Shown here: positions 1 to 28,179 of the stretch, piece by piece
Layout of the letters: every line of letters begins with the position of its first letter
How positions within the stretch are numbered: position 1 is the stretch's first letter
Source: a virus
DNA length: 28,179 bases
Direction: 5' to 3' (one strand)
Virus genome (UHGV): UHGV-0383551
Position numbers and translations under genes: made by a program
Notes under the pieces: generated by a model
Database searches by the model: none
What the model saw: only the letters and a program-made list of their open reading frames with translations
What the model was told of the DNA's origin: nothing

Positions 1-2085
1 ATTTATATCTTTGTTATATCCACTAACATTAATCCATCTTTTACCATCAATGTGATACCCGTAAATATTTCCGTCTGATTGTTCGTCAGGTGACTCTCTA
101 AGAACAATAGCATCTGCTCCAGACGACCATTGTATTTTTGTATCTGTAGGCCTCCAGTTCTTTATAATGAACGAACCATCAGTAAACTCCGTTTTTATTT
201 GTCTATTGTCTACAAATGCGTCTCTTGGTTTAAACTCACTTGTGTTAACGCTGCTCTGAAGATCAGAAGCAAAAAATCTAAGATTTCCTGTATAACCCTG
301 AGTCTCGGTCTGGTTATACGCAATCATAATTCCATTTTCAAACTCAGATGATGTTATTTTAACATCACGGCAATCACCAAAAATGCAATTTCCTTTATCA
401 AATGTTGTTTGAGCTTTGAATTTATCAAACCTTAAATTACGAACAGGGAAACCATCAACCTCTAATGCAAAGGATGCAGGAAGGCCAAAGTATTCTGATG
501 GCTTACCTGATGTATGATCAAGAGTAGTGGCTACTGTATTCTCAAAAACAGTCCCGCTAAAATTATTACCAATTGACGGAAACCTGATTACACTTATTGT
601 ACCTTGTATTTCAGGAGAAATACCAGATAGTGTGATGTTAGCTCCATCAAATGATGCATCTGAATACGTATATACTGATTCACTGCCAGCAATTTTAAAC
701 TGTTTAACTGAAGTTATTCTCATCGACTTTTTATGTTTAAATGTCACTGAGCTTTCAGTATTACTTACAAGATCAATCTGAGGGCTATTCCTTATCGCGA
801 TCCCTGACTGGACATAAACGTTATTAAAGTGCGTTTTTTCAGGATTTCCCTTCATTGAAAGGCTCCCGTCATTTTCTGTCAGTAGTAGTCCTTTTACCCT
901 CCAATAGCCGACAATCTGTACGTTATCAATAACTGAATCACAGCTATCGTATACATGCAACCCTATATCCCAGTCATCACCCAATGAATAAGAATCAGGG
1001 TTATTGTATCCTTCAATACCATTTTTACTTACCATTATTCTCAGGTTGCGTAACTGTGATGCCCTGTTGATACTAACAGCTACGCTCATGGCTTTTGGTG
1101 TAGCAGGAGTAACACCTACAGAATCTTCATTTGTAAACTCAGTGAACTTACAAGATATCCCTTCAACAATTTTAACTGGTCTTTCATTAGAGATGTTAAA
1201 AAAATATTTGTTTTTTTCTCCATCACCAGTAAATACAAGATGGGTTCCTTTACTCCAACTTTTTAATAATCTTTCAGGCGCTGGTCTATATGTATCCCAA
1301 TAATCAATGCCATCACCAATTAAAGACACTCCAGGAGGCACATCTATGTTCTTAGAAATCATCCATTTACCTGCAGGTATTCTAACGACACTTGCACCAG
1401 AATTTATCGCATTAATTAACCATTCAGACGCATCAACTTCAAAATTTAATGCAGCATATCTTTGCTCAAACGGAACAAAATCAAGAGCGTTAACGTTATC
1501 CCGCATCTTATCCTGGAACGTTCGGTATACTGCTCCAGAACCATACTGAATAAACCAACCAAAACCACCAACAACTCCGGCGATTGCAGCATCAACATAA
1601 TTGCGCATTGATCGATTATTTACAGCATCCTGCTCAAGTGATGGATCTGCAAGGTTAGAAATTTTGTTTTGCTTTGCATCGTAATATTTTGCAAGCAAAG
1701 ATGGTTTCATCAATGCACGTCTGAACCATCCAAAACATTGCTGGATCAGCATCGTCAGATAGTCAAAGGCATCTTCATGCACCTCGGGGAAAAATTTTCC
1801 CTGATTACGAAGATCAGTCTCCTGCACCACATCAAGCACACGATCTATCGTAATTCGCCATCCAGCAGCAAGCGGCGACGGAAGAACAACAGAACCGCCA
1901 CTATAAGTGCCCGCCCCTGTTACCGTATAACCGGTATCCAGAACCAATTCTGTTACGTTCCCGTTCAGGTCAGACACCTGAACAACCAGGTCGGATTTTT
2001 TGAAAATACGGAAGGTATACGGAAATGATGTCGTAGCTCCGTTACCTGTGTATTCGTTGTGGTCAACTTCGGTTGAGACCGTCAT
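1..2085 (-). CDS. Tailspike / receptor-binding tail protein, partial (start codon at 2085; ORF still open at window position 1, about 695 codons inside the window)
   Basis: Hand translation from ATG 2085 (GGAG about 8 nt upstream) gives MTVSTEVDHNEYTGNGATTSFPYTFRIFKKSDLVVQV..., which I recall as the conserved N-terminal particle-binding domain of epsilon15/phiV10-type tailspikes. The frame check at the window edge (codons ending ...GYHIDGKRWINVSGYNKDIN) is consistent with one uninterrupted frame. The distal part is AT-rich and Asn/Ser/Gly-rich, typical of beta-helix receptor-binding domains. The ORF track lists no minus-strand ORF here because the gene runs off the window. Confidence 0.65.
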   Translation of the reverse strand, partial: MTVSTEVDHNEYTGNGATTSFPYTFRIFKKSDLVVQVSDLNGNVTELVLDTGYTVTGAGTYSGGSVVLPSPLAAGWRITIDRVLDVVQETDLRNQGKFFPEVHEDAFDYLTMLIQQCFGWFRRALMKPSLLAKYYDAKQNKISNLADPSLEQDAVNNRSMRNYVDAAIAGVVGGFGWFIQYGSGAVYRTFQDKMRDNVNALDFVPFEQRYAALNFEVDASEWLINAINSGASVVRIPAGKWMISKNIDVPPGVSLIGDGIDYWDTYRPAPERLLKSWSKGTHLVFTGDGEKNKYFFNISNERPVKIVEGISCKFTEFTNEDSVGVTPATPKAMSVAVSINRASQLRNLRIMVSKNGIEGYNNPDSYSLGDDWDIGLHVYDSCDSVIDNVQIVGYWRVKGLLLTENDGSLSMKGNPEKTHFNNVYVQSGIAIRNSPQIDLVSNTESSVTFKHKKSMRITSVKQFKIAGSESVYTYSDASFDGANITLSGISPEIQGTISVIRFPSIGNNFSGTVFENTVATTLDHTSGKPSEYFGLPASFALEVDGFPVRNLRFDKFKAQTTFDKGNCIFGDCRDVKITSSEFENGIMIAYNQTETQGYTGNLRFFASDLQSSVNTSEFKPRDAFVDNRQIKTEFTDGSFIIKNWRPTDTKIQWSSGADAIVLRESPDEQSDGNIYGYHIDGKRWINVSGYNKDIN

Positions 2086-2188
2086 GTTAAATCTCCAGAT
2101 AGTCGCAGCACCCGTTGCGCCGCATATCTGGTTATTCTATTACCTGAAAAACCACATATGGATAGAAAGACTGTAAATACGAATAGAT

Positions 2189-2205
2189 ATTACCTTTCGG
2201 GTAAT
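2189..2205. promoter_or_regulatory. Inverted-repeat operator-like motif ATTACC-TTTCG-GGTAAT (copy 1 of 4)
   Basis: Read directly from the sequence. Sits in the divergent intergenic region between the tailspike start (2085, minus) and the small plus-strand gene (2281). Confidence 0.6.
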
Positions 2206-2243
2206 TTGCAAAACGTGCTGGATAGCAAACAAATTATTTGATA

Positions 2244-2259
2244 CTGTATAAATATACAG
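2244..2259 (+). promoter_or_regulatory. LexA (SOS) box CTGTATAAATATACAG
   Basis: Matches the CTGT-N8-ACAG consensus with an AT-rich spacer in 15 of 16 positions (with flanks: TACTGTATAAATATACAGTT). Lies 22-37 bp upstream of the ATG at 2281 and overlaps the likely promoter core. Confidence 0.75.
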
Positions 2260-2280
2260 TTATTACATGGAGAAGATAAG

Positions 2281-2538
2281 ATGCAGCAGTATCACTATCC
2301 ACTGGAAGACGGATTTACCGAAAGGATTCACACGCCGGGAGGCGTCAGGTCACTGGTGGAGGGATCGCACTTGATGAAATTACTCCGGGATCTCGATAAG
2401 GATGGATTTAATGTCGATGGCCCACTTGCCGAACTGACTGCACTGATTAACTACGTCACCAGCTCACAGATGTCTATGCAGGATCTACAAACACATCTCG
2501 ACTATTGTGCCGAACAATTACGAAAACAAACCAGATAA
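2281..2538 (+). CDS. Small (85 aa) LexA-controlled protein, paralogous to the C-terminal domain of the downstream Bro-N antirepressor; candidate SOS-inducible antirepressor (Tum/Gifsy-antirepressor-like logic)
   Basis: ORF with GGAG 8 nt upstream of the ATG and a LexA box immediately upstream. Residues GVRSLVEGSHLMKLLRDLDKDGFNVDGPLAELTALINYVTS...DLQTH align by eye with SGVLGLTENSLLMNLLNQLQEDGHDVSGAAAELTTMFCYIVG...DIQTH at the C-terminus of the 2851-3537 protein. Confidence 0.6.
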   Translation: MQQYHYPLEDGFTERIHTPGGVRSLVEGSHLMKLLRDLDKDGFNVDGPLAELTALINYVTSSQMSMQDLQTHLDYCAEQLRKQTR

Positions 2539-2568
2539 GGTTTGCAATTACCAAATGGAGTGCTTATA

Positions 2569-2585
2569 TTTACCTTTGCGGTAAA
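2569..2585. promoter_or_regulatory. Inverted-repeat motif TTTACC-TTTGC-GGTAAA (copy 2 of 4), nested inside a longer inverted repeat GGAGTGC...GCACTCC (2558-2600)
   Basis: Read directly from the sequence; lies between the small SOS gene and the antirepressor gene. Confidence 0.55.
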
Positions 2586-2677
2586 TTTACATCGCACTCC
2601 TCTTGTGCCATAGTAATCGGGCACTGGCAAAATCCAGTGCCGGGATTGGCGTCCCGAGTTACTACAGAGGCACATAT

Positions 2678-2697
2678 GCCGCATAAGCGGTTTTTTT
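2678..2697 (+). terminator. Weak intrinsic terminator or attenuator: short GC stem (CCGC-ATAA-GCGG) followed by seven T
   Basis: Hairpin plus T-tract seen in the sequence. The stem is only 4-5 bp, so termination efficiency is uncertain. Confidence 0.35.
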
Positions 2698-2850
2698 ATG
2701 TGTAAAGCGCACCTATTCTATGGTGGGCTGTGTGGGGGCACCGAAAGGTGCGCCGGGTCCTTTGTAGCCGGTTACGCCAACCCTGCACAGTTCACCACCA
2801 ACCGATTGGCGTCGGTAGTGGTGATTAACCTAACTACAAAGGTGATCGCT

Positions 2851-3537
2851 ATGACTGCTAACGTAACCCCATCTGTTTTTCATTTTGAATCAGAAGCAAC
2901 CATTCGAGCCATTGTTATTGATGGAAATCCTTGGTTTGTTGCCAAAGACGTTATTAAAGCTCTTCAACTGACAAACCCCACTATGTCAATAAAATCTCTT
3001 GATGATGATGAAAGGGCTAAATTTAACTTAGGCCGTCAAGGCGAAACCAATATTATCAACGAGTCAGGCCTCTACACACTGTTCCTCCGCTGCCGCGATG
3101 CGGTGACACCAGGCACTACCCCCTACCGCTTTCGTAAATGGGTTACAGGTGAGGTTCTTCCTCAGATCCGCCGCACCGGAAGCTACATTAAAAACTCGCT
3201 CCCGCAGGAAGAACGCATAAAGATGGTTGCCGACCAGGTAGCCAACGCCACGGCGTCAGCAGTAATGCAGGCGATGAAGATAGAGAACAAAACCTACAGC
3301 GCCCCGCTGAAGCCCGGCTACCGCAGTTTGATTCACTCGCCGTCTGGTGTTCTCGGCCTGACGGAGAACTCACTGCTGATGAATCTGCTGAACCAGTTAC
3401 AGGAAGACGGGCACGACGTATCGGGCGCGGCGGCGGAACTGACCACCATGTTCTGCTACATCGTCGGTGTGAGTAAATGCCTGCGTGATATCCAGACCCA
3501 CGCGGAATACATCAACGACAAGGCAGGGGTCTTCTGA
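2851..3537 (+). CDS. Phage antirepressor with N-terminal Bro-N domain (228 aa from ATG 2851; the track ORF begins further upstream at 2698)
   Basis: The internal ATG at 2851 has AAGGTG 8 nt upstream. The N-terminus SVFHFESEATIRAIVIDGNPWFVAKDVIKALQL...GLYTLFLRCRDAVTPGTTPYRFRKWVTGEVLPQIRRTGSY matches my memory of the Bro-N/AntA domain pattern. The C-terminal domain is paralogous to the 2281-2538 product. Confidence 0.75.
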   Translation: MTANVTPSVFHFESEATIRAIVIDGNPWFVAKDVIKALQLTNPTMSIKSLDDDERAKFNLGRQGETNIINESGLYTLFLRCRDAVTPGTTPYRFRKWVTGEVLPQIRRTGSYIKNSLPQEERIKMVADQVANATASAVMQAMKIENKTYSAPLKPGYRSLIHSPSGVLGLTENSLLMNLLNQLQEDGHDVSGAAAELTTMFCYIVGVSKCLRDIQTHAEYINDKAGVF

Positions 3538-3602
3538 CAGAACGGCGGCACAGGGATGTGCCTTTAAATAATTCTGTACAGATTGCAGGTGAATAGCGTA
3601 CT

Positions 3603-3618
3603 ATTACCCCAAAGGTAA
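3603..3618. promoter_or_regulatory. Inverted-repeat motif ATTACC-CCAAA-GGTAA (copy 3 of 4), about 120 bp upstream of the two-gene cassette
   Basis: Read directly from the sequence. Confidence 0.55.
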
Positions 3619-3735
3619 GAAAGTTGATTTGTAACATTTTAGTTTGTAGTTACCGTGATGGTTTTGCTGCAGAAAGTTAACTAGTCAAAATCACACCGTA
3701 TGTAAGTCACGTCTGTTCCCGTATGGGAGGATGAT

Positions 3736-3954
3736 ATGTTTAAATTTGATATGCAACTCAACCAAAACTATGCCTCTTTTTACCATCCAGAAACTGGTAA
3801 AGCTGTTTTCGTTGACTCTTTCGATAATGAAGAATTTGATATCAGAATTGGGACCCTACGCCAAAGTAAGCATGTTGCTACTGTACGTGCATCCAATGAT
3901 GATGAATTAAATCAAAAAATAAGTGAGGCGACCTCCCGTTATCTATGTCTATAA
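3736..3954 (+). CDS. Hypothetical protein, 72 aa; first gene of an AT-rich two-gene accessory cassette
   Basis: ORF with a strong Shine-Dalgarno (GGGAGG 7 nt upstream). Overlaps the next gene by 10 nt. I recognise no domain. Confidence 0.55.
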   Translation: MFKFDMQLNQNYASFYHPETGKAVFVDSFDNEEFDIRIGTLRQSKHVATVRASNDDELNQKISEATSRYLCL

Positions 3955-4322
3955 CAGAACAACAACTCATTGATCTTGAGGATGAGATTAACGAGATCTT
4001 GCAAGAAGATGCGGCAAGAATTCACTTTTCATTTCACGCAGCATATGAACGCCTGAACGACGAGAGGAACAAACCGCCAATTACTCTTGCTGAGCTTGAA
4101 GATGTGTTTAAATCGTTTATATCTGCACATCTGCAGACTGTTTTGGATTTTGCTGAAGGTACAACTTTCACCATAAAGTGCAACAAAAGCGCCCTTCATT
4201 TTCCTTGCGCCATTGTACACGAAAGAGAGTTTGGGAAAACGTGGGTTATCCAAAACGTCATTACAGCCATGAGGAAAGTGGGATTCAAGTCTAAAGATTC
4301 TATTATCCTCGAAGTTAATTAA
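3945..4322 (+). CDS. Hypothetical protein, 125 aa, with an acidic N-terminal segment; second gene of the cassette
   Basis: The ATG at 3945 overlaps the stop of the upstream gene, suggesting translational coupling. An intrinsic terminator follows directly. I recognise no domain. Confidence 0.55.
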   Translation: MSITEQQLIDLEDEINEILQEDAARIHFSFHAAYERLNDERNKPPITLAELEDVFKSFISAHLQTVLDFAEGTTFTIKCNKSALHFPCAIVHEREFGKTWVIQNVITAMRKVGFKSKDSIILEVN

Positions 4323-4343
4323 GCCCGCACTGAGGGCTTTTTT
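4322..4343 (+). terminator. Intrinsic terminator (AGCCC-GCACTGA-GGGCT followed by TTTTT)
   Basis: Hairpin plus T-tract immediately after the stop codon at 4320-4322. Confidence 0.65.
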
Positions 4344-4415
4344 ATGGACGAAACAAAAGTCAGTGCTACACTCATTGACGCCACATTGAGGTGGCTTATA
4401 GATGGAAATTTCACA

Positions 4416-4577
4416 ATGAAAAAAGCATTTGCTGCACTGTTCGTTTTGTTGTCTCTGGTAGCTTCAACTCAGGCCTTTGCCGGTCGTTGTCAGCACGACA
4501 GCGACACTGCTGCTGACGGCTCCCGCTGCGGTGGGCGTTCTGCGGATTCCCGCCCGGGTGGCGGTGGCATTCGTTAA
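4416..4577 (+). CDS. Possible small secreted peptide (53 aa precursor) with a signal-peptide-like N-terminus MKKAFAALFVLLSLVASTQAFA and a Gly/Arg/Cys-containing mature part
   Basis: Internal ATG of track ORF 4344-4577. Very typical signal peptide with an AxA cleavage motif, but the RBS is weak and the ORF overlaps other open frames in a GC-rich stretch. Confidence 0.3.
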   Translation: MKKAFAALFVLLSLVASTQAFAGRCQHDSDTAADGSRCGGRSADSRPGGGGIR

Positions 4578-4599
4578 AAACAAGGCCGCGAAAGCGGCC
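4573..4599 (-). terminator. Intrinsic terminator ending the minus-strand virion operon (GGCCGC-GAAA-GCGGCC, T-tract on the minus strand)
   Basis: Perfect 6-bp GC stem with a GAAA loop. The plus-strand A-run at 4576-4580 gives the U-tract for the minus-strand transcript. Sits just downstream of the lipoprotein stop at 4609. Confidence 0.7.
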
Positions 4600-4600
4600 T

Positions 4601-4612
4601 GTGACATGTCAC
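4601..4612. repeat. 12-bp perfect palindrome GTGACATGTCAC (copy 1 of 3)
   Basis: Read directly. Its TCA triplet supplies the TGA stop of the minus-strand lipoprotein gene. Confidence 0.6.
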
Positions 4613-4989
4613 GCAACGCAATTATTACCGCGCCATGTAACATTTTTAATAATCTTATCAGCACCAAACTCAACGTAAACAGAGCAACTGAAATGGAGTG
4701 TATAACCGCCATCAGTTGTTGCGTATGTGTTTGAATATATAGTATTACCAATTAGATTAGACGTAGTATTATACGTTGTGGTTTGTGGTACGTTATAACT
4801 ACCAGAGCTTGAGTAAACATACACTCTGTTTCCATCTGGAGATGTAAGCTCTCCCTGAGGATACCCCCACTGCTGAACCATTGCGTCTATACTCTGCCCG
4901 CGCCACGTAAGCATATTTCTTTCAAACTGTGCAGCTGACTGGCATCCAACGAGAAGCATAAATCCAAAAATCAAAAATACTTTTCTCAT
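4609..4989 (-). CDS. Predicted lipoprotein (126 aa from ATG 4989), signal peptide MRKVFLIFGFMLLVGC with lipobox LVGC
   Basis: The internal ATG has AGGGG about 6 nt upstream; the track ORF starts at GTG 5025. Classic lipoprotein signal and lipobox cysteine. Last gene of the minus-strand late operon. Confidence 0.6.
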   Translation of the reverse strand: MRKVFLIFGFMLLVGCQSAAQFERNMLTWRGQSIDAMVQQWGYPQGELTSPDGNRVYVYSSSGSYNVPQTTTYNTTSNLIGNTIYSNTYATTDGGYTLHFSCSVYVEFGADKIIKNVTWRGNNCVA

Positions 4990-5074
4990 AATTACCCCTA
5001 TCATGGAAAAACAGCACCAATCCACAAATTAACTAGTTATTTTATTATTCTTCCGAACAATACAATTCCGAATA

Positions 5075-5197
5075 CTACAAAGCCGAACCATGCCGCTGCA
5101 CGCAACAGAGATTCCAATTGAAACCCATTTTTATCAAAATGTATGAATAGCATAAAAACGCTGCACATATTAGTACAATAAAAGTTATTTGAACCAT
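5075..5197 (-). CDS. Small hydrophobic membrane peptide, about 40 aa (MVQITFIVLICAAFLCYSYILIKMGFNWNLCCVQRHGSAL); frame assignment ambiguous
   Basis: Not in the ORF track because it is under 60 aa. AAGGAG sits immediately after the stop of the 824-aa gene and 5 nt before the ATG at 5197. The alternative track ORF 5037-5225 in another frame also encodes a hydrophobic segment but has no RBS. Confidence 0.35.
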   Translation of the reverse strand: MVQITFIVLICAAFLCYSYILIKMGFNWNLCCVQRHGSAL

Positions 5198-5208
5198 CAT
5201 ATCTCCTT

Positions 5209-7683
5209 TTATTGCGGAGTGACATCCTGTGGTCGCCACCAGTATGTCTGGTTAAACTCTTTCTTCGAACGTTGCTCCATTTTACGCAAATAGCCTGGTG
5301 AAAAATACTCCTGCATCTGGTTAAAGATCATGTGATCGAGAGCCGCCTTCAAGTACCAGAGATTCGCACCAGGCATCAAACCTTTCCCCAGCTTCACCAG
5401 ATCACCACCAGTCTGCTCACTCTTCCCTTCCACAGCATTTAACGGTATGCCCTGAGCAATCTTCACTACGTCATCAACCAGACCAGCTACCGGGCCAAGC
5501 ATCGACGCCAGCGCGCCGCTTCCGTACCTAGTGTGATCTGACAATAAAAAGTCACCGTAAAGGCCAAGACCACCACCTTTCAGTAGAGCACCAAGCCAGA
5601 ATTTTGCGGCATCTTCTCCTGTCATCTCTCGAGGATTACGACCAGACGCAAGGTCGTTAAGTTGCTGCGACAAAGCGCCAAGAATGGTCGTACTGGCAAT
5701 AAACGTCGCAATATATGCCGCACGCCCACCAGCAGACGGCATACCCATAGCGCGTGACCAGTGACGCATAACAACCGAGATAGGGAACGATTTAAACAGG
5801 AAAACACTTCTCGTTAATTCACCTTTCCATGTTCCACGCTGAATACCAGAACCGGTTATCAGTTGCTCACGTGCTCCCGGTGTAATAACAGCCATATCAA
5901 CTTCTTCAGTTACGGCACCGAGCAGTTTACGCATTGCCTCAAATTTCACGCGTTCAGGCTCACCAAGATGTTTAACTGCTGAATCAGAGATACGCATAAT
6001 GCTTTCCGGTGTCAGCATCGTATTATTACCGTTCCCCCAGTCCTCCTGTTTCGCCAGCTTCCATACGCTCCAGTCTGTGTCAGTAATCCCTTTGCTTTTC
6101 AGGATACGAAAATCAGAGTCATCGAGGCTACGAAGGTCTGGTGTCCGTGACACTACTTCTCCCAGGCTTCCCATCATGGTTACGCCATAGGCGCGCTTGT
6201 GCGCATCTGACCATGCTGTAAGCCCACTGGCACGCATTACCGCCGTTGCCGCCCAACGAGACACTGACGGCCCCATATTATCCATCGCCCAGCGGTTAAC
6301 GCTGCCAAGTAGAGATTCCATCGCCAGACCAGCGCGGCGCGCCCGCGCAAGTTCTGTACGGTTCGTTGGGTCCATAGCTTCAAGCTGGTTGCGGAATAAC
6401 TGGTTCATTGGAAGGTTGGTAACCTTCGCAGACAGATACATGGTTCCAAGATCAGAGAACGATGACAGCAACGCGGATCCGAGTCTGCTGGCAACCAGCC
6501 AGTTGCGGATATTGTCAGACCATCGCGCGATGTGCGGATTCGCTACAGGCTGTGTCTTTCCGGAAATAAAGTTGTACAGATTCTCTGTGTTGTTCGCCAG
6601 CCGCTCGACTTTACCGGTTTTACTCGGGTTAGCTGTTGCCGTTTCTGCCTTCACCTGATCAAGAAGAGAGCGGAAAACATGATCGGGGTTTGGGCCATAT
6701 GTTTCCACCAGTGCAATATCTTTACTGATACCTTCCAGGTGACCGACCATGATTTCCCATAGAGAGCGATCGCCATAAAGTTGCTGATATTGCAGATAGG
6801 AATCTGCATCTTTGAAATGTATCTGTCGTGATGCATTACCACGGTTAGCACGTGCGCCGGAAATTCGCATTCCGGTATCAGTAAGCTTATTCAGCCCACC
6901 AGTAGCGATCGTGTTATAAGCCTCTCCAAGAAATGAAGACAACTCGGCATCGTTCATCAGTTGTCCATCGGCTCGGATATAATATTTGCGATCCAGCTTA
7001 CCTATAACATCGCTAACCCACTTATCCTTTGATACTGCCCCAACCTTTTCCATAGAATGATGTTGAGGGATCCCCCAGTTTTCGAGATAGCCAATGTCCC
7101 CACCAGCATCATTAAACCGGCGGCGCAGCAGCTCTGTAACTTCTCTCCACGCCTTAGCACCGTTTCTTGCTTTAGCATTGCCAGTATTTTGCCCCCGCAT
7201 TTCATATACCAGGTCACGTACGCCCGCTTCATCTTCAAACAGACCAAAAAAGCGAGGATCAACTGCTTCGAATGCCTCCTGCAATTGACTCAATGCATAA
7301 TCACGGGTGGCTTTTGTTCTGGATTCAACAGAGAGGAAATTAGATTTACCGTCTGCATTAAAAGCTATAGTACGGTTAAGAGCGCCAAGTTTCCCATCAG
7401 CCCCTTGATAGCTATTGATAAATTTATCCAATCTCTGACGCGCGGCTATAGTGAGAGCCACACGACGTTTCTTTAATGCCGCTTCTCGCTGTAATTCTTC
7501 AGATGCCAATTGTGCTGCTCGATATAGCCGCTCTGATTCGGAAAGTTGTCGCCACGACATAGGGTCATCACGAGCAATGGAGCGCATATTTCGATAAATG
7601 CGGTCTTCAATGTTCTGTATTTCTCGCGCCGTTAACATGCGCTGCGCCGCCTGCTGAACCGCTTGTATACATTCCTGTCTCAT
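5209..7683 (-). CDS. Large internal virion / ejection protein (824 aa); by position, the distal part of a T7 gp16-like function
   Basis: Long ORF in the virion operon after the other internal proteins. Assignment is by synteny and size only. Confidence 0.5.
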   Translation of the reverse strand: MRQECIQAVQQAAQRMLTAREIQNIEDRIYRNMRSIARDDPMSWRQLSESERLYRAAQLASEELQREAALKKRRVALTIAARQRLDKFINSYQGADGKLGALNRTIAFNADGKSNFLSVESRTKATRDYALSQLQEAFEAVDPRFFGLFEDEAGVRDLVYEMRGQNTGNAKARNGAKAWREVTELLRRRFNDAGGDIGYLENWGIPQHHSMEKVGAVSKDKWVSDVIGKLDRKYYIRADGQLMNDAELSSFLGEAYNTIATGGLNKLTDTGMRISGARANRGNASRQIHFKDADSYLQYQQLYGDRSLWEIMVGHLEGISKDIALVETYGPNPDHVFRSLLDQVKAETATANPSKTGKVERLANNTENLYNFISGKTQPVANPHIARWSDNIRNWLVASRLGSALLSSFSDLGTMYLSAKVTNLPMNQLFRNQLEAMDPTNRTELARARRAGLAMESLLGSVNRWAMDNMGPSVSRWAATAVMRASGLTAWSDAHKRAYGVTMMGSLGEVVSRTPDLRSLDDSDFRILKSKGITDTDWSVWKLAKQEDWGNGNNTMLTPESIMRISDSAVKHLGEPERVKFEAMRKLLGAVTEEVDMAVITPGAREQLITGSGIQRGTWKGELTRSVFLFKSFPISVVMRHWSRAMGMPSAGGRAAYIATFIASTTILGALSQQLNDLASGRNPREMTGEDAAKFWLGALLKGGGLGLYGDFLLSDHTRYGSGALASMLGPVAGLVDDVVKIAQGIPLNAVEGKSEQTGGDLVKLGKGLMPGANLWYLKAALDHMIFNQMQEYFSPGYLRKMEQRSKKEFNQTYWWRPQDVTPQ

Positions 7684-7688
7684 TTAAT

Positions 7689-9491
7689 TTAACCTCTCAA
7701 GAAACACGCCACAGCGACATCAAACAGGCTGGAATCCTGTATTGCCTGCTCACTTTCCCTGTTCGCTTCATCCAGTGCTTCACGCGCACTGCGCGATTGT
7801 GGATTACCATCATCATCCAGCACGGTGATTATCATGTCAGGTGATTCAAGCAGCGAGTCTTCAGCTATGCGCAAATCAATATCTCCTGCCTGATCTGACA
7901 TCATTTTTTGTTCTGCCTGTTGCAATATTTTATCAGGCTCAAAAGGAGCTACTTCGTCTGGCGTCCTGACCTCTGCTGTTTTATAGAATGAAACAGCCTG
8001 AGCATTAAGTTCACTTTCTGCCTGCTGTCTCCGAGCCAGTTCTGCTCGAGCTTCAAAAAACTGACCGCCAGGCTCATGCGGTGCCAACGCGTTACGAGAA
8101 AATTCCAGGCGTTCTTGTGCCTGCCGGATTCGTTGGTCAATATCGCGAAGTCTGGCCTGTTTATCTGATCGAGCACGAGATAAAGCCTTACCGCTACCGG
8201 CTGGATCTTCTGCAAGAATTTGTGCGCGCTGTTCAGTGAGATTTTCAATAATTCGTTGGCTATTAGCGATTTCAGACTGGTAAACCTGTCTATCGCCACG
8301 CGGCAAAAGCTGCGCGGCCTGTTCTTCAAGCAACCGATTTTCTATAGCGCGCGCCGTTACTCCATCATCTACAGATGACAGAGCCTCATTAACTGCCTGA
8401 GACAGCAGACTCTTGCGTCCAGGAATTTCACTGAAAGATGCAGACTCAACAATGCTGGCAACGTCTACAGGTCTCCCCTGGCTAACATCAGACATGGCTT
8501 TTCGCAGAGCCTGAATGTGCGAATTACGCGAAAGCACGTTGATCGGCACGCCGGGAGCAATATCAATTTCAGCATGATGAGCGGCATTCGCCGCCAGTGC
8601 AGCATCGATATCAACTGGTGAAAAATTTGGTGCGCTTGTAGACTCGCCGCGAGAGTTAATAAATCTGCCGACACCACCAAACGCCACCCCAAGAACAGCA
8701 TCAATAGCAATTGCCTGTCGATCCAACACATCATACTGGTTAGCCATTTCGCTATAGCCACCATCACGAAGCGTTTTTGCAGTAAGCCCACGCTGTGCCA
8801 TACCGAACGCAATATTTGTACCTGCGGCATAGGCAATATCTGGCGTTGCACGTACTGCTGTTGCTGCGGCGCGTCGCACTGAACTTTCACCCGTCCGCGC
8901 AAGCTGAGCCGCCACACCTTCCGCCAGCGCACCACCAGCACGTAACCCGAGGCTCATAGGGATCAGTGTTCCGGCACCAGCAGTAATACCCTGCACTAAT
9001 CCCGCTTCCTGCGCCGTCCTGAAATCAACACCCTGTGCTGTAAGCCGTTCAAACTCAGAAAAACCCTGTAGAGAAGTTACCGCCGCAGCACCTCCGACCG
9101 GACCACCGAGCGTTGTACCGACAACAGCCTGCCCGCCCATATCGAACAACCCATAAAGGACCTGCCCGGCGGTTCCGGTTGTCGCGGCATCAGGCGTCAG
9201 CCGCTTAACCTGCTGCTCTGCTAGTTTTCTCTGCTCAGCAATGTATGAAACTGAAGTGTCATTGATCGAGGTGTTTTCGTTAACAAACTGAGCAATCGGG
9301 GATACGATTTTATCCATCCCTGCCCATAGCAACTGATCTGGCTTTGCCACCAGCCCGGAGTACAAACCAGACAATGCCGCTCCTACAGCATTGTCGAAAA
9401 AACCAACATCGCTGTTAAAACCAGCTGGATTTGATGCTGCTTCGTCAAGCTGCTGATTCTGGTTTACTGGATTAAGGCCAAAGTAACTCAT
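7689..9491 (-). CDS. Internal virion / ejection protein (600 aa) with a Gly/Ala-rich hydrophobic N-terminal third
   Basis: ORF overlapping the upstream gene by 4 nt. Composition is typical of membrane-interacting ejection proteins. No domain confirmed. Confidence 0.5.
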   Translation of the reverse strand: MSYFGLNPVNQNQQLDEAASNPAGFNSDVGFFDNAVGAALSGLYSGLVAKPDQLLWAGMDKIVSPIAQFVNENTSINDTSVSYIAEQRKLAEQQVKRLTPDAATTGTAGQVLYGLFDMGGQAVVGTTLGGPVGGAAAVTSLQGFSEFERLTAQGVDFRTAQEAGLVQGITAGAGTLIPMSLGLRAGGALAEGVAAQLARTGESSVRRAAATAVRATPDIAYAAGTNIAFGMAQRGLTAKTLRDGGYSEMANQYDVLDRQAIAIDAVLGVAFGGVGRFINSRGESTSAPNFSPVDIDAALAANAAHHAEIDIAPGVPINVLSRNSHIQALRKAMSDVSQGRPVDVASIVESASFSEIPGRKSLLSQAVNEALSSVDDGVTARAIENRLLEEQAAQLLPRGDRQVYQSEIANSQRIIENLTEQRAQILAEDPAGSGKALSRARSDKQARLRDIDQRIRQAQERLEFSRNALAPHEPGGQFFEARAELARRQQAESELNAQAVSFYKTAEVRTPDEVAPFEPDKILQQAEQKMMSDQAGDIDLRIAEDSLLESPDMIITVLDDDGNPQSRSAREALDEANRESEQAIQDSSLFDVAVACFLRG

Positions 9492-12001
9492 TGCGGAATA
9501 TCTCCGGAGAATCTCTGACGCTTCTGTGTCAGATTAAGAACAACGGGAGAACCATCATCTTTCAGCAGATAACCAGTACCAAGTTTCACCAGGTACTGAC
9601 TATCGCCGTAACTTTGCAAACCATACTGACCAGGCGGTGTTTTTATCCCGGAGCCGACAACTTGTTCATTCCAAGCCTGATTAACCTGCTTATCGAATTG
9701 CTCTGCAGACATTCCCCACGGCAAAAGGACATTCCCCATTCCGTTATAGTCATGCACGCCACCTGTAGCTACGTTAACAGCCTGTTTCCAGACATCATTG
9801 TCAATTTCGCCTGATACCACGCCTTTTTTCGCCATCACACCAGCGTAATAATCCTTTGCGATCTCGTATGCCATTGATGCGCCCTGAGCGTCACCAGCAA
9901 ATGCATCCTTCACCATGTCAGAAAACTCAAGGCGAAGATCAGCATCTTTAGGCATCGGAATACCTTTCGCATCATCAGTACCTTTACGAGCCGCCGCGCC
10001 AGCAAGAATTGTCTGCGCAGCGGTTTCAGGAGACACGGAAACATCCGGATTAAACCAGTTTTTTTCTGCCAAAATACCACCAGGCTTATCCATCAGTATC
10101 CCGGCAACGGCAGCAGATGGAGCGTTGGCACTGATCTGCTGTAGTGCTGACATATACACCTGCCCACCACCAGTGCTCTGCCTGATGGTATCGAGATATG
10201 CTGCCTGTTGGGAAACTGGAGCATCACGAAAGAAAACACCGATCTGATTGGCCTCGTCTTTGGAAAAGAACGTCAGTGGAGTGCCATATGACTTAGCAAG
10301 GTCACTGACCTGAGCGGCACGCAAGGCAACGCTCTGTCCAAAGTTATCCTTATTGCTCATGTCGATAGGCTTTGCCTGTCCGGAGGCAAGAGAGAACTGC
10401 ACAGGATCCGACTGCCGCTGCTTTATCACCTGATTTGCAGCCGAAACAACGTTGTCATAAAGAGTTGCGCGTGCCGCATACCCCTCCCCTGTATCACCAG
10501 TATCCGGGCGTAATTGCTCAACATATGCTGTAATGCTGCTTGTCGGCATGTTGCGGAAAGAGCCTATATACTGTCCGGCGATCTGCGTATTCTTAAACTC
10601 GGTATATCGCAGGTTTCCTTCTCTGACTCCATAAGCTGCAATAAAATCATCCTCACCAGGTGGGTTAGGAAATTCAATGCCACGCATATACGCAGCCGTC
10701 GCATCGCGAACCCGGCTGTCGAGCATCGTTTTATATTCAGCCTGCTGTTGTCTGGCTAGTGCATCAGTCTGTCGCAACACGCTGGCCTGATCTGATTCAC
10801 TTAAAGCATCGAACCAGGCTACACCGGTATAACGTTTATTTTTTGTCGGTAGCTGAGAAAGCCCCAGCGCAGCACTAACACCTGCAGTTAACTGCTGATC
10901 ACTGTATGGCTGGCTACCGTTTTCATGATGGATAATGGCTGCACAAAGCGCCTTCAGGGTATCAGGATTTGATGCATCGAGAGGCTCATCAGCAGAAACG
11001 CCAAGTTGTTCGCACACTGCTTTGATATACGACATAGTGTCATTTTTATCAGTAGGCGGTGCCCAGCGATTAATTATCTCGCTGACGGTATCAATACCCT
11101 GCCGCTGATACGACATCAGGTTCCGCCCTAATGCACGAATACCGTGTTCAGGGGTTTCGAATTTGGCAAAGCGACCATCATCACCAGTCTGCCCAACCCA
11201 CGGATTAGTTTTGCTGTATTCAAGATTGCCGGGGTTATTGTTGCGTATACCGCGGGTACGATCGGAAGAGCCACTATCTGCTACAGCACGGCGAGAACCA
11301 GCAGCAGTATCGCTTAACTCGCCGTTTTGCTGTCTTACCTGAAGATAGTTTGCTCCAATAGCATTTTGAGCAGTTGCTTTTGCTGTTGCTTCTTTAAACT
11401 CGATTTTCTTGGCCTGGATTTGCTCGTCACTCCAGCCATGTGCAATGCCGTAATCCTCAATTTGCTGGAAAGTTTGCTTATTAGCCAATACGTATGCGGC
11501 GTTGTCGCCATACAATGCTGCGGCATTTTTACCATTGTTCAGCAGCGTAGCCTGAAACTGGCCTTCTTCGTAGGCATTTATTTGCCCTATCTCGTGCCGC
11601 CCGGCCTGCGTAGTGAACTGAATGCGCTGCTGCTGCGCCTGCTGCATGAAAGCATTACGAGCCTGTTCATCCGGCAGCGACATAGCCAGTTGTTCGACCT
11701 GAGCATCAAACTGCTGCGTATACTCCTGACCTTTTCCAATAGCATTTTTCCCTTTCAGGTTAAGCAAACCTGTTTCAGGATTATTCAGCAGATCGCTGCT
11801 TATCTGGCTTAAGCTAAGAGAAGCATCCTGAGCCATAGCAACATTCGCACGCTGTTTTGCCTGCGCAATAATACCTGCATATTGCTCTGCAACATCGCCA
11901 AGTACATCACCGACATTTGGTGTCTGAAACGATGAGAATCCCTGCGTCGAAATCCCTCTGCTCTGAACCTGACGGCCCGATGTTGTTGGTACAACTGGCA
12001 T
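9488..12001 (-). CDS. Internal virion protein (837 aa), gp15-like by position; contains motif RGIRNNNPGNLEYSKTNPWVGQ
   Basis: Long ORF; synteny with the T7-like core module. The motif looks conserved but I cannot assign it to a named domain from memory. Confidence 0.5.
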   Translation of the reverse strand: MPVVPTTSGRQVQSRGISTQGFSSFQTPNVGDVLGDVAEQYAGIIAQAKQRANVAMAQDASLSLSQISSDLLNNPETGLLNLKGKNAIGKGQEYTQQFDAQVEQLAMSLPDEQARNAFMQQAQQQRIQFTTQAGRHEIGQINAYEEGQFQATLLNNGKNAAALYGDNAAYVLANKQTFQQIEDYGIAHGWSDEQIQAKKIEFKEATAKATAQNAIGANYLQVRQQNGELSDTAAGSRRAVADSGSSDRTRGIRNNNPGNLEYSKTNPWVGQTGDDGRFAKFETPEHGIRALGRNLMSYQRQGIDTVSEIINRWAPPTDKNDTMSYIKAVCEQLGVSADEPLDASNPDTLKALCAAIIHHENGSQPYSDQQLTAGVSAALGLSQLPTKNKRYTGVAWFDALSESDQASVLRQTDALARQQQAEYKTMLDSRVRDATAAYMRGIEFPNPPGEDDFIAAYGVREGNLRYTEFKNTQIAGQYIGSFRNMPTSSITAYVEQLRPDTGDTGEGYAARATLYDNVVSAANQVIKQRQSDPVQFSLASGQAKPIDMSNKDNFGQSVALRAAQVSDLAKSYGTPLTFFSKDEANQIGVFFRDAPVSQQAAYLDTIRQSTGGGQVYMSALQQISANAPSAAVAGILMDKPGGILAEKNWFNPDVSVSPETAAQTILAGAAARKGTDDAKGIPMPKDADLRLEFSDMVKDAFAGDAQGASMAYEIAKDYYAGVMAKKGVVSGEIDNDVWKQAVNVATGGVHDYNGMGNVLLPWGMSAEQFDKQVNQAWNEQVVGSGIKTPPGQYGLQSYGDSQYLVKLGTGYLLKDDGSPVVLNLTQKRQRFSGDIPQ

Positions 12002-12013
12002 CTTATTATCCCC

Positions 12014-12553
12014 TTATCGACCGGTTGGAGTGCCAACAGCAGCAGAAATCGGCGCAGCCTTCTGAGAGAACGGGCTCCACGTTCCGCCGCCCATCTGGTA
12101 TGCACCGTATGCTTTTAGTGGTGCCGTTAACAAAGTGCTGGTCATCGATGATTTAGCAGCCGACTGAGCAGCAGCCCCCTGTGCCTGAGCATTCATTCCC
12201 TGAACCTGATACCCATATGCCTCACGCTGAGCATTATTCACTGTCGTTAACGCATCAAGAGTGCCGAACTGAGCATTATCCGCAAAAACGTCAAGAGCTG
12301 TTCCGCTACTTAATTCCGCACCGGTAGCCCCCATAGTGGCCGCCGCAGTGCCTGAGCGTTGACGCATTTCACGACGACGCTGATCCGCTTCAATATTCCC
12401 ACGATTGATTGAATCCTGTGCCTGAGCTTCAGCAATTTCAGCATTCCGATCAGCTATGGCTGACTGGTATTTTGCCTGCTTGCTCTGGCTGTACATTGAC
12501 GCGGCTGTGGATGCCACTGTGACGGCAACCAAAGCGATGGCTGGGTTACACAT
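12014..12553 (-). CDS. Internal virion protein (179 aa) with an N-terminal transmembrane helix and an Ala/Gln-rich body; gp14-like by position
   Basis: ORF; hydrophobic N-terminus MCNPAIALVAVTVASTAASMY; synteny. Confidence 0.45.
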   Translation of the reverse strand: MCNPAIALVAVTVASTAASMYSQSKQAKYQSAIADRNAEIAEAQAQDSINRGNIEADQRRREMRQRSGTAAATMGATGAELSSGTALDVFADNAQFGTLDALTTVNNAQREAYGYQVQGMNAQAQGAAAQSAAKSSMTSTLLTAPLKAYGAYQMGGGTWSPFSQKAAPISAAVGTPTGR

Positions 12554-13017
12554 TATTTTCTCTCCATGTGAAATCTGTGGAAATTAAGACCAAGAGCACC
12601 ATAAGGCGCGGCTTCTTCAAGCCTGAATCCAAGCCAGTGCAGCCATGCTTTGGCAACATGGTTTCGCTCGTCGACGTAGTTTTCCAGGCGCGGATAAACT
12701 GCCAGCATCTGCTGCAATACAGGGCGGCAGTGGCGAAGAAATGTCTTCTGATATTTTTCAATACGGCTGGTTCCTACCAGCCAGGGCGTACCATTGCCAC
12801 CGATCATTGACGCCGGAGATACGCCAAACATGGTTACCAGTTCTCCGTTCGCAAATCCTGACCAGGCCATAGTCGCAGTACGCAGACCAACACGCAGCGC
12901 ATCTTCGGTAGTCATCAGTGATACCGCATACAGTTCGTCAATATCAGCCTGACGAACATCCGGCAAAATCATCTGAAGATGCTCTTCGGTTGCGGGAATA
13001 ATTTGAACATCGATCAT
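12553..13017 (-). CDS. Small internal virion protein (154 aa), gp13-like by position
   Basis: ORF whose start and stop overlap the neighbouring genes; synteny only. Confidence 0.45.
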   Translation of the reverse strand: MIDVQIIPATEEHLQMILPDVRQADIDELYAVSLMTTEDALRVGLRTATMAWSGFANGELVTMFGVSPASMIGGNGTPWLVGTSRIEKYQKTFLRHCRPVLQQMLAVYPRLENYVDERNHVAKAWLHWLGFRLEEAAPYGALGLNFHRFHMERK

Positions 13018-15488
13018 CAGAACCCACCAACAGTAAGGCGAGGAATAACGGCAAGAACAGACAGCGGCAACGGATCAAGCTGACGGATTTTTACACGTCC
13101 GTTTTTTCCCCAGTTACTGTCCAGTTTCACTTCTACTTTTCCGGTAGCATCATCAACAGGATCATCGTAGAACTCGAATTCACGCTGTGGATATTCGTAC
13201 CATTTACCGCCGGGCGTAGTCGCCCAGATGCCGCGACTGGCATTCACAACCAGAGTAACGGAGGGGATCACCTGTTTTTTGTCCAGCAGCGTTTCCTGTC
13301 CGTTAATGTTGATATCCAGTGTTTCGAATTCAGCAGTTATTGGCAGGCCGATGTGCACTACAGCCCCCGGAGATTCCAGCGTGACGGCACCTCCGGAAAC
13401 CACTTTCTGTGGTTCCACGTTCGCATCAGAGAGAATGTTTACGGTCTGGCCTTCAAGATGAGACAGGCCTCCAAATGTCCGGCGCGCCATCTGCCAGTTC
13501 GTGGTGGCCACATTCCTGAGGGATGGCGGGACGTTCCTGTTAGCACGAACCACTACAGCGGTATTGCTGGTTACAGAAATAATGTCGCAACGTAATTCTT
13601 TTGACACCTCATCGCCAGTATCAGGATCAGTTCCGGTATAAGGGAACTGTAGTTGCGCGCCGACATCACTACTGGTGAAGTACGCACCACCAGAAACACT
13701 GATTGTATATTCCGCGCGGTAATCCCATTCGCCAGAACCACCAGTGATGATCATCGTTCTGTCAGACGTATTTCTTCCATCATAGCTAAGGCCAGAATCA
13801 ACAAAGAAAGCATCTTCATCGCTGGTAAATAAACGGCTGGACAGTCGCTCGATGTATCTCACTGTTTGCCCGTTAACGGTTCGGTTAACGACGAAATACA
13901 CCGCATCTTCATTGCCTTCGCTGATACTGCATGTGCTTTCATATTTTCCGGTACTGGATTGTGGTGCCCATGCAAAAACCTGCTGATCACGCAAATAGGT
14001 CATCACCAGTAATTTACCGTCATCACGGATGCAGAAGGCGCTGGAGTAAGGGACTATTGAGAAGCACCAGTCAACAATGCTGTGCTTCTGAAAAAGATGA
14101 TTGGCAAGGATAGTAAGGTCGTTCCCCTGATAGCCGTCAACATCGAATGAGTAGGCCAGATCACGGACAACACTGCCTTTCTCCTGGACGAACAGAGCAA
14201 TATTCGCCACGGCAATTGGTGGGACATTGCTCGAGCCATTTGATCCCTGAGAGCTGAATGCAAATGATGATGGGGTAAGCACTTTGTTCTGGTCGCCAGT
14301 GATGACGTACTCACCTCCGGAAGTCAGCGCCACCAGCGAACCAACATCAATCAGGTGACGGATCTCATTAACCTGACGCCCGGCATAGGTGTAGATAATT
14401 CTGTCGTCATCCTGCGTAGGATTGCTTTTGCCAAAATCCTTATAATCCCCAGTACGGCTGGCCCAGATAGTCTGAGGGAACGCAGTCGATGCGGCGAAGT
14501 AAAGACGCTGTTGATAATAAACAACAGTGCCAGGATAACCATTAACACTGTTCCAGGCATATTTAGCCCATTTATAGCTGGCATTATCCTCGCCAACGAC
14601 CTGCGAAGGGATATAGGAAATCACCTCGGCAGTTGCAGTAGTGCCGTTTACAGCAGTGATACGGGTAATGCCAAAACCACTGTGCAGATACTCCCACTCA
14701 ATGCCAGTATCATCATCACCGGATCCGCCCCAGCCATCCCATGATGTGCCTTCTGTATGCGAAGGGCGCAAAGTACCTGTTTTGCCTGCTGTAACGGCGC
14801 GATAGTAGTTACTGTCTGCACGGCGAATATCGCCAATCGACGTACTCTTACTGGTTTCCCATACCGGCACAGAATCCACTGCAGGCTGTTCCAGATAGAA
14901 CAATTTGCCTACCTGCTCCGCGCCAAAAATAGAGGCGCTTGCCGTTAACGTAATTGTCCCGGTGCTGGCGCTGGCATAAACCGTCACTGACTCGTCAATA
15001 TTGATATCTTCAAATGGCCCGTTCTTCGTTACCACATCAACCAGTTGCCAGTTGTCATGCGCATAGCGGCGCAACTCTTTCGGCGGGTATGCCGGATGAA
15101 CCAGCGTAAGCACGTCTGCGCTTTGCGTGAATTTAATTCGGAACAGATCGGTTTCAGTATATGGCGTGGAAATTTCATAAATAACATTGCTGCTGTTCAG
15201 CACCAACGCACCATCTTTGATAACGCGCATATACTGGTGTCCGAACTCCAGAGCATAAGTCTGAACCGTCGAGAACTGGAACGGGATCAGGCGGCATTTC
15301 CGATTTGGGTATTTGGCGGCACCGACAAAACGCGTACCAGGTCGATTCTCAACTCCGCCATACTGCCGCACGATAAAGTTATCGCACTTGCGCAATGCCA
15401 CCTGGTACTTCGCCATGTCGATACGACCGTACAACGACGGTCCAATCTCACCACCGGCAAAGCTGGGCTGGATCCAACTGATAGCCAT
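13017..15488 (-). CDS. Tail tubular protein B-like (nozzle), 823 aa
   Basis: Size and position match T7 gp12 (794 aa) directly after a roughly 200-aa protein. Inference from synteny. Confidence 0.5.
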   Translation of the reverse strand: MAISWIQPSFAGGEIGPSLYGRIDMAKYQVALRKCDNFIVRQYGGVENRPGTRFVGAAKYPNRKCRLIPFQFSTVQTYALEFGHQYMRVIKDGALVLNSSNVIYEISTPYTETDLFRIKFTQSADVLTLVHPAYPPKELRRYAHDNWQLVDVVTKNGPFEDINIDESVTVYASASTGTITLTASASIFGAEQVGKLFYLEQPAVDSVPVWETSKSTSIGDIRRADSNYYRAVTAGKTGTLRPSHTEGTSWDGWGGSGDDDTGIEWEYLHSGFGITRITAVNGTTATAEVISYIPSQVVGEDNASYKWAKYAWNSVNGYPGTVVYYQQRLYFAASTAFPQTIWASRTGDYKDFGKSNPTQDDDRIIYTYAGRQVNEIRHLIDVGSLVALTSGGEYVITGDQNKVLTPSSFAFSSQGSNGSSNVPPIAVANIALFVQEKGSVVRDLAYSFDVDGYQGNDLTILANHLFQKHSIVDWCFSIVPYSSAFCIRDDGKLLVMTYLRDQQVFAWAPQSSTGKYESTCSISEGNEDAVYFVVNRTVNGQTVRYIERLSSRLFTSDEDAFFVDSGLSYDGRNTSDRTMIITGGSGEWDYRAEYTISVSGGAYFTSSDVGAQLQFPYTGTDPDTGDEVSKELRCDIISVTSNTAVVVRANRNVPPSLRNVATTNWQMARRTFGGLSHLEGQTVNILSDANVEPQKVVSGGAVTLESPGAVVHIGLPITAEFETLDININGQETLLDKKQVIPSVTLVVNASRGIWATTPGGKWYEYPQREFEFYDDPVDDATGKVEVKLDSNWGKNGRVKIRQLDPLPLSVLAVIPRLTVGGF

Positions 15489-16096
15489 CAGGACAACCTC
15501 GCAATGGTAAACTCGTCAACCGGTGGCAGTGGTTCCTGTGATTCATTCTGGCTATGCGAGCCAGCACTAAGAATCACGCGATTGTACATATTGAGGGCAA
15601 ACGTACCGAGGTCTGCATTCCCAGTCAGCGCCATGTTAATAGCTGCCGCAAGACGCCAGGCCAACGCCTCCATAAAAATGGCATCAAACATGTTCACATC
15701 TGAAACGCGAGAGACATACTTGAGCCATGCCTGCGGCTGGTCTGTGTAGATCAACTTTCCTGTTCCGTTGGTGTCTGCACCAACTTCGTACTGAACGCGC
15801 ATTGCTGCTGTTGGATTGCGTACACCAGGAAGCATAATTTCAGTAATGCGCAGACAATCGGACGGGTACTGATACGCATATTCCCAGTCAGGCGGTGGAT
15901 TGCTCGTATCTGCAAGCGCCACGCGTTTGGTAGCAAAGTTCCAGTCAAAATCAGAAAGCACAGCATCACGGCAGGCCTCAAAGTGCAGCGAACATTCCCC
16001 CGCTTCCTTGCTGGCTTCCGTCAGGCTGTTAATGCTGCGGCTATTGCCAATATTGGACAGCGCACGATTACAGATCTCTACTACAGAGGCCATCAC
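15488..16096 (-). CDS. Tail tubular protein A-like / head-tail adaptor, 202 aa
   Basis: Size and position match T7 gp11 (196 aa). Inference from synteny. Confidence 0.45.
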   Translation of the reverse strand: MMASVVEICNRALSNIGNSRSINSLTEASKEAGECSLHFEACRDAVLSDFDWNFATKRVALADTSNPPPDWEYAYQYPSDCLRITEIMLPGVRNPTAAMRVQYEVGADTNGTGKLIYTDQPQAWLKYVSRVSDVNMFDAIFMEALAWRLAAAINMALTGNADLGTFALNMYNRVILSAGSHSQNESQEPLPPVDEFTIARLS

Positions 16097-16422
16097 TCAC
16101 CCCCGTTACCGTAGAGGGTTTCAGCCGCTGATTTTTCTACATCACCGGAAACAGGAGCGATTGCCATATCAGTGATCTGCAGATCGGCGCTGCGATTAAC
16201 ACCATCGTCAGTTTCTCTGGCAGACAGGCCTCGAATAACAGCCTTTGCAGTTATCATCACTTCTGTTCCGACGCCCTGAGGTTGCGCCTTCAGCTTATTC
16301 AATGTGTCGTTATTAAGAGTGATGCACAGCCCCCACGGGTATTCATCGCGAGTTCTGGTTTCTCCGCTCTCATCCTGGTAGCTGTCAGTGCCGGTTTTGA
16401 GGTTTACGAGTTCCATATACAC
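16093..16422 (-). CDS. Small head-tail joining or head completion protein (109 aa)
   Basis: ORF overlapping the downstream gene by 4 nt, between the capsid and tail genes. Confidence 0.4.
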   Translation of the reverse strand: MYMELVNLKTGTDSYQDESGETRTRDEYPWGLCITLNNDTLNKLKAQPQGVGTEVMITAKAVIRGLSARETDDGVNRSADLQITDMAIAPVSGDVEKSAAETLYGNGGE

Positions 16423-16466
16423 TCCTGCAATAAAGGGGCCGAAGCCCCTTGTCGGATTCGCGAGGC

Positions 16467-16811
16467 TTACACGCCCAGTTCTTTACGCTTATCTGCGATC
16501 TTCTCGCGGAGCGTTTCGGCTTTAGCGTTATGGTGTGGCTTCTCGTTAAAGAGCAATTCGTACTCTTCACGGAGCTTATCCAGTTCACCATCATCTGACA
16601 CATCATTGATGATTTTGGTGCTGGTTGCTGCCATTGACACCTTTCCTGCAACTTTTGCTTTTGCCTGTCTGGCTGCATCGTTAACAGGTTCCAGTGCGCT
16701 ACCAGGCTCACCTTCGTATTCGATTTCTGCCCCCTCCGGCCACAGAGTGTTATGGATATGAGAGAGGCGCAGAACGAGGTATCTTGGTTTCTCACCTGAC
16801 ATCGATATCAC
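16467..16811 (-). CDS. Hypothetical virion-module protein (114 aa)
   Basis: ORF starting directly after the stop of the upstream gene. An alternative overlapping frame (16385-16795) was judged less likely. Confidence 0.4.
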   Translation of the reverse strand: MISMSGEKPRYLVLRLSHIHNTLWPEGAEIEYEGEPGSALEPVNDAARQAKAKVAGKVSMAATSTKIINDVSDDGELDKLREEYELLFNEKPHHNAKAETLREKIADKRKELGV

Positions 16812-16812
16812 C

Positions 16813-17250
16813 TTAACCAGTTACTTTTGAGCGGATCGGATACGGCGTATTGGCATCAACATCAAGACTGATACCAGCAGTGAATTCGCCAGCCGTTAGT
16901 GGGCCAGTTGCGACGGAGTAGTTAACACGCAGATATCGCTGAACACCGGCAGGCACCTTTGCAGAAACAACTCGTTTACCTGCTGTCAGGGCGGTCTTTG
17001 CCAGTGCGCCACTATCATAAATAGTGGTCCATGAGCTGTTATTTTCACTCGTCTGCAACTGGATGTTTACAGTTGCATCACCGCTTGCCGCGGCGGCTGT
17101 GTTAACCAGCGCCCAAAACTCAAGCTGGTAACCAACGCCGATATCACGACGTTTTCCGTCAATTGGACCGAGATCGATTACGTCAGTAGAAGCCGCGGTA
17201 TCAGTTACCGCCTGTGCTTCGGAGAACATCAACAGTTTGTCGGTGATCAT
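16813..17250 (-). CDS. Capsid-associated protein (145 aa), possibly a decoration or cement protein
   Basis: ORF immediately downstream of the major capsid gene; Thr/Ala/Ser-rich, predicted beta-rich. Assignment by position only. Confidence 0.4.
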   Translation of the reverse strand: MITDKLLMFSEAQAVTDTAASTDVIDLGPIDGKRRDIGVGYQLEFWALVNTAAAASGDATVNIQLQTSENNSSWTTIYDSGALAKTALTAGKRVVSAKVPAGVQRYLRVNYSVATGPLTAGEFTAGISLDVDANTPYPIRSKVTG

Positions 17251-17301
17251 CTTCTTTCTCCATTAGTGGGTCTGTTACGACCCACAGGTTAATAACAGGC
17301 G

Positions 17302-18294
17302 TTACACCACGCGGGCTTCTGTTTCCAGAAGCGCATCAGTTTCACGGATTGGTACACCACGGAATGAAGTCCACCACTCGCCTTCTGTCTCTTTTACGCT
17401 GATAGCCAGAGATGTTTTCTCCAGAGACTGCAGATCAAGAGCCTGGCCTACAGTGCGGTTCATGTAGAACACCGGGCGGCCCATGCCACGGTTTGGAATG
17501 CGATGTAGTGCTTTAACCATCAACTTCGCAATATTTGCGGCAGAGGATGGTTCTGAAAGATTGCTGACATCGATGTTTGCAATGCGAACAACATAACGCC
17601 AGTCACGCAGAGCAAGTCCGTTATCCCATTTGTAATGGGTGCGATAGCCTTCGTACTTGCCGCCATTAGCATCTTCCAGTGTCACCTGGCCTTTATCTTC
17701 CATCTGGATGCCAGCCTTCTGCCCTTTCGGGAAGATGCCATGCACGGTGTTTTCGCCCCACACCACTAACCAGATTGAAGTGTTATCTGTACCCGTGCCA
17801 CCAGCATCAATGATGTTCTGAGCATTACCCGCAGACAGGCTGGAATAGCGGGAGGACAGTCCCATAAACTGCTGAGGGTTAACGCTGGAATCACCATAAA
17901 ACAGCGTCTGCGCCATCTGCTGATTCATCGCTTCAATAAATGCGCGGTCTTCAGACAGGCGGAATTCGGCGGTATTGCCGTTCAGATCAGCCAGTGACTT
18001 ATCGACTTCCGCATAGGTTTCCAGCATGCCAACGGAATCGGTTACCTGCACTGTGGTTGATTTGCTTGGCTGTACGCCATAGTTCAGCAAACGCCAGGTA
18101 GCTGAAGGTAAACCAGAACGAATGGTGGTTCGGTGTCCGGTAGGAAGGTTCCCTTCGACAAAAGGCATATCCTGAAGGATCGGGTTAGTTTGACCGAGAA
18201 GCTCGATAATCTTATCGACTTTCCCGTTTGGATCGACGCGCTTACCCCAGTCAGCCAGCGTTAGCGCAGTTAAGCCTTTAACAGCCATTGTCAT
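17302..18294 (-). CDS. Major capsid protein (330 aa)
   Basis: Position directly after the scaffold-like gene, with size typical of HK97-fold capsid proteins of epsilon15-type phages (about 335 aa from memory). Confidence 0.7.
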   Translation of the reverse strand: MTMAVKGLTALTLADWGKRVDPNGKVDKIIELLGQTNPILQDMPFVEGNLPTGHRTTIRSGLPSATWRLLNYGVQPSKSTTVQVTDSVGMLETYAEVDKSLADLNGNTAEFRLSEDRAFIEAMNQQMAQTLFYGDSSVNPQQFMGLSSRYSSLSAGNAQNIIDAGGTGTDNTSIWLVVWGENTVHGIFPKGQKAGIQMEDKGQVTLEDANGGKYEGYRTHYKWDNGLALRDWRYVVRIANIDVSNLSEPSSAANIAKLMVKALHRIPNRGMGRPVFYMNRTVGQALDLQSLEKTSLAISVKETEGEWWTSFRGVPIRETDALLETEARVV

Positions 18295-18302
18295 TTCCTC
18301 TC

Positions 18303-19004
18303 TTATTTGCCATAGAGCACTTCGGCCGCACTACGCTGGCCTTCATTACCACCGGTGACCATGCCATCTTCAGACATCGCCTTTCCGATTTTCACGAACG
18401 TTTTGACCAGATCAGGGTGATTACCCAGCCCGGTGGTGTTCAGATATTCTTTGAGTTCAGGTGTCCCGAACTGGTCAAGCGCACGCTGTGCGGCGCTAAG
18501 GTTAGAAATCAACTTGTCGCCACCGATTTCTTTGTCGGCTTTTACATCCGCAGCCCACTGCTCGGTTGTTTTCTGCCAGGCTTCTGCCTGGCGCTGCTGA
18601 ACACCTGCCAGAATCTTCGGATAAGCATCAACCAGCTTTTGCGCTTGCTCGTTGGTCAGGTTTAGTTCTCGCGCCACCGGCTCGAATTCCTTCAACGCTT
18701 CTGTATCCAGCTCTACGCCTTCGGCAGCCTGAAACTCGTACTTTTCAGGCGCACCCTCTGGTTTATCGCCGTCCTTTTTTTCATCCTGCTTATCGTTTTC
18801 AGGCTTTTTGTCATCAGCAGGTTTATCGCCATCAGCAACAGGTTGTGGCTTATCACCTTCCTGTTGTGATGGATCACCAACTGGAGCAGGGTTATCACCT
18901 GCAGGCGCTGACGGTTCTGACGCAGCCGGAGCTGCTCCACCATCGACTGGTTGCTCATTGCAAAGACGGCGATACAGCAAACGCTCAAATAAATTCATGA
19001 TCAC
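18303..19004 (-). CDS. Scaffolding protein (233 aa)
   Basis: Acidic, low-complexity Pro/Asp/Lys/Glu-rich central region with predicted helical ends, located between the portal and capsid genes. Confidence 0.5.
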   Translation of the reverse strand: MIMNLFERLLYRRLCNEQPVDGGAAPAASEPSAPAGDNPAPVGDPSQQEGDKPQPVADGDKPADDKKPENDKQDEKKDGDKPEGAPEKYEFQAAEGVELDTEALKEFEPVARELNLTNEQAQKLVDAYPKILAGVQQRQAEAWQKTTEQWAADVKADKEIGGDKLISNLSAAQRALDQFGTPELKEYLNTTGLGNHPDLVKTFVKIGKAMSEDGMVTGGNEGQRSAAEVLYGK

Positions 19005-19297
19005 TCCTGTTCACTGGCCTCTTTGGCCATCTTCAAATACTGTTCAGGGCAATGCGCCATAACGCGCTGAAACAGTTCCAGCGCCAGATTGCGTTGCCCC
19101 TCATTAAATGCCATTGCCATAGCATCCATCGGAGAGATAGCGGAAAACACCCGGCCTTTCTCCAGCACCGACCAGACAACGCGACGCCCCTGTTCACTGC
19201 TCATGACAAAGCAAATGTCATCAATTTCACGCTGTGCCATGTCACGTTGCTTACGGGCGTTTTCTTCTTTCAGTTGATCGTCTTCGTAATCTGTCAT
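19001..19297 (-). CDS. Hypothetical small protein (98 aa) between portal and scaffold
   Basis: ORF with 4-nt overlaps to both neighbours, suggesting translational coupling. Confidence 0.45.
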   Translation of the reverse strand: MTDYEDDQLKEENARKQRDMAQREIDDICFVMSSEQGRRVVWSVLEKGRVFSAISPMDAMAMAFNEGQRNLALELFQRVMAHCPEQYLKMAKEASEQE

Positions 19298-20973
19298 TGT
19301 GATTGCCCACCCTGACCACTAACTGCATTCGCCATAGCTGACAAAACACTCGGATCCGAAGTTTTAGCTTCGCTTAGCGTCTTGGCACCCTGTGCCGCCG
19401 CCATCCCCATCGCCATCATTTGTTGCTGCTGTTGTTGCTGTGCCCGTTGCTGGCGAGCCTGCTCAACCTGTTCCTGCGGAACAATGACGGTTGGAGACAC
19501 TCCGGACATATCAGCGAATGCATCGATCGCCTGATCAACGTTGAGTTTGTCGAGAGCTTCTGGTTTCGCTTGCGCAAGTTGACCAATGAAGTTGACCGTA
19601 GACGCCAGACTGGACAGGCCGATAGACTTCTGCGCCTGAGCCATGACGGAAATGTATTCGACCTTCAGGGGCATACCTTCCATTGCGTCAGGCGGTGGCG
19701 GCAGCATGTTTTTACGCACCATCATCGAGAAAGCGCGGTCAATGAGAGGATTAAGACATTCGTCGTTCAGACGCTCCAGAACCGGCCCCAACATCAGAAG
19801 TTTTTCTTCTTTCATTTCGATCACCGCTTCAACAGGCATCGAGCGGGTATTGATGTTCTGCAACATCATGAACAGATCGACAAAGTAGGCGCTGTTAATG
19901 ATTTGACGGGTGTCCTGAATGTCTGCCACCAAATCTGCTGTACTGGGGTTAACCAGATAAGCAGGCCTGAAGCCATCCTGACCAGTAATCTGATCGATAT
20001 ACGTGATGTCGCCAGGAAGAAGGGAGGCGCGCTGATTCTTGAGGGAAGTCGGAGCAACCATCGGCGGATTGGTGGCTTTATCAATCAACTGCGACTTGCG
20101 CTTCTGGAGAAGCTGCAATGCCTTAACAGGTCCAAGCGCCAGCATACCCGGGCATGATGATCCATAAACATCTTCGCCATTAACTTCCCAGCGCGGAGCC
20201 ATAATTGGAAACTCATCAAATCCGGACTCACGCAACAACTTGTCGTTATCGCCACCAACCTCGTAATAAACCGATTTGAATGGCTTGTTCTTGCTATCCA
20301 GCTTCGATGTATCGCGGTCAATGTTCGGGTAAACCGAATGCATCACGTCAATCCACTTCTCGTAGGTGCCGCTTTCCCACATGCTTTTTACGGATTCGCT
20401 GACGTTATTTAGCCCGAACTCCTGAACAAGCTGACGAACAGTCATAGAGAACTTGCGAAAACAGGTGTCCACACTGCCACGAGGTGAGTTAGCCAGGTAG
20501 TAACTGCCTATCGGGAATGGCATTGTGCGAATGATGTCCTCGTCATCCTCCAGCACCGCCATTGCACCAGTGCTGTATGTGCCGAGGCTTCCGTATAACT
20601 GCGGAAGAGACTGGTAGAGATTCGACTTATTGAACATATCGTTCATGCGGTTCTGCACCGCCTCGAGCCACAACTTAACAGGACCATAATCCATCATTTC
20701 AGGATCTGGCGTAGCCAGGCGAAACCACGGACGCGCAGGGCTTGTGATGCCTGACATCATGCCGCTGGCGAGAGTGCGCGCCGCCATAGTCCCGGTCGAA
20801 TCAATAATGCGTGTATTGCGTCGATCGTTACGGTTGACCTCAGAAGTCAGAAAGCGGGAACCACGCGGGTTGATGTAATCACTCAACTCGCGCCAGTGCG
20901 GCTCGAACGACTGACGCTCGCTTTCAAGTTGTGCGAACTGTTTGTTCAATCGCTCTTTAGTTGTTTCCGCCAT
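19294..20973 (-). CDS. Portal (head-to-tail connector) protein, 559 aa
   Basis: Size and position; Gln-rich C-terminal tail (QQRAQQQQQQQMMAMGMAAAQ) as in podovirus portals; GGAG about 9 nt upstream of the ATG. Confidence 0.7.
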   Translation of the reverse strand: MAETTKERLNKQFAQLESERQSFEPHWRELSDYINPRGSRFLTSEVNRNDRRNTRIIDSTGTMAARTLASGMMSGITSPARPWFRLATPDPEMMDYGPVKLWLEAVQNRMNDMFNKSNLYQSLPQLYGSLGTYSTGAMAVLEDDEDIIRTMPFPIGSYYLANSPRGSVDTCFRKFSMTVRQLVQEFGLNNVSESVKSMWESGTYEKWIDVMHSVYPNIDRDTSKLDSKNKPFKSVYYEVGGDNDKLLRESGFDEFPIMAPRWEVNGEDVYGSSCPGMLALGPVKALQLLQKRKSQLIDKATNPPMVAPTSLKNQRASLLPGDITYIDQITGQDGFRPAYLVNPSTADLVADIQDTRQIINSAYFVDLFMMLQNINTRSMPVEAVIEMKEEKLLMLGPVLERLNDECLNPLIDRAFSMMVRKNMLPPPPDAMEGMPLKVEYISVMAQAQKSIGLSSLASTVNFIGQLAQAKPEALDKLNVDQAIDAFADMSGVSPTVIVPQEQVEQARQQRAQQQQQQQMMAMGMAAAQGAKTLSEAKTSDPSVLSAMANAVSGQGGQSQ

Positions 20974-20987
20974 TTCAATGACTCCGG

Positions 20988-21194
20988 TTACTGACCAAGC
21001 AGCGTTTTACCGCTGGTATTAGCGGTTGATGTGTCGCCCTGAGAACCGGTAAGCAGCGTAGAACTACGACCAGCAGCAGCGCGACGGCGACGTGTTTCTT
21101 CGTCGCGGGCATCAACAACGGCGGCATCCTGCTCCTGTGGTGCTGCCTGAACTTCTGGTGTTGCAGGCACTGACGGTGAGCTACCCATGCACAT
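20988..21194 (-). CDS. Small low-complexity protein (68 aa) preceding the portal gene
   Basis: The start context ACGGAGTCATTGAT-ATG nearly duplicates the portal start context CCGGAGTCATTGAA-ATG. An alternative overlapping frame (20975-21214) was judged less likely. Confidence 0.4.
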   Translation of the reverse strand: MCMGSSPSVPATPEVQAAPQEQDAAVVDARDEETRRRRAAAGRSSTLLTGSQGDTSTANTSGKTLLGQ

Positions 21195-21283
21195 ATCAAT
21201 GACTCCGTACGCAATTAAATGATCACCAATTTAACCACATATGATTTATTGATCGTAGATAGTTGACATTTAACGCATGAATT

Positions 21284-21299
21284 ATTACCTTTCAGGTAA
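21284..21299. promoter_or_regulatory. Inverted-repeat motif ATTACC-TTTCA-GGTAA (copy 4 of 4)
   Basis: Read directly from the sequence; about 90-105 bp upstream of the minus-strand ORF start at 21194. Confidence 0.55.
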
Positions 21300-21621
21300 G
21301 TAAAGTGTTCATTCCGGTTATTAACCTGACTGGCTTATCGTTAAATTGAACAGGTGGAGTGAGCTTTTATTTTGAGCAGTACGGCGTATGGCACATGCGC
21401 CGATAGCGGTCTGGATACGTTTAAGGGGCACCCTCCCTTGCTCGGGCAAACGAACCAGGTAGCCGGAATGTGCAAGTCGAGCGGTTTTATTCCGCGCACG
21501 GGGATTCACCATCCCGGCGATTCGGTGTGACGCCTCGGAAGAGACGAGGGTACAACGATGAGAGCATTTATGGAGCCGCGACAAAGTGTGGCGCCTTAAC
21601 AGGCTAAGTGCTCTCAGCGTT

Positions 21622-21698
21622 GTGGCATTAGCTCAGTTGGACAGAGCAACCGCCTTCTAAGCGGTTGGTCGCAGGTTCGAATCCTGCATGCCACGCCA
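21622..21698 (+). tRNA. tRNA-Arg, anticodon UCU (reads AGA), 77 nt including CCA
   Basis: Folded by hand: 7-bp acceptor stem GTGGCAT/ATGCCAC, D-arm GCTC...GAGC, anticodon stem ACCGC/GCGGT with loop CTTCTAA, T-arm GCAGG-TTCGAATC-CTGC, discriminator G, encoded CCA. The acceptor stem differs from my recollection of host argU, suggesting a phage-borne copy. Confidence 0.85.
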
Positions 21699-21741
21699 GA
21701 ATCACGCCTAAGGACCGTGATGCCAGAAGTTCCAGGTGCTT

Positions 21742-21784
21742 GGCGGTGATGGTTTCCCTTGAAGGACTATCACCGCCCTTTTTA
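21742..21784 (+). terminator. Intrinsic terminator after the tRNA (stem GGCGGTGAT/ATCACCGCC followed by CTTTTT)
   Basis: 9-bp stem with a long loop and T-tract, seen in the sequence. Confidence 0.5.
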
Positions 21785-21861
21785 CAGCAGGACGCCATTG
21801 CGATGACTTCATGCTGTAAACCCGTACAGCCACGGAAGGCATAACTCATTGCTTCCAGTTC

Positions 21862-21885
21862 GCCCGGTTCGCCGGGCATTTTTTT
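21862..21885 (+). terminator. Intrinsic terminator (GCCCGG-TTCG-CCGGGC followed by ATTTTTTT)
   Basis: 6-bp GC stem with a UUCG tetraloop and a long T-tract, ending only 11 nt before the ATG of the 21897 ORF. Confidence 0.65.
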
Positions 21886-21896
21886 AAGGTGAGATT

Positions 21897-22253
21897 ATGA
21901 ACGACCAGCAAATCGAAAAAGAAATCGTTGAGAAAGGCAAAACCGCTCCGCGAGTTACGCCTCAATATATCGAAAGCATCATTCTTGAAGAGCATTTCTT
22001 TACTGCTTATGACGGCATTCGTGCTGCCAATATGGGCGTTGGCGATACGTGGACAGCGCATAAATCTACAGACCTCCTTACTTTCTGCGTACTGGTGCTG
22101 AAGAATGGCTTCACCGTCACCGGAGAGAGTGCCTGTGCAAGCCCGGAAAACTTTGATGCAGAAATTGGTCGGAAAATTGCCCGGCAGAATGCTGTAAACA
22201 AAATCTGGATGCTTGAAGGTTACTTGCTGAAGCAGAAGTTAAGCGAGCAATAA
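21897..22253 (+). CDS. Conserved-looking phage hypothetical protein (118 aa), a moron inserted between the terminase and portal genes
   Basis: ORF on the opposite strand to the flanking late genes, with AAGGTGAG 6 nt upstream and its own downstream terminator. I could not place the family with confidence. Confidence 0.55.
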   Translation: MNDQQIEKEIVEKGKTAPRVTPQYIESIILEEHFFTAYDGIRAANMGVGDTWTAHKSTDLLTFCVLVLKNGFTVTGESACASPENFDAEIGRKIARQNAVNKIWMLEGYLLKQKLSEQ

Positions 22254-22257
22254 CACC

Positions 22258-22269
22258 GTGACATGTCAC
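22258..22269. repeat. 12-bp perfect palindrome GTGACATGTCAC (copy 2 of 3)
   Basis: Read directly; lies between the stop of the 21897 ORF and its terminator. Confidence 0.6.
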
Positions 22270-22273
22270 AAAC

Positions 22274-22300
22274 AGCCAGCTCATAGGCTGGCTTTGTTTT
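22274..22300 (+). terminator. Intrinsic terminator (AGCCAGC-TCATAG-GCTGGCT followed by TTGTTTT)
   Basis: 7-bp stem and T-rich tail seen in the sequence. Confidence 0.55.
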
Positions 22301-22343
22301 ATCCTCATCAGAGGATATCAACGACATTATCCCCACCAGCGGA

Positions 22344-23819
22344 TTAAGCATACGGGTCATAATCTGTGATGGCCTTGCCTTGCTGGTTCTGCTGCCCAGG
22401 AATTCGCAGACGCTTCGACACAGGGAAAGCAAACGTCAGCAATAGCGCATCGCCTTTACCAGGAGAACGCCCAAGCCGCTCCTTGATATCTTCCTTCGGT
22501 TCGATAACGATTTTACCGTCCACGCGAACTTTGTACTCTGCCGCCGACAGGTCGTCCGCTGTTTCCTGGTCATCCAGCATGCCGCCCAGCCTCAGCCATG
22601 TCTTGCATGAGTTGAACATCTCCCCACGCTTGTTAAGCATCTGCGGGTCAGTAGACGCGCCACCGAACGGAACAAGTTGCCATGTACGCCCCCAACCATC
22701 ACCGATTGACTTCAAACCGGTTCCGTAACCGAAGTCGATGAACACCGCGTCAGCCTGGTACTGGTCTTCAAAGTCAGCGATACGCTTCGCCATAATCAGA
22801 TCGTCAGTGGTCTTGTTGCCGGTCCACAGCACCTTACTGTGCAGCCCCTGCCGCAGATATATCACCGCGTCATCAACACCGGAGTATGCCGGGTCAACGC
22901 CGATTATCACCGGAGCATGTGCAACCTGCGCAGCGGTGACCACCCGTTTCATTGCCTCGTCAGTAAGTCCGGTAGGGATAAACTGCAATTCAGATGCATC
23001 CGGGAATATGCCGCGCACACGGATTTTAACGAAGTCGCTATCTTCCCCGTAGTCATCAACCCATTTCTGCAACTGCTGTTTGTTAGTGCCTTCCACCGTC
23101 CGGCTGTCAATCTGCGCAGTTTTCCAGCGGTGTTTGTATTTGCGGAAACATTCGCGAAAACGCCCGGTATTACGTGTAGGGTTTCCGAACGCCACCCAGA
23201 TAATCTCAGTGTCTTCGTCCGTAAGCGCACCCTCAGCAACTTCCCACACCAGATCCGCAATGTTCGACGCTTCATCGAATACCACGATGATGCGTTTGCG
23301 CTCGTTGTGTAGTCCGGCGAATGCCTCAGTGTTGTGCTCAGACCAGGGGATTGCGTCAGCTCGCCACCGCTTGTCGTGCCCAGGATCATTGCTGTACATC
23401 GCAGTAGCGGTACAGGTAAACCAGTCTTTCGTGATAGCAAGGTTCGACCACTTGATAATTTCCGGCCAGGTCTTCGTTCGTAGCTGGTTGTCGGTGTTGG
23501 CGGTCACCACGACCTTACAATCCTCGCAAGTGGACATGCCCCAGTTGATCAGCATTGAGATGAATGCGGATTTACCAATACCGTGACCCGAAGCACGTGC
23601 CAGCATAAGCGGCTGATAGCGCGTCTCTGGATTCTGCAGGTGATCACGTATCTCTCGGAACGCATCAGCCTGCCACTGACGTGGGCCGGTAGCATGTGCC
23701 AGTTCAGTCCCCTCTTCCCCCCACGGGAACGCATAGAGGGCATAGCCAAGCGGATCGTGAGTGAACCCTGCAATATCCTCGATCAACTGCTCTTCAGGAG
23801 ATAACGCTGTATCTGTCAC
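22344..23819 (-). CDS. Terminase large subunit (491 aa)
   Basis: Walker A-like ARASGHGIGKS, Walker B-like IIVVFDEAS, and a C-terminal nuclease-like region (IIGVDPAYSG...). Overlaps the upstream small-subunit gene by 4 nt. Confidence 0.85.
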   Translation of the reverse strand: MTDTALSPEEQLIEDIAGFTHDPLGYALYAFPWGEEGTELAHATGPRQWQADAFREIRDHLQNPETRYQPLMLARASGHGIGKSAFISMLINWGMSTCEDCKVVVTANTDNQLRTKTWPEIIKWSNLAITKDWFTCTATAMYSNDPGHDKRWRADAIPWSEHNTEAFAGLHNERKRIIVVFDEASNIADLVWEVAEGALTDEDTEIIWVAFGNPTRNTGRFRECFRKYKHRWKTAQIDSRTVEGTNKQQLQKWVDDYGEDSDFVKIRVRGIFPDASELQFIPTGLTDEAMKRVVTAAQVAHAPVIIGVDPAYSGVDDAVIYLRQGLHSKVLWTGNKTTDDLIMAKRIADFEDQYQADAVFIDFGYGTGLKSIGDGWGRTWQLVPFGGASTDPQMLNKRGEMFNSCKTWLRLGGMLDDQETADDLSAAEYKVRVDGKIVIEPKEDIKERLGRSPGKGDALLLTFAFPVSKRLRIPGQQNQQGKAITDYDPYA

Positions 23820-24412
23820 TGATTACCATCCTGACGTTCTTTGAGTCGCTTCCTGGCTGCTGCTATGCGATCAGCAATTGTCACATTCACATTAACATCC
23901 AGACGTTCTTTGAACGCGTTGACATCAACATGCTTACCAATCAGCTCAAGGTTCTTCACCTTGTCAGGCCATTTAATTTTTTTGAGGATTGTCTCTATCG
24001 AATCCTCGTTCATGTTCATGATGGTCGATGACAGATCAAAGCCACTAAGCGTAGTGCGCCAGATTTTCGGCCACTCACGGATTGGTTTAAGGCTCCCATC
24101 GTCGTTGAGGATGTCGATCACGTCCATCTGGTCGATCTGCACCAGGCGCATGAGAACGTAATCAGCACTGACGCGCATTCGTTTGTTGCGCTCCTCCATC
24201 AACTCGGCAATCCGTTTTTGAATGCGTTCATCGCGCATCATGACACTGGCTTTAACTGCCGCTGTATTTGGGGAGAATCCTGCGTTAATCGCTGCCTGAG
24301 TCTGGTTTTCAGGCGTTTTGATGTATGACTGGCAATAAGCCTCCTGCATTGCTGTTAGTGGCTTAAATTGCGTTGATTTGCGTTTATAGGTTTTAGGTTC
24401 AGCAGGCATCAT
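23816..24412 (-). CDS. Terminase small subunit (about 198 aa from the ATG-ATG at 24412; the track ORF extends to 24490)
   Basis: Segment KPLTAMQEAYCQSYIKTPENQTQAAINAGFSPNTAAVKASVMMRDERIQKRIAELMEE resembles phage small terminase subunits, and the gene sits directly upstream of the large subunit. The internal start has a GGTGG RBS; the longer start would run through the intergenic repeats. Confidence 0.7.
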   Translation of the reverse strand: MMPAEPKTYKRKSTQFKPLTAMQEAYCQSYIKTPENQTQAAINAGFSPNTAAVKASVMMRDERIQKRIAELMEERNKRMRVSADYVLMRLVQIDQMDVIDILNDDGSLKPIREWPKIWRTTLSGFDLSSTIMNMNEDSIETILKKIKWPDKVKNLELIGKHVDVNAFKERLDVNVNVTIADRIAAARKRLKERQDGNQ

Positions 24413-24420
24413 AACCACCG

Positions 24421-24452
24421 TGGTAATAGTTACCGTTTTGGTAATAGTACCA
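24421..24452. repeat. Tandem copies of TGGTAATAGT (24421-24430 and 24439-24448), each within a GGTAA...TACC inverted repeat, immediately upstream of the small terminase start
   Basis: Read directly. A 10-mer repeated within 30 bp is not statistically striking alone; noted because of its position and because it shares GGTAA/TTACC half-sites with the ATTACC-N5-GGTAA motif. Confidence 0.35.
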
Positions 24453-24454
24453 TG

Positions 24455-24481
24455 CAAAATAAAGCCGCCATAGTTGGCGGC
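24455..24481 (-). terminator. Intrinsic terminator separating the early block from the terminase genes (GCCGCCA-ACTA-TGGCGGC followed by TTTATTTTG on the minus strand)
   Basis: 7-bp GC-rich stem and U-rich tract in minus-strand orientation. Confidence 0.6.
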
Positions 24482-24522
24482 AGTATTCAAAACCCATCAA
24501 ATTCATCATGCATAATCTACTC

Positions 24523-24534
24523 GTGACATGTCAC
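24523..24534. repeat. 12-bp perfect palindrome GTGACATGTCAC (copy 3 of 3)
   Basis: Read directly. Its TCA triplet supplies the TGA stop of the minus-strand ORF 24531-24878. Confidence 0.6.
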
Positions 24535-24878
24535 ACTATTAATTTCGTTTCATGCCAGCCTTTAGTCACCCAGCATTGCGAGTCACCATTACACGGGCAT
24601 GAATTAACGGGAACTCTCTCGCCGCACTTACCGCAACGTTTTCTGCTGATCGATTTTATACGCCCGCGCACACGTGCATCATCCTGGCGGATCAGCAGCG
24701 CGATGTACTCGGACATTTCATAGGGATCGCGACCAGGGCGCCGGGCGGCGCAGTTCCGCGCCAGCATTTCCTGCTCCTGCTTATCCAGCACCAGTTCAAT
24801 TTTGCGCTCACCGGCGGCGGACTGCCGAGCGCGCTGCGCGGCTTTGCGTTCTGCGGGGGATTTAGCCACGAATCGCAC
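24531..24878 (-). CDS. Hypothetical early protein (115 aa) with a basic N-terminus and a C-terminal Cys cluster (CGKCG...CPCNGDSQC), possibly a zinc ribbon
   Basis: ORF with a visible Cys motif; no confident family assignment. Confidence 0.45.
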   Translation of the reverse strand: MRFVAKSPAERKAAQRARQSAAGERKIELVLDKQEQEMLARNCAARRPGRDPYEMSEYIALLIRQDDARVRGRIKSISRKRCGKCGERVPVNSCPCNGDSQCWVTKGWHETKLIV

Positions 24879-24984
24879 TCCACGCCAGATTGATTAATGA
24901 CTCCCAGGTAATATAAACCCGGATACCAGCAGCCAGGCCGAAACCAATCACCATGGCATAAAGCAGAGCGTTGCACTTGTTCAT
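24862..24984 (-). CDS. Small membrane peptide (40 aa, MNKCNALLYAMVIGFGLAAGIRVYITWESLINLAWSAIRG)
   Basis: AGGAGG 8 nt upstream of the ATG, which overlaps the stop of the upstream gene (TAATG). One predicted transmembrane helix. Below the track threshold as a separate gene. Confidence 0.4.
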   Translation of the reverse strand: MNKCNALLYAMVIGFGLAAGIRVYITWESLINLAWSAIRG

Positions 24985-25907
24985 TACTTCGCCTCCTGCG
25001 GCGGTTCCGGTAGCGGCATCCAGAACAAGGCGTTCCCTAACCACGATAAAGTGCCATCGCTCAACTCCACGTATTCCCCTTGTACCTGTCCTGCCATATA
25101 CTCGCCGTGCTTTGAATAAATTAAAATCCAATCATCTTGAGGGGGCATTCGCTCACTACAGCTTATCCAACCATCCGGAGTTACCGGAGAGTTGCCTGCC
25201 AGTCTACGCAAAACAGCCTTAACAGCCTCAATACGGTCATCATCGCAATTTTCCAGCGTATCTATGCGGTCGAGCATGATGATGGCGTTATCAATATCAG
25301 GATTGCCGGTCCACTCATTACCGCGATTGGATTCGGCAGCCTGGTTGCCAGATGCTGGCTGATTGTCGGCTTTACCCAGTCTGTCGTCGCTGCATGAATG
25401 CCCTTCCAGCCAGGCCAATGCTTGTCGCATGAAATACGCAATATGTTTGCCGTGGTAATCGTCTTCATCGATGTGAAAAGCGATACTACGAATGTATTCA
25501 ATTGCGTTTTCAATGGCCTCTAACGCTATCGGCGCTGGCGGAGTGGTATATAGTTTTCGACATTTGTATATCCAACCGGCATGGTCAGGCGTGTCTGTAA
25601 AACGCAAATCGTCTTCGTAGCACTCACGACTACGTTCTTTCCATTCCGTCCACGGAACACCGCTATTCCAGGTGGGGCGAGTGCAGGACTGATACAGAAC
25701 AGGCTCTGCTTCCAGCGATGCCAGCACAATTCGTGCCAGCTCACGCACTACTTCCGGGGGCGCGTAACGGTCATTCAGGTCATCCCACAGGCGTAGCATG
25801 TTATCGCTACCAGGGTGAACATCCTCGTTAGTTCCGGCAAGCGCACTAATAACCTCATCGGCTGCCTCAATAATTTTCAGAGTTTGTTCTCTGGTAATAG
25901 TGGTCAT
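24984..25907 (-). CDS. DUF551-like phage protein (307 aa)
   Basis: The C-terminal segment DGWISCSERMPPQDDWILIYSKHGEYMAGQVQGEYVELSDGTLSWLGNALFWMPLPEPP matches my memory of the DUF551 pattern. The N-terminus MTTITREQ resembles the neighbouring 26115-26477 protein. Confidence 0.6.
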   Translation of the reverse strand: MTTITREQTLKIIEAADEVISALAGTNEDVHPGSDNMLRLWDDLNDRYAPPEVVRELARIVLASLEAEPVLYQSCTRPTWNSGVPWTEWKERSRECYEDDLRFTDTPDHAGWIYKCRKLYTTPPAPIALEAIENAIEYIRSIAFHIDEDDYHGKHIAYFMRQALAWLEGHSCSDDRLGKADNQPASGNQAAESNRGNEWTGNPDIDNAIIMLDRIDTLENCDDDRIEAVKAVLRRLAGNSPVTPDGWISCSERMPPQDDWILIYSKHGEYMAGQVQGEYVELSDGTLSWLGNALFWMPLPEPPQEAK

Positions 25908-26113
25908 TTGTTAATCCTCAAAACTTTATGCCCGGGCGCAAAAGCACGTGTTTTGTCGGCGCTTATTCGCCACCCGTCTTTACGGGCCTCTTTTGCACAA
26001 CCAGACCATGACGTACCGATATACTCACCGAAGTCTGGCACTGGATATACACCTTCCGTACACTGGCGGCAGTCACAATAGAGATGCATGGTGTAACTTG
26101 CGGCAATAGCCAT
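25904..26113 (-). CDS. Small Cys-rich hypothetical protein (69 aa from ATG 26113)
   Basis: The internal ATG has AAGGAG 7 nt upstream and abuts the stop of the upstream gene. Contains YCDCRQC. Confidence 0.45.
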   Translation of the reverse strand: MAIAASYTMHLYCDCRQCTEGVYPVPDFGEYIGTSWSGCAKEARKDGWRISADKTRAFAPGHKVLRINK

Positions 26114-26114
26114 A

Positions 26115-26477
26115 TCACTCTCCTTTACCCTGAAGCATGGCGGCGCGGCAGGCATTCCAGCCTCTCACCTCTGCAATAGCGGCAACAGCATCGACCGCGT
26201 ACATTTTAAGAGGGTTAGGCATTGGTTTTTCTTCAGGTACTACTGGCACTGGAGGGGCGGCATAAACAGGAATAACGTCCGCTTGCTCTTTATTGCTTTC
26301 ATCCGTTAAAGCCCAGAATAATTTCCCGGCCGGATGTTTGAAAATATAAGCAACTGGTTCTGCTTCCAACGATGCCAGTGCAATCCGTGCCAGTTCCATT
26401 TGTTCGCCACGGGTAAGTCCGTTTTCAAGCGGATTTTTAATGAACAATTCAATACGTTCTTTGGTAATAGTGGTCAT
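26115..26477 (-). CDS. Hypothetical early protein (120 aa), N-terminally related to the DUF551-like protein
   Basis: ORF; both proteins begin MTTIT(K/R)E. Confidence 0.5.
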   Translation of the reverse strand: MTTITKERIELFIKNPLENGLTRGEQMELARIALASLEAEPVAYIFKHPAGKLFWALTDESNKEQADVIPVYAAPPVPVVPEEKPMPNPLKMYAVDAVAAIAEVRGWNACRAAMLQGKGE

Positions 26478-26480
26478 GTG

Positions 26481-26768
26481 TTAGTCCTCATCCACTTCAA
26501 CGCCATCTTTCAGCGTGATGCCGTGCCAATCATCAGCCCAACTGGTTAGCCCTGGCGCATCAATGCTAGGCATATAAACGCTTGCAGTGTGGTAGCCCTT
26601 ATCGTTATCAATGCTGGCAACGTGCTCGCCGTTGTATGCGCTCAGCGTGTCCAGGACGCTATAAAACTTTCCTCCGGCTGCCCTGAAATCCTTTACAGCC
26701 TTCACAAGGCGATTCCACGCTTTTTCCTGTTCTGGCGTCAGGTCGATTAATTCCTGCAAAGTTGCCAT
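26481..26768 (-). CDS. Hypothetical early protein (95 aa from ATG 26768)
   Basis: The internal ATG has AAGGAGGGTGAT upstream. Confidence 0.45.
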   Translation of the reverse strand: MATLQELIDLTPEQEKAWNRLVKAVKDFRAAGGKFYSVLDTLSAYNGEHVASIDNDKGYHTASVYMPSIDAPGLTSWADDWHGITLKDGVEVDED

Positions 26769-26769
26769 A

Positions 26770-27498
26770 TCACCCTCCTTTGATGCCAATGCCAGCAAGC
26801 CAGTTTCTTATGCCGATATATTCAGCGTTCCTGAAACCGCCATTTACATATATAAATGGCAAGCGAAGATTGTGACCATTGGCTGCCAGGTAGTCTTTAC
26901 AACCCTGTTCGGTGAAACAGCAGGTAACGAATTCATCAATATCTTTCACAGCAACGCGCCGCCATTTTTCTGGTGGTTCCCGAAAGTTTTCATGAAGTAG
27001 TTCGAGACGACGACTTTGGCGTTTATTGGCTTCATTGCCATCTTCATCAACCCAGACAATCCTGTCATAGTCATAATCAGCATCAACAACGATTTCGCGC
27101 TTTTGATACACACAAAACATAGGGTCTGACGTTATTCGATTATCCTGTGTTCGAATATTTTCACCGATGATGCCAAACGAATCTGGTGCAGATTTTGTCT
27201 TCAACTCTTCGATACGTTTGCTTTGAGCTTCCAGTTCATCAAGAAGCGCAAGCATGGTAGCCGGACTGGCTGCGGCGATGAATTCAGCATTTGCCTGCTG
27301 TTCCATTTGGAAATCTTCATCGAAACCGCTTTCAGGATGCGCTCCTTCAATTCTGCAAATGGGAATATATCCAGCAGCCTCGCGATGAATTAGCGCATCA
27401 TCACCATCAAATCGGCCCTCTCCATATTCGAGCGACCATACACCACACGTTGCTTTCTCTGCCTTTTCACGCAGTGCCTGATAGTCAATCTTGCTCAC
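26770..27498 (-). CDS. Ea22-like early protein (about 242 aa from GTG 27498)
   Basis: The N-terminus SKIDYQALREKAEKATCGVWSLEY resembles the lambdoid Ea22-like family as I recall it. The GTG start has AAGGAGG 6 nt upstream and overlaps the upstream stop. Confidence 0.5.
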   Translation of the reverse strand: MSKIDYQALREKAEKATCGVWSLEYGEGRFDGDDALIHREAAGYIPICRIEGAHPESGFDEDFQMEQQANAEFIAAASPATMLALLDELEAQSKRIEELKTKSAPDSFGIIGENIRTQDNRITSDPMFCVYQKREIVVDADYDYDRIVWVDEDGNEANKRQSRRLELLHENFREPPEKWRRVAVKDIDEFVTCCFTEQGCKDYLAANGHNLRLPFIYVNGGFRNAEYIGIRNWLAGIGIKGG

Positions 27499-28154
27499 TG
27501 GTTTCCTCCTTTGCGAAGCTGTTCCGCACAATCCAGCAGGGCGTCCGTCGCTTCTTTCACCGTAACGATGTCGCCATCGTCCAGCCCGACAACCGTCGCG
27601 TTCTTAACGAACACCGAGCAAAGGTCATTAAACGCCTGCGCCCGCACTTCAGCCAGGCATTTGCGAAACTCGGAAACGTACTGTTCGACGCTCATTCCCC
27701 AGCTAAGTGGACATTCATTGAATGTTTCGCCTTCGTGCTCTTCATCAGGTAGCTCTTTGGTAAAGAACTCACGTTCAATGGCGTGGAGTGTGTCAGCAAA
27801 ACGACGTAAGTTACTCAAACCTGTCGTAATGGAGAATTCAGGAGCATCACATCCGACGCCCATCTGCTGATAAACGGCGGTTTTGAAGGCCTTCAGCCCC
27901 GCATTCTCCGCCGCCAACGCCGAAAACTTCTCGTGTGCCAACTTAACAGCCGCATCAGCCTGCTTAATTGACTCAATCGCTTTCTGCTGGTCTTCGGCCA
28001 GCGCATTAGCACGCACCAGTTGCACTTCCAGTTGCGTTGCCAAATCGCTGATCAGCTTTGCCACACTGCGCATATCAACGGCACCACATTCTGCTTTCAG
28101 TTCCGAAGCCATCTCATGCCCGGCGGCAACTAACCCTTTGATATTACTTTCCAT
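27495..28154 (-). CDS. Ea22-like coiled-coil early protein (219 aa)
   Basis: ORF with a GAGGG RBS, a predicted coiled-coil N-terminal half and a Cys-containing C-terminal half. Confidence 0.5.
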   Translation of the reverse strand: MESNIKGLVAAGHEMASELKAECGAVDMRSVAKLISDLATQLEVQLVRANALAEDQQKAIESIKQADAAVKLAHEKFSALAAENAGLKAFKTAVYQQMGVGCDAPEFSITTGLSNLRRFADTLHAIEREFFTKELPDEEHEGETFNECPLSWGMSVEQYVSEFRKCLAEVRAQAFNDLCSVFVKNATVVGLDDGDIVTVKEATDALLDCAEQLRKGGNQ

Positions 28155-28179
28155 CTTTACCCTCGCTTATCCACATAAC

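What the first reader, a model, noticed from the sequence alone, without database searches (positions are those of the whole stretch)
2086..2280. Divergent control region combining a LexA box, the ATTACC-N5-GGTAAT palindrome and a CATATGTGGTT element
The roughly 195-bp region between the tailspike start (minus strand) and the SOS gene (plus strand) contains three elements: ATTACC-TTTCG-GGTAAT (2189-2205), the LexA box (2244-2259) and AACCACATATG (2150-2160). The palindrome-plus-CATATGTGGTT pair recurs in the same orientation upstream of the minus-strand small ORF and portal genes, at 21284-21299 and 21233-21243. On the minus strand both regions read TTACC(C/T)GAAAGGTAAT, then a 28-nt or 40-nt spacer, then CATATGTGGTT. 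This looks like a shared promoter and activator-site architecture for the tailspike and portal operons, with the tailspike copy sharing its palindrome with the divergent SOS promoter.
Basis: seen in the sequence. Interest (0 to 1): 0.55.

Follow-up and report, generated by a model that had tools for sequence, protein, structure and literature searches.

The report
Prophage repressor operator plus late-promoter box
This is the ordinary control region between the tailspike and SOS-inducible antirepressor genes of a phiV10/epsilon15-type prophage: the palindrome is the prophage repressor's operator, not an activator site. The CATATGTGGTT element is a conserved, apparently unannotated box in the core of the late promoters.

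Summary
The window is a Uetakevirus (phiV10/epsilon15-like) prophage.

- **LexA box.** The box at 2242-2260 overlaps the promoter of a gene 88% identical to the SPC32H antirepressor Ant. It aligns to the position that distinguishes SPC32H from SPC32N. This switch is already known.
- **Palindrome.** ATTACC-N5-GGTAAT is annotated in the epsilon15 record as the repressor binding site. It occurs five times exactly in the window (0.02 expected), plus a sixth copy with one mismatch. In relatives it marks nearly every transcription unit and clusters around rep. It is an operator, not an activator site.
- **CATATGTGGTT ("M box").** This is half of a palindrome, AACCATATATGGTT. Within the window its pairing with the operator is only marginally non-random (about 5%). 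Across 14 genomes from about 10 genera it is conserved. It lies 7 nt upstream of a -10-like hexamer in three late promoters (tailspike, gp3/portal, lysis), where a -35 would be.
- **Spacing.** The operator-to-M distance is fixed for each promoter although the spacer sequence diverges.

The shared late-promoter architecture is real.

The parts
1..2085 (-). 5' part of the tailspike gene. The start codon is CAT at 2083-2085 on the plus strand, and the Shine-Dalgarno sequence CTGGAGA is at 2092-2098.
   Evidence: Synteny with the annotated tailspike genes of epsilon15, SPC32H and phiV10. CCGTCAT and TCTCCAG are conserved in 8 genomes.
2095..2131 (-). Hairpin in the tailspike leader RNA. Its 3' arm reaches the Shine-Dalgarno region. 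Its 5' arm is the inverted M-like copy CATATCTGGTT (2123-2133, plus strand).
   Evidence: Fold energy -20.3 kcal/mol, z = -5.06, 0 of 200 shuffles as stable. Only a 4-bp GC core is kept in the 8-genome consensus, with no compensatory changes.
2134..2144 (-). Inferred -10 region of the tailspike late promoter. The minus strand reads GGTAATAGAAT, giving TAATAG (2137-2142) or TAGAAT (2134-2139), overlapped by a repressor half-site GGTAAT (2139-2144).
   Evidence: ATTCTATTACC is nearly invariant in 8 genomes and in 45 distinct E. coli-clade sequences. It lies a fixed 5-7 nt from the M box. No transcript start has been mapped, so this is an inference.
2150..2163 (-). M box. The minus strand reads ATCCATATGTGGTT, with the 11-mer CATATGTGGTT at 2150-2160. 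The consensus palindrome is AACCATATATGGTT.
   Evidence: Conserved in 8 of 8 tailspike regions. The same box occurs upstream of gp3/portal in 14 of 14 genomes and upstream of the lysis operon in 5 of 5.
2161..2188 (.). 28-nt AT-rich spacer between the M box and the operator. Its length is fixed but its sequence is not conserved.
   Evidence: six genomes, no length change; 8 genomes; no gaps in this block.
2189..2205 (.). Operator of the prophage repressor Rep, ATTACC-TTTCG-GGTAAT.
   Evidence: The orthologous site in epsilon15 (19895-19911) is annotated protein_bind 'repressor'. Five copies against 0.02 expected. The position is syntenic in all relatives.
2219..2224 (+). Inferred -35 (TGGATA) of the ant promoter, inside the invariant block GCTGGATAG.
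   Evidence: The block is conserved in 8 genomes. It lies 17 nt upstream of TACTGT. This is an inference.
2242..2260 (+). LexA (SOS) box TACTGTATAAATATACAGT. It overlaps the inferred -10, TACTGT, at 2242-2247.
   Evidence: Unique in the window with 0.00 expected. It aligns to the box in which SPC32N differs from SPC32H, ACAG to AAAG.
2281..2538 (+). ant, a small antirepressor of 85 aa. Its Shine-Dalgarno GGAG is at 2269-2272.
   Evidence: 88% identical to the annotated SPC32H Ant, in the same position, and matches phrog_450.
20988..21194 (-). gp3, first gene of the head operon. The portal gene follows at 19294-20973.
   Evidence: Synteny with epsilon15 gp3 and gp4, phrog_831 and tblastn.
21214..21229 (-). 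Inferred -10 block of the gp3/portal late promoter. The minus strand reads TTGGTGATCATTTAAT, whereas almost all relatives read TTGGTAATAATTTAAT.
   Evidence: Invariant block in 14 genomes. None of the 80 E. coli-clade relatives fetched carries the window's double change.
21233..21246 (-). M box of the gp3/portal promoter. The minus strand reads AATCATATGTGGTT.
21263..21291 (+). Divergent sigma-70-like promoter TTGACA-17-TACCTT, pointing at tRNA-Arg (21622-21698) and a gp49/gp66-family gene (21897-22253).
   Evidence: TTGAC is invariant and there are no indels in 14 genomes. Coordinates, the tRNA, and the Pfam match.
21284..21300 (.). Rep operator ATTACC-TTTCA-GGTAAG. It overlaps the -10/+1 of the divergent promoter and lies 40 nt from the M box.
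   Evidence: The orthologous epsilon15 site (2931-2947) is annotated 'repressor'.
2529..2585 (+). Second Rep-controlled promoter, downstream of ant. It comprises an M-like AACCAGATAAGGTT (2529-2542), a -35 TTGCAA (2542-2547), a -10 TATATT (2565-2570) and the operator TTTACC-N5-GGTAAA (2569-2585).
   Evidence: Promoter scan, sequence and coordinates.
3603..3619 (.). Further Rep operator copy, ATTACCCCAAAGGTAAG.
24411..24445 (.). Two adjacent Rep operator copies immediately upstream of the small terminase gene (24411-24427 and 24429-24445).
   Evidence: The epsilon15 site at 12-27 is annotated 'repressor'.

Best explanation
The region is the divergent control region between the tailspike gene and the small antirepressor gene ant of a phiV10/epsilon15-type (Uetakevirus) prophage. 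It holds three kinds of site with different jobs.

1. **SOS switch.** The ant promoter (inferred TGGATA-17-TACTGT) is covered by a LexA box. DNA damage removes LexA, Ant is made and it inactivates the prophage repressor Rep. This is the switch described for phage SPC32H.
2. **Repressor operator.** ATTACC-N5-GGTAAT is one copy of the Rep operator. Rep is a tetramer with two DNA-binding pairs. Its operators mark almost every transcription unit of these genomes, including the three late operons.
3. **Late-promoter core.** CATATGTGGTT is the better-conserved half of a 14-bp palindrome, AACCATATATGGTT (the M box). It lies 7 nt upstream of a -10-like hexamer, where a -35 element would be. With that hexamer it forms the core of the tailspike, gp3/portal and lysis late promoters.

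What is inferred rather than shown:
- In the lysogen, Rep at the upstream operator keeps these promoters silent. It may do so together with the GGTAAT half-site over the -10, through a contact that depends on geometry.
- After Rep is removed, the M box stands in for the missing -35, most likely as the site of a phage-encoded DNA-binding protein.
- That protein is unidentified. The Cro-position HTH protein is the leading candidate.
For: **Identity of the phage and of ant.**
- The window is 100% identical to Escherichia phage Phi05_1387 B over bases 1-8000 and about 96% to phiV10.
- The window Ant is 88% identical to the annotated SPC32H Ant.

**LexA box.**
- It is unique in the window.
- It aligns to the box where SPC32N differs from SPC32H by one base.

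**Operator.**
- Seven such sites are annotated 'repressor' in epsilon15, three of them beside rep.
- Copies sit at syntenic intergenic positions in 6 phage genomes and 8 prophages of other genera.
- In early promoters the operator is fused to the -10, as xxxxAT|TACC.
- Rep of SPC32H is described as a tetramer with an N-terminal DNA-binding domain that binds palindromic sites (PMC9638917; PMC9986798).

**M box.**
- It is present upstream of tailspike, gp3 and the lysis operon in every genome examined.
- It is always followed after 7 nt by TAATAG, TAATAA or TATAAT/TATGAT.
- Only 38-39 nt separate it from the gp3 and lysis start codons, so the promoter core must be there.
- Nothing is conserved upstream of the operator, whereas the block from operator to ATG is nearly invariant with no indels.
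- Within the E. coli clade, variation avoids M and the -10 block.
- The operator-to-M spacing is 45, 57 and 48 nt start to start. It is constant for each promoter although the tailspike and lysis spacers have diverged.

**Natural variants.**
- BUCT711 has its holin gene 8 nt after the tailspike gene and has no such module.
- In ZX5 the lysis intergenic has lost the operator but keeps TTCATATATGGTTTA.

**Shape of the late promoters.** They look like the rep-proximal early promoter (TTGATT..TTCACC-N5-GGTAATAAT) with the -35 and the left half-site replaced by M.
Against: - No transcript start is mapped, so the -10 assignments are inferences.
- The consensus scan found no sigma-70-type promoter on the late strand at either site.
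- An M box centred near -26 is an unusual place for an activator.
- M-like copies also occur at other positions: abutting a -35 at about -41 (window 2529-2542, and upstream of gp40 in relatives), and inside the spacer of strong early promoters. One simple role does not fit all copies.
- In ZX5 the TATAAT that follows M elsewhere is absent.
- The operator centre lies about 57-70 bp from the inferred late -10. Rep bound there would not occlude the promoter by itself.
- The primary papers on epsilon15 and SPC32H could not be read. I cannot exclude that they define the operators differently or already describe M.
Confidence: 0.6

Rival explanations
1. The M box is an auxiliary, low-affinity repressor site rather than a positive promoter element. 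Its half-sites (AACC..GGTT, spacing 6) are a variant of the Rep operator core (TACC..GGTA, spacing 5). One DNA-binding pair of a Rep tetramer sits on the strong upstream operator. The other pair sits on M or the adjacent GGTAAT half-site and covers the late-promoter core. Alternatively the Cro-position paralogue binds M as a repressor.
For: - M and the operator share the ACC/GGT core.
- Every M copy in five complete genomes has an operator within about 60 bp.
- In five of the seven M-bearing promoter contexts examined (tailspike, gp3, P_RuvC, P_bro, phiV10 pL) a Rep half-site follows M after 4-5 nt.
- The operator-to-M spacing is strictly conserved while the spacer sequence drifts, as expected for a bridging protein.
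- In the gp3 promoter the GGTAAT half-site lies exactly where the right half of a second operator would be at the 62-bp pair spacing seen elsewhere.
- Rep is a tetramer whose domain pairs are about 100 Å apart, with a domain of a fold that its describers link to DNA looping (PMC9986798).
- M in the spacer of strong early promoters fits repression.
Against: - All recognisable operators use a 5-nt spacing, and none uses 6.
- The rep/gp39 intergenic region has three operators and no M.
- ZX5 keeps M without any operator nearby.
- The operator-to-half-site distances in the three late promoters (61, 73 and 64 nt) are not in helical phase with each other.
- The late promoters have no -35, so something must supply that function.
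Confidence: 0.2
2. Transcription of the late operons starts at the operator itself, using the TAAT(A/T)N formed by its right half-site as the -10. The M box would then lie in the 5' untranslated RNA, at about +35 to +57, and act at the RNA level or as a pause or roadblock site.
For: - The operator right half gives TAATAT in the window tailspike copy and TAATAA or TAATTT elsewhere.
- The rep-proximal early promoter uses exactly such a GGTAATAAT as its -10.
- In the window, M and its inverted copy could pair in RNA (-13.7 kcal/mol, z = -2.8).
Against: - There is no conserved -35, and no conservation at all, upstream of the operator.
- The sixth base of the would-be -10 is often not T.
- The inverted second copy exists only in the E. 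coli clade.
- ZX5 keeps M but has no operator.
- The stable leader hairpin begins just after the M-proximal -10, as expected if transcripts start there.
Confidence: 0.07
3. The repeated pair has no function of its own. The two upstream regions share sequence only through common descent, duplication or recombination between module boundaries.
For: - Within the window the co-occurrence is only marginally non-random (4.9%).
- Exact 11-mer repeats are common.
Against: - The two regions share nothing but the operator and M. The spacers differ in length and sequence.
- Both elements persist at fixed positions in about 10 genera while flanking DNA is unalignable.
- A third, independent copy exists at the lysis operon.
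Confidence: 0.05
4. One reading: the palindrome ATTACC-N5-GGTAAT is an activator site shared by the late operons and by the divergent SOS promoter.
For: It does lie upstream of both late operons, at about -60 to -70, which is a possible activator position.
Against: - It is annotated as the repressor site in epsilon15.
- It is densest around rep, and it overlaps the -10/+1 of early promoters and of the divergent tRNA promoter.
- It also occurs directly in front of terS and around the second antirepressor gene.
Confidence: 0.03
5. The palindrome is a bidirectional transcription terminator hairpin between convergent or divergent units.
For: It can form a 6-7 bp hairpin.
Against: - The hairpin is weak, at -4.2 to -5.0 kcal/mol, and 6-27 of 200 shuffles fold as well.
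- It has no T-run, and the terminator scan did not report it.
- The arms are invariant in sequence while the loop varies. That is the pattern of a protein site, not of a structure.
- It lies upstream of genes, not downstream.
Confidence: 0.01

Closest known systems
SPC32H LexA-Ant-Rep antirepression switch (Kim & Ryu, J Virol 2013; Kim et al., PNAS 2016). The papers were not readable here. Their content is recalled from my own knowledge and from citing papers PMC9638917 and PMC9986798.
   Same: - The small antirepressor is orthologous (88% identity).
- It occupies the same position, divergent from the tailspike gene.
- The LexA box is at the aligned position, including the base that differs in the constitutively inducing SPC32N.
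- The same 17-bp palindrome sits between the two genes.
   Different: - The associated Rep of this E. coli clade is only about 42% identical to SPC32H Rep.
- Rep is not encoded in the window.
- This prophage carries a second antirepressor module, absent from SPC32H.
Repressor binding sites annotated in the epsilon15 genome record AY150271.2 (Kropinski et al., Virology 2007).
   Same: The sequence is identical (ATTACC-N5-GGTAAT) and the positions are syntenic: upstream of terS, upstream of gp3/portal, and between tailspike and gp19.
   Different: - The window has extra copies flanking the Bro-N antirepressor insertion (2569-2585 and 3603-3619).
- None of the five fully annotated genome records examined (epsilon15, phiV10, SPC32H, Tyrion, BUCT554) carries a feature for the M box or for late promoters.
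Activator-dependent phage promoters in which a conserved box replaces the -35. Examples are the P1 late promoters (Lpa, a palindrome centred near -22) and the T4 middle promoters (MotA box near -30). These are recalled from memory and serve as a lead, not a test.
   Same: A -10-like hexamer, no recognisable -35, and a conserved box at a fixed short distance upstream. The box is repeated at several operons of one phage.
   Different: - The box sequence is unrelated.
- No activator has been identified.
- M-like copies also occur at -41 and inside the spacers of strong early promoters.
- Each late promoter additionally carries a repressor operator at a fixed distance.
Mycobacteriophage L5 stoperators, that is, many repressor sites spread through a genome (recalled from memory).
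   Same: A lysogeny repressor with a dozen or more sites across the genome, including in front of late genes.
   Different: - The sites here are palindromic.
- They sit at the 5' ends of transcription units rather than within them.
- They show no orientation bias.

Membership tests
SPC32H-type LexA-controlled antirepressor switch | A small Ant protein encoded divergently from the tailspike gene | tested here: met
   The 85-aa ORF at 2281-2538 is 88% identical to the annotated SPC32H Ant.
SPC32H-type LexA-controlled antirepressor switch | A LexA box overlapping the ant promoter | tested here: met
   TACTGTATAAATATACAGT at 2242-2260 has no chance expectation. It aligns to the SPC32H box, where SPC32N carries ACAG to AAAG. 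The promoter hexamers are inferred.
SPC32H-type LexA-controlled antirepressor switch | A cognate Rep repressor with an HTH domain and a tetramerisation domain | tested here: inconclusive
   rep is not in the window. The record that matches the window (KM389360) encodes a Rep 100% identical to phiV10 Rep, which is about 42% identical to SPC32H Rep. Pfam finds HTH_3 in it.
SPC32H-type LexA-controlled antirepressor switch | Ant binds Rep and releases it from DNA | not testable with these tools
   This needs biochemistry.
Uetakevirus Rep operator | A 17-bp palindrome ATTACC-N5-GGTAAT at syntenic intergenic positions | tested here: met
Uetakevirus Rep operator | Enrichment around the repressor gene and overlap with early-promoter -10/+1 | tested here: met
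   In relatives there are three sites on each side of rep and -10 hexamers fused to ATTACC. In the window the sites at 2569-2585 and 21284-21300 overlap -10 hexamers.
Uetakevirus Rep operator | Bound by Rep | not testable with these tools
   The only support is the GenBank annotation and secondary citations.
LexA (SOS) box | CTGT-N8-ACAG with an AT-rich centre, close to the 20-bp consensus TACTGTATATATATACAGTA | tested here: met
   18 of 20 positions match the consensus, which I quote from memory. The box is unique in the window.
Activator-dependent late promoter with a box in place of the -35 | A conserved box at a fixed distance from a -10, with no -35, repeated at several late operons | tested here: met
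   M, then 7 nt, then TAATAG/TAATAA/TATAAT at three operons in all genomes. No sigma-70 pair was found by the scan.
Activator-dependent late promoter with a box in place of the -35 | Transcription starts downstream of that -10 and depends on a phage factor that binds the box | not testable with these tools
   No 5'-end data and no identified binder. The candidate gp49 homologue is not linked to M.
Intrinsic terminator | A GC-rich stem followed by a T-run | tested here: not met
   The stem is weak and AT-rich, there is no T-run, and the scan did not report it.

The most novel reading that the evidence does not exclude
The M box (AACC-N6-GGTT) is the site of a second, still unidentified Uetakevirus DNA-binding protein. 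That protein could be the Cro-position paralogue of the Rep DNA-binding domain, recognising a spacing variant of the Rep operator (TACC-N5-GGTA). Placed at -26, -41 or against the -10, the box would switch on the late operons and modulate early ones. The whole genome would then be run by two related palindromes at fixed mutual distances.
Probability: 0.25. Interest if true: 0.55.

Novelty: new member of a known kind. Interest (0 to 1): 0.35.

Why it matters
Most of the region is an orthologue of a switch that is already understood. Its value is correct annotation: a LexA-controlled antirepressor, and repressor operators in front of the late genes.

The part that may add something is the M box. 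Late transcription in epsilon15/phiV10-type phages has no described regulator, as far as I could find. These phages are used as reporter and typing phages for E. coli O157 and Salmonella.

A defined late-promoter core, at a fixed distance from a repressor operator, gives a direct handle. It can be used to find the missing factor and to build tightly silenced, inducible phage promoters.

Tried and rejected
**Literature**
- The three primary papers (Kim & Ryu 2013; Kim et al. 2016; Kropinski et al. 2007) are not held.
- Searches for the motif strings and for Uetakevirus promoters found nothing relevant.

**More diverse relatives**
- Two viral-contig scans, with gp3 and with Ant, returned only near-identical E. 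coli relatives. They were useful only for within-clade variation.

**Candidate M-binding proteins**
- *gp49 homologue (24534-24869, phrog_536 'transcriptional regulator').* Six prophages of other types carry a homologue that is 65-87% identical. They have neither M nor the operator within 10 kb. Rejected as the likely binder, though not excluded.
- *gp40.* Its N-terminal zinc-knuckle domain is widespread in unrelated phages and in endonucleases, so it is uninformative.
- *Rep.* Homologues are confined to this genus, so co-occurrence cannot separate Rep from other candidates.

**Other readings considered and dropped on reading the sequence**
- Sigma-54 (the GG/GC spacing is wrong).
- An IHF site.
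- A DnaA box.
- NrdR, MqsA and PhoP boxes.

**RNA structure**
- A consensus fold of the tailspike leader keeps only a 4-bp stem with no covariation.
- The terminator reading of the palindrome fails.
Full report
**What the window is.** Bases 1-8000 are 100% identical to Escherichia phage Phi05_1387 B and about 96% to phiV10, over the 53% of the query that aligns. They are 72-80% identical to epsilon15, SPC32H/SPN1S, Tyrion and BUCT554, all of the genus Uetakevirus. In the records of these phages the region between the tailspike gene and a small divergent gene is syntenic with window 2086-2280.

**Observation.**
- The palindrome lies at 2189-2205 and at 21284-21300.
- AACCACATATG lies at 2150-2160 and at 21233-21243.
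- The LexA box lies at 2242-2260.
- The minus-strand spacers are 28 and 40 nt.

TTACC-N5-GGTAA occurs five times in the window (also at 2570, 3604 and 24430) against 0.02 expected. A sixth, one-mismatch copy lies at 24411-24427. The LexA box has no chance expectation.

The 11-mer repeat by itself is ordinary.
- The window has 218 exact 11-mer repeat pairs, against about 102 in shuffles.
- CATATNTGGTT with up to one mismatch gives 5 hits against 1.9 expected.
- 4.9% of random five-site sets share an 11-mer within 70 nt.

The pairing is therefore established by comparison with relatives, not by the window alone.

**The SOS gene and the LexA box.** ORF 2281-2538 is 88% identical to the annotated antirepressor Ant of SPC32H. 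From my own knowledge of Kim & Ryu 2013, Ant is repressed by LexA and inactivates the non-cleavable repressor Rep. The paper could not be read here. In that account SPC32N differs from SPC32H by a base in the LexA box.

The deposited sequences confirm this directly. In the aligned intergenic region SPC32N has CTGT-N8-AAAG where SPC32H has CTGT-N8-ACAG. That box aligns with window 2242-2260.

An invariant block, GCTGGATAG, lies 17 nt upstream. It gives an inferred promoter TGGATA(2219-2224)-17-TACTGT(2242-2247). This part of the finding is real and already known.

**The palindrome.** The epsilon15 record annotates seven ATTACC-N5-GGTAAT sites as 'protein_bind: repressor, lysogeny'.
- One lies before terS.
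- One lies before gp3/portal.
- One lies between tailspike and gp19.
- Three lie beside the repressor gene.
- One lies before the RuvC-like gene.

Scanning epsilon15, phiV10, SPC32H, Tyrion and BUCT554 finds the motif at the same syntenic places. It also finds copies before the lysis cassette and in the rep/gp39 intergenic region, and several pairs exactly 62 bp apart.

Eight Uetakevirus-like prophages were fetched through a gp49 homologue. They come from Citrobacter (two), Superficieibacter, Pseudocitrobacter, Klebsiella, Scandinavium, Kluyvera and Buttiauxella. They show the same pattern, although their Rep proteins are only 41-59% identical to phiV10 Rep.

In early promoters the operator is fused to the -10, for example GATTAT|TACC, TTTAAT|TACC and, in the window, TATATT|TACC at 2565-2573. 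Citing papers describe SPC32H Rep as a tetramer that binds palindromic DNA through N-terminal domains. Its domain pairs are about 100 Å apart, and its tetramerisation domain has a fold that its describers link to DNA looping (PMC9638917; PMC9986798).

The palindrome is thus the Rep operator. It is not a terminator. The hairpin is weak (-4.2 to -5.0 kcal/mol), there is no T-run, and the arms are invariant while the loops vary.

**CATATGTGGTT.** Aligning the late-gene upstream regions shows the same box, here called M, before three operons: tailspike, gp3/portal and the lysis cassette. It is present in every genome examined. In the lysis promoters of phiV10 and Tyrion it is the perfect palindrome AACCATATATGGTT. 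In most E. coli-clade tailspike promoters it reads CCATATATGGTT.

*Position relative to the -10.*
- M is always followed after 7 nt by TAATAG (tailspike), TAATAA (gp3) or TATAAT/TATGAT (lysis).
- For gp3 and the lysis operon only 38-39 nt remain before the start codon, so the promoter core has to be there.
- M then spans about -33 to -20, and no -35 is recognisable.

*Conservation in the gp3 region.*
- A 14-genome alignment shows nothing conserved upstream of the operator.
- From the operator to the ATG the block is nearly invariant and has no indels, including ..TAT.TGGTTAAATTGGTAATAATTTAAT.

*Conservation in the tailspike region.*
- In an 8-genome alignment the conserved islands are the Shine-Dalgarno sequence, a GC-rich leader core, ATTCTATTACC, M, the operator, GCTGGATAG and the LexA box.
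- The 28-nt spacer between M and the operator keeps its length but not its sequence.

*Spacing and variants.*
- The start-to-start operator-to-M distances are 45 (tailspike), 57 (gp3) and 48 (lysis), each constant across genera.
- Among 55 and 45 distinct E. coli-clade sequences, variation avoids M and the -10 block.
- BUCT711 has its holin gene 8 nt after the tailspike gene and lacks the module. ZX5 has lost the operator before the lysis genes but keeps TTCATATATGGTTTA.

*Annotation and literature.* None of the five fully annotated genome records examined marks M or any late promoter. No paper in the library mentions it.

**Complications.** M-like copies are not confined to late promoters.
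- In relatives one abuts the -35 of the promoter that follows the terminator after the Cro-position gene (GGTTGATC).
- One fills the spacer of the promoter before the RuvC/DUF1064 gene.
- In phiV10-type phages, but not in epsilon15, one fills the spacer of the leftward early promoter.
- In the window, AACCAGATAAGGTT (2529-2542) abuts the -35 TTGCAA of the promoter downstream of ant.
- M is followed after 4-5 nt by a Rep half-site in five of the seven promoter contexts examined (tailspike, gp3, P_RuvC, P_bro and the phiV10 leftward early promoter). Its core (ACC-N6-GGT) resembles the operator core (ACC-N5-GGT).

These facts keep alive the rival that M is an auxiliary repressor site bridged to the strong operator by the Rep tetramer. 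Against that rival:
- All clear operators use a 5-nt spacing.
- The rep/gp39 region has no M.
- ZX5 keeps M without an operator.

**Who binds M.** This could not be settled.
- *The gp49 homologue (24534-24869).* It matches phrog_536 'transcriptional regulator' and has a Cys-rich C-terminus. It has no Pfam or PDB match. Homologues 65-87% identical occur in six prophages of other types that have no M.
- *The Cro-position protein.* It resembles the Rep N-terminal HTH only weakly (E = 0.004).
- *gp40.* It carries a widespread zinc-knuckle domain.
- *Rep.* Homologues are confined to this genus, so co-occurrence gives no discrimination.

**The portal copy.** Here the operator overlaps the -10/+1 of a conserved plus-strand promoter, TTGACA(21263-21268)-17-TACCTT(21286-21291). 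Its TTGAC is invariant in 14 genomes. A tRNA-Arg(TCT) gene lies 330 nt downstream on that strand, at 21622-21698. A gp49/gp66-family gene follows at 21897-22253. In this region the palindrome is therefore positioned as a classical operator on the divergent promoter. It lies about 70 bp from the inferred late -10.

**Verdict.** The LexA/ant part and the operator are already known for this genus.

The remaining item of interest is the M box. It is a conserved core element of the late promoters, not marked in the five fully annotated genome records examined, at a fixed distance from a Rep operator. Its binder is unknown.

The best-supported mechanism is as follows. Steps 1 and 2 follow the SPC32H literature and were not tested here. 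Steps 3 and 4 are inferred.
1. DNA damage removes LexA from the ant promoter.
2. Ant is made and takes Rep off its operators.
3. The late promoters are released from Rep.
4. M substitutes for the missing -35.

Noticed in passing
window 2542-3537: Downstream of ant lies a second antirepressor module resembling the P1/P7 immI region. A promoter TTGCAA-17-TATATT is overlapped by a Rep operator (2569-2585). It is followed by a full-length isrK-like sRNA (2621-2697, 74 bits), a full-length C4 antisense RNA (2716-2802, 79.5 bits) and a Bro-N domain ORF (2698-3537). The listed start of that ORF overlaps C4 and is probably too early. The prophage therefore has one antirepressor under LexA and another under Rep plus an antisense RNA.
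   Followed up: partly
window 21622-21698 (+): A tRNA-Arg(TCT) gene lies between the portal operon and the terminase genes. It is on the strand served by the operator-overlapped TTGACA-17-TACCTT promoter at 21263-21291. SPC32H has a tRNA-Arg annotated at the syntenic place.
   Followed up: partly
window 21219-21227 (minus strand GGTGATCAT): The otherwise invariant -10 block of the gp3/portal promoter (GGTAATAAT in 12 of 14 genomes from different genera; none of 80 E. coli-clade relatives carries the window's form) has two private substitutions here. A third lies nearby (gatCaataaat instead of gatAaataaat). These could be promoter-down changes in a decaying prophage.
   Followed up: partly
window 2095-2131 (-): The tailspike leader forms a strong RNA hairpin (-20.3 kcal/mol, z = -5.1). 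Its 3' arm reaches the Shine-Dalgarno region, and its 5' arm is an inverted M-like copy (CATATCTGGTT, 2123-2133). The outer stem is specific to the E. coli clade, and only a 4-bp GC core is shared by all genera.
   Followed up: partly
related loci L004-L008 and L169-L181: Rep operators occur as pairs exactly 62 bp apart start to start (left of rep, and before the RuvC/DUF1064 gene) in every genome examined. They also occur as adjacent pairs 17-18 bp apart (rep/gp39 region, and before terS). This points to fixed binding geometries for the Rep tetramer.
   Followed up: no
related loci L004-L008 and L169-L181: Rep proteins diverge to 41-59% identity between clades, yet the operator half-site ATTACC is unchanged. 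Ant stays 88% identical between the E. coli and Salmonella clades. The immunity relationships among these phages may be less distinct than the Rep divergence suggests.
   Followed up: no
window 24534-24869 (-); loci L176-L180 and L182: The last gene before terS encodes a 112-aa protein. It has a basic N-terminus that looks ribbon-helix-helix-like and a C-terminal Cys cluster (phrog_536 'transcriptional regulator'). It has no Pfam or PDB match. Homologues that are 65-87% identical also occur in prophages of unrelated types in Pantoea, Enterobacter, Apirhabdus and Escherichia sp.
   Followed up: partly
window 24411-24445: Two adjacent operator copies lie directly in front of the terS start codon. 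The proximal one covers the ribosome-binding region. Rep could therefore block terminase expression at or after the end of the early-right operon.
   Followed up: no

What the first reader, a model, noticed from the sequence alone, without database searches (positions are those of the whole stretch)
2189..21299. Four copies of the inverted-repeat motif ATTACC-N5-GGTAA, all intergenic
TTACC-N5-GGTAA occurs at 2189-2205, 2569-2585, 3603-3618 and 21284-21299. With ten fixed positions, the chance expectation in 28 kb is about 0.03 copies, so four is far beyond chance. All four are in non-coding DNA upstream of accessory or late genes: the SOS gene and tailspike, the antirepressor, the two-gene cassette, and the portal-side operon. 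This is the signature of a binding site for a dimeric regulator that co-ordinates the accessory island with the late genes. The half-site also appears in a different arrangement (GGTAA-N3-TTACC) immediately upstream of the small terminase gene.
Basis: seen in the sequence. Interest (0 to 1): 0.6.

Follow-up and report, generated by a model that had tools for sequence, protein, structure and literature searches.

The report
Prophage repressor operators scattered between genes
The repeated ATTACC-N5-GGTAAT palindrome is real and far beyond chance, but it is the already-annotated binding site of the master lysogeny repressor (Rep) of epsilon15/phiV10-type phages, so this is an ordinary, well-behaved regulatory motif, not a new system.

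Summary
The motif is real. TTACC-N5-GGTAA occurs five times exactly in the window, not four (2190, 2570, 3604, 21285, 24430). A sixth copy with one mismatch lies at 24412. Chance expects 0.02.

The window is an epsilon15/phiV10-like (Uetakevirus) prophage. Six relatives from Escherichia, Salmonella, Enterobacter and Klebsiella each carry 8-11 exact copies, always with N5 spacing. Nearly all are intergenic and sit at homologous positions, including both sides of the repressor gene.

The epsilon15 GenBank and RefSeq records already annotate these 16-17 bp sites as "repressor" binding sites. The repressor is homologous to SPC32H Rep (PDB 5D50). Window ORF 2281-2538, behind a LexA box, is the SPC32H-type antirepressor Ant. 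A contig of the same phage carries rep about 10 kb left of the window, flanked by the same motif.

A Pseudomonas phage cI with a homologous HTH domain is flanked by the same half-sites at N4 spacing.

Verdict: these are Rep operators spread over every transcription unit. They are further members of a known kind. Binding itself was not tested here. Interest is low.

The parts
2189..2205 (.). Operator 1, ATTACCTTTCGGGTAAT, between tailspike (leftward) and ant (rightward)
   Evidence: Homologous to the epsilon15 site 19895-19911, annotated protein_bind 'repressor'. It fills the 16-bp spacer of a weak leftward promoter candidate, TTGCAA (2211-2206) / TATCTA (2189-2184), which I read from the sequence (inference).
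2569..2585 (.). Operator 2, TTTACCTTTGCGGTAAA, at the start of the isrK-like/C4-like/Bro antirepressor unit
   Evidence: The promoter-like TTGCAA-17-TATATT at 2542-2570 (+) ends on the operator's first base. An extra ATTACC half-site lies at 2547-2552. The site is conserved in phiV10, L002 and Tyrion.
3603..3619 (.). Operator 3, ATTACCCCAAAGGTAAG, upstream of the variable cassette (ORFs 3736-3954, 3945-4322, 4344-4577)
   Evidence: The same operator with an identical left flank is in the E. coli FDAARGOS_1257 prophage, but different genes follow immediately to its right.
21284..21300 (.). Operator 4, upstream of the gp3-like gene (20988-21194, -) and portal gene (19294-20973, -). It reads CTTACCTGAAAGGTAAT on the - strand.
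   Evidence: Homologous to the epsilon15 site 2931-2947, annotated 'repressor'. It is conserved in all seven sequences while the flanks diverge.
24429..24445 (.).
   Evidence: Homologous to the epsilon15 site 12-27, annotated 'repressor'.
24412..24426 (.). Operator 6, degenerate (TAACCACCGTGGTAA, one mismatch), 18 bp from operator 5 and abutting the terS start
   Evidence: The same tandem pair is in phiV10, L002, epsilon15 and Tyrion.
2244..2259 (+). LexA box CTGTATAAATATACAG, filling the spacer of TTGATA (2238-2243) -17- TATTAC (2261-2266), the ant promoter candidate
   Evidence: Read from the sequence. LexA consensus from general knowledge.
   Evidence: phmmer against PDB chain 5D50_E 'Anti-repressor protein', E = 4e-47. 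The homologous gene is annotated ant in SPC32H.
2621..2697 (+). isrK-like small RNA ending in an intrinsic terminator (2678-2691 plus a T-run)
   Evidence: Rfam RF01394, 74.2 bits. Terminator scan.
2716..2802 (+). C4 antisense-RNA-like element
   Evidence: Rfam RF01695, 79.5 bits.
2851..3537 (+). Bro-N antirepressor-like gene. The start is probably ATG 2851, not 2698.
   Evidence: The Pfam Bro-N match begins at residue 69 of the long ORF.
1..2085 (-). Tailspike / tail fibre, N-terminal part, running off the window
   Evidence: The ORF is open from ATG 2085 to the window edge. Homology to phiV10 gp25 and epsilon15 gp20 context.
24464..24481 (-). Intrinsic terminator immediately upstream of operators 5 and 6
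23816..24409 (-). terS (small terminase), with its start at ATG 24409
   Evidence: The epsilon15 and Tyrion annotations use the equivalent ATG.
2150..2160 (-). Second conserved motif CATATGTGGTT, 42 bp from the centre of operator 1, followed 7 nt later by TAATAG (late-promoter-like)
21233..21243 (-). Second conserved motif CATATGTGGTT, 54 bp from the centre of operator 4

Best explanation
The sites are operators for the prophage's master lysogeny repressor, Rep. Rep is about 194 aa, with an N-terminal HTH domain and a C-terminal tetramerisation domain. It is encoded about 10 kb to the left of the window.

Each operator is a 17-bp palindrome, A-TTACC-wwWww-GGTAA-T. One HTH domain reads each TTACC half-site.

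In this phage genus the operators are not confined to the immunity region. One or two sit at the head of essentially every transcription unit. In this window those units are tailspike, the isrK/C4/Bro antirepressor unit, the variable cassette, the portal/head operon and terS.

In the lysogen, Rep bound at these sites keeps all those units silent. It does so either by occupying the promoter spacer or -10 region (shown by position for operator 2 and for the OR-like site; inferred for operator 1), or by blocking or looping (operators 4-6, inferred).

On DNA damage, LexA leaves the box in front of ant (2244-2259). Ant is made, binds Rep and removes it from all operators at once. The Rep-controlled Bro antirepressor unit would then reinforce the switch.

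Shown here: motif statistics, positions, conservation, homology of Rep and Ant, and co-occurrence of the half-site with the HTH family. Not shown here: physical binding and its regulatory effect.
For: 1. Enrichment is extreme and specific to one spacing. There are 5 exact copies against 0.02 expected, only N5 is enriched in all seven sequences, and there are no exact copies in 109.5 kb of host DNA.
2. In phiV10, 12 of 14 sites lie in the 6.5% of the genome that is intergenic (binomial P = 4.5e-13). The other two lie in a disputed 5' extension of terS.
3. The epsilon15 RefSeq and GenBank records annotate seven of these sites as protein_bind 'repressor / lysogeny'. Three are positional homologues of window operators 1, 4 and 5.
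4. The motif flanks the repressor gene on both sides in phiV10, epsilon15, SPC32H, Tyrion, BUCT711 and L002.
5. Contig KM389360.1 is 100% identical to window 1-8000. It carries rep (99.5% identical to the L002 prophage Rep used as query; phiV10's Rep scores the same) with operators on both sides of it.
6. The L002 prophage Rep, the closest sequenced relative of this phage's Rep, matches PDB 5D50_A, SPC32H 'Repressor', at E = 3.5e-42. The window's ant matches 5D50_E at E = 4e-47.
7. Across six Reps that are only 43-78% identical overall, the N-terminal segment NLVNRW is invariant. This fits the invariant half-site.
8. Pseudomonas phage PseuP_224 cI shares only the N-terminal HTH domain (39% identity) and has a different C-terminal domain. 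It is flanked by ATTACCCGTAGGTAAT, TTACCTGTTGGTAA and ATTACCCACAGGTAAT. These are the same half-sites at N4 spacing.
9. One-mismatch variants are never compensated on the other arm, and the centre base is A/T in 98% of sites. This is behaviour typical of a protein site.
10. Operator pairs recur at 62, 48 and 17-18 bp in every genome. That fits a tetrameric, loop-forming repressor as described for SPC32H Rep.
Against: - No binding or expression experiment could be run.
- The primary papers (Kropinski 2007; Kim & Ryu 2013; Kim et al. 2016) are not in the library. The experimentally defined operator sequence could therefore not be read. The link rests on database annotation plus comparative evidence.
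- At the tailspike and portal operons, and at the lysis operon of relatives, the operator centre lies 42-54 bp upstream of a conserved promoter-like element. That puts it at about -67 to -79, so simple promoter occlusion does not explain repression there.
- The sigma-70 scan found a threshold-passing promoter only at operator 2.
- A Cro-like protein would be expected to share the same operators, so Rep may not be the only ligand.
Confidence: 0.85

Rival explanations
1. The sites are primarily the target of a different phage regulator, not the lysogeny repressor. Candidates are the Cro-like product next to rep, or a late or middle regulator such as the PerC-like or gp55/gp49-like protein.
For: At late operons the site lies upstream of a conserved promoter-like element instead of on it. 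In lambda-type switches Cro shares the repressor's operators (general knowledge). No binding data were available here.
Against: The half-site travels with the Rep-type N-terminal HTH domain even into a Pseudomonas phage with a different genome context. The epsilon15 annotators assign the sites to the repressor. Offsets to the downstream promoter element (42, 45, 54 bp) are not in helical phase, which argues against an upstream activator site.
Confidence: 0.08
2. The palindromes act as RNA or DNA hairpins, such as terminators, processing sites or stability elements, and not as protein-binding sites.
For: Each copy can form a 5-7 bp hairpin. Site 2 has a z-score of -4.8 against shuffles.
Against: The hairpins are weak, at -3.3 to -5.4 kcal/mol, and three of the five are not better than shuffles. 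None is called terminator-like, since there is no GC-rich stem with a T-run. The arm sequence is invariant instead of co-varying, and single mismatches are never compensated. Several sites lie upstream of likely transcription starts, or between divergent genes.
Confidence: 0.02
3. The repeats are recombination or mosaic-boundary sequences kept by module exchange, with no regulatory role of their own.
For: At operator 3 the cargo genes differ between the window and L002 immediately to the right of the operator, while the left flank is identical.
Against: This does not explain the strict palindromy, the fixed N5 spacing, the A/T centre, the tandem and 62-bp pairs, or the presence on both sides of rep in every genome. 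A boundary role could coexist with operator function.
Confidence: 0.03

Closest known systems
Repressor-binding sites of Salmonella phage epsilon15 (protein_bind 'repressor', records NC_004775.2 and AY150271.2) and the Rep-Ant switch of the epsilon15-like phage SPC32H (PDB 5D50, 5D4Z)
   Same: The 17-bp palindrome ATTACC-N5-GGTAAT is identical. The positions are the same: upstream of terS, upstream of the gp3/portal operon, and between ant and the tail fibre gene. Rep is homologous, and Ant is homologous and sits behind a LexA box.
   Different: The window's phage has the phiV10-type Rep allele, about 43% identical to the epsilon15 and SPC32H Reps. It has two operator-headed units that those Salmonella phages lack: the isrK/C4/Bro unit and a variable cassette.
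Phage P1 C1 repressor with operators dispersed over the genome, including the operator of the immI (c4-icd-ant) operon (general knowledge)
   Same: A master repressor has many operators spread over the genome instead of one immunity region. An antirepressor operon preceded by a C4-type antisense RNA is under the primary repressor's operator (for the C4 and isrK matches).
   Different: By my recollection, P1 operators are asymmetric 17-mers of unrelated sequence, bound by a monomer. Here the site is a strict palindrome read by paired HTH domains. The proteins are unrelated.
Mycobacteriophage L5 gp71 'stoperators' (general knowledge)
   Same: Many repressor sites lie in short intergenic gaps throughout the early and late regions. 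Some sites here (terS, and gp42 and nin in relatives) lie just downstream of terminators, where a roadblock role is conceivable.
   Different: Stoperators are asymmetric and depend on orientation. These sites are symmetric. A block to elongation has not been shown for this genus.
Lambda CI OL/OR operators (general knowledge)
   Same: They are 17-bp two-fold-symmetric operators in multiples on both sides of the repressor gene. They overlap divergent promoters, and cooperative, looping oligomers bind them.
   Different: Lambda operators are confined to the immunity region, and late genes are controlled indirectly through Q. Here operators also head the structural, lysis and accessory units. Induction works through an antirepressor, not RecA-mediated self-cleavage. 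Rep lacks an S24 peptidase domain.

Membership tests
Uetakevirus (epsilon15/SPC32H/phiV10) Rep operator | 17-bp palindrome A-TTACC-N5-GGTAA-T, identical to the sites annotated as repressor-binding in epsilon15 | tested here: met
   The symmetrised profile of 52 exact sites is.
Uetakevirus (epsilon15/SPC32H/phiV10) Rep operator | Fixed N5 spacing of half-sites, with enrichment restricted to phage DNA | tested here: met
   (only N5 is enriched in seven sequences). (0 exact in 109.5 kb of host DNA against 9 in the prophage).
Uetakevirus (epsilon15/SPC32H/phiV10) Rep operator | Positional homology with the annotated epsilon15 operators | tested here: met
   Operators 1, 4 and 5 align with epsilon15 sites 19895-19911, 2931-2947 and 12-27. 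Operators 2 and 3 have counterparts only in phiV10-type relatives.
Uetakevirus (epsilon15/SPC32H/phiV10) Rep operator | The cognate Rep gene is present in the same phage and is flanked by the same motif | tested here: met
   (contig KM389360.1, identical to window 1-8000; rep at 1528-2112; operators at 1410, 1458, 2170 and 2232). The gene lies outside the window.
Uetakevirus (epsilon15/SPC32H/phiV10) Rep operator | Rep and Ant are homologous to the structurally characterised SPC32H pair, and ant sits behind a LexA box | tested here: met
   The LexA box was read.
Uetakevirus (epsilon15/SPC32H/phiV10) Rep operator | Physical binding by Rep, and Rep-dependent repression of the adjacent promoter | not testable with these tools
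   The primary papers are not held.
Lambda-type immunity-region operators | Operators are confined to the two promoters flanking the repressor gene | tested here: not met
   Sites also occur at terS, the portal, tailspike and lysis operons, the nin region and the antirepressor units.
P1 C1-type dispersed operators | Asymmetric 17-bp operator recognised by a monomeric repressor | tested here: not met
   The site is a strict palindrome. The P1 consensus is recalled from general knowledge.
L5-type stoperators | Asymmetric site whose orientation relative to transcription is fixed | tested here: not met
   The site is symmetric, so no orientation can be defined.
Intrinsic (rho-independent) terminator | GC-rich stem followed by a T-run | tested here: not met
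   None of the six sites is called by the terminator scan. Hairpins are only -3.3 to -5.4 kcal/mol.

The most novel reading that the evidence does not exclude
In this genus the lytic programme might be wired without a conventional cascade. On this reading, a tetrameric, loop-forming repressor directly silences every transcription unit through dispersed operators. The late operons (portal, tailspike, lysis) carry a second, so far undescribed conserved element, CATATGTGGTT-N7-TAnnAT. It sits at a fixed 42-54 bp from the operator and would define a special class of late promoter, either activator-dependent or gated by Rep looping. Operator strength (exact versus one-mismatch sites) and operator pairing (62, 48 or 17-18 bp) would then set the order of derepression. 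I found no description of this bipartite module, but I could not read the epsilon15 and SPC32H papers.
Probability: 0.15. Interest if true: 0.5.

Novelty: new member of a known kind. Interest (0 to 1): 0.25.

Why it matters
The result explains the motif fully enough to close the finding.

Practical value is modest:
- It corrects gene starts (terS at ATG 24409; Bro at ATG 2851).
- It identifies the induction circuit of a prophage type that is common in E. coli. A 5.2-kb probe from the window hit 1,041 of 5,426 complete genomes, though these hits include partial matches to unrelated phages.
- It shows that variable cargo cassettes are inserted directly behind a Rep operator, so they are probably silent in the lysogen and expressed on induction.

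The genome-wide spread of operators and the fixed-offset second motif are the only parts that might repay further work.

Tried and rejected
1. RNA hairpin or terminator reading. Rejected: the folds are weak, there is no T-run, and the arms do not co-vary.
2. 'Common genome-wide' refutation test. There were no exact copies in 109.5 kb of E. coli chromosome, and half-site density equals that of the prophage, so the motif is not a compositional artefact. A whole-genome count was not possible with these tools.
3. Reading the primary literature on epsilon15, phiV10 and SPC32H. None of it is held. The ZX5 paper defines no operator sequence. Only second-hand descriptions of SPC32H Rep were available.
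4. A generic sigma-70 scan to place every operator on a promoter. Only operator 2 overlaps a threshold-passing promoter. The other promoter assignments are my own reading and are weak.
5. An exact-match search for the whole prophage in complete E. coli genomes. There was no hit covering at least 80% of the accessory region. A related prophage (L002) and the partial phage contig KM389360.1 were used instead.
6. Pfam and NCBIfam searches on the cassette ORFs, the gp55-like ORF and the gp3-like ORF. No families were found.
7. A literature search for the second motif CATATGTGGTT. Only unrelated primer hits came back.
8. The one-mismatch site next to int in relatives (TTACC...GGTAT). It is embedded in a larger palindrome that epsilon15 annotates as integrase and RNase III sites. 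I do not count it as a confident operator.

Full report
**The observation.** An exact scan for TTACC-N5-GGTAA finds five copies in the window: 2190, 2570, 3604, 21285 and 24430. The expectation from dinucleotide-preserving shuffles is 0.02. Allowing one mismatch adds a sixth copy at 24412-24426.

The 'different arrangement' GGTAA-N3-TTACC (24422-24434) is simply the right half of the degenerate copy meeting the left half of the exact copy. These two copies are 18 bp apart centre to centre.

Every copy is non-coding once gene starts are set properly:
- The tailspike starts at ATG 2085 on the minus strand.
- The Bro-N gene probably starts at ATG 2851, because the Pfam domain begins at residue 69 of the long ORF.
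- terS starts at ATG 24409, the start used in the epsilon15 and Tyrion annotations.

Only the N5 spacing is enriched. Spacings from N0 to N12 give zero or one copy. In 109.5 kb of E. coli chromosome there is no exact copy, against nine in the 39.5 kb related prophage. The bare half-site is equally frequent in both, about 3 per kb.

**What the window is.** Megablast shows an epsilon15/phiV10-type podovirus prophage of the genus Uetakevirus, in reverse orientation relative to phiV10. The layout is:
- the tailspike N-terminus at the left end;
- a small island of rightward genes at 2.2-5.2 kb;
- the structural genes from 5.2 to 24.4 kb on the minus strand;
- nin-like early genes at the right end.

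**The motif elsewhere.** I examined phiV10, an E. coli prophage inserted at guaA (L002), epsilon15, SPC32H, Enterobacter phage Tyrion and Klebsiella phage BUCT711. Each has 8-11 exact copies, and 13-18 with up to one mismatch.

In phiV10, 12 of 14 copies lie in the 6.5% of the genome that is intergenic (P = 4.5e-13). The other two are in the disputed 5' extension of terS.

The copies occupy homologous positions in all genomes: upstream of terS, upstream of the gp3/portal operon, between ant and the tail fibre gene, upstream of the lysis genes, in the nin region, and on both sides of the repressor gene. At those positions the half-sites are conserved while the central five bases and the flanks drift.

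A symmetrised profile of 52 exact sites gives A-TTACC-wwWww-GGTAA-T, with an A/T centre in 98% of sites.

**Who binds it.** Seven lines of evidence point to the lysogeny repressor.
- The epsilon15 RefSeq and GenBank records annotate seven of these sites as protein_bind, bound moiety 'repressor', note 'lysogeny'. Three of them are the positional homologues of window operators 1, 4 and 5.
- The L002 prophage repressor (99% identical to phiV10's) matches the SPC32H 'Repressor' chain of PDB 5D50 at E = 3.5e-42.
- Window ORF 2281-2538 matches the 'Anti-repressor protein' chain of the same entry at E = 4e-47. It sits behind a LexA box, CTGTATAAATATACAG at 2244-2259, which fills the spacer of a TTGATA-17-TATTAC promoter candidate (read).
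- The partial phage contig KM389360.1 is 100% identical to window 1-8000. It carries rep (99.5% identical to the L002 prophage Rep used as query; phiV10's Rep scores the same) about 10 kb to the left of the window. One-mismatch and exact operators lie between rep and the divergent cro-like ORF, and two exact operators lie just downstream of rep.
- Six Reps that are only 43-78% identical overall keep an invariant NLVNRW segment in the N-terminal HTH domain. This fits the invariant half-site.
- The cI of Pseudomonas phage PseuP_224 shares only that N-terminal domain (39% identity) and has a different C-terminal domain. It is flanked by ATTACCCGTAGGTAAT, TTACCTGTTGGTAA and ATTACCCACAGGTAAT. These are the same half-sites at N4 spacing. 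The half-site thus travels with the HTH domain, and the spacing changes with the oligomerisation domain.
- One-mismatch variants are never compensated on the other arm, and the hairpins are weak (-3.3 to -5.4 kcal/mol). No site is terminator-like. An RNA-structure reading is therefore rejected.

**How it probably works.** Papers I could read describe SPC32H Rep as binding palindromic DNA as a tetramer. Its DNA-binding pairs are drawn from different dimers, and a tetrameric Ant takes it apart. Its tetramerisation domain is of a DNA-looping type.

The recurrent operator spacings fit such a protein. Pairs occur at 62 bp (OL-like and nin regions), 48 bp or 17+30 bp (OR-like region) and 18 bp (terS) in every genome.

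Operator position differs between sites:
- Operator 2 begins on the last base of a promoter-like TTGCAA-17-TATATT.
- In phiV10 the OR-like operator lies in the spacer of the rightward promoter candidate.
- Operator 1 exactly fills a 16-bp spacer between TTGCAA and TATCTA on the tailspike strand. This is my reading, and the -10 is weak.

Promoter occlusion is plausible at these three sites.

At the portal and tailspike operons, and at the lysis operon of relatives, the operator lies 42-54 bp upstream of a second conserved element. How Rep acts there is inferred, not shown. It could repress an overlapping weak promoter, act as a roadblock, or form a loop.

Operators 5 and 6 lie directly after an intrinsic terminator and abut the terS start. 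No convincing promoter is seen there.

Operator 1 is about 76 bp upstream of the ant start region. Ant can therefore be expressed under LexA control alone while Rep is still bound, as the antirepressor logic requires.

**Comparison with known systems.** This is the same system as the epsilon15 repressor sites and the SPC32H Rep-Ant switch, with the phiV10-type Rep allele. In architecture it resembles P1 C1 and mycobacteriophage L5 gp71, which also have many operators outside the immunity region. It fails their defining feature of asymmetric sites.

It differs from lambda in two ways. The operators are dispersed, and induction works through an antirepressor, not self-cleavage.

Operator 2 heads an isrK-like RNA, a terminator, a C4-like antisense RNA and then a Bro-N antirepressor. 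This is the layout of the P1 immI operon, which is also under its primary repressor.

**Novelty and score.** The motif and its assignment are already in public annotation for the type phage of the genus. The window adds further members, two of which (operators 2 and 3) have no epsilon15 or SPC32H counterpart. I could not read the primary papers, so I cannot say how much of the genome-wide architecture has been discussed in print. The fixed-offset second motif is the only element for which I found no prior description. Overall this is a correct observation with an ordinary explanation, and interest is 0.25.

Noticed in passing
window 2150-2160 (-) and 21233-21243 (-); phiV10 (L001) 3308, 20921, 24739, 35116; epsilon15 (L003) 2988, 24751, 35953: A second conserved motif, CATATGTGGTT, lies on the gene-direction strand at fixed offsets from the Rep operator centre. 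The offset is 54 bp at the portal operon in the window and all six relatives, 42 bp at the tailspike, and 45 bp at the lysis operon. It is followed 7 nt later by a -10-like hexamer: TAATAA, TAATAG, or TATAAT/TATGAT. In phiV10 the lysis copy is a perfect palindrome, AACCATATATGGTT, inside TTAACC-17-TATAAT. It looks like the spacer element of a distinct class of late promoter. No literature match was found.
   Followed up: partly
window 2621-2697 (+) and 2716-2802 (+): There are Rfam matches to isrK (74 bits) and C4 antisense RNA (79.5 bits), separated by an intrinsic terminator (2678-2691 plus a T-run). They lie between operator 2 and the Bro-N antirepressor gene. This is a P1 immI-like (c4-ant) layout. 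It also means the long ORF 2698-3537 is over-called, and the real start is probably ATG 2851.
   Followed up: partly
window 2244-2259 and 2281-2538: A near-consensus LexA box fills the spacer of the promoter candidate for an 85-aa ORF. That ORF is a close homologue of the SPC32H antirepressor Ant (PDB 5D50 chain E, E = 4e-47). This phage therefore carries two different antirepressor-type genes side by side, Ant and Bro-N.
   Followed up: yes
window 3619 onward, compared with L002 39964 and downstream: The sequence to the left of operator 3 is shared with the FDAARGOS_1257 prophage, but different genes follow immediately to its right. Other relatives carry YafO-family toxin genes in this region (annotation). 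The operator marks the edge of a cargo-exchange hotspot. The window's cassette ORFs (3736-3954, 3945-4322, 4344-4577) have no Pfam or NCBIfam match.
   Followed up: partly
window 21622-21698 (+): A tRNA-Arg (anticodon TCT) sits between terL and the portal operon, on the strand opposite to the structural genes. It overlaps the mechanical ORF 21628-21879.
   Followed up: no
window 2123-2160: On the tailspike strand, CATATGTGGTT (2160-2150) and AACCAGATATG (2133-2123) form a 10/11 inverted repeat. It encloses AGGTAATAGAAT, the sequence that carries the ATG annotated as the tail-fibre start in the epsilon15 RefSeq record (20017). In the E. coli-type phages the tailspike starts about 50 nt further on, at ATG 2085. 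This may be a leader hairpin over a relic start site.
   Followed up: no
L010 (Pseudomonas phage PseuP_224, OP795451.1) 2921-2974 and 3798-3837: A cI repressor with a Rep-like N-terminal HTH domain but a different C-terminal domain is flanked by ATTACC/GGTAAT palindromes with 4-bp spacing instead of 5-bp. The half-site specificity of this HTH family seems to extend well beyond the enterobacterial Uetakeviruses.
   Followed up: partly
L001-L006, operator pairs: Centre-to-centre spacings of neighbouring operators recur across genera. They are 62 bp (OL-like and nin pairs), 48 bp or 17+30 bp (OR-like region) and 18 bp (terS). This suggests fixed geometry for cooperative or looped binding by a tetramer.
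   Followed up: no

What the first reader, a model, noticed from the sequence alone, without database searches (positions are those of the whole stretch)
2244..3537. SOS-controlled small protein paralogous to the C-terminal domain of the adjacent Bro-N antirepressor
A near-consensus LexA box (CTGTATAAATATACAG, 15 of 16 positions of the ideal palindrome) lies 22-37 bp upstream of an 85-aa ORF. That protein aligns along most of its length with the C-terminal roughly 65 residues of the next gene product, which has a clear Bro-N N-terminal domain. This matches the known logic of LexA-regulated antirepressors (coliphage 186 Tum, Gifsy-type antirepressors), where the prophage repressor is inactivated by an SOS-induced protein rather than by RecA-mediated autocleavage. 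The unusual point is the paired arrangement: a free-standing copy of the putative repressor-binding domain under LexA control, next to a full Bro-N fusion separated from it by a structured leader.
Basis: partly seen in the sequence, partly recalled or inferred. Interest (0 to 1): 0.65.

Follow-up and report, generated by a model that had tools for sequence, protein, structure and literature searches.

The report
Dual antirepressor switch of a prophage
An E. coli prophage of the epsilon15 type carries two genes for proteins that inactivate its repressor: a small one released by DNA damage, already known from a Salmonella relative, and a larger one held in check by a small antisense RNA, and both use the same repressor-targeting domain.

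Summary
The window is an epsilon15-like (Uetakevirus) E. coli prophage. The LexA box (2244-2259) is real and conserved in position across relatives. The 85-aa ORF (2281-2538) is the ortholog, 88% identical, of Salmonella phage SPC32H Ant (PDB 5D50), a characterised LexA-controlled antirepressor, so the core is already known. The next gene (2851-3537) is a Bro-N protein. Its C-terminal 78 residues are 40% identical to Ant (E 8e-16).

The "structured leader" is two known RNA families: IsrK (2621-2697) and C4 antisense RNA (2716-2802), as in P1 immI and Gifsy-1 isrK-anrP. The C4 loops are exactly complementary to the Shine-Dalgarno region of the Bro-N gene. The loops and all four targets co-vary in five classes across 82 classifiable loci of 85 surveyed, on phages whose repressor is 100% identical.

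A palindrome, TTACC-N5-GGTAA, flanks rep in relatives and abuts the isrK promoter here. It is probably the Rep operator.

The new elements are one shared repressor-targeting domain under two controls (LexA and antisense RNA) and C4 diversification on an invariant Rep. The arrangement is common: 121 of 5426 complete E. coli genomes. It is a new variant of known kinds, of moderate interest.

The parts
2190..2204 (.). TTACC-N5-GGTAA palindrome (site 1), the probable Rep operator, in the tailspike-ant intergenic region
   Evidence: The motif occurs 6 times in the window against 0.44 expected. It sits at the same position relative to the ant ATG in 7 of 9 relatives, with variable spacers. The homologous copy in the epsilon15 RefSeq record is annotated protein_bind 'repressor; lysogeny'. 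The same motif occurs three times on each side of rep in SPC32H and flanks rep in ZX5.
2219..2247 (+). Putative ant promoter (-35 TGGATA 2219-2224, -10 TACTGT 2242-2247), read by eye; inferred only
   Evidence: The block TGCTGGATAG and the hexamer TACTGT are conserved in E. coli, Salmonella and Enterobacter relatives. The automatic sigma-70 scan did not call a promoter here.
2242..2261 (.). LexA box (SOS box); 16-mer core CTGTATAAATATACAG at 2244-2259
   Evidence: It matches the consensus 20-mer at 18 of 20 positions and is unique in the window, with none in 100 shuffles. CTGT-N8-ACAG is kept exactly 21 nt from the ATG in 7 loci although the spacer sequence varies. In Klebsiella phages the box reads ATGT-N8-ACAG.
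2281..2538 (+). ant: an 85-aa stand-alone antirepressor, the ortholog of SPC32H Ant
   Evidence: phmmer against the PDB gives 5D50_E 'Anti-repressor protein', E 4.1e-47, residues 2-84. tblastn identity to SPC32H ant is 88%. The gene sits in the same place, between tailspike and ejection-protein genes, as in SPC32H.
2558..2600 (+). Imperfect inverted repeat GGAGTGC...GCACTCC enclosing operator site 2, just downstream of the ant stop codon
   Evidence: The RNA fold shows the hairpin at -21.6 kcal/mol, z = -1.96. In phiV10 it is a perfect 18-bp palindrome. Its role is unknown and it has no U-tract.
2570..2584 (.). TTACC-N5-GGTAA palindrome (site 2), the probable Rep operator at the isrK/C4 promoter
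   Evidence: The layout ATTACC-N5-GGTAAATTTACA is conserved in all 6 annotated loci with different spacers and is present upstream of C4 in 49 of 54 IMG/VR loci. It abuts two sigma-70-like promoters.
2586..2614 (+). Putative isrK promoter: TTTACA, 17-nt spacer, CATAGT with an upstream TG. A second candidate, TTGCAA-17-TATATT, lies at 2542-2570.
   Evidence: Promoter scan. The predicted transcription start near 2621 coincides with position 1 of the isrK covariance model. The sequence is conserved in relatives.
2621..2697 (+). IsrK-like small RNA, equivalent to the a1/b1 target region of C4 (b1 UUGGCGU 2646-2652, a1 CUACAGAGG 2662-2670), ending in an intrinsic terminator at 2678-2697
   Evidence: Rfam RF01394 scores 74.2 bits (gathering score 50). 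It overlaps RF03163 c4-a1b1, which scores 44.3 bits (gathering score 46.7). The terminator was found by the scan.
2716..2802 (+). C4-type antisense RNA (a' loop CCUUUGUAG 2759-2767, b' ACGCCAA 2774-2780)
   Evidence: Rfam RF01695 scores 79.5 bits (gathering score 45) over the full-length model.
2806..2850 (+). C4 target sites on the Bro-N mRNA leader: b2 UUGGCGU 2806-2812 and a2 CUACAAAGG 2834-2842, the latter overlapping the Shine-Dalgarno AAGGUGA 2839-2845
   Evidence: The exact complement of the 9-nt a' loop occurs only once on the + strand of the 28-kb window, at 2834. The sets a'/a1/a2 and b'/b1/b2 co-vary in three states each across 82 classifiable loci of 85 surveyed.
2851..3537 (+). 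bro-ant: a 228-aa antirepressor with a Bro-N domain (residues 18-104, nt 2902-3162) and an Ant-like C-terminal domain (residues 147-224, nt 3289-3522)
   Evidence: Pfam Bro-N, E 3.8e-19. The C-terminal domain matches 5D50_E at E 1e-13. An AlphaFold2 model of the C-terminal domain (pLDDT 78) has 5D50_G and 5D50_H as its only PDB matches with E below 5 (probability 1.0, TM 0.58-0.73). The protein is 81% identical to ZX5 ORF4, and the C-terminal domain is identical apart from one residue. Overexpression of ZX5 ORF4 reduced lysogeny about 1000-fold (PMC9782041).
3547..3562 (+). GC-rich hairpin GGCACAGGGATGTGCC followed by TTTAAATAATT; a possible weak terminator of the bro-ant transcript
   Evidence: Read from the sequence. 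The terminator scan did not call it.
3604..3618 (.). TTACC-N5-GGTAA palindrome (site 3), the probable Rep operator upstream of the cargo genes that start at 3736
   Evidence: ZX5 has a copy at the equivalent position with a different spacer.

Best explanation
The region is the antirepressor (secondary immunity) region of an epsilon15-like E. coli prophage. It holds two antirepressor genes that share one effector domain but respond to different inputs.

1. ant (2281-2538) is repressed by host LexA at the box 2244-2259. DNA damage leads to LexA cleavage, and Ant is made. By homology to SPC32H Ant, Ant binds as a tetramer to the phage repressor Rep. Rep has no autocleavage domain. Ant binding takes the Rep tetramer apart and releases it from its TTACC-N5-GGTAA operators, so the prophage is induced.

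2. bro-ant (2851-3537) carries the same Ant-type domain fused to a Bro-N domain. It is transcribed from a promoter that abuts a Rep operator (2570-2584). The transcript either terminates as the 77-nt IsrK-like RNA or reads through into C4 RNA and bro-ant. The a' loop and b' segment of C4 pair with a2 and b2 immediately upstream of bro-ant, and a2 covers its Shine-Dalgarno sequence, so translation is blocked. IsrK carries mimic sites a1 and b1 and can titrate C4. This is the logic of the P1/P7 immI operon (C1 operator plus c4 RNA controlling ant) and of Gifsy-1 isrK-anrP.

In a lysogen bro-ant would therefore be doubly locked. It could act as an amplifier once Rep falls. It could also act as an anti-immunity function when a phage with a non-matching C4 class superinfects.

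Basis of each step:
- Shown in orthologs by others: the LexA/Ant/Rep mechanism in SPC32H, and the pro-lytic effect of ZX5 ORF4.
- Shown here by sequence analysis: the homologies, the RNA families, the loop-target complementarity with covariation, and the operator motif statistics.
- Inferred: LexA and Rep binding in this prophage, binding of the Bro-N C-terminal domain to Rep, the sign and timing of the RNA control, and the biological role of bro-ant.
For: Evidence for ant as the SOS-controlled antirepressor:
- Ant matches 5D50_E at E 4e-47 with 88% identity. It has the same genomic position as SPC32H ant.
- The LexA box is unique in the window. Its position is conserved while its spacer sequence varies.
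- Literature: LexA-controlled Ant inactivates Rep (PMC7380047). [quoted passage not shown]
- Rep of the nearest relatives is SPC32H-type with HTH domains only and no S24 peptidase. It is 100% identical in 15 E. coli phage records, including KM389360, which matches the window's ant region at 99.9%.

Evidence for the shared domain in bro-ant:
- Paralogy: E 8e-16, the same phrog_450 profile, and the fold match of the C-terminal-domain model to 5D50 only.
- The Ant-type domain is a shuffled C-terminal module. It is fused to AntA, Bro-N, Phage_pRha, ORF6N and P22_AR_N domains.
- Overexpression of ZX5 ORF4, which has an essentially identical C-terminal domain, lowered lysogens from 1e9 to 1e6 and reduced rep mRNA by 75% (PMC9782041).

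Evidence for the RNA control:
- isrK and C4 score above their Rfam gathering thresholds.
- The 9-nt complement of the a' loop is unique in the window and overlaps the Shine-Dalgarno sequence.
- Three a' states and three b' states each have exactly matching a1, a2, b1 and b2. They form five combinations across 82 classifiable loci of 85 surveyed.

Evidence for the operator:
- The motif occurs 6 times against 0.44 expected in the window, 18 against 0.74 in SPC32H and 14 against 0.72 in ZX5, and it clusters around rep.
- The epsilon15 record annotates the homologous copy as a repressor site.
- P1 analogy: the c4-icd-ant operon is repressed by C1 and additionally by C4 RNA (PMC8198154).
Against: - No experiment on this prophage exists, and rep is not inside the window.
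- The primary SPC32H papers could not be read. The SPC32H mechanism therefore rests on citing papers, the PDB entry and my own recall.
- The stand-alone Ant and the Bro-N C-terminal domain are only 40% identical, so they need not bind the same surface or the same repressor.
- The phiV10 copy of the Bro-N gene is frameshifted inside the C-terminal domain, so the gene is dispensable for at least one viable phage.
- In Gifsy-1, IsrK acts as an activator through an upstream ORF (PMC4825925), not simply as a C4 decoy.
- The operator abuts the -35 hexamer of the isrK promoter (centre near -44). That position is compatible with repression but also with activation.
- The promoter of ant could not be called automatically.
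Confidence: 0.75

Rival explanations
1. bro-ant does not act on the phage's own Rep. Its diverged Ant-type domain (40% identical to Ant) would target repressors of other co-resident prophages, giving Gifsy-type trans-acting crosstalk. Alternatively the Bro-N domain would provide a different, DNA-directed function, and the C-terminal domain would serve only for oligomerisation.
For: - Identity to Ant is only 40%.
- Ant is far more conserved than Rep across genera. E. coli and Salmonella Ant are 88% identical while their Rep proteins are 42% identical, so specificity rules are unclear.
- Trans-acting antirepressors are documented in Salmonella (PMC3121763, listed; PMC7380047).
- Stand-alone proteins of the C-terminal-domain type occur outside this locus: next to int in an E. 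coli prophage, and in a Klebsiella AlpA/HicAB islet.
Against: - Overexpression of ZX5 ORF4, with the same C-terminal domain, shifted ZX5 itself away from lysogeny.
- Sixteen residues are invariant across both subfamilies.
- The C-terminal domain co-occurs with the SPC32H-type Rep in every phage examined.
- The promoter is flanked by the phage's own operator motif.
Confidence: 0.15
2. The leader works as in the Gifsy-1 model rather than the P1 model. The read-through transcript would fold into a translationally inactive structure. The short IsrK RNA would act in trans as an activator that opens the ribosome-binding site of a small upstream ORF, and translation of that ORF would be coupled to the antirepressor gene. 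C4 would not be a trans-acting repressor.
For: - The isrK model scores 74 bits.
- An ATG directly follows the IsrK terminator in all loci.
- Gifsy-1 data show a 139-fold activation of anrP translation by IsrK in trans (PMC4825925).
- The leader is strongly structured (z = -4.2).
Against: - The upstream ORF is not conserved in length or frame. It is fused in frame with the Bro-N gene (the 279-aa ORF) in the window and is 24, 24, 24, 4 and 37 codons long in five relatives.
- Here a2 overlaps the Shine-Dalgarno sequence of the Bro-N gene itself.
- The three-way covariation of a'/a1/a2 and b'/b1/b2 is what a C4 antisense specificity system predicts.
- The Gifsy-1 authors themselves note a processed RNA (STnc1160) complementary to IsrK.
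- The two models are not exclusive, because IsrK acting as a decoy for C4 gives the same sign of regulation.
Confidence: 0.2
3. TTACC-N5-GGTAA is not the Rep operator. It would be the site of another phage regulator, for example a late-gene activator, or a structural or packaging-related repeat. In that case the isrK/C4/bro-ant unit is not under Rep control.
For: - Copies also lie upstream of late genes: the small terminase gene (24412 and 24430), the portal operon (21285) and the tailspike gene (2190).
- No binding data were accessible.
- The site lies upstream of the -35 hexamer of the isrK promoter rather than over the -10 hexamer.
Against: - Three copies lie on each side of rep in SPC32H, and copies flank rep in ZX5. 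That is the classic arrangement of left and right operators.
- The epsilon15 record labels the homologous copy a repressor binding site.
- Dispersed operators that include the antirepressor operon have a precedent in the P1 C1 repressor.
Confidence: 0.12

Closest known systems
Rep-Ant antirepression system of Salmonella phage SPC32H (Kim & Ryu 2013 J Virol; Kim et al. 2016 PNAS; PDB 5D50 and 5D4Z)
   Same: - ant is the ortholog: 88% identical, the same length and the same position between the tailspike and ejection-protein genes.
- The LexA box lies at the same distance from the ATG.
- Rep in the nearest relatives is of the same family and has no S24 peptidase domain.
- The operator motif is the same.
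   Different: - SPC32H and epsilon15 have ant alone. They have no IsrK, no C4 and no Bro-N fusion.
- Rep is only about 42% identical between the E. coli and Salmonella phages.
immI operon of phages P1 and P7 (c4 antisense RNA, icd, ant1/2; operator of the C1 repressor at the promoter)
   Same: - A C4-family RNA lies upstream of an antirepressor gene.
- The a' and b' elements are complementary to sites both upstream (a1, b1) and downstream (a2, b2).
- A repressor operator sits at the promoter.
- The RNA specificity varies on a constant repressor background, as between P1 and P7.
   Different: - There is no icd gene. a2 covers the ribosome-binding site of the antirepressor gene itself.
- The antirepressor protein is unrelated to P1 Ant.
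- The host phage is an integrating podovirus, not a plasmid myovirus.
- A separate LexA-controlled copy of the effector domain lies next to it.
isrK-orf45-anrP locus of the Salmonella prophage Gifsy-1 (PMC4825925)
   Same: - An IsrK RNA with its own terminator.
- Read-through into a C4-like RNA (STnc1160).
- An antirepressor gene follows.
   Different: - The orf45 equivalent is not conserved here.
- No antQ-type target is known in this phage.
- The antirepressor here carries the SPC32H Ant domain.
LexA-controlled antirepressors: coliphage 186 Tum and the Gifsy and Fels-2 antirepressors (PMC3121763)
   Same: The logic is the same: an SOS box in front of a small antirepressor gene, and a repressor that cannot be cleaved.
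   Different: No sequence relationship was detected. The Ant family found here is small, with 63 clusters in 1.84 billion representatives, and its fold matches only 5D50.
immI region of phage P22 (mnt, arc, ant, sar RNA)
   Same: It occupies the same genomic neighbourhood, between the ejection-protein and tailspike genes, and encodes an antirepressor as secondary immunity. The relative TL-2011b carries in addition a P22_AR_N::Ant-domain gene with an Arc-like repressor gene and a sar RNA.
   Different: The window has no arc, mnt or sar. Control is by LexA and C4 instead.
ORF4 anti-repressor of E. coli phage vB_EcoP_ZX5 (PMC9782041)
   Same: It is 81% identical overall, and the C-terminal domain is identical apart from one residue. 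ZX5 has the same locus layout, including ant, IsrK and C4.
   Different: - The Bro-N domain is diverged.
- The C4 a' class differs: CCUUUUAG in ZX5 and CCUUUGUAG in the window.
- The paper treats ORF4 as the only antirepressor and does not mention LexA, the small Ant or the RNAs.

Membership tests
SPC32H-type Ant antirepressor (PDB 5D50 chains E-H; phrog_450) | Full-length sequence homology to SPC32H Ant in a stand-alone protein of about 86 aa | tested here: met
   E 4.1e-47 over residues 2-84 of 85. Identity is 88%. phrog_450 E 9e-48.
SPC32H-type Ant antirepressor (PDB 5D50 chains E-H; phrog_450) | LexA box in the promoter region | tested here: met
   The box matches the consensus at 18 of 20 positions and is unique in the window. 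Its position is conserved in relatives, including SPC32H. This is a sequence-level test only.
SPC32H-type Ant antirepressor (PDB 5D50 chains E-H; phrog_450) | LexA actually binds and represses, and the gene is induced by DNA damage | not testable with these tools
   This needs a gel shift and reporter assays.
SPC32H-type Ant antirepressor (PDB 5D50 chains E-H; phrog_450) | Cognate repressor of the SPC32H Rep family, without a peptidase S24 autocleavage domain | tested here: met
   rep lies outside the window. In ZX5, Rep matches 5D50_A at E 4e-42 and has HTH domains only. The identical Rep is on KM389360, which matches the window's ant region at 99.9%.
SPC32H-type Ant antirepressor (PDB 5D50 chains E-H; phrog_450) | Tetramer that binds Rep and releases it from DNA | not testable with these tools
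   Only single-chain structure prediction is available, and Rep is not a window sequence.
Ant-type domain as the C-terminal module of the Bro-N protein | Significant sequence and fold similarity of residues 147-224 to Ant | tested here: met
   BLASTP E 8e-16. 5D50_E E 1e-13. phrog_450 E 5e-36. In the Foldseek search 5D50_G and 5D50_H are the only PDB matches with E below 5. Sixteen columns are invariant across both subfamilies.
BRO-N family (Pfam PF02498) | N-terminal Bro-N domain above the Pfam gathering score | tested here: met
   69.5 bits against a cut-off of 25.6. The AlphaFold2 model is confident over residues 10-110.
C4 antisense RNA (Rfam RF01695; P1/P7 immI type) | Covariance-model score above the gathering threshold over the full model | tested here: met
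   79.5 bits against 45, model positions 1-87.
C4 antisense RNA (Rfam RF01695; P1/P7 immI type) | The a' and b' elements are complementary to target sites upstream (a1, b1) and downstream (a2, b2) on the same transcript, and the downstream site occludes a ribosome-binding site | tested here: met
   Exact complements lie at 2646, 2662 (with one G-U pair), 2806 and 2834, and a2 overlaps the Shine-Dalgarno sequence. Covariation is seen in 82 classifiable loci of 85 surveyed.
C4 antisense RNA (Rfam RF01695; P1/P7 immI type) | An icd-like ORF between C4 and ant whose translation is the direct target | tested here: not met
   There is no conserved ORF between C4 and the Bro-N gene. The target is the antirepressor's own ribosome-binding site.
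C4 antisense RNA (Rfam RF01695; P1/P7 immI type) | Processing from the precursor transcript by RNase P, and repression in trans | not testable with these tools
   This needs Northern blots, RNA-end mapping and genetics.
IsrK RNA (Rfam RF01394; Gifsy-1 type) | Covariance-model score above threshold, with a rho-independent terminator | tested here: met
   74.2 bits against 50. The terminator is at 2678-2697.
IsrK RNA (Rfam RF01394; Gifsy-1 type) | A downstream small ORF (orf45) translationally coupled to the antirepressor gene | tested here: inconclusive
   An ATG follows the terminator in all loci. The ORF is fused in frame with the Bro-N gene (279-aa ORF) in the window and is 24, 24, 24, 4 and 37 codons long in five relatives, and its frame is not conserved.
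P22-type immI (arc/mnt/ant/sar) | Arc or Mnt repressor genes and a sar antisense RNA next to ant | tested here: not met
   No sar or other immI RNA was found in the window. No Arc or Mnt family was found among the neighbouring ORFs. These elements are present in the relative TL-2011b only.

The most novel reading that the evidence does not exclude
In the E. coli epsilon15-like phages, immunity specificity may have moved from the repressor protein to the antisense RNA. Rep is 100% identical in the 15 E. coli phage records found and in the 80 best-matching IMG/VR contigs. The recognition loops of C4 and IsrK, together with all four of their targets, have diversified into at least five matched classes. 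Under this reading bro-ant would be an anti-immunity weapon: a superinfecting phage whose C4 class differs from the resident's could express it, inactivate the shared Rep, and grow on or induce the lysogen. The same Rep-targeting domain is wired separately to LexA for SOS induction, and in TL-2011b a third time to an Arc/sar module. One protein 'warhead' would thus sit behind two or three orthogonal input channels.
Probability: 0.4. Interest if true: 0.6.

Novelty: new variant of a known kind. Interest (0 to 1): 0.4.

Why it matters
Each component has a precedent. The LexA-controlled Ant is known from SPC32H, and C4/IsrK-controlled antirepressors are known from P1, P7 and Gifsy-1. The region is therefore not a new kind of system.

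Several points appear to be undescribed in the literature I could search:
- The effector domain of a widespread class of 'Bro-N antirepressors' is the SPC32H Ant fold.
- One phage deploys this domain twice, under protein (LexA) control and under RNA (C4/IsrK) control.
- The RNA specificity has diversified while the repressor stays invariant.

This has practical consequences:
- It gives an immediate functional annotation to phrog_450, now labelled 'unknown function', and to many 'hypothetical' 85-aa genes.
- It corrects a frequent mis-call, the 279-aa ORF that runs over the C4 RNA.
- It offers a tractable E. coli system (phiV10, ZX5 and natural C4 classes) for testing RNA-based heteroimmunity and prophage induction with OR-gate logic. 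These phages are also used as reporter phages for E. coli O157.

Tried and rejected
- The primary papers were not held: Kim & Ryu 2013, Kim et al. 2016, the epsilon15 genome paper and the P1 genome paper. I relied on citing papers, the PDB entry and record annotations.
- The word-indexed protein searches with the 85-aa protein and with the C-terminal domain returned only close relatives, almost all short stand-alone proteins or fragments. The one fusion listed was a partial AntA protein. The exhaustive profile search and the full-length query were needed to see the fusion architectures.
- I tried to locate the exact host genome through the window's early region, in order to read its own rep. 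The region is mosaic and no record covers 80% or more of it.
- The AlphaFold2 model of the full 228-aa protein had a C-terminal domain of low confidence (pLDDT 36-64), so it was not used for fold search. The domain was modelled alone instead.
- Whole-molecule RNA duplex energy of C4 against its downstream target did not discriminate from shuffles: 47 of 500 shuffles did as well. Exact loop complementarity and covariation were used instead.
- The automatic promoter scan did not find an ant promoter. The -10 hexamer I first guessed, downstream of the LexA box (TATTAC 2261-2266), was rejected because the transcript would start inside the Shine-Dalgarno sequence.
- I rejected the 279-aa reading frame that starts at 2698, because the upstream part is not conserved as coding sequence.
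- I considered that the inverted repeat at 2558-2600 terminates ant transcription. This is unsupported: there is no U-tract and z is only -1.96.


Full report
**What the window is.** The 28-kb window is most of an epsilon15-like (genus Uetakevirus) E. coli prophage, read in reverse. The tailspike gene is on the minus strand and its start codon is at 2084. The region of interest follows on the plus strand. After it come the ejection-protein, structural and terminase genes and some early genes on the minus strand. The stretch 2085-3735 is 99.9% identical to Escherichia phage Phi05_1387 B. It is 92-96% identical, in pieces, to ZX5, TL-2011b and phiV10. The repressor gene lies beyond the end of the window.

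**Check of the observation.** The LexA box CTGTATAAATATACAG is at 2244-2259, 22-37 nt upstream of the ATG at 2281.
- The 20-mer at 2242-2261 matches the E. coli consensus at 18 of 20 positions. It is the only such site in the window, and 100 shuffles gave none.
- The 85-aa protein aligns without gaps with residues 147-224 of the next protein. Identity is 40% and BLASTP E is 8e-16.
- The next protein has a Pfam Bro-N domain, E 3.8e-19.
- All parts of the observation are confirmed.

**The small protein is a known antirepressor.** It matches chain E of PDB 5D50, 'Anti-repressor protein', at E 4e-47. It is 88% identical to the annotated ant of Salmonella phage SPC32H, and it occupies the same place between the tailspike and ejection-protein genes.
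- Papers that cite the original work state two things. In these phages LexA cleavage allows synthesis of an Ant that inactivates the repressor by protein-protein contact (PMC7380047). [quoted passage not shown]
- The primary papers were not available to me. Further detail, such as Ant binding to the C-terminal domains of Rep, is from my own recall.
- The LexA box is kept exactly 21 nt from the ATG in E. coli, Salmonella and Enterobacter relatives while its 8-nt spacer varies. Klebsiella relatives have ATGT-N8-ACAG. This conservation pattern supports function.
ZX5 Rep is homologous to SPC32H Rep (5D50_A, E 4e-42) and has only HTH domains. This Rep is 100% identical in 15 E. coli phage records, including Phi05_1387 B.

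**The second protein.** The C-terminal domain of the Bro-N protein also hits 5D50_E (E 1e-13) and the same PHROG profile as Ant, phrog_450, which is labelled 'unknown function'.
- An AlphaFold2 model of the domain alone has pLDDT 78. 5D50_G and 5D50_H are its only PDB matches with E below 5, with probability 1.0 and TM 0.58-0.73. The full-length model was confident only for the Bro-N part.
- An exhaustive profile search found only 63 clusters of this domain in 1.84 billion representative proteins. They are either stand-alone proteins of 82-95 aa or the C-terminus of larger proteins.
- The N-terminal partners are AntA, Bro-N, Phage_pRha and ORF6N. In TL-2011b the partner is P22_AR_N. The Ant domain is thus a mobile effector module within the known domain shuffling of phage antirepressors.
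- The Bro-N fusion is widespread in Enterobacterales.
- ZX5 ORF4 is 81% identical to the window's protein, and its C-terminal domain is identical apart from one residue. Overexpressing it lowered lysogens about 1000-fold and lowered rep mRNA by 75% (PMC9782041). That paper does not mention LexA, the small Ant or the RNAs.

**The structured leader.** Rfam finds isrK at 2621-2697 (74.2 bits, gathering score 50), overlapping the c4-a1b1 family. It finds C4 antisense RNA at 2716-2802 (79.5 bits, gathering score 45). An intrinsic terminator ends IsrK at 2678-2697.
- The 9-nt a' loop of C4 (CCUUUGUAG, 2759-2767) has a single exact complement on the plus strand of the window. It lies at 2834-2842, overlapping the Shine-Dalgarno AAGGUGA of the Bro-N gene, and it ends 8 nt before the ATG at 2851.
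- The b' segment (ACGCCAA, 2774-2780) is complementary to 2806-2812 and, inside IsrK, to 2646-2652. IsrK also carries an a1 site at 2662-2670.
- I surveyed 85 loci: the window, five annotated phages and 79 IMG/VR contigs. The a' loop occurs in three states (CCUUUGUAG, CCUUUUAG, CCACUUAG) and b' in three states (ACGCCAA, AGACCAA, GUGCAAA). They form five combinations, found 28, 19, 17, 13 and 5 times. Three loci could not be classified.
- In every classified locus a1, a2, b1 and b2 carry the matching complement. This three-way covariation is strong evidence that the pairing is functional.
- The small ORF that follows the IsrK terminator is not conserved. It is fused in frame with the Bro-N gene (the 279-aa ORF) in the window and is 24, 24, 24, 4 and 37 codons long in five relatives. 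The 279-aa ORF from 2698, which many gene callers report, is therefore probably an artefact.

**A probable Rep operator.** The palindrome TTACC-N5-GGTAA occurs six times in the window against 0.44 expected. Three of the copies are in this region, at 2190, 2570 and 3604.
- In SPC32H it occurs three times on each side of rep, and it also lies upstream of late operons and in the ant-tailspike spacer. ZX5 shows the same pattern.
- The epsilon15 RefSeq record annotates the homologous copy as a repressor binding site.
- The copy at 2570-2584 lies between two sigma-70-like promoters. It abuts the -35 hexamer of TTTACA-17-CATAGT, whose predicted start coincides with position 1 of the isrK model. This layout is conserved with variable spacers.
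- The parallel is P1, where the c4-icd-ant operon is repressed by C1 and additionally by C4 RNA (PMC8198154).
- Binding of Rep to these sites is inferred, not shown.

**Most likely mechanism.** There are two inputs.
- First, DNA damage removes LexA from the ant promoter, Ant is made, and Rep is inactivated.
- Second, bro-ant is locked in the lysogen by Rep at its promoter and by C4 pairing over its ribosome-binding site. IsrK carries mimic sites and can titrate C4. That is consistent with the activating effect of IsrK in Gifsy-1 (PMC4825925).
- bro-ant could amplify induction once Rep falls, or act when the phage infects a cell whose resident prophage makes a non-matching C4.
- The second idea is supported by a notable pattern. 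All five C4 classes occur on contigs whose Rep is 100% identical (23 of 24 cross-matched contigs could be classified). P1 and P7 show the same relation: they differ in c4 but not in C1 specificity (own knowledge).
- The role of the Bro-N domain is unknown.

**Rivals.**
- bro-ant may target other repressors, since it is only 40% identical to Ant and trans-acting antirepressors are known.
- The leader may work by the Gifsy-1 upstream-ORF coupling mechanism.
- The palindrome may bind another regulator.
- phiV10 has a frameshift inside the C-terminal domain, so bro-ant is dispensable for that phage.

**Novelty and verdict.** The SOS-controlled Ant is already known, and the RNA module belongs to known families. 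The arrangement is common: 80% or more of 2085-3735 is present in 121 of 5426 complete E. coli genomes. SPC32H, epsilon15 and a Klebsiella relative have ant alone. In the literature I could search I found no description of three points. These are the homology between Ant and the Bro-N C-terminal domain, the dual deployment of that domain under LexA and C4 control, and C4 diversification on an invariant Rep. I rate the region a new variant of known kinds, of moderate interest.

Noticed in passing
window 2698-2850 (5' part of the 279-aa ORF 2698-3537): The ORF that starts right after the IsrK terminator runs in frame over the C4 RNA into the Bro-N gene. Many automatic gene calls in public data report this 279-aa product, and ZX5 annotates a 37-aa 'ash family protein' at the same place. 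The reading frame is not conserved among relatives, so these are probably mis-annotations of an RNA gene.
   Followed up: yes
L001 (phiV10) 3267-3946: The Bro-N antirepressor gene of phiV10 is frameshifted inside the Ant-like C-terminal domain. It is annotated as a 194-aa gene plus a separate 29-aa ORF. This well-known phage therefore probably lacks a functional second antirepressor.
   Followed up: partly
L002 (TL-2011b) 5973-7157, and 2976-4064: TL-2011b carries a third copy of the Ant-type domain. It is fused to a P22_AR_N domain (314 aa), next to an Arc-like repressor gene and a sar antisense RNA (RF00262). The phage also has an insertion of about 1.1 kb between ant and isrK that leaves the operator and the TTTACA promoter intact.
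   Followed up: partly
window 21285-21299 and 24412-24444: Further TTACC-N5-GGTAA palindromes lie upstream of the portal operon and, as a tandem pair, immediately upstream of the small terminase start codon. If they are Rep operators, Rep would directly control late operons through dispersed sites, as the P1 C1 repressor does.
   Followed up: partly
L094-L173 (IMG/VR) and phage records: The 194-aa Rep is 100% identical in all 80 best IMG/VR contigs and in 15 E. coli phage records. Ant is 88% identical between the E. coli and Salmonella phages although their Rep proteins are only about 42% identical. The antirepressor is much more conserved than its presumed target.
   Followed up: partly
L011 4001-4294; L012-L014 4001-4288: Stand-alone proteins of the Bro-N C-terminal-domain subtype occur elsewhere. 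A 97-aa one is the last gene before int in an E. coli epsilon15-like prophage at guaA. A 95-aa one lies in a small Klebsiella islet with an AlpA-like regulator and HicAB, possibly a satellite that uses it to induce a helper phage.
   Followed up: no
window 3736-5225: The cargo between bro-ant and the ejection-protein genes consists of several small genes. There is an overlapping 72-aa/125-aa gene pair (phrog_14630 and phrog_14518, function unknown). There is a 77-aa protein with an apparent signal peptide (phrog_14503, 'membrane associated protein', moron). On the minus strand there is a 138-aa apparent lipoprotein and a 62-aa hydrophobic ORF. This content differs between relatives; TL-2011b has a YafO toxin gene here.
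   Followed up: partly
window 21622-21698: A tRNA-Arg (anticodon TCT) gene lies on the plus strand between the terminase and portal genes, as in SPC32H.
   Followed up: yes
window 1064, 17272, 21814, 26905: The loose pattern CTGT-N8-ACAG occurs five times in the window against 0.46 expected. The four sites other than the ant box lack the AT-rich spacer of LexA boxes and lie inside or near coding regions. The excess is unexplained.
   Followed up: no
window 2558-2600; L001 (phiV10), between the ant stop codon (2954) and isrK (3034): The operator at the isrK promoter is embedded in a longer inverted repeat. The repeat is imperfect in the window and a perfect 18-bp palindrome in phiV10. It lies just after the ant stop codon, and whether it affects read-through from ant into isrK is unknown.
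   Followed up: partly

What the first reader, a model, noticed from the sequence alone, without database searches (positions are those of the whole stretch)
3603..4343. AT-rich two-gene cassette with overlapping reading frames and its own operator and terminator: candidate undescribed accessory system
Two small plus-strand genes (72 aa and 125 aa) sit in the accessory island between the end of the virion operon and the tailspike gene. They overlap by 10 nt, which suggests coupled translation and fixed stoichiometry. The first has a strong GGGAGG RBS, the pair is followed by a clean intrinsic terminator at 4322-4343, and a copy of the ATTACC-N5-GGTAA operator-like motif lies upstream at 3603-3618. 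The segment is visibly more AT-rich than the flanking phage genes (not computed), consistent with separate acquisition. I recognise neither protein. This layout is typical of toxin-antitoxin pairs, superinfection-exclusion modules and small anti-phage defence systems carried by prophages, but nothing in the sequence identifies a mechanism.
Basis: partly seen in the sequence, partly recalled or inferred. Interest (0 to 1): 0.75.

Follow-up and report, generated by a model that had tools for sequence, protein, structure and literature searches.

The report
Prophage RNase-like toxin with partner inhibitor
Two overlapping small genes in a cargo slot of an E. coli prophage form a widely conserved, unannotated pair: the larger protein is predicted to fold like the RelE/T4 RegB RNA-cutting toxins and the smaller, acidic one is probably its inhibitor, so this is most likely a new toxin-antidote family, untested by experiment.

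Summary
The operator and terminator, however, are not the cassette's own. They belong to a conserved cargo slot of phiV10/epsilon15-like prophages that holds other cargoes between the same flanks, including YafO-toxin pairs. The TTACC-N5-GGTAA motif marks promoter regions across the whole prophage (16 sites, 0.76 expected).

Genes A (72 aa) and B (125 aa) match no Pfam, NCBIfam, PADLOC or PDB sequence. They are a fixed pair:
- Every close B homolog found on viral contigs has A immediately upstream (33 of 33).
- 19 of 21 genomic A loci have B downstream. The exceptions are orphan A genes or decayed B genes.
- The pair occurs in podo-, sipho- and myovirus-type prophages and in non-phage chromosomal sites.

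Best reading (about 0.5): a new RelE/RegB-type RNase toxin with a dedicated protein inhibitor, expressed under prophage control. Interest is moderate.

The parts
2851..3537 (+). Upstream neighbour: BRO-N domain anti-repressor gene. It is not part of the cargo and marks the left side of the slot.
   Evidence: Pfam Bro-N, E 5.8e-19. PHROG anti-repressor Ant. PGAP coordinates in the prophage that is identical over the cassette. The Bro-N homolog of phage ZX5 acts as an anti-repressor (PMC9782041).
3547..3562 (+). Conserved hairpin (GGCAC-N6-GTGCC, then TTTAAATAATT) just after the Bro-N stop codon. It may be a weak terminator that separates the transcription units.
   Evidence: Read from the sequence. 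Conserved in CE10, TL-2011b and H10407, with a compensated variant in Klebsiella. The terminator scan did not call it.
3575..3604 (+). Putative slot promoter, TGTACA-N18-TACTAT (8 of 12 matches, weak). Relatives without the 7-bp deletion read TTGCAG-N17-TACTAT, and Klebsiella reads TTGCAA-N17-TATATT.
   Evidence: Inferred from the alignment. The Klebsiella version is called by the scan. The E. coli versions fall below the scan threshold.
3603..3618 (.). Palindromic operator-like site ATTACC-N5-GGTAA, overlapping the end of the putative -10 element. It is a slot and prophage feature, not a cargo feature.
   Evidence: 6 sites in the window against 0.32 expected; 16 sites in the prophage against 0.76 expected, all promoter-proximal; conserved with other cargoes; absent upstream of the pair outside this phage group.
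3620..4320 (+). The exchangeable cargo segment: 5' leader, gene A and gene B.
   Evidence: Similarity to CE10 and TL-2011b breaks immediately after GGTAAG and resumes at AGCCCGC. GC is 38.8% against 48.9%.
3725..3730 (+). Shine-Dalgarno sequence GGGAGG for gene A.
   Evidence: Read from the sequence. GGAG-type ribosome-binding sites precede A in nearly all homologous loci.
3736..3954 (+). Gene A, 72 aa. Acidic, with four beta strands and a C-terminal helix. Proposed inhibitor (antidote) of B.
   Evidence: ORF. phrog_14630. 308 clusters at E<=0.1. Invariant motif VDSFDNxEF. AF2 pLDDT 91.6. Mean pI 4.7 over 23 pairs. Orphan copies exist.
3945..4322 (+). Gene B, 125 aa. Predicted RelE/RegB-fold domain and proposed endoribonuclease toxin. 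Its start overlaps the end of A by 10 nt.
4321..4345 (+). Intrinsic terminator-like hairpin plus T-run. It belongs to the slot and is shared with other cargoes.
   Evidence: Scan. Conserved as AGCCCGC..GCGGGCTTTTTT in CE10, TL-2011b, H10407 and Klebsiella.
4416..4577 (+). Downstream neighbour: a conserved 53-aa membrane-anchored protein gene (WP_000708858). It marks the right side of the slot.
   Evidence: Annotation. phrog_14503.
2189..2204 (.). Another copy of the operator-like motif, upstream of the 85-aa gene 2281..2538.
2569..2584 (.). Another copy of the motif (1 mismatch), directly after the promoter-like TTGCAA-N17-TATATT upstream of the Bro-N gene.
21284..21299 (.). Another copy of the motif, upstream of the small-gene and portal operon on the minus strand.
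24411..24444 (.). Two tandem copies of the motif. They follow a hairpin and lie immediately upstream of an RBS and ATG that is probably the true start of the small terminase gene.

Best explanation
The cargo is a mobile two-gene toxin-antidote module.

**Gene B (inferred role).** B encodes a small endoribonuclease of the RelE/RegB structural superfamily. His31 and Glu50 would act as the acid-base pair. Arg36, Arg41, Arg110 and Lys111 would bind the RNA phosphate.

**Gene A (inferred role).** A is translated first and is coupled to B through the 10-nt overlap. It encodes a compact acidic protein that binds B and blocks it. A has no DNA-binding domain, so the pair does not regulate itself.

**Setting (shown).** The pair sits in a cargo slot of a phiV10/epsilon15-like prophage, downstream of the anti-repressor gene. 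The slot supplies the promoter region, a TTACC-N5-GGTAA operator and a terminator. Copies of that operator mark promoter regions throughout the prophage and flank its HTH repressor gene.

**Expression and effect (inferred).** Expression therefore probably follows the state of the prophage. If the supply of A fails, or B is made in excess, B would cut RNA and arrest the cell. That could stabilise the prophage or abort a competing infection.

**Inferred:** RNase activity, inhibition by A, repressor control and any phenotype.
For: - **Obligate pairing.** All 33 viral loci whose B is at least 38% identical have A directly upstream. Of 21 genome loci fetched through A alone, 19 have B directly downstream.
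- **Mobility as a unit.** The pair occurs in Uetakevirus-type prophages of E. coli and Klebsiella and in a Chromobacterium siphovirus-type prophage. It also occurs in a Pantoea dispersa prophage with baseplate genes and in non-phage chromosomal sites in Pantoea allii, Simiduia and marine MAGs.
- **Asymmetric decay, as expected for antidote and toxin.** Two loci keep A alone. In three loci B is truncated, split or internally deleted while A is intact, and in a fourth both genes are broken.
- **Catalytic-looking residues.** His, Glu, Thr and three Arg are invariant across 50 diverse domains.
- **A is not needed for B's activity.** Distant B-type domains keep the same residues but have no A.
- **The slot elsewhere holds YafO-toxin pairs**.
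Against: - No sequence-level link exists to any RelE, ParE or RegB family. Pfam, NCBIfam and a profile search of PDB sequences are all empty. The hhalign comparison with RegB gives probability 2.5%.
- A lacks the DNA-binding domain that is typical of type II antitoxins.
- The E. coli B protein is acidic (pI 5.2), which is unusual for an RNA-binding toxin.
- No A-B complex could be modelled.
- No hit in PADLOC.
- No experiment has been done.
Confidence: 0.5

Rival explanations
1. B is a phage-development RNase, with A as its timer. It would work for the phage itself, as RegB does in T4, cutting host or early phage mRNAs after induction or infection. A would restrain or delay it. On this reading the pair is not an addiction or defence module.
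For: - The best structural match is T4 RegB.
- B-type domains are common in phage proteins that also match PHROG cytidyltransferase families, and there they have no inhibitor.
- The cassette promoter carries the same operator as the terminase, portal, tailspike and anti-repressor promoter regions. This suggests expression on derepression rather than in the lysogen.
- The T4 review raises the possibility of an anti-RegB partner (PMC3014915).
Against: - The intact pair also sits in chromosomal sites with no phage genes nearby.
- It is optional cargo, present in only 4 of the 464 complete E. coli genomes that have the slot. It cannot be needed for phage growth.
- Orphan A genes and decayed B genes fit a toxin-antidote pair better.
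Confidence: 0.2
2. B is not a nuclease. It would be a binding or regulatory module, for RNA, the ribosome or a nucleotide, that works together with A. The pair could be, for example, an anti-defence or host-modulating factor. The RelE resemblance would then be only a shared small alpha/beta architecture.
For: - The domain is fused to nucleotide-handling enzymes: cytidylyltransferase-like, Zeta-toxin/AAA_33 kinase-like, PAP2 and GNAT. This could indicate a ligand-binding role.
- The E. coli B protein is acidic.
Against: - Invariant His, Glu, Thr and three Arg across domains only 23-44% identical to the window protein look like an active site rather than a binding surface.
- The pattern of orphan A and decayed B points to a harmful B.
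Confidence: 0.15
3. B is a ParE-like poison that inhibits DNA gyrase rather than cutting RNA, and A is its antitoxin.
Against: - RegB, RelE and HigB rank above every ParE.
- As I recall, ParE toxins lack a conserved His, Glu and Arg catalytic set, whereas B has one.
- There is no Pfam ParE_toxin hit.
Confidence: 0.05

Closest known systems
T4 RegB endoribonuclease (PDB 2hx6)
   Different: There is no significant sequence similarity (and no PDB sequence hit). The second catalytic histidine of RegB, His68, has no conserved counterpart in B. RegB is 153 aa, basic and has no known inhibitor gene. B is 125 aa, is always paired with A, and occurs in temperate phages and chromosomes.
Type II toxin-antitoxin systems with RelE-superfamily toxins (RelBE, HigBA, YefM-YoeB, DinJ-YafQ, ParDE)
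   Different: No Pfam RelE, ParE, HigB, YoeB or YafQ match was found. A is a folded beta-sheet-plus-helix protein without an RHH, HTH, AbrB or Phd/YefM DNA-binding domain. Autoregulation is therefore unlikely. In this prophage the slot supplies the promoter and operator.
YafO-family toxin pairs in the same prophage slot (TL-2011b gp45/gp44; E. coli MS 196-1)
   Same: They occupy exactly the same position, between the same operator and the same terminator. They have the same layout of a small gene followed by an overlapping larger gene.
   Different: The sequences are unrelated. The YafO_toxin Pfam family matches those proteins (26.3 bits) but does not match B.
Toxin-immunity pairs of polymorphic toxins (for example Rhs TreX-TriX, CdiA-CT/CdiI)
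   Same: The B-type domain is often at the C-terminus of large multidomain proteins. The weak fold matches of A include the immunity proteins TriX and TriTu. A is a folded, non-DNA-binding inhibitor-like protein.
   Different: The gene order is reversed, with the inhibitor first. The fused forms have no A-like gene next to them. No secretion or delivery domains were seen.

Membership tests
Type II toxin-antitoxin system, RelE/ParE superfamily | Two adjacent co-directional small genes in one operon, with tightly coupled reading frames | tested here: met
   The frames overlap by 10 nt here. In homologs the junction ranges from a 41-nt overlap to a 9-nt gap.
Type II toxin-antitoxin system, RelE/ParE superfamily | Toxin has the RelE/ParE fold | tested here: inconclusive
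Type II toxin-antitoxin system, RelE/ParE superfamily | Sequence membership in a curated toxin family (Pfam ParE_toxin, HigB, YoeB, YafQ or NCBIfam equivalents) | tested here: not met
   No Pfam or NCBIfam family at E<=1 reaches significance. The scan of 50 family members gave only scattered chance hits.
Type II toxin-antitoxin system, RelE/ParE superfamily | Antitoxin carries a DNA-binding domain and autoregulates the operon | tested here: not met
Type II toxin-antitoxin system, RelE/ParE superfamily | Toxin arrests growth and the cognate antitoxin neutralises it by direct binding | not testable with these tools
   This needs expression and binding experiments. The only indirect support is orphan A and decayed B.
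T4 RegB endoribonuclease family | Detectable sequence homology to RegB | tested here: not met
   hhalign of the B-family profile against a four-sequence RegB alignment gave probability 2.5%. RegB (2hx6) was absent from the profile search of PDB sequences at E<=10.
T4 RegB endoribonuclease family | RelE-like core plus an additional N-terminal helix | tested here: met
T4 RegB endoribonuclease family | Catalytic His48 and His68 | tested here: inconclusive
   The invariant His31 of B aligns with His48, but only in a non-significant alignment. The position aligned with His68 is not conserved in B, whose other invariant residues are R36, R41, E50, T107 and R110.
T4 RegB endoribonuclease family | Cleavage of GGAG in Shine-Dalgarno regions, stimulated by ribosomal protein S1 | not testable with these tools
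   This is a biochemical property (PMC1702504 abstract).
Known anti-phage defence systems (PADLOC-DB v2) | Match of either protein to a model of a known or candidate defence system | tested here: not met
   No families matched A, B or the two downstream genes at E<=1.
Phage moron (accessory cargo) | Optional among close relatives, deviant base composition, transcribed against the flanking late genes, and bracketed by a promoter and a terminator | tested here: met
   The pair is present in 4 of the 464 complete E. coli genomes that have the slot. GC is 38.8% against 48.9%. It is antisense to the virion and tailspike genes. The promoter region, operator and terminator are present but are part of the slot.
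Polymorphic toxin with immunity protein | Toxin domain at the C-terminus of a large delivery protein, with the immunity gene immediately downstream | tested here: not met
   Here B stands alone and the putative inhibitor is upstream. Fused B-type domains have no A-like neighbour.

The most novel reading that the evidence does not exclude
The B domain would define a large, so far unnamed family of RegB-like endoribonucleases, with about 700 representative clusters. Phages would use it in two ways. In one, it is fused into large multidomain phage proteins without an inhibitor. In the other, in temperate phages and chromosomes, it is paired with a dedicated acidic inhibitor, A, which would be the first 'anti-RegB'-type protein. 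In this prophage the pair would be held off by the prophage repressor through the global TTACC-N5-GGTAA operator and would fire at induction or infection. That would make it a repressor-gated RNase switch rather than a classical self-regulated toxin-antitoxin system.
Probability: 0.2. Interest if true: 0.7.

Novelty: new member of a known kind. Interest (0 to 1): 0.5.

Why it matters
If the reading is right, it has four consequences.

- It adds a new toxin family and a new antidote fold to the RelE/RegB group of RNases. Both have so far been labelled only as hypothetical proteins, although they are common: the Klebsiella version lies on more than 1000 contigs.
- It connects the isolated T4 RegB enzyme to a much wider set of phage domains.
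- It identifies a defined cargo slot in phiV10/epsilon15-like prophages where RNase-type toxin pairs are exchanged between a fixed operator and a fixed terminator. Such a slot is useful for finding further accessory systems.
- The prophage-wide operator gives a testable model of how this phage group silences all its promoters, cargo included.

None of this changes a major concept, and all functional steps remain to be shown.

Tried and rejected
- **Family and sequence searches, all empty.** Pfam, NCBIfam and PADLOC scans of A and B gave nothing. PHROGs gave only 'unknown function' families. Profile searches of PDB sequences with deep alignments of B and A gave only chance hits. Pfam scans of 50 B-family and 65 A-family members gave only scattered chance hits.
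- **Foldseek of the B model against the PDB.** Nothing significant.
- **hhalign of the B profile against a RegB alignment.** Not significant.
- **dN/dS between homologs.** Synonymous sites are saturated, so only one pair gave a value (0.11). This is not informative.
- **Viral-contig scan with the broad B alignment.** It was repeated with the close alignment.
- **Look-up of P0123.** Not on record.
- **Paper searches.** Searches for the RefSeq accessions, for RegB-like prophage toxins and for an epsilon15 operator found nothing relevant.
- **The 5704-aa protein with 9 apparent B stretches.** It does not match the deeper profile, so I dismissed it as a compositional artefact.
- **A conserved inhibitor next to distant B-type domains.** The recurrent downstream gene of about 150 aa has only a weak ParB_N match and is not A-like.
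- **Chance ORFs.** Rejected. Both proteins are conserved across orders of Proteobacteria and give confident structure models.
- **A as the toxin.** Rejected, because A persists alone and B is the partner that decays.

Full report

Yes. The window has two plus-strand ORFs, 3736..3954 (72 aa, gene A) and 3945..4322 (125 aa, gene B), which overlap by 10 nt.
- GGGAGG lies 5 nt before the ATG of A.
- A terminator-like hairpin at 4321-4339 is followed by a T-run.
- ATTACC-N5-GGTAA lies at 3603-3618. The window holds six such palindromic sites, counted as 12 strand matches, against 0.32 expected from shuffles.
- The cassette is 38.8% GC, against 48.9% for the window and 50.4% for the virion genes.

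The segment 3540-4400 is 100% identical to Escherichia phage Phi05_1387 B and to a prophage of E. coli Es_ST80_L1, and 99% identical to one in ETEC H10407. In that prophage's annotation the pair lies antisense between the internal virion protein genes and an endosialidase tailspike gene. The prophage sits next to guaA, the attachment site of phiV10/epsilon15-like phages of the genus Uetakevirus (PMC9782041).

**2. The operator and terminator belong to the slot, not the cargo.**

I aligned the window with relatives that carry different genes at this position: E. coli CE10, phage TL-2011b and a Klebsiella prophage. The upstream similarity runs through a hairpin after the Bro-N gene, a promoter-like region and the motif, and stops right after GGTAAG. 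The downstream similarity resumes exactly at the terminator stem AGCCCGC. The cargo is therefore about 3620-4320.

The flanks are found in 464 of 5426 complete E. coli genomes, but the A-B cargo in only 4 of them. Other cargoes in the same slot are:
- a single 210-aa protein;
- a pair of 62 aa and 110 aa;
- two pairs whose larger member is a YafO-family toxin.

Outside this phage group the pair is not preceded by the motif.

In the whole prophage, TTACC-N5-GGTAA occurs 16 times against 0.76 expected. Every site is in a promoter region:
- upstream of the integrase gene;
- two sites on each side of the HTH_3 repressor gene;
- upstream of a post-replication-gene block;
- upstream of the terminase, portal, tailspike and Bro-N genes and of the cassette.

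I infer that this is the operator of a phage regulator, most likely the prophage repressor. If so, the cargo is wired into phage control.

**3. A and B are a fixed pair that moves as a unit.**

- **Annotation.** Neither protein matches Pfam, NCBIfam or PADLOC. PHROGs lists each only as a family of unknown function.
- **Close homologs.** These occur in E. coli, Enterobacter, Salmonella, Pantoea and, very commonly, Klebsiella.
- **Klebsiella.** The pair occupies the same slot after Bro-N in prophages with different tailspikes.
- **Other phage contexts.** It lies in a Chromobacterium siphovirus-type prophage after an ANT anti-repressor gene, where B was not called as a gene. It also lies in a Pantoea dispersa prophage with a baseplate gene nearby.
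- **Non-phage contexts.** It lies in chromosomal sites in Pantoea allii, Simiduia agarivorans and marine MAGs.
- **Loci fetched through B.** All 33 viral loci whose B is at least 38% identical have A directly upstream.
- **Loci fetched through A.** Of 21 loci, 19 have B directly downstream and 15 of those B genes are intact. In three loci B is truncated, split or internally deleted while A is intact. In one locus both genes are broken. Two loci keep A alone.

This asymmetry is what one expects if A is harmless and protective and B is harmful.

**4. What B looks like.**

A profile of B finds 693 representative clusters at E<=1e-3. In the distant ones the domain of about 118 aa stands alone or sits at the N-terminus, C-terminus or middle of larger proteins. 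Those proteins often also carry cytidylyltransferase-like, DUF5824, or Zeta-toxin/AAA_33 kinase-like domains. They match PHROG phage families. These distant forms have no A gene nearby.

Across 50 diverse domains, H31, R36, R41, E50, T107 and R110 are invariant. N38, D39, N42, P87, M109 and K111 are nearly so. The window protein keeps all of them.

With this alignment AlphaFold2 gives a very confident model (pLDDT 97.0, pTM 0.89). It has an N-terminal helix followed by strand, helix, helix, three strands and a final short strand.

There are cautions.
- Foldseek finds nothing significant.
- The profile comparison with RegB is not significant. It does align B's H31...R36 with RegB's H48...R52.
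- No PDB sequence is matched.
- I could not inspect the model coordinates.

An invariant His, a Glu and several Arg are, from general knowledge of RNase T1, barnase and YoeB, the usual catalytic set of metal-independent RNases. That is why I favour an endoribonuclease.

**5. What A looks like.**

A is acidic in all 23 pairs examined (mean pI 4.7). B ranges from pI 5 to 9.8, and the distant B-type domains have a median pI of 9.2. The distant domains keep the same invariant residues without A. A is therefore not needed for B's activity and is more likely a regulator or inhibitor.

**6. Most likely mechanism.**

The pair is a toxin-antidote module. A is made first, its translation is coupled to that of B, and it blocks the RNase B by direct binding. 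Unlike classical type II systems, A cannot bind DNA. In this prophage the slot supplies the promoter region, operator and terminator. Expression probably follows the repressor and anti-repressor state of the prophage. The outcome could be prophage stabilisation, abortive infection, or a RegB-like role in the phage's own programme. I put the toxin-antidote reading at about 0.5, the phage-development RNase at 0.2, a non-catalytic partner pair at 0.15 and a ParE-like gyrase poison at 0.05.

**7. Comparison with known systems and novelty.**

The pair works like a RelE-superfamily type II toxin-antitoxin system. It fails two membership tests: sequence membership in a curated toxin family and a DNA-binding antitoxin. 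It resembles RegB in fold only. It matches no defence system in PADLOC.

I rate it a new member of a known kind: a new toxin family and a new antidote fold within the RelE/RegB group. No paper in the library mentions the two RefSeq proteins.

Interest is moderate (0.5). The family is large and unnamed and the slot architecture is tidy, but the concept is familiar and the function is untested.

Noticed in passing
L119 (NZ_CP031215.1 5004000-5046000), 16 sites; window sites 2189, 2569, 3603, 21284, 24411, 24429: TTACC-N5-GGTAA occurs 16 times in the prophage against 0.76 expected. Every site is promoter-proximal, including two on each side of the HTH_3 repressor gene. It looks like a global operator of this phage group. 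I found no description of it in the paper library.
   Followed up: partly
window 3583-3604, compared with L001 and L002 (alignment A6): The E. coli phages that carry A-B (the window and H10407) lack 7 bp (GACTGGG) present in CE10 and TL-2011b. The deletion changes TTGCAG-N17-TACTAT into TTGCAG-N10-TACTAT and so probably weakens the slot promoter. This may be an adaptation to a toxic cargo.
   Followed up: partly
L001 3143-3775; L002 3144-3843; L123 1603-2125; L124 1877-2702: The same slot holds at least four other cargoes. Three are small gene pairs (two overlap, one is separated by a single base), and two of those include a YafO-family toxin. The fourth is a 210-aa protein with no family. None matches PADLOC. 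The slot appears to be a hotspot for toxin-like cargo.
   Followed up: partly
window 24390-24490, minus strand: The ORF listed here and the PGAP annotation start the small terminase gene at a TTG at 24490. However, a terminator-like hairpin, two tandem operator sites, a GGTGG ribosome-binding site and an ATG near 24408 suggest that the real start is about 27 codons further in.
   Followed up: no
proteins P0206-P0339; loci L072-L115: Distant B-type domains are embedded in phage proteins of 200-1100 aa together with cytidylyltransferase-like, DUF5824, Zeta-toxin/AAA_33, DUF3008, PAP2, HNH or GNAT domains. They are often followed by a gene of about 150 aa with a DGHHR motif and a weak ParB_N match. 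The role of these proteins is unknown.
   Followed up: partly
protein P0191 (132 aa, from a short metagenomic contig): One ORF joins the C-terminal part of an A-like protein in frame to a B-like protein. It is either a natural A-B fusion or a sequencing or assembly error. If real, it would support a direct A-B interaction.
   Followed up: no
window 2281-2538 and 2851-3537: The 85-aa gene upstream of the Bro-N gene matches the same PHROGs (phrog_450, phrog_15539) as the C-terminal part of the Bro-N anti-repressor. It is therefore a separate copy of that C-terminal domain and has its own operator site at 2189.
   Followed up: no
window 4416-4577 (+) and 4609-5025 (-): Two small envelope-type genes lie downstream of the slot. 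One is a conserved 53-aa protein with a hydrophobic N-terminal segment and a Cys/Gly-rich tail. The other is a lipoprotein-like protein (LVGC lipobox, phrog_3716) that is replaced by other genes in relatives. Their functions are unknown.
   Followed up: no
L119 7422-8006: The prophage repressor has an HTH_3 domain but no S24 peptidase domain. This fits induction through the Bro-N anti-repressor rather than RecA-mediated self-cleavage.
   Followed up: partly
upstream of gene A in the window and in loci L003-L071: Nearly every A gene is preceded by a GGAG-containing Shine-Dalgarno sequence. T4 RegB cuts GGAG in such sites. If B shared that specificity the operon would limit its own expression. 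This is pure speculation.
   Followed up: no

What the first reader, a model, noticed from the sequence alone, without database searches (positions are those of the whole stretch)
4601..4612. 12-bp perfect palindrome GTGACATGTCAC present three times, each at a module junction
Identical copies lie at 4601-4612, 22258-22269 and 24523-24534. A given 12-mer occurring three times in 28 kb by chance is unlikely (rough expectation about 0.01), and all three are at operon ends. One abuts the terminator closing the virion operon, one sits between the moron ORF stop and its terminator, and one sits between the last early gene and the terminase leader. In two copies the internal TCA provides the TGA stop codon of the upstream minus-strand gene. 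A perfect palindrome with a CATG core suggests a dimeric protein-binding site; a boundary sequence used in modular recombination is the alternative.
Basis: seen in the sequence. Interest (0 to 1): 0.55.

Follow-up and report, generated by a model that had tools for sequence, protein, structure and literature searches.

The report
Phage regulator's matS-like binding site
The thrice-repeated palindrome is real, and it is most likely the DNA site bound by a small, uncharacterised phage protein encoded beside one copy; the same gene-and-site pair recurs in several unrelated phage groups, and the site looks like the bacterial chromosome signal matS with one base pair removed.

Summary
In detail: GTGACATGTCAC occurs exactly three times (4601, 22258, 24523), against 0.0016 copies expected. 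The window is a phiV10/epsilon15-like (Uetakevirus) temperate phage. The same 12-mer sits at the same three places in phiV10, Tyrion, SPN1S and epsilon15, although the flanks have diverged.

The conserved unit is 14 bp, YGTGAC-NN-GTCACR. The outer half-sites are invariant and the centre varies, so the "CATG core" is not the conserved part. Only the 2-bp spacer is enriched in 3.3 Mb of related loci.

The motif starts one base before the TGA stop of a 112-aa gene (24531-24869, minus strand; epsilon15 gp49 / N15 gp46 family, phrog_536, no Pfam). This holds in Uetake-like, N15-like and Yersinia P2-like phages and in Pantoea phage AH07. Every locus encoding a family member carries at least one site. 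The protein models as a ribbon-helix-helix DNA binder with a C-terminal Cys4 module.

Best reading: a cognate operator that punctuates three transcription-unit ends, each next to an intrinsic terminator. Binding and its effect are inferred, not shown.

The site equals E. coli matS (GTGACRNYGTCAC) minus one central base, but homology of the protein to MatP was not supported. No paper or annotation consulted mentions the motif.

The parts
24522..24535 (.). Site A: cGTGACATGTCACa. It contains the TGA stop (24531-24533, minus strand) of the gp49-family gene.
   Evidence: The motif starts 1 nt before the family gene's stop in 79/85 Uetake-like, 50/50 N15-like and 48/55 Yersinia P2-like loci.
22257..22270 (.). 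Site B: cGTGACATGTCACa. It lies 4 nt after the stop of the plus-strand moron ORF and 4 nt before that ORF's terminator.
   Evidence: Conserved in phiV10, Tyrion, SPN1S and epsilon15. Absent in about 17 of 80 relatives in which a different cargo gene replaces the cassette.
4600..4613 (.). Site C: tGTGACATGTCACg. It contains the TGA stop of ORF 4609-5025 and abuts the terminator that closes the virion operon.
   Evidence: Conserved in all four reference genomes. It is part of a 60-bp conserved island at 4555-4614.
24531..24869 (-). Candidate cognate protein, 112 aa (epsilon15 gp49 / phiV10 gp55 / N15 gp46 family; phrog_536). It has an N-terminal Arg-rich helix, a ribbon-helix-helix domain and a C-terminal CxxC...C...C module.
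24464..24481 (-). Intrinsic terminator after site A (GCCGCCAACTATGGCGGC followed by TTTATTTT).
   Evidence: The equivalent feature is annotated as a terminator in epsilon15 at 39646-39671.
22274..22293 (+). Intrinsic terminator after site B (AGCCAGCTCATAGGCTGGCT followed by TTGTTTT).
   Evidence: Annotated as a terminator in phiV10 at 2238-2257.
4583..4600 (-). Intrinsic terminator after site C (AGGCCGCTTTCGCGGCCT followed by TGTTTTT).
   Evidence: Annotated as a terminator in phiV10 (19505-19522) and epsilon15 (19531-19556).
21897..22253 (+). Moron ORF (N4 gp49 / Sf6 gp66 family) that ends just before site B.
   Evidence: PF13876, E = 1.6e-34.
4609..5025 (-). Accessory ORF (phrog_3716) inserted upstream of site C, relative to phiV10. 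Its stop codon lies in the site.
23816..24490 (-). Small terminase gene, the first gene of the unit downstream of site A. The start codon is uncertain.
   Evidence: PF03592.
24430..24445 (.). Prophage-repressor operator-like TTACCGTTTTGGTAAT, between the site-A terminator and terS. It is context for the finding and not part of the palindrome system.
   Evidence: It matches the epsilon15 'repressor' protein_bind sites ATTACC-N5-GGTAAT.
19234..19245 (.). One-mismatch copy GTGCCATGTCAC inside ORF 19001-19297. Probably not functional.
   Evidence: Kept in phiV10 but not in Tyrion, SPN1S or epsilon15.

Best explanation
Each copy is most likely a duplex-DNA operator of consensus YGTGAC-NN-GTCACR for the phage's own small ribbon-helix-helix (RHH) plus Cys4 protein. 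That protein is encoded at 24531-24869 (minus strand), and its stop codon lies inside copy A. I infer that the protein is made from the early-right operon. I infer that it binds the 2-fold-symmetric site as a dimer, or as two dimers on two inverted 7-bp halves as the RHH proteins omega and MetJ do (own knowledge). The invariant Arg-rich N-terminal helix probably reads the invariant half-sites, because the beta-strand residues vary between subfamilies. In this phage the three sites punctuate one strand: early-right operon | A | terS-terL | B | portal to virion genes | C. Each site lies beside an intrinsic terminator. The most likely effect of the bound protein is therefore to set how much transcription crosses these three unit boundaries. 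My leading guess is that it reinforces the boundary by acting as a roadblock or insulator together with the terminator. Shown: the sites, their conservation, the gene-site linkage across phage groups, the RHH fold of the model, and the adjacent terminators. Inferred: binding, stoichiometry, timing of expression, and the direction of the effect.
Confidence: 0.55

Rival explanations
1. The sites are bound by a host protein rather than the phage protein. The obvious candidate is MatP, whose matS site is GTGACRNYGTCAC. The phage would then carry matS-like sequences to recruit, or interfere with, the host machinery that organises the chromosome terminus.
For: The phage 12-mer equals the E. coli consensus matS GTGACATTGTCAC minus one central T (PMC8669397; PMC3603311; PMC3116907). 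MatP recognises matS partly through an RHH domain (PMC12756933). All named hosts of the family are Enterobacterales or Vibrionaceae, plus one weak Aeromonas phage hit. By my own knowledge, these are the lineages that have MatP.
Against: The spacer is 2 bp in more than 300 instances and is never the 3 bp of matS. The only 3-bp case seen was in Vibrio phage K233. Losing one base pair rotates the half-sites by about 36 degrees. The motif's tight linkage to the stop codon of one phage gene is not explained by a host factor. True matS motifs are absent from prophages and reported as avoided (PMC3603311). SlmA's site GTGAGTACTCAC differs at two symmetric inner positions.
Confidence: 0.1
2. The protein does bind the sites, but it promotes read-through. 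In this view it is a Q-like, site-loaded antiterminator that lets early-right transcription cross the terminator after site A into the terminase and virion genes.
For: The order gene, site, terminator, late genes mirrors lambda Q, qut/pR' and tR' (own knowledge of lambda; arrangement seen). The gene occupies the last position of the early-right operon. GTGACA within the site, with an 18-nt spacer and CATGAT, scores 9/12 as a promoter. Lambda Q also contains a zinc finger (own knowledge).
Against: There is no similarity to any Q family. N15-like phages and Pantoea phage AH07 encode their own Q-type antiterminator as well as a family member, and there the family gene is not next to the late promoter. 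Sites B and C have no promoter-like partner. At site B the late-direction polymerase meets the hairpin before it meets the site. The promoter-like match at site A is within chance expectation (3 found, 2.7 expected).
Confidence: 0.12
3. The element acts as RNA. GUGACNNGUCAC in the 3' UTR, or just before the next ribosome-binding site, forms a small hairpin or is bound by the Cys4 module. It would then control termination, mRNA stability or translation of the next gene.
For: All three copies are transcribed at the 3' ends of their units. In other phages the site lies 9-25 nt upstream of a start codon, a typical place for a translational operator. A 4-5 bp hairpin is predicted in two of the three contexts.
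Against: The hairpin is marginal, with a 4-bp stem. The stem never covaries and is invariant across distant subfamilies, which points to base-specific recognition rather than structure. The fold found is a duplex-DNA-binding one. There is no Rfam match at the sites. The terminator stems differ in sequence, so no shared alternative pairing exists.
Confidence: 0.1
4. The 12-mer is primarily a recombination boundary: a short shared sequence at which modules are swapped between mosaic relatives.
For: Homology with phiV10 and Tyrion around site C shrinks to a 60-bp (or 42-bp) island ending 2 nt past the palindrome. Three different modules begin 2-4 nt after site A in relatives. Site B comes and goes with its cassette.
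Against: Twelve base pairs are far too short for efficient homologous exchange. Selection for recombination does not explain invariant half-sites combined with a free centre, the Y/R flanks, the strict 2-bp spacer, or conservation in phage groups that share no neighbouring modules. Junctions that abut a site are expected for any essential cis element in a mosaic genome.
Confidence: 0.06

Closest known systems
MatP / matS (E. coli Ter macrodomain organiser)
   Same: The half-sites are identical (GTGAC / GTCAC) in a perfect inverted repeat. Multiple copies are dispersed over a DNA domain. Recognition involves an RHH domain preceded by an invariant Arg-rich segment: MatP has IRARRKR and the phage family has AERKxxQRxR.
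   Different: The spacer is 2 bp, not 3. The phage protein lacks MatP's N-terminal four-helix bundle and C-terminal coiled coil and has a Cys4 module instead. Profile-profile comparison gives the topologically expected alignment (gp49 residues 11-63 to MatP 76-126, 31% identity), but with probability 0.3 and E = 0.2, so homology is not supported. No PF06303 or PF17414 hit.
RHH regulators with short symmetric or heptad operators (omega of pSM19035, MetJ, Arc/Mnt of P22, CopG, ParG)
   Same: The predicted beta-alpha-alpha fold. A short operator that can be read as two inverted 7-bp units. The phage half-site GTCAC resembles omega's ATCAC heptad core (own knowledge). Several operators occur per genome.
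   Different: No sequence-family membership was found. There is an extra C-terminal Cys4 module. In most members the site overlaps the gene's own stop codon rather than its promoter. In this phage the sites lie at 3' ends, next to terminators.
Lambda Q with qut/pR' and tR'
   Same: The regulator is the last early gene, its presumed site lies immediately downstream, and a terminator and then the late genes follow.
   Different: There is no homology to Q. There is no demonstrated promoter or pause element. There are extra sites at unit ends. Phages with their own Q also carry the family.
Conserved 'boundary sequences' at module junctions of mosaic lambdoid phages (own knowledge of the HK97/HK022/HK620 literature)
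   Same: A short sequence conserved between otherwise unrelated flanking modules.
   Different: Here the sequence has the internal grammar of a protein-binding site and travels with one particular gene across unrelated phage types.

Membership tests
Ribbon-helix-helix (MetJ/Arc/CopG-like) DNA-binding proteins | beta-alpha-alpha fold | tested here: met
Ribbon-helix-helix (MetJ/Arc/CopG-like) DNA-binding proteins | Sequence membership in a curated RHH family | tested here: not met
   No Pfam or NCBIfam hit for the window protein. Only one of 42 family members gives a weak PF10723 RepB-RCR_reg hit, E = 0.034. No PDB sequence hit.
Ribbon-helix-helix (MetJ/Arc/CopG-like) DNA-binding proteins | Dimer that inserts a two-stranded sheet into the major groove of a symmetric or repeated operator | not testable with these tools
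   Only monomer prediction is available, and there are no binding data. The symmetric 14-bp site is compatible with this mode.
MatP / matS | 13-bp site GTGAC-RNY-GTCAC | tested here: not met
   The half-sites are identical, but the spacer is 2 bp in all 307 hits across the four locus sets and is never 3 bp. matS definition taken from PMC3603311 and PMC3116907.
MatP / matS | Protein homologous to MatP (PF06303 plus PF17414) | tested here: not met
   hhalign of the family profile A3 against the MatP family profile A4: probability 0.3, E = 0.2. BLASTP E = 13. No MatP Pfam hit. No family member appeared among 124 MatP representatives.
MatP / matS | Four-helix-bundle N-domain and coiled-coil C-domain | tested here: not met
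   The 112-aa model has neither. It has a single N-terminal helix and a C-terminal Cys4 segment.
SlmA-binding site (SBS) | 12-bp palindrome GTGAGTACTCAC | tested here: not met
   The length and the outer 4 bp are the same, but positions 5 and 8 differ symmetrically, as does the centre (GTAC versus CATG). SBS sequence from PMC3020112 and PMC3116907.
Q-type antiterminator with its DNA site | Homology to a Q family | tested here: not met
   No Phage_antiter_Q or other Q hit. N15-like loci carry PF06323 Q in addition to the family member.
Q-type antiterminator with its DNA site | Site embedded in a promoter followed by a terminator, upstream of the late genes | tested here: inconclusive
   The terminator and late genes follow site A. 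The only promoter-like match uses the palindrome itself as the -35 element, scores 9/12, and is within chance expectation.
Intrinsic terminator (is the palindrome part of one?) | GC-rich stem-loop followed by a T-run | tested here: not met
   The palindrome lies outside the three terminator stems, which have unrelated sequences. On its own it folds into a hairpin of at most 4-5 bp.
Mosaic-junction boundary sequence | Homology breakpoints between relatives coincide with the short conserved sequence | tested here: met
   The island at 4555-4614 ends 2 nt beyond site C. Alternative modules start 2-4 nt after site A.
Mosaic-junction boundary sequence | The sequence itself mediates the exchange | not testable with these tools
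   This needs recombination assays or a large breakpoint survey.

The most novel reading that the evidence does not exclude
The epsilon15 gp49 / N15 gp46 family is a phage-borne 'mini-MatP': an RHH protein that reads matS-type half-sites at a spacing 1 bp shorter. It would either bridge or organise the phage genome at its own sites, or cross-talk with the host MatP/matS-MukBEF-divisome system, for example by competing at matS or by insulating phage DNA from host condensin. This would explain why the family is seen only in phages of MatP-bearing bacteria and why true matS sites are avoided in prophages.
Probability: 0.1. Interest if true: 0.85.

Novelty: new variant of a known kind. Interest (0 to 1): 0.6.

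Why it matters
If confirmed, the finding assigns a DNA target, and therefore an assayable function, to a widespread phage protein family. The family has hundreds of 90%-identity clusters, no Pfam family and no characterised member, and occurs in Uetakevirus, N15-like, P2-like and Vibrio/Photobacterium temperate phages. It adds an unannotated cis element to the well-studied epsilon15 and phiV10 genomes. It gives a handle on how these podoviruses separate their early, terminase and virion transcription units, which is not understood. The near-identity of the site to matS also raises a directly testable question: do phages exploit or evade the host's terminus-organising system? In practical terms, YGTGAC-NN-GTCACR can be used as an annotation signature for these prophages.

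Tried and rejected
- **Known RNA family.** Rfam finds nothing at the three sites; its only hits are C4, isrK and a tRNA elsewhere. RNA folding gives only a 4-5 bp hairpin.
- **Part of the terminators.** Rejected. The stems are separate and unrelated in sequence.
- **Genome end or pac/cos site.** The phiV10 record begins inside copy A, but this is only the annotators' cut after the last gene's stop. The family also occurs in cos phages, far from the terminase genes.
- **Prophage-repressor operator.** Rejected. The annotated epsilon15 repressor sites are a different motif, ATTACC-N5-GGTAAT.
- **Homology of the protein to MatP.** BLASTP, profile against single sequence, and profile against profile were all non-significant.
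- **Family assignment.** Pfam, NCBIfam, PADLOC and PDB sequence searches gave no assignment. Foldseek against the PDB was not significant. The afdb50 library was unavailable.
- **Covariation between beta-strand residues and the centre dinucleotide.** Abandoned, because the centre varies even within one genome.
- **Literature.** No held paper contains the 12-mer, and nothing was found on gp49 function. The MatP-matS structure paper (PMC7505563) is not held.
- **Reverse test (site predicts gene) by scanning collections.** Not possible. The scan needs 14 fully specified bases, and chance hits would swamp a 14-mer.
- **Host background.** Whole E. coli chromosomes could not be scanned for the 12-mer with these tools. 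The background was instead estimated from spacer and orientation controls in 3.3 Mb of loci, plus lambda and P2.

Full report
**1. Observation**

GTGACATGTCAC occurs exactly at 4601-4612, 22258-22269 and 24523-24534. A one-mismatch copy lies at 19234-19245. Base composition predicts 0.0016 exact copies, and this is the only palindromic 12-mer found more than once in the window. The stated contexts are correct.
- Copy C (4601) abuts a minus-strand terminator, stem 4600..4583 followed by TGTTTTT.
- Copy B (22258) lies between the stop of a plus-strand ORF (21897-22253, Sf6 gp66 / N4 gp49 family) and a plus-strand terminator at 22274-22293.
- Copy A (24523) lies between the last early gene and terS, 42 nt before a minus-strand terminator at 24481..24464.
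- The TGA stops of minus-strand ORFs 24531-24878 and 4609-5025 lie inside copies A and C.

**2. What the window is**

The region 4000-28179 is 96-98% identical to phiV10-like Uetakeviruses and to many E. coli prophages. It is about 76-81% identical to Enterobacter phage Tyrion and to the Salmonella phages SPN1S and epsilon15. The late genes, from terS to the last virion gene, run on the minus strand from about 24490 down to 4609.

**3. Conservation**

The same 12-mer is present at the three equivalent positions in phiV10 (one copy with a single mismatch), Tyrion, SPN1S and epsilon15. Around site C, the only sequence this window shares with phiV10 between 3538 and 5196 is a 60-bp island at 4555-4614, made up of the terminator and the palindrome. 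With Tyrion the shared stretch is 42 bp. Among 80 related viral contigs, site A is exact in 78. Site B is exact in about 53, has one mismatch in five, and is absent in about 17, where a different, AT-rich cargo gene replaces the gp66-like cassette.

**4. The motif generalises and travels with one gene**

The ORF that ends in site A is the epsilon15 gp49 / phiV10 gp55 homologue, 112 aa from the ATG at 24869. It matches phrog_536 ('transcriptional regulator') and has no Pfam, NCBIfam or PADLOC hit.

Homologues with 32-63% identity occur in other phage types: Pantoea myovirus AH07, Yersinia P2-like phages, the linear-plasmid prophage N15 (gp46) and Vibrio phages. In AH07, the Yersinia phages and N15, the stop codon again lies in a GTGAC-NN-GTCAC palindrome with a different centre: CT, GC and TG respectively.

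A local tblastn over all fetched loci shows how often the motif starts exactly 1 nt before the family gene's stop:

| Phage group | Motif at -1 of the stop |
|---|---|
| Uetake-like | 79 of 85 (3 of the 6 misses are record ends) |
| N15-like | 50 of 50 |
| Yersinia P2-like | 48 of 55 (4 more at +9) |

Nine loci from further subfamilies (Serratia, Morganella, Photobacterium and others) all carry at least one site within 10 kb, although not always at the stop.

Only the 2-bp spacer is enriched. It gives 10, 134, 105 and 58 hits in the four locus sets, against 0-3 for spacers of 0, 1 and 3-7 bp and for the inverted arrangement. Lambda and P2, which lack the gene, have none.

Position -1 is C or T in all 159 unique contexts, so the element is the 14-mer YGTGAC-NN-GTCACR. 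The centre is free.

**5. The protein**

A 42-sequence alignment gave an AlphaFold2 model with mean pLDDT 88. The model has four parts:
- an N-terminal helix carrying the invariant E7, R8 and R13;
- an extended segment;
- two helices;
- a C-terminal CxxC...C...C segment with a final helix.

**6. Where the sites sit**

In this phage and its close relatives, the sites punctuate one strand: early-right operon | A | terS-terL | B | portal to virion genes | C. The epsilon15 annotation places repressor operators at the starts of these units and terminators at their ends.

All three sites have a terminator 0-42 nt away. The layout 'site, then 2-13 nt, then hairpin and T-run' recurs independently in a Photobacterium prophage (twice) and in contig L063. 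Overall, a terminator starts within 10 nt of 19% of unique sites, against 2.3% of random positions. That control is crude, because the random positions include coding DNA and the contexts are phylogenetically related.

Elsewhere the site lies 9-25 nt before the next start codon: N15 gp47, Vibrio and Photobacterium terS, and some Uetake relatives. Other loci show typical operator layouts: upstream of the gene's own ATG, pairs 33 bp apart, or a cluster at an ATTATAAT. N15 has three sites: at the gp46 stop, inside the 5' part of repA, and at the end of the repA operon.

**7. Mechanism**

The best-supported statement is that the palindrome is the cognate operator of this RHH/Cys4 protein. What the bound protein does is inferred. 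Given the placement, I favour control of transcription across unit boundaries, most likely reinforcement (a roadblock or insulator working with the terminator). Promotion of read-through, in the manner of Q, is the main alternative. The gene, site, terminator, late-genes order at A resembles lambda Q/qut/tR'. Against a Q-like role: there is no Q homology, no convincing promoter, and N15-like phages and AH07 have their own Q as well.

An RNA-level role is less likely. The half-sites never covary, and the fold found is a DNA-binding one.

The recombination-boundary idea is descriptively right, since junctions abut the site. It does not explain the motif's internal grammar or its linkage to one gene.

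**8. Comparison with known systems**

The site is E. coli matS with one central base pair removed. matS is GTGAC[AG]N[TC]GTCAC, with consensus GTGACATTGTCAC (PMC3603311, PMC3116907 and PMC8669397). MatP also uses an RHH domain on matS (PMC12756933) and has an invariant IRARRKR segment just before that domain.

I built a MatP family profile from 50%-identity representatives. Comparing it with the phage family profile gives the topologically sensible alignment (gp49 residues 11-63 to MatP 76-126, 31% identity). The probability is only 0.3 and E = 0.2, so homology is not supported. The phage protein lacks MatP's other two domains.

The SlmA site GTGAGTACTCAC shares only the outer 4 bp. True matS sites are reported as avoided in prophages; a 12-bp variant would have escaped that search. 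Whether MatP touches the phage site, or the phage protein touches matS, is open and easily tested.

**9. Novelty and verdict**

No held paper contains the 12-mer. None of the five annotated genome records examined marks it. The protein family has no characterised member. I class the finding as a new variant of a known kind: an RHH regulator with a palindromic operator. Its unusual features are:
- the site overlaps the regulator's own stop codon across several phage lineages;
- the sites lie at 3' ends, beside terminators;
- the sequence is a near-copy of matS.

Interest is 0.6. The probability that it is a real, selected protein-binding element is high. The probability that the named protein is the binder and acts on unit boundaries is about 0.55.

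Noticed in passing
window 2621-2802 (+), next to ORF 2698-3537: Rfam finds an isrK Hfq-binding RNA (2621-2697) and a C4 antisense RNA (2716-2802). They lie directly at the start of a Bro-N antirepressor ORF, which suggests a P1/P7 immI-type antisense control of the antirepressor.
   Followed up: no
window 21622-21695 (+): There is a tRNA gene in the cargo region between the portal gene and terL. It is on the same strand as the gp66-like moron that ends at site B.
   Followed up: no
window 24430-24445 (and a degenerate neighbour around 24414-24429): TTACCGTTTTGGTAAT matches the sites annotated as prophage-repressor operators in epsilon15 (ATTACC-N5-GGTAAT). It lies between the site-A terminator and terS, which suggests the lysogenic repressor controls the terminase unit directly.
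   Followed up: partly
window 19234-19245: A one-mismatch copy, GTGCCATGTCAC, lies inside ORF 19001-19297. It is retained in phiV10 but not in Tyrion, SPN1S or epsilon15, so it is probably not a functional fourth site.
   Followed up: yes
window 3538-5196: Relative to phiV10, both sides of the terminator/site-C island are replaced. On one side are plus-strand ORFs 3731-4577; on the other is minus-strand ORF 4609-5025 (phrog_3716) with a 62-aa ORF. Bases 1-2000 have low G+C, 0.37-0.41.
   Followed up: partly
loci L056, L061, L071, L073, L076, L083 (just after site A): Some relatives carry an inserted cassette immediately after site A: a sigma-70-like promoter with a near-consensus LexA box (TACTGTTTAAATATACAGTA) driving a umuD'-like gene (MGFPSPA.DY...). 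Another 27 relatives have a small ORF whose ribosome-binding site starts 1-2 nt after the site.
   Followed up: no
window 24482-24508 (-): An 8-codon ORF (ATGCATGATGAATTTGATGGGTTTTGA) lies between site A and its terminator. It is conserved among the E. coli relatives but absent from the Salmonella ones.
   Followed up: no
proteins P0450, P0457, P0464, P0467, P0473, P0476 (from the MatP representative search): These are short MatP-like proteins of 103-142 aa. They keep the IRARRKR / KKSIDL / LSE.I core of MatP, and most have a different N-terminus (MAR..Y.IT...). They may be MatP paralogues on mobile elements, but their genomic context was not examined.
   Followed up: no
L007 6763-6775 (Vibrio phage K233): GTGACACCGTCAC is the single 3-bp-spacer site seen anywhere. 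It fits the matS consensus and is followed by a hairpin. It sits in a phage that also carries three 2-bp-spacer sites.
   Followed up: no
L191 (distant family member), downstream of the gene: The family gene is followed by ATTACCGCGCCGGTAAT and further ATTACC repeats. These are the epsilon15-type repressor operator motif rather than the GTGAC palindrome.
   Followed up: no
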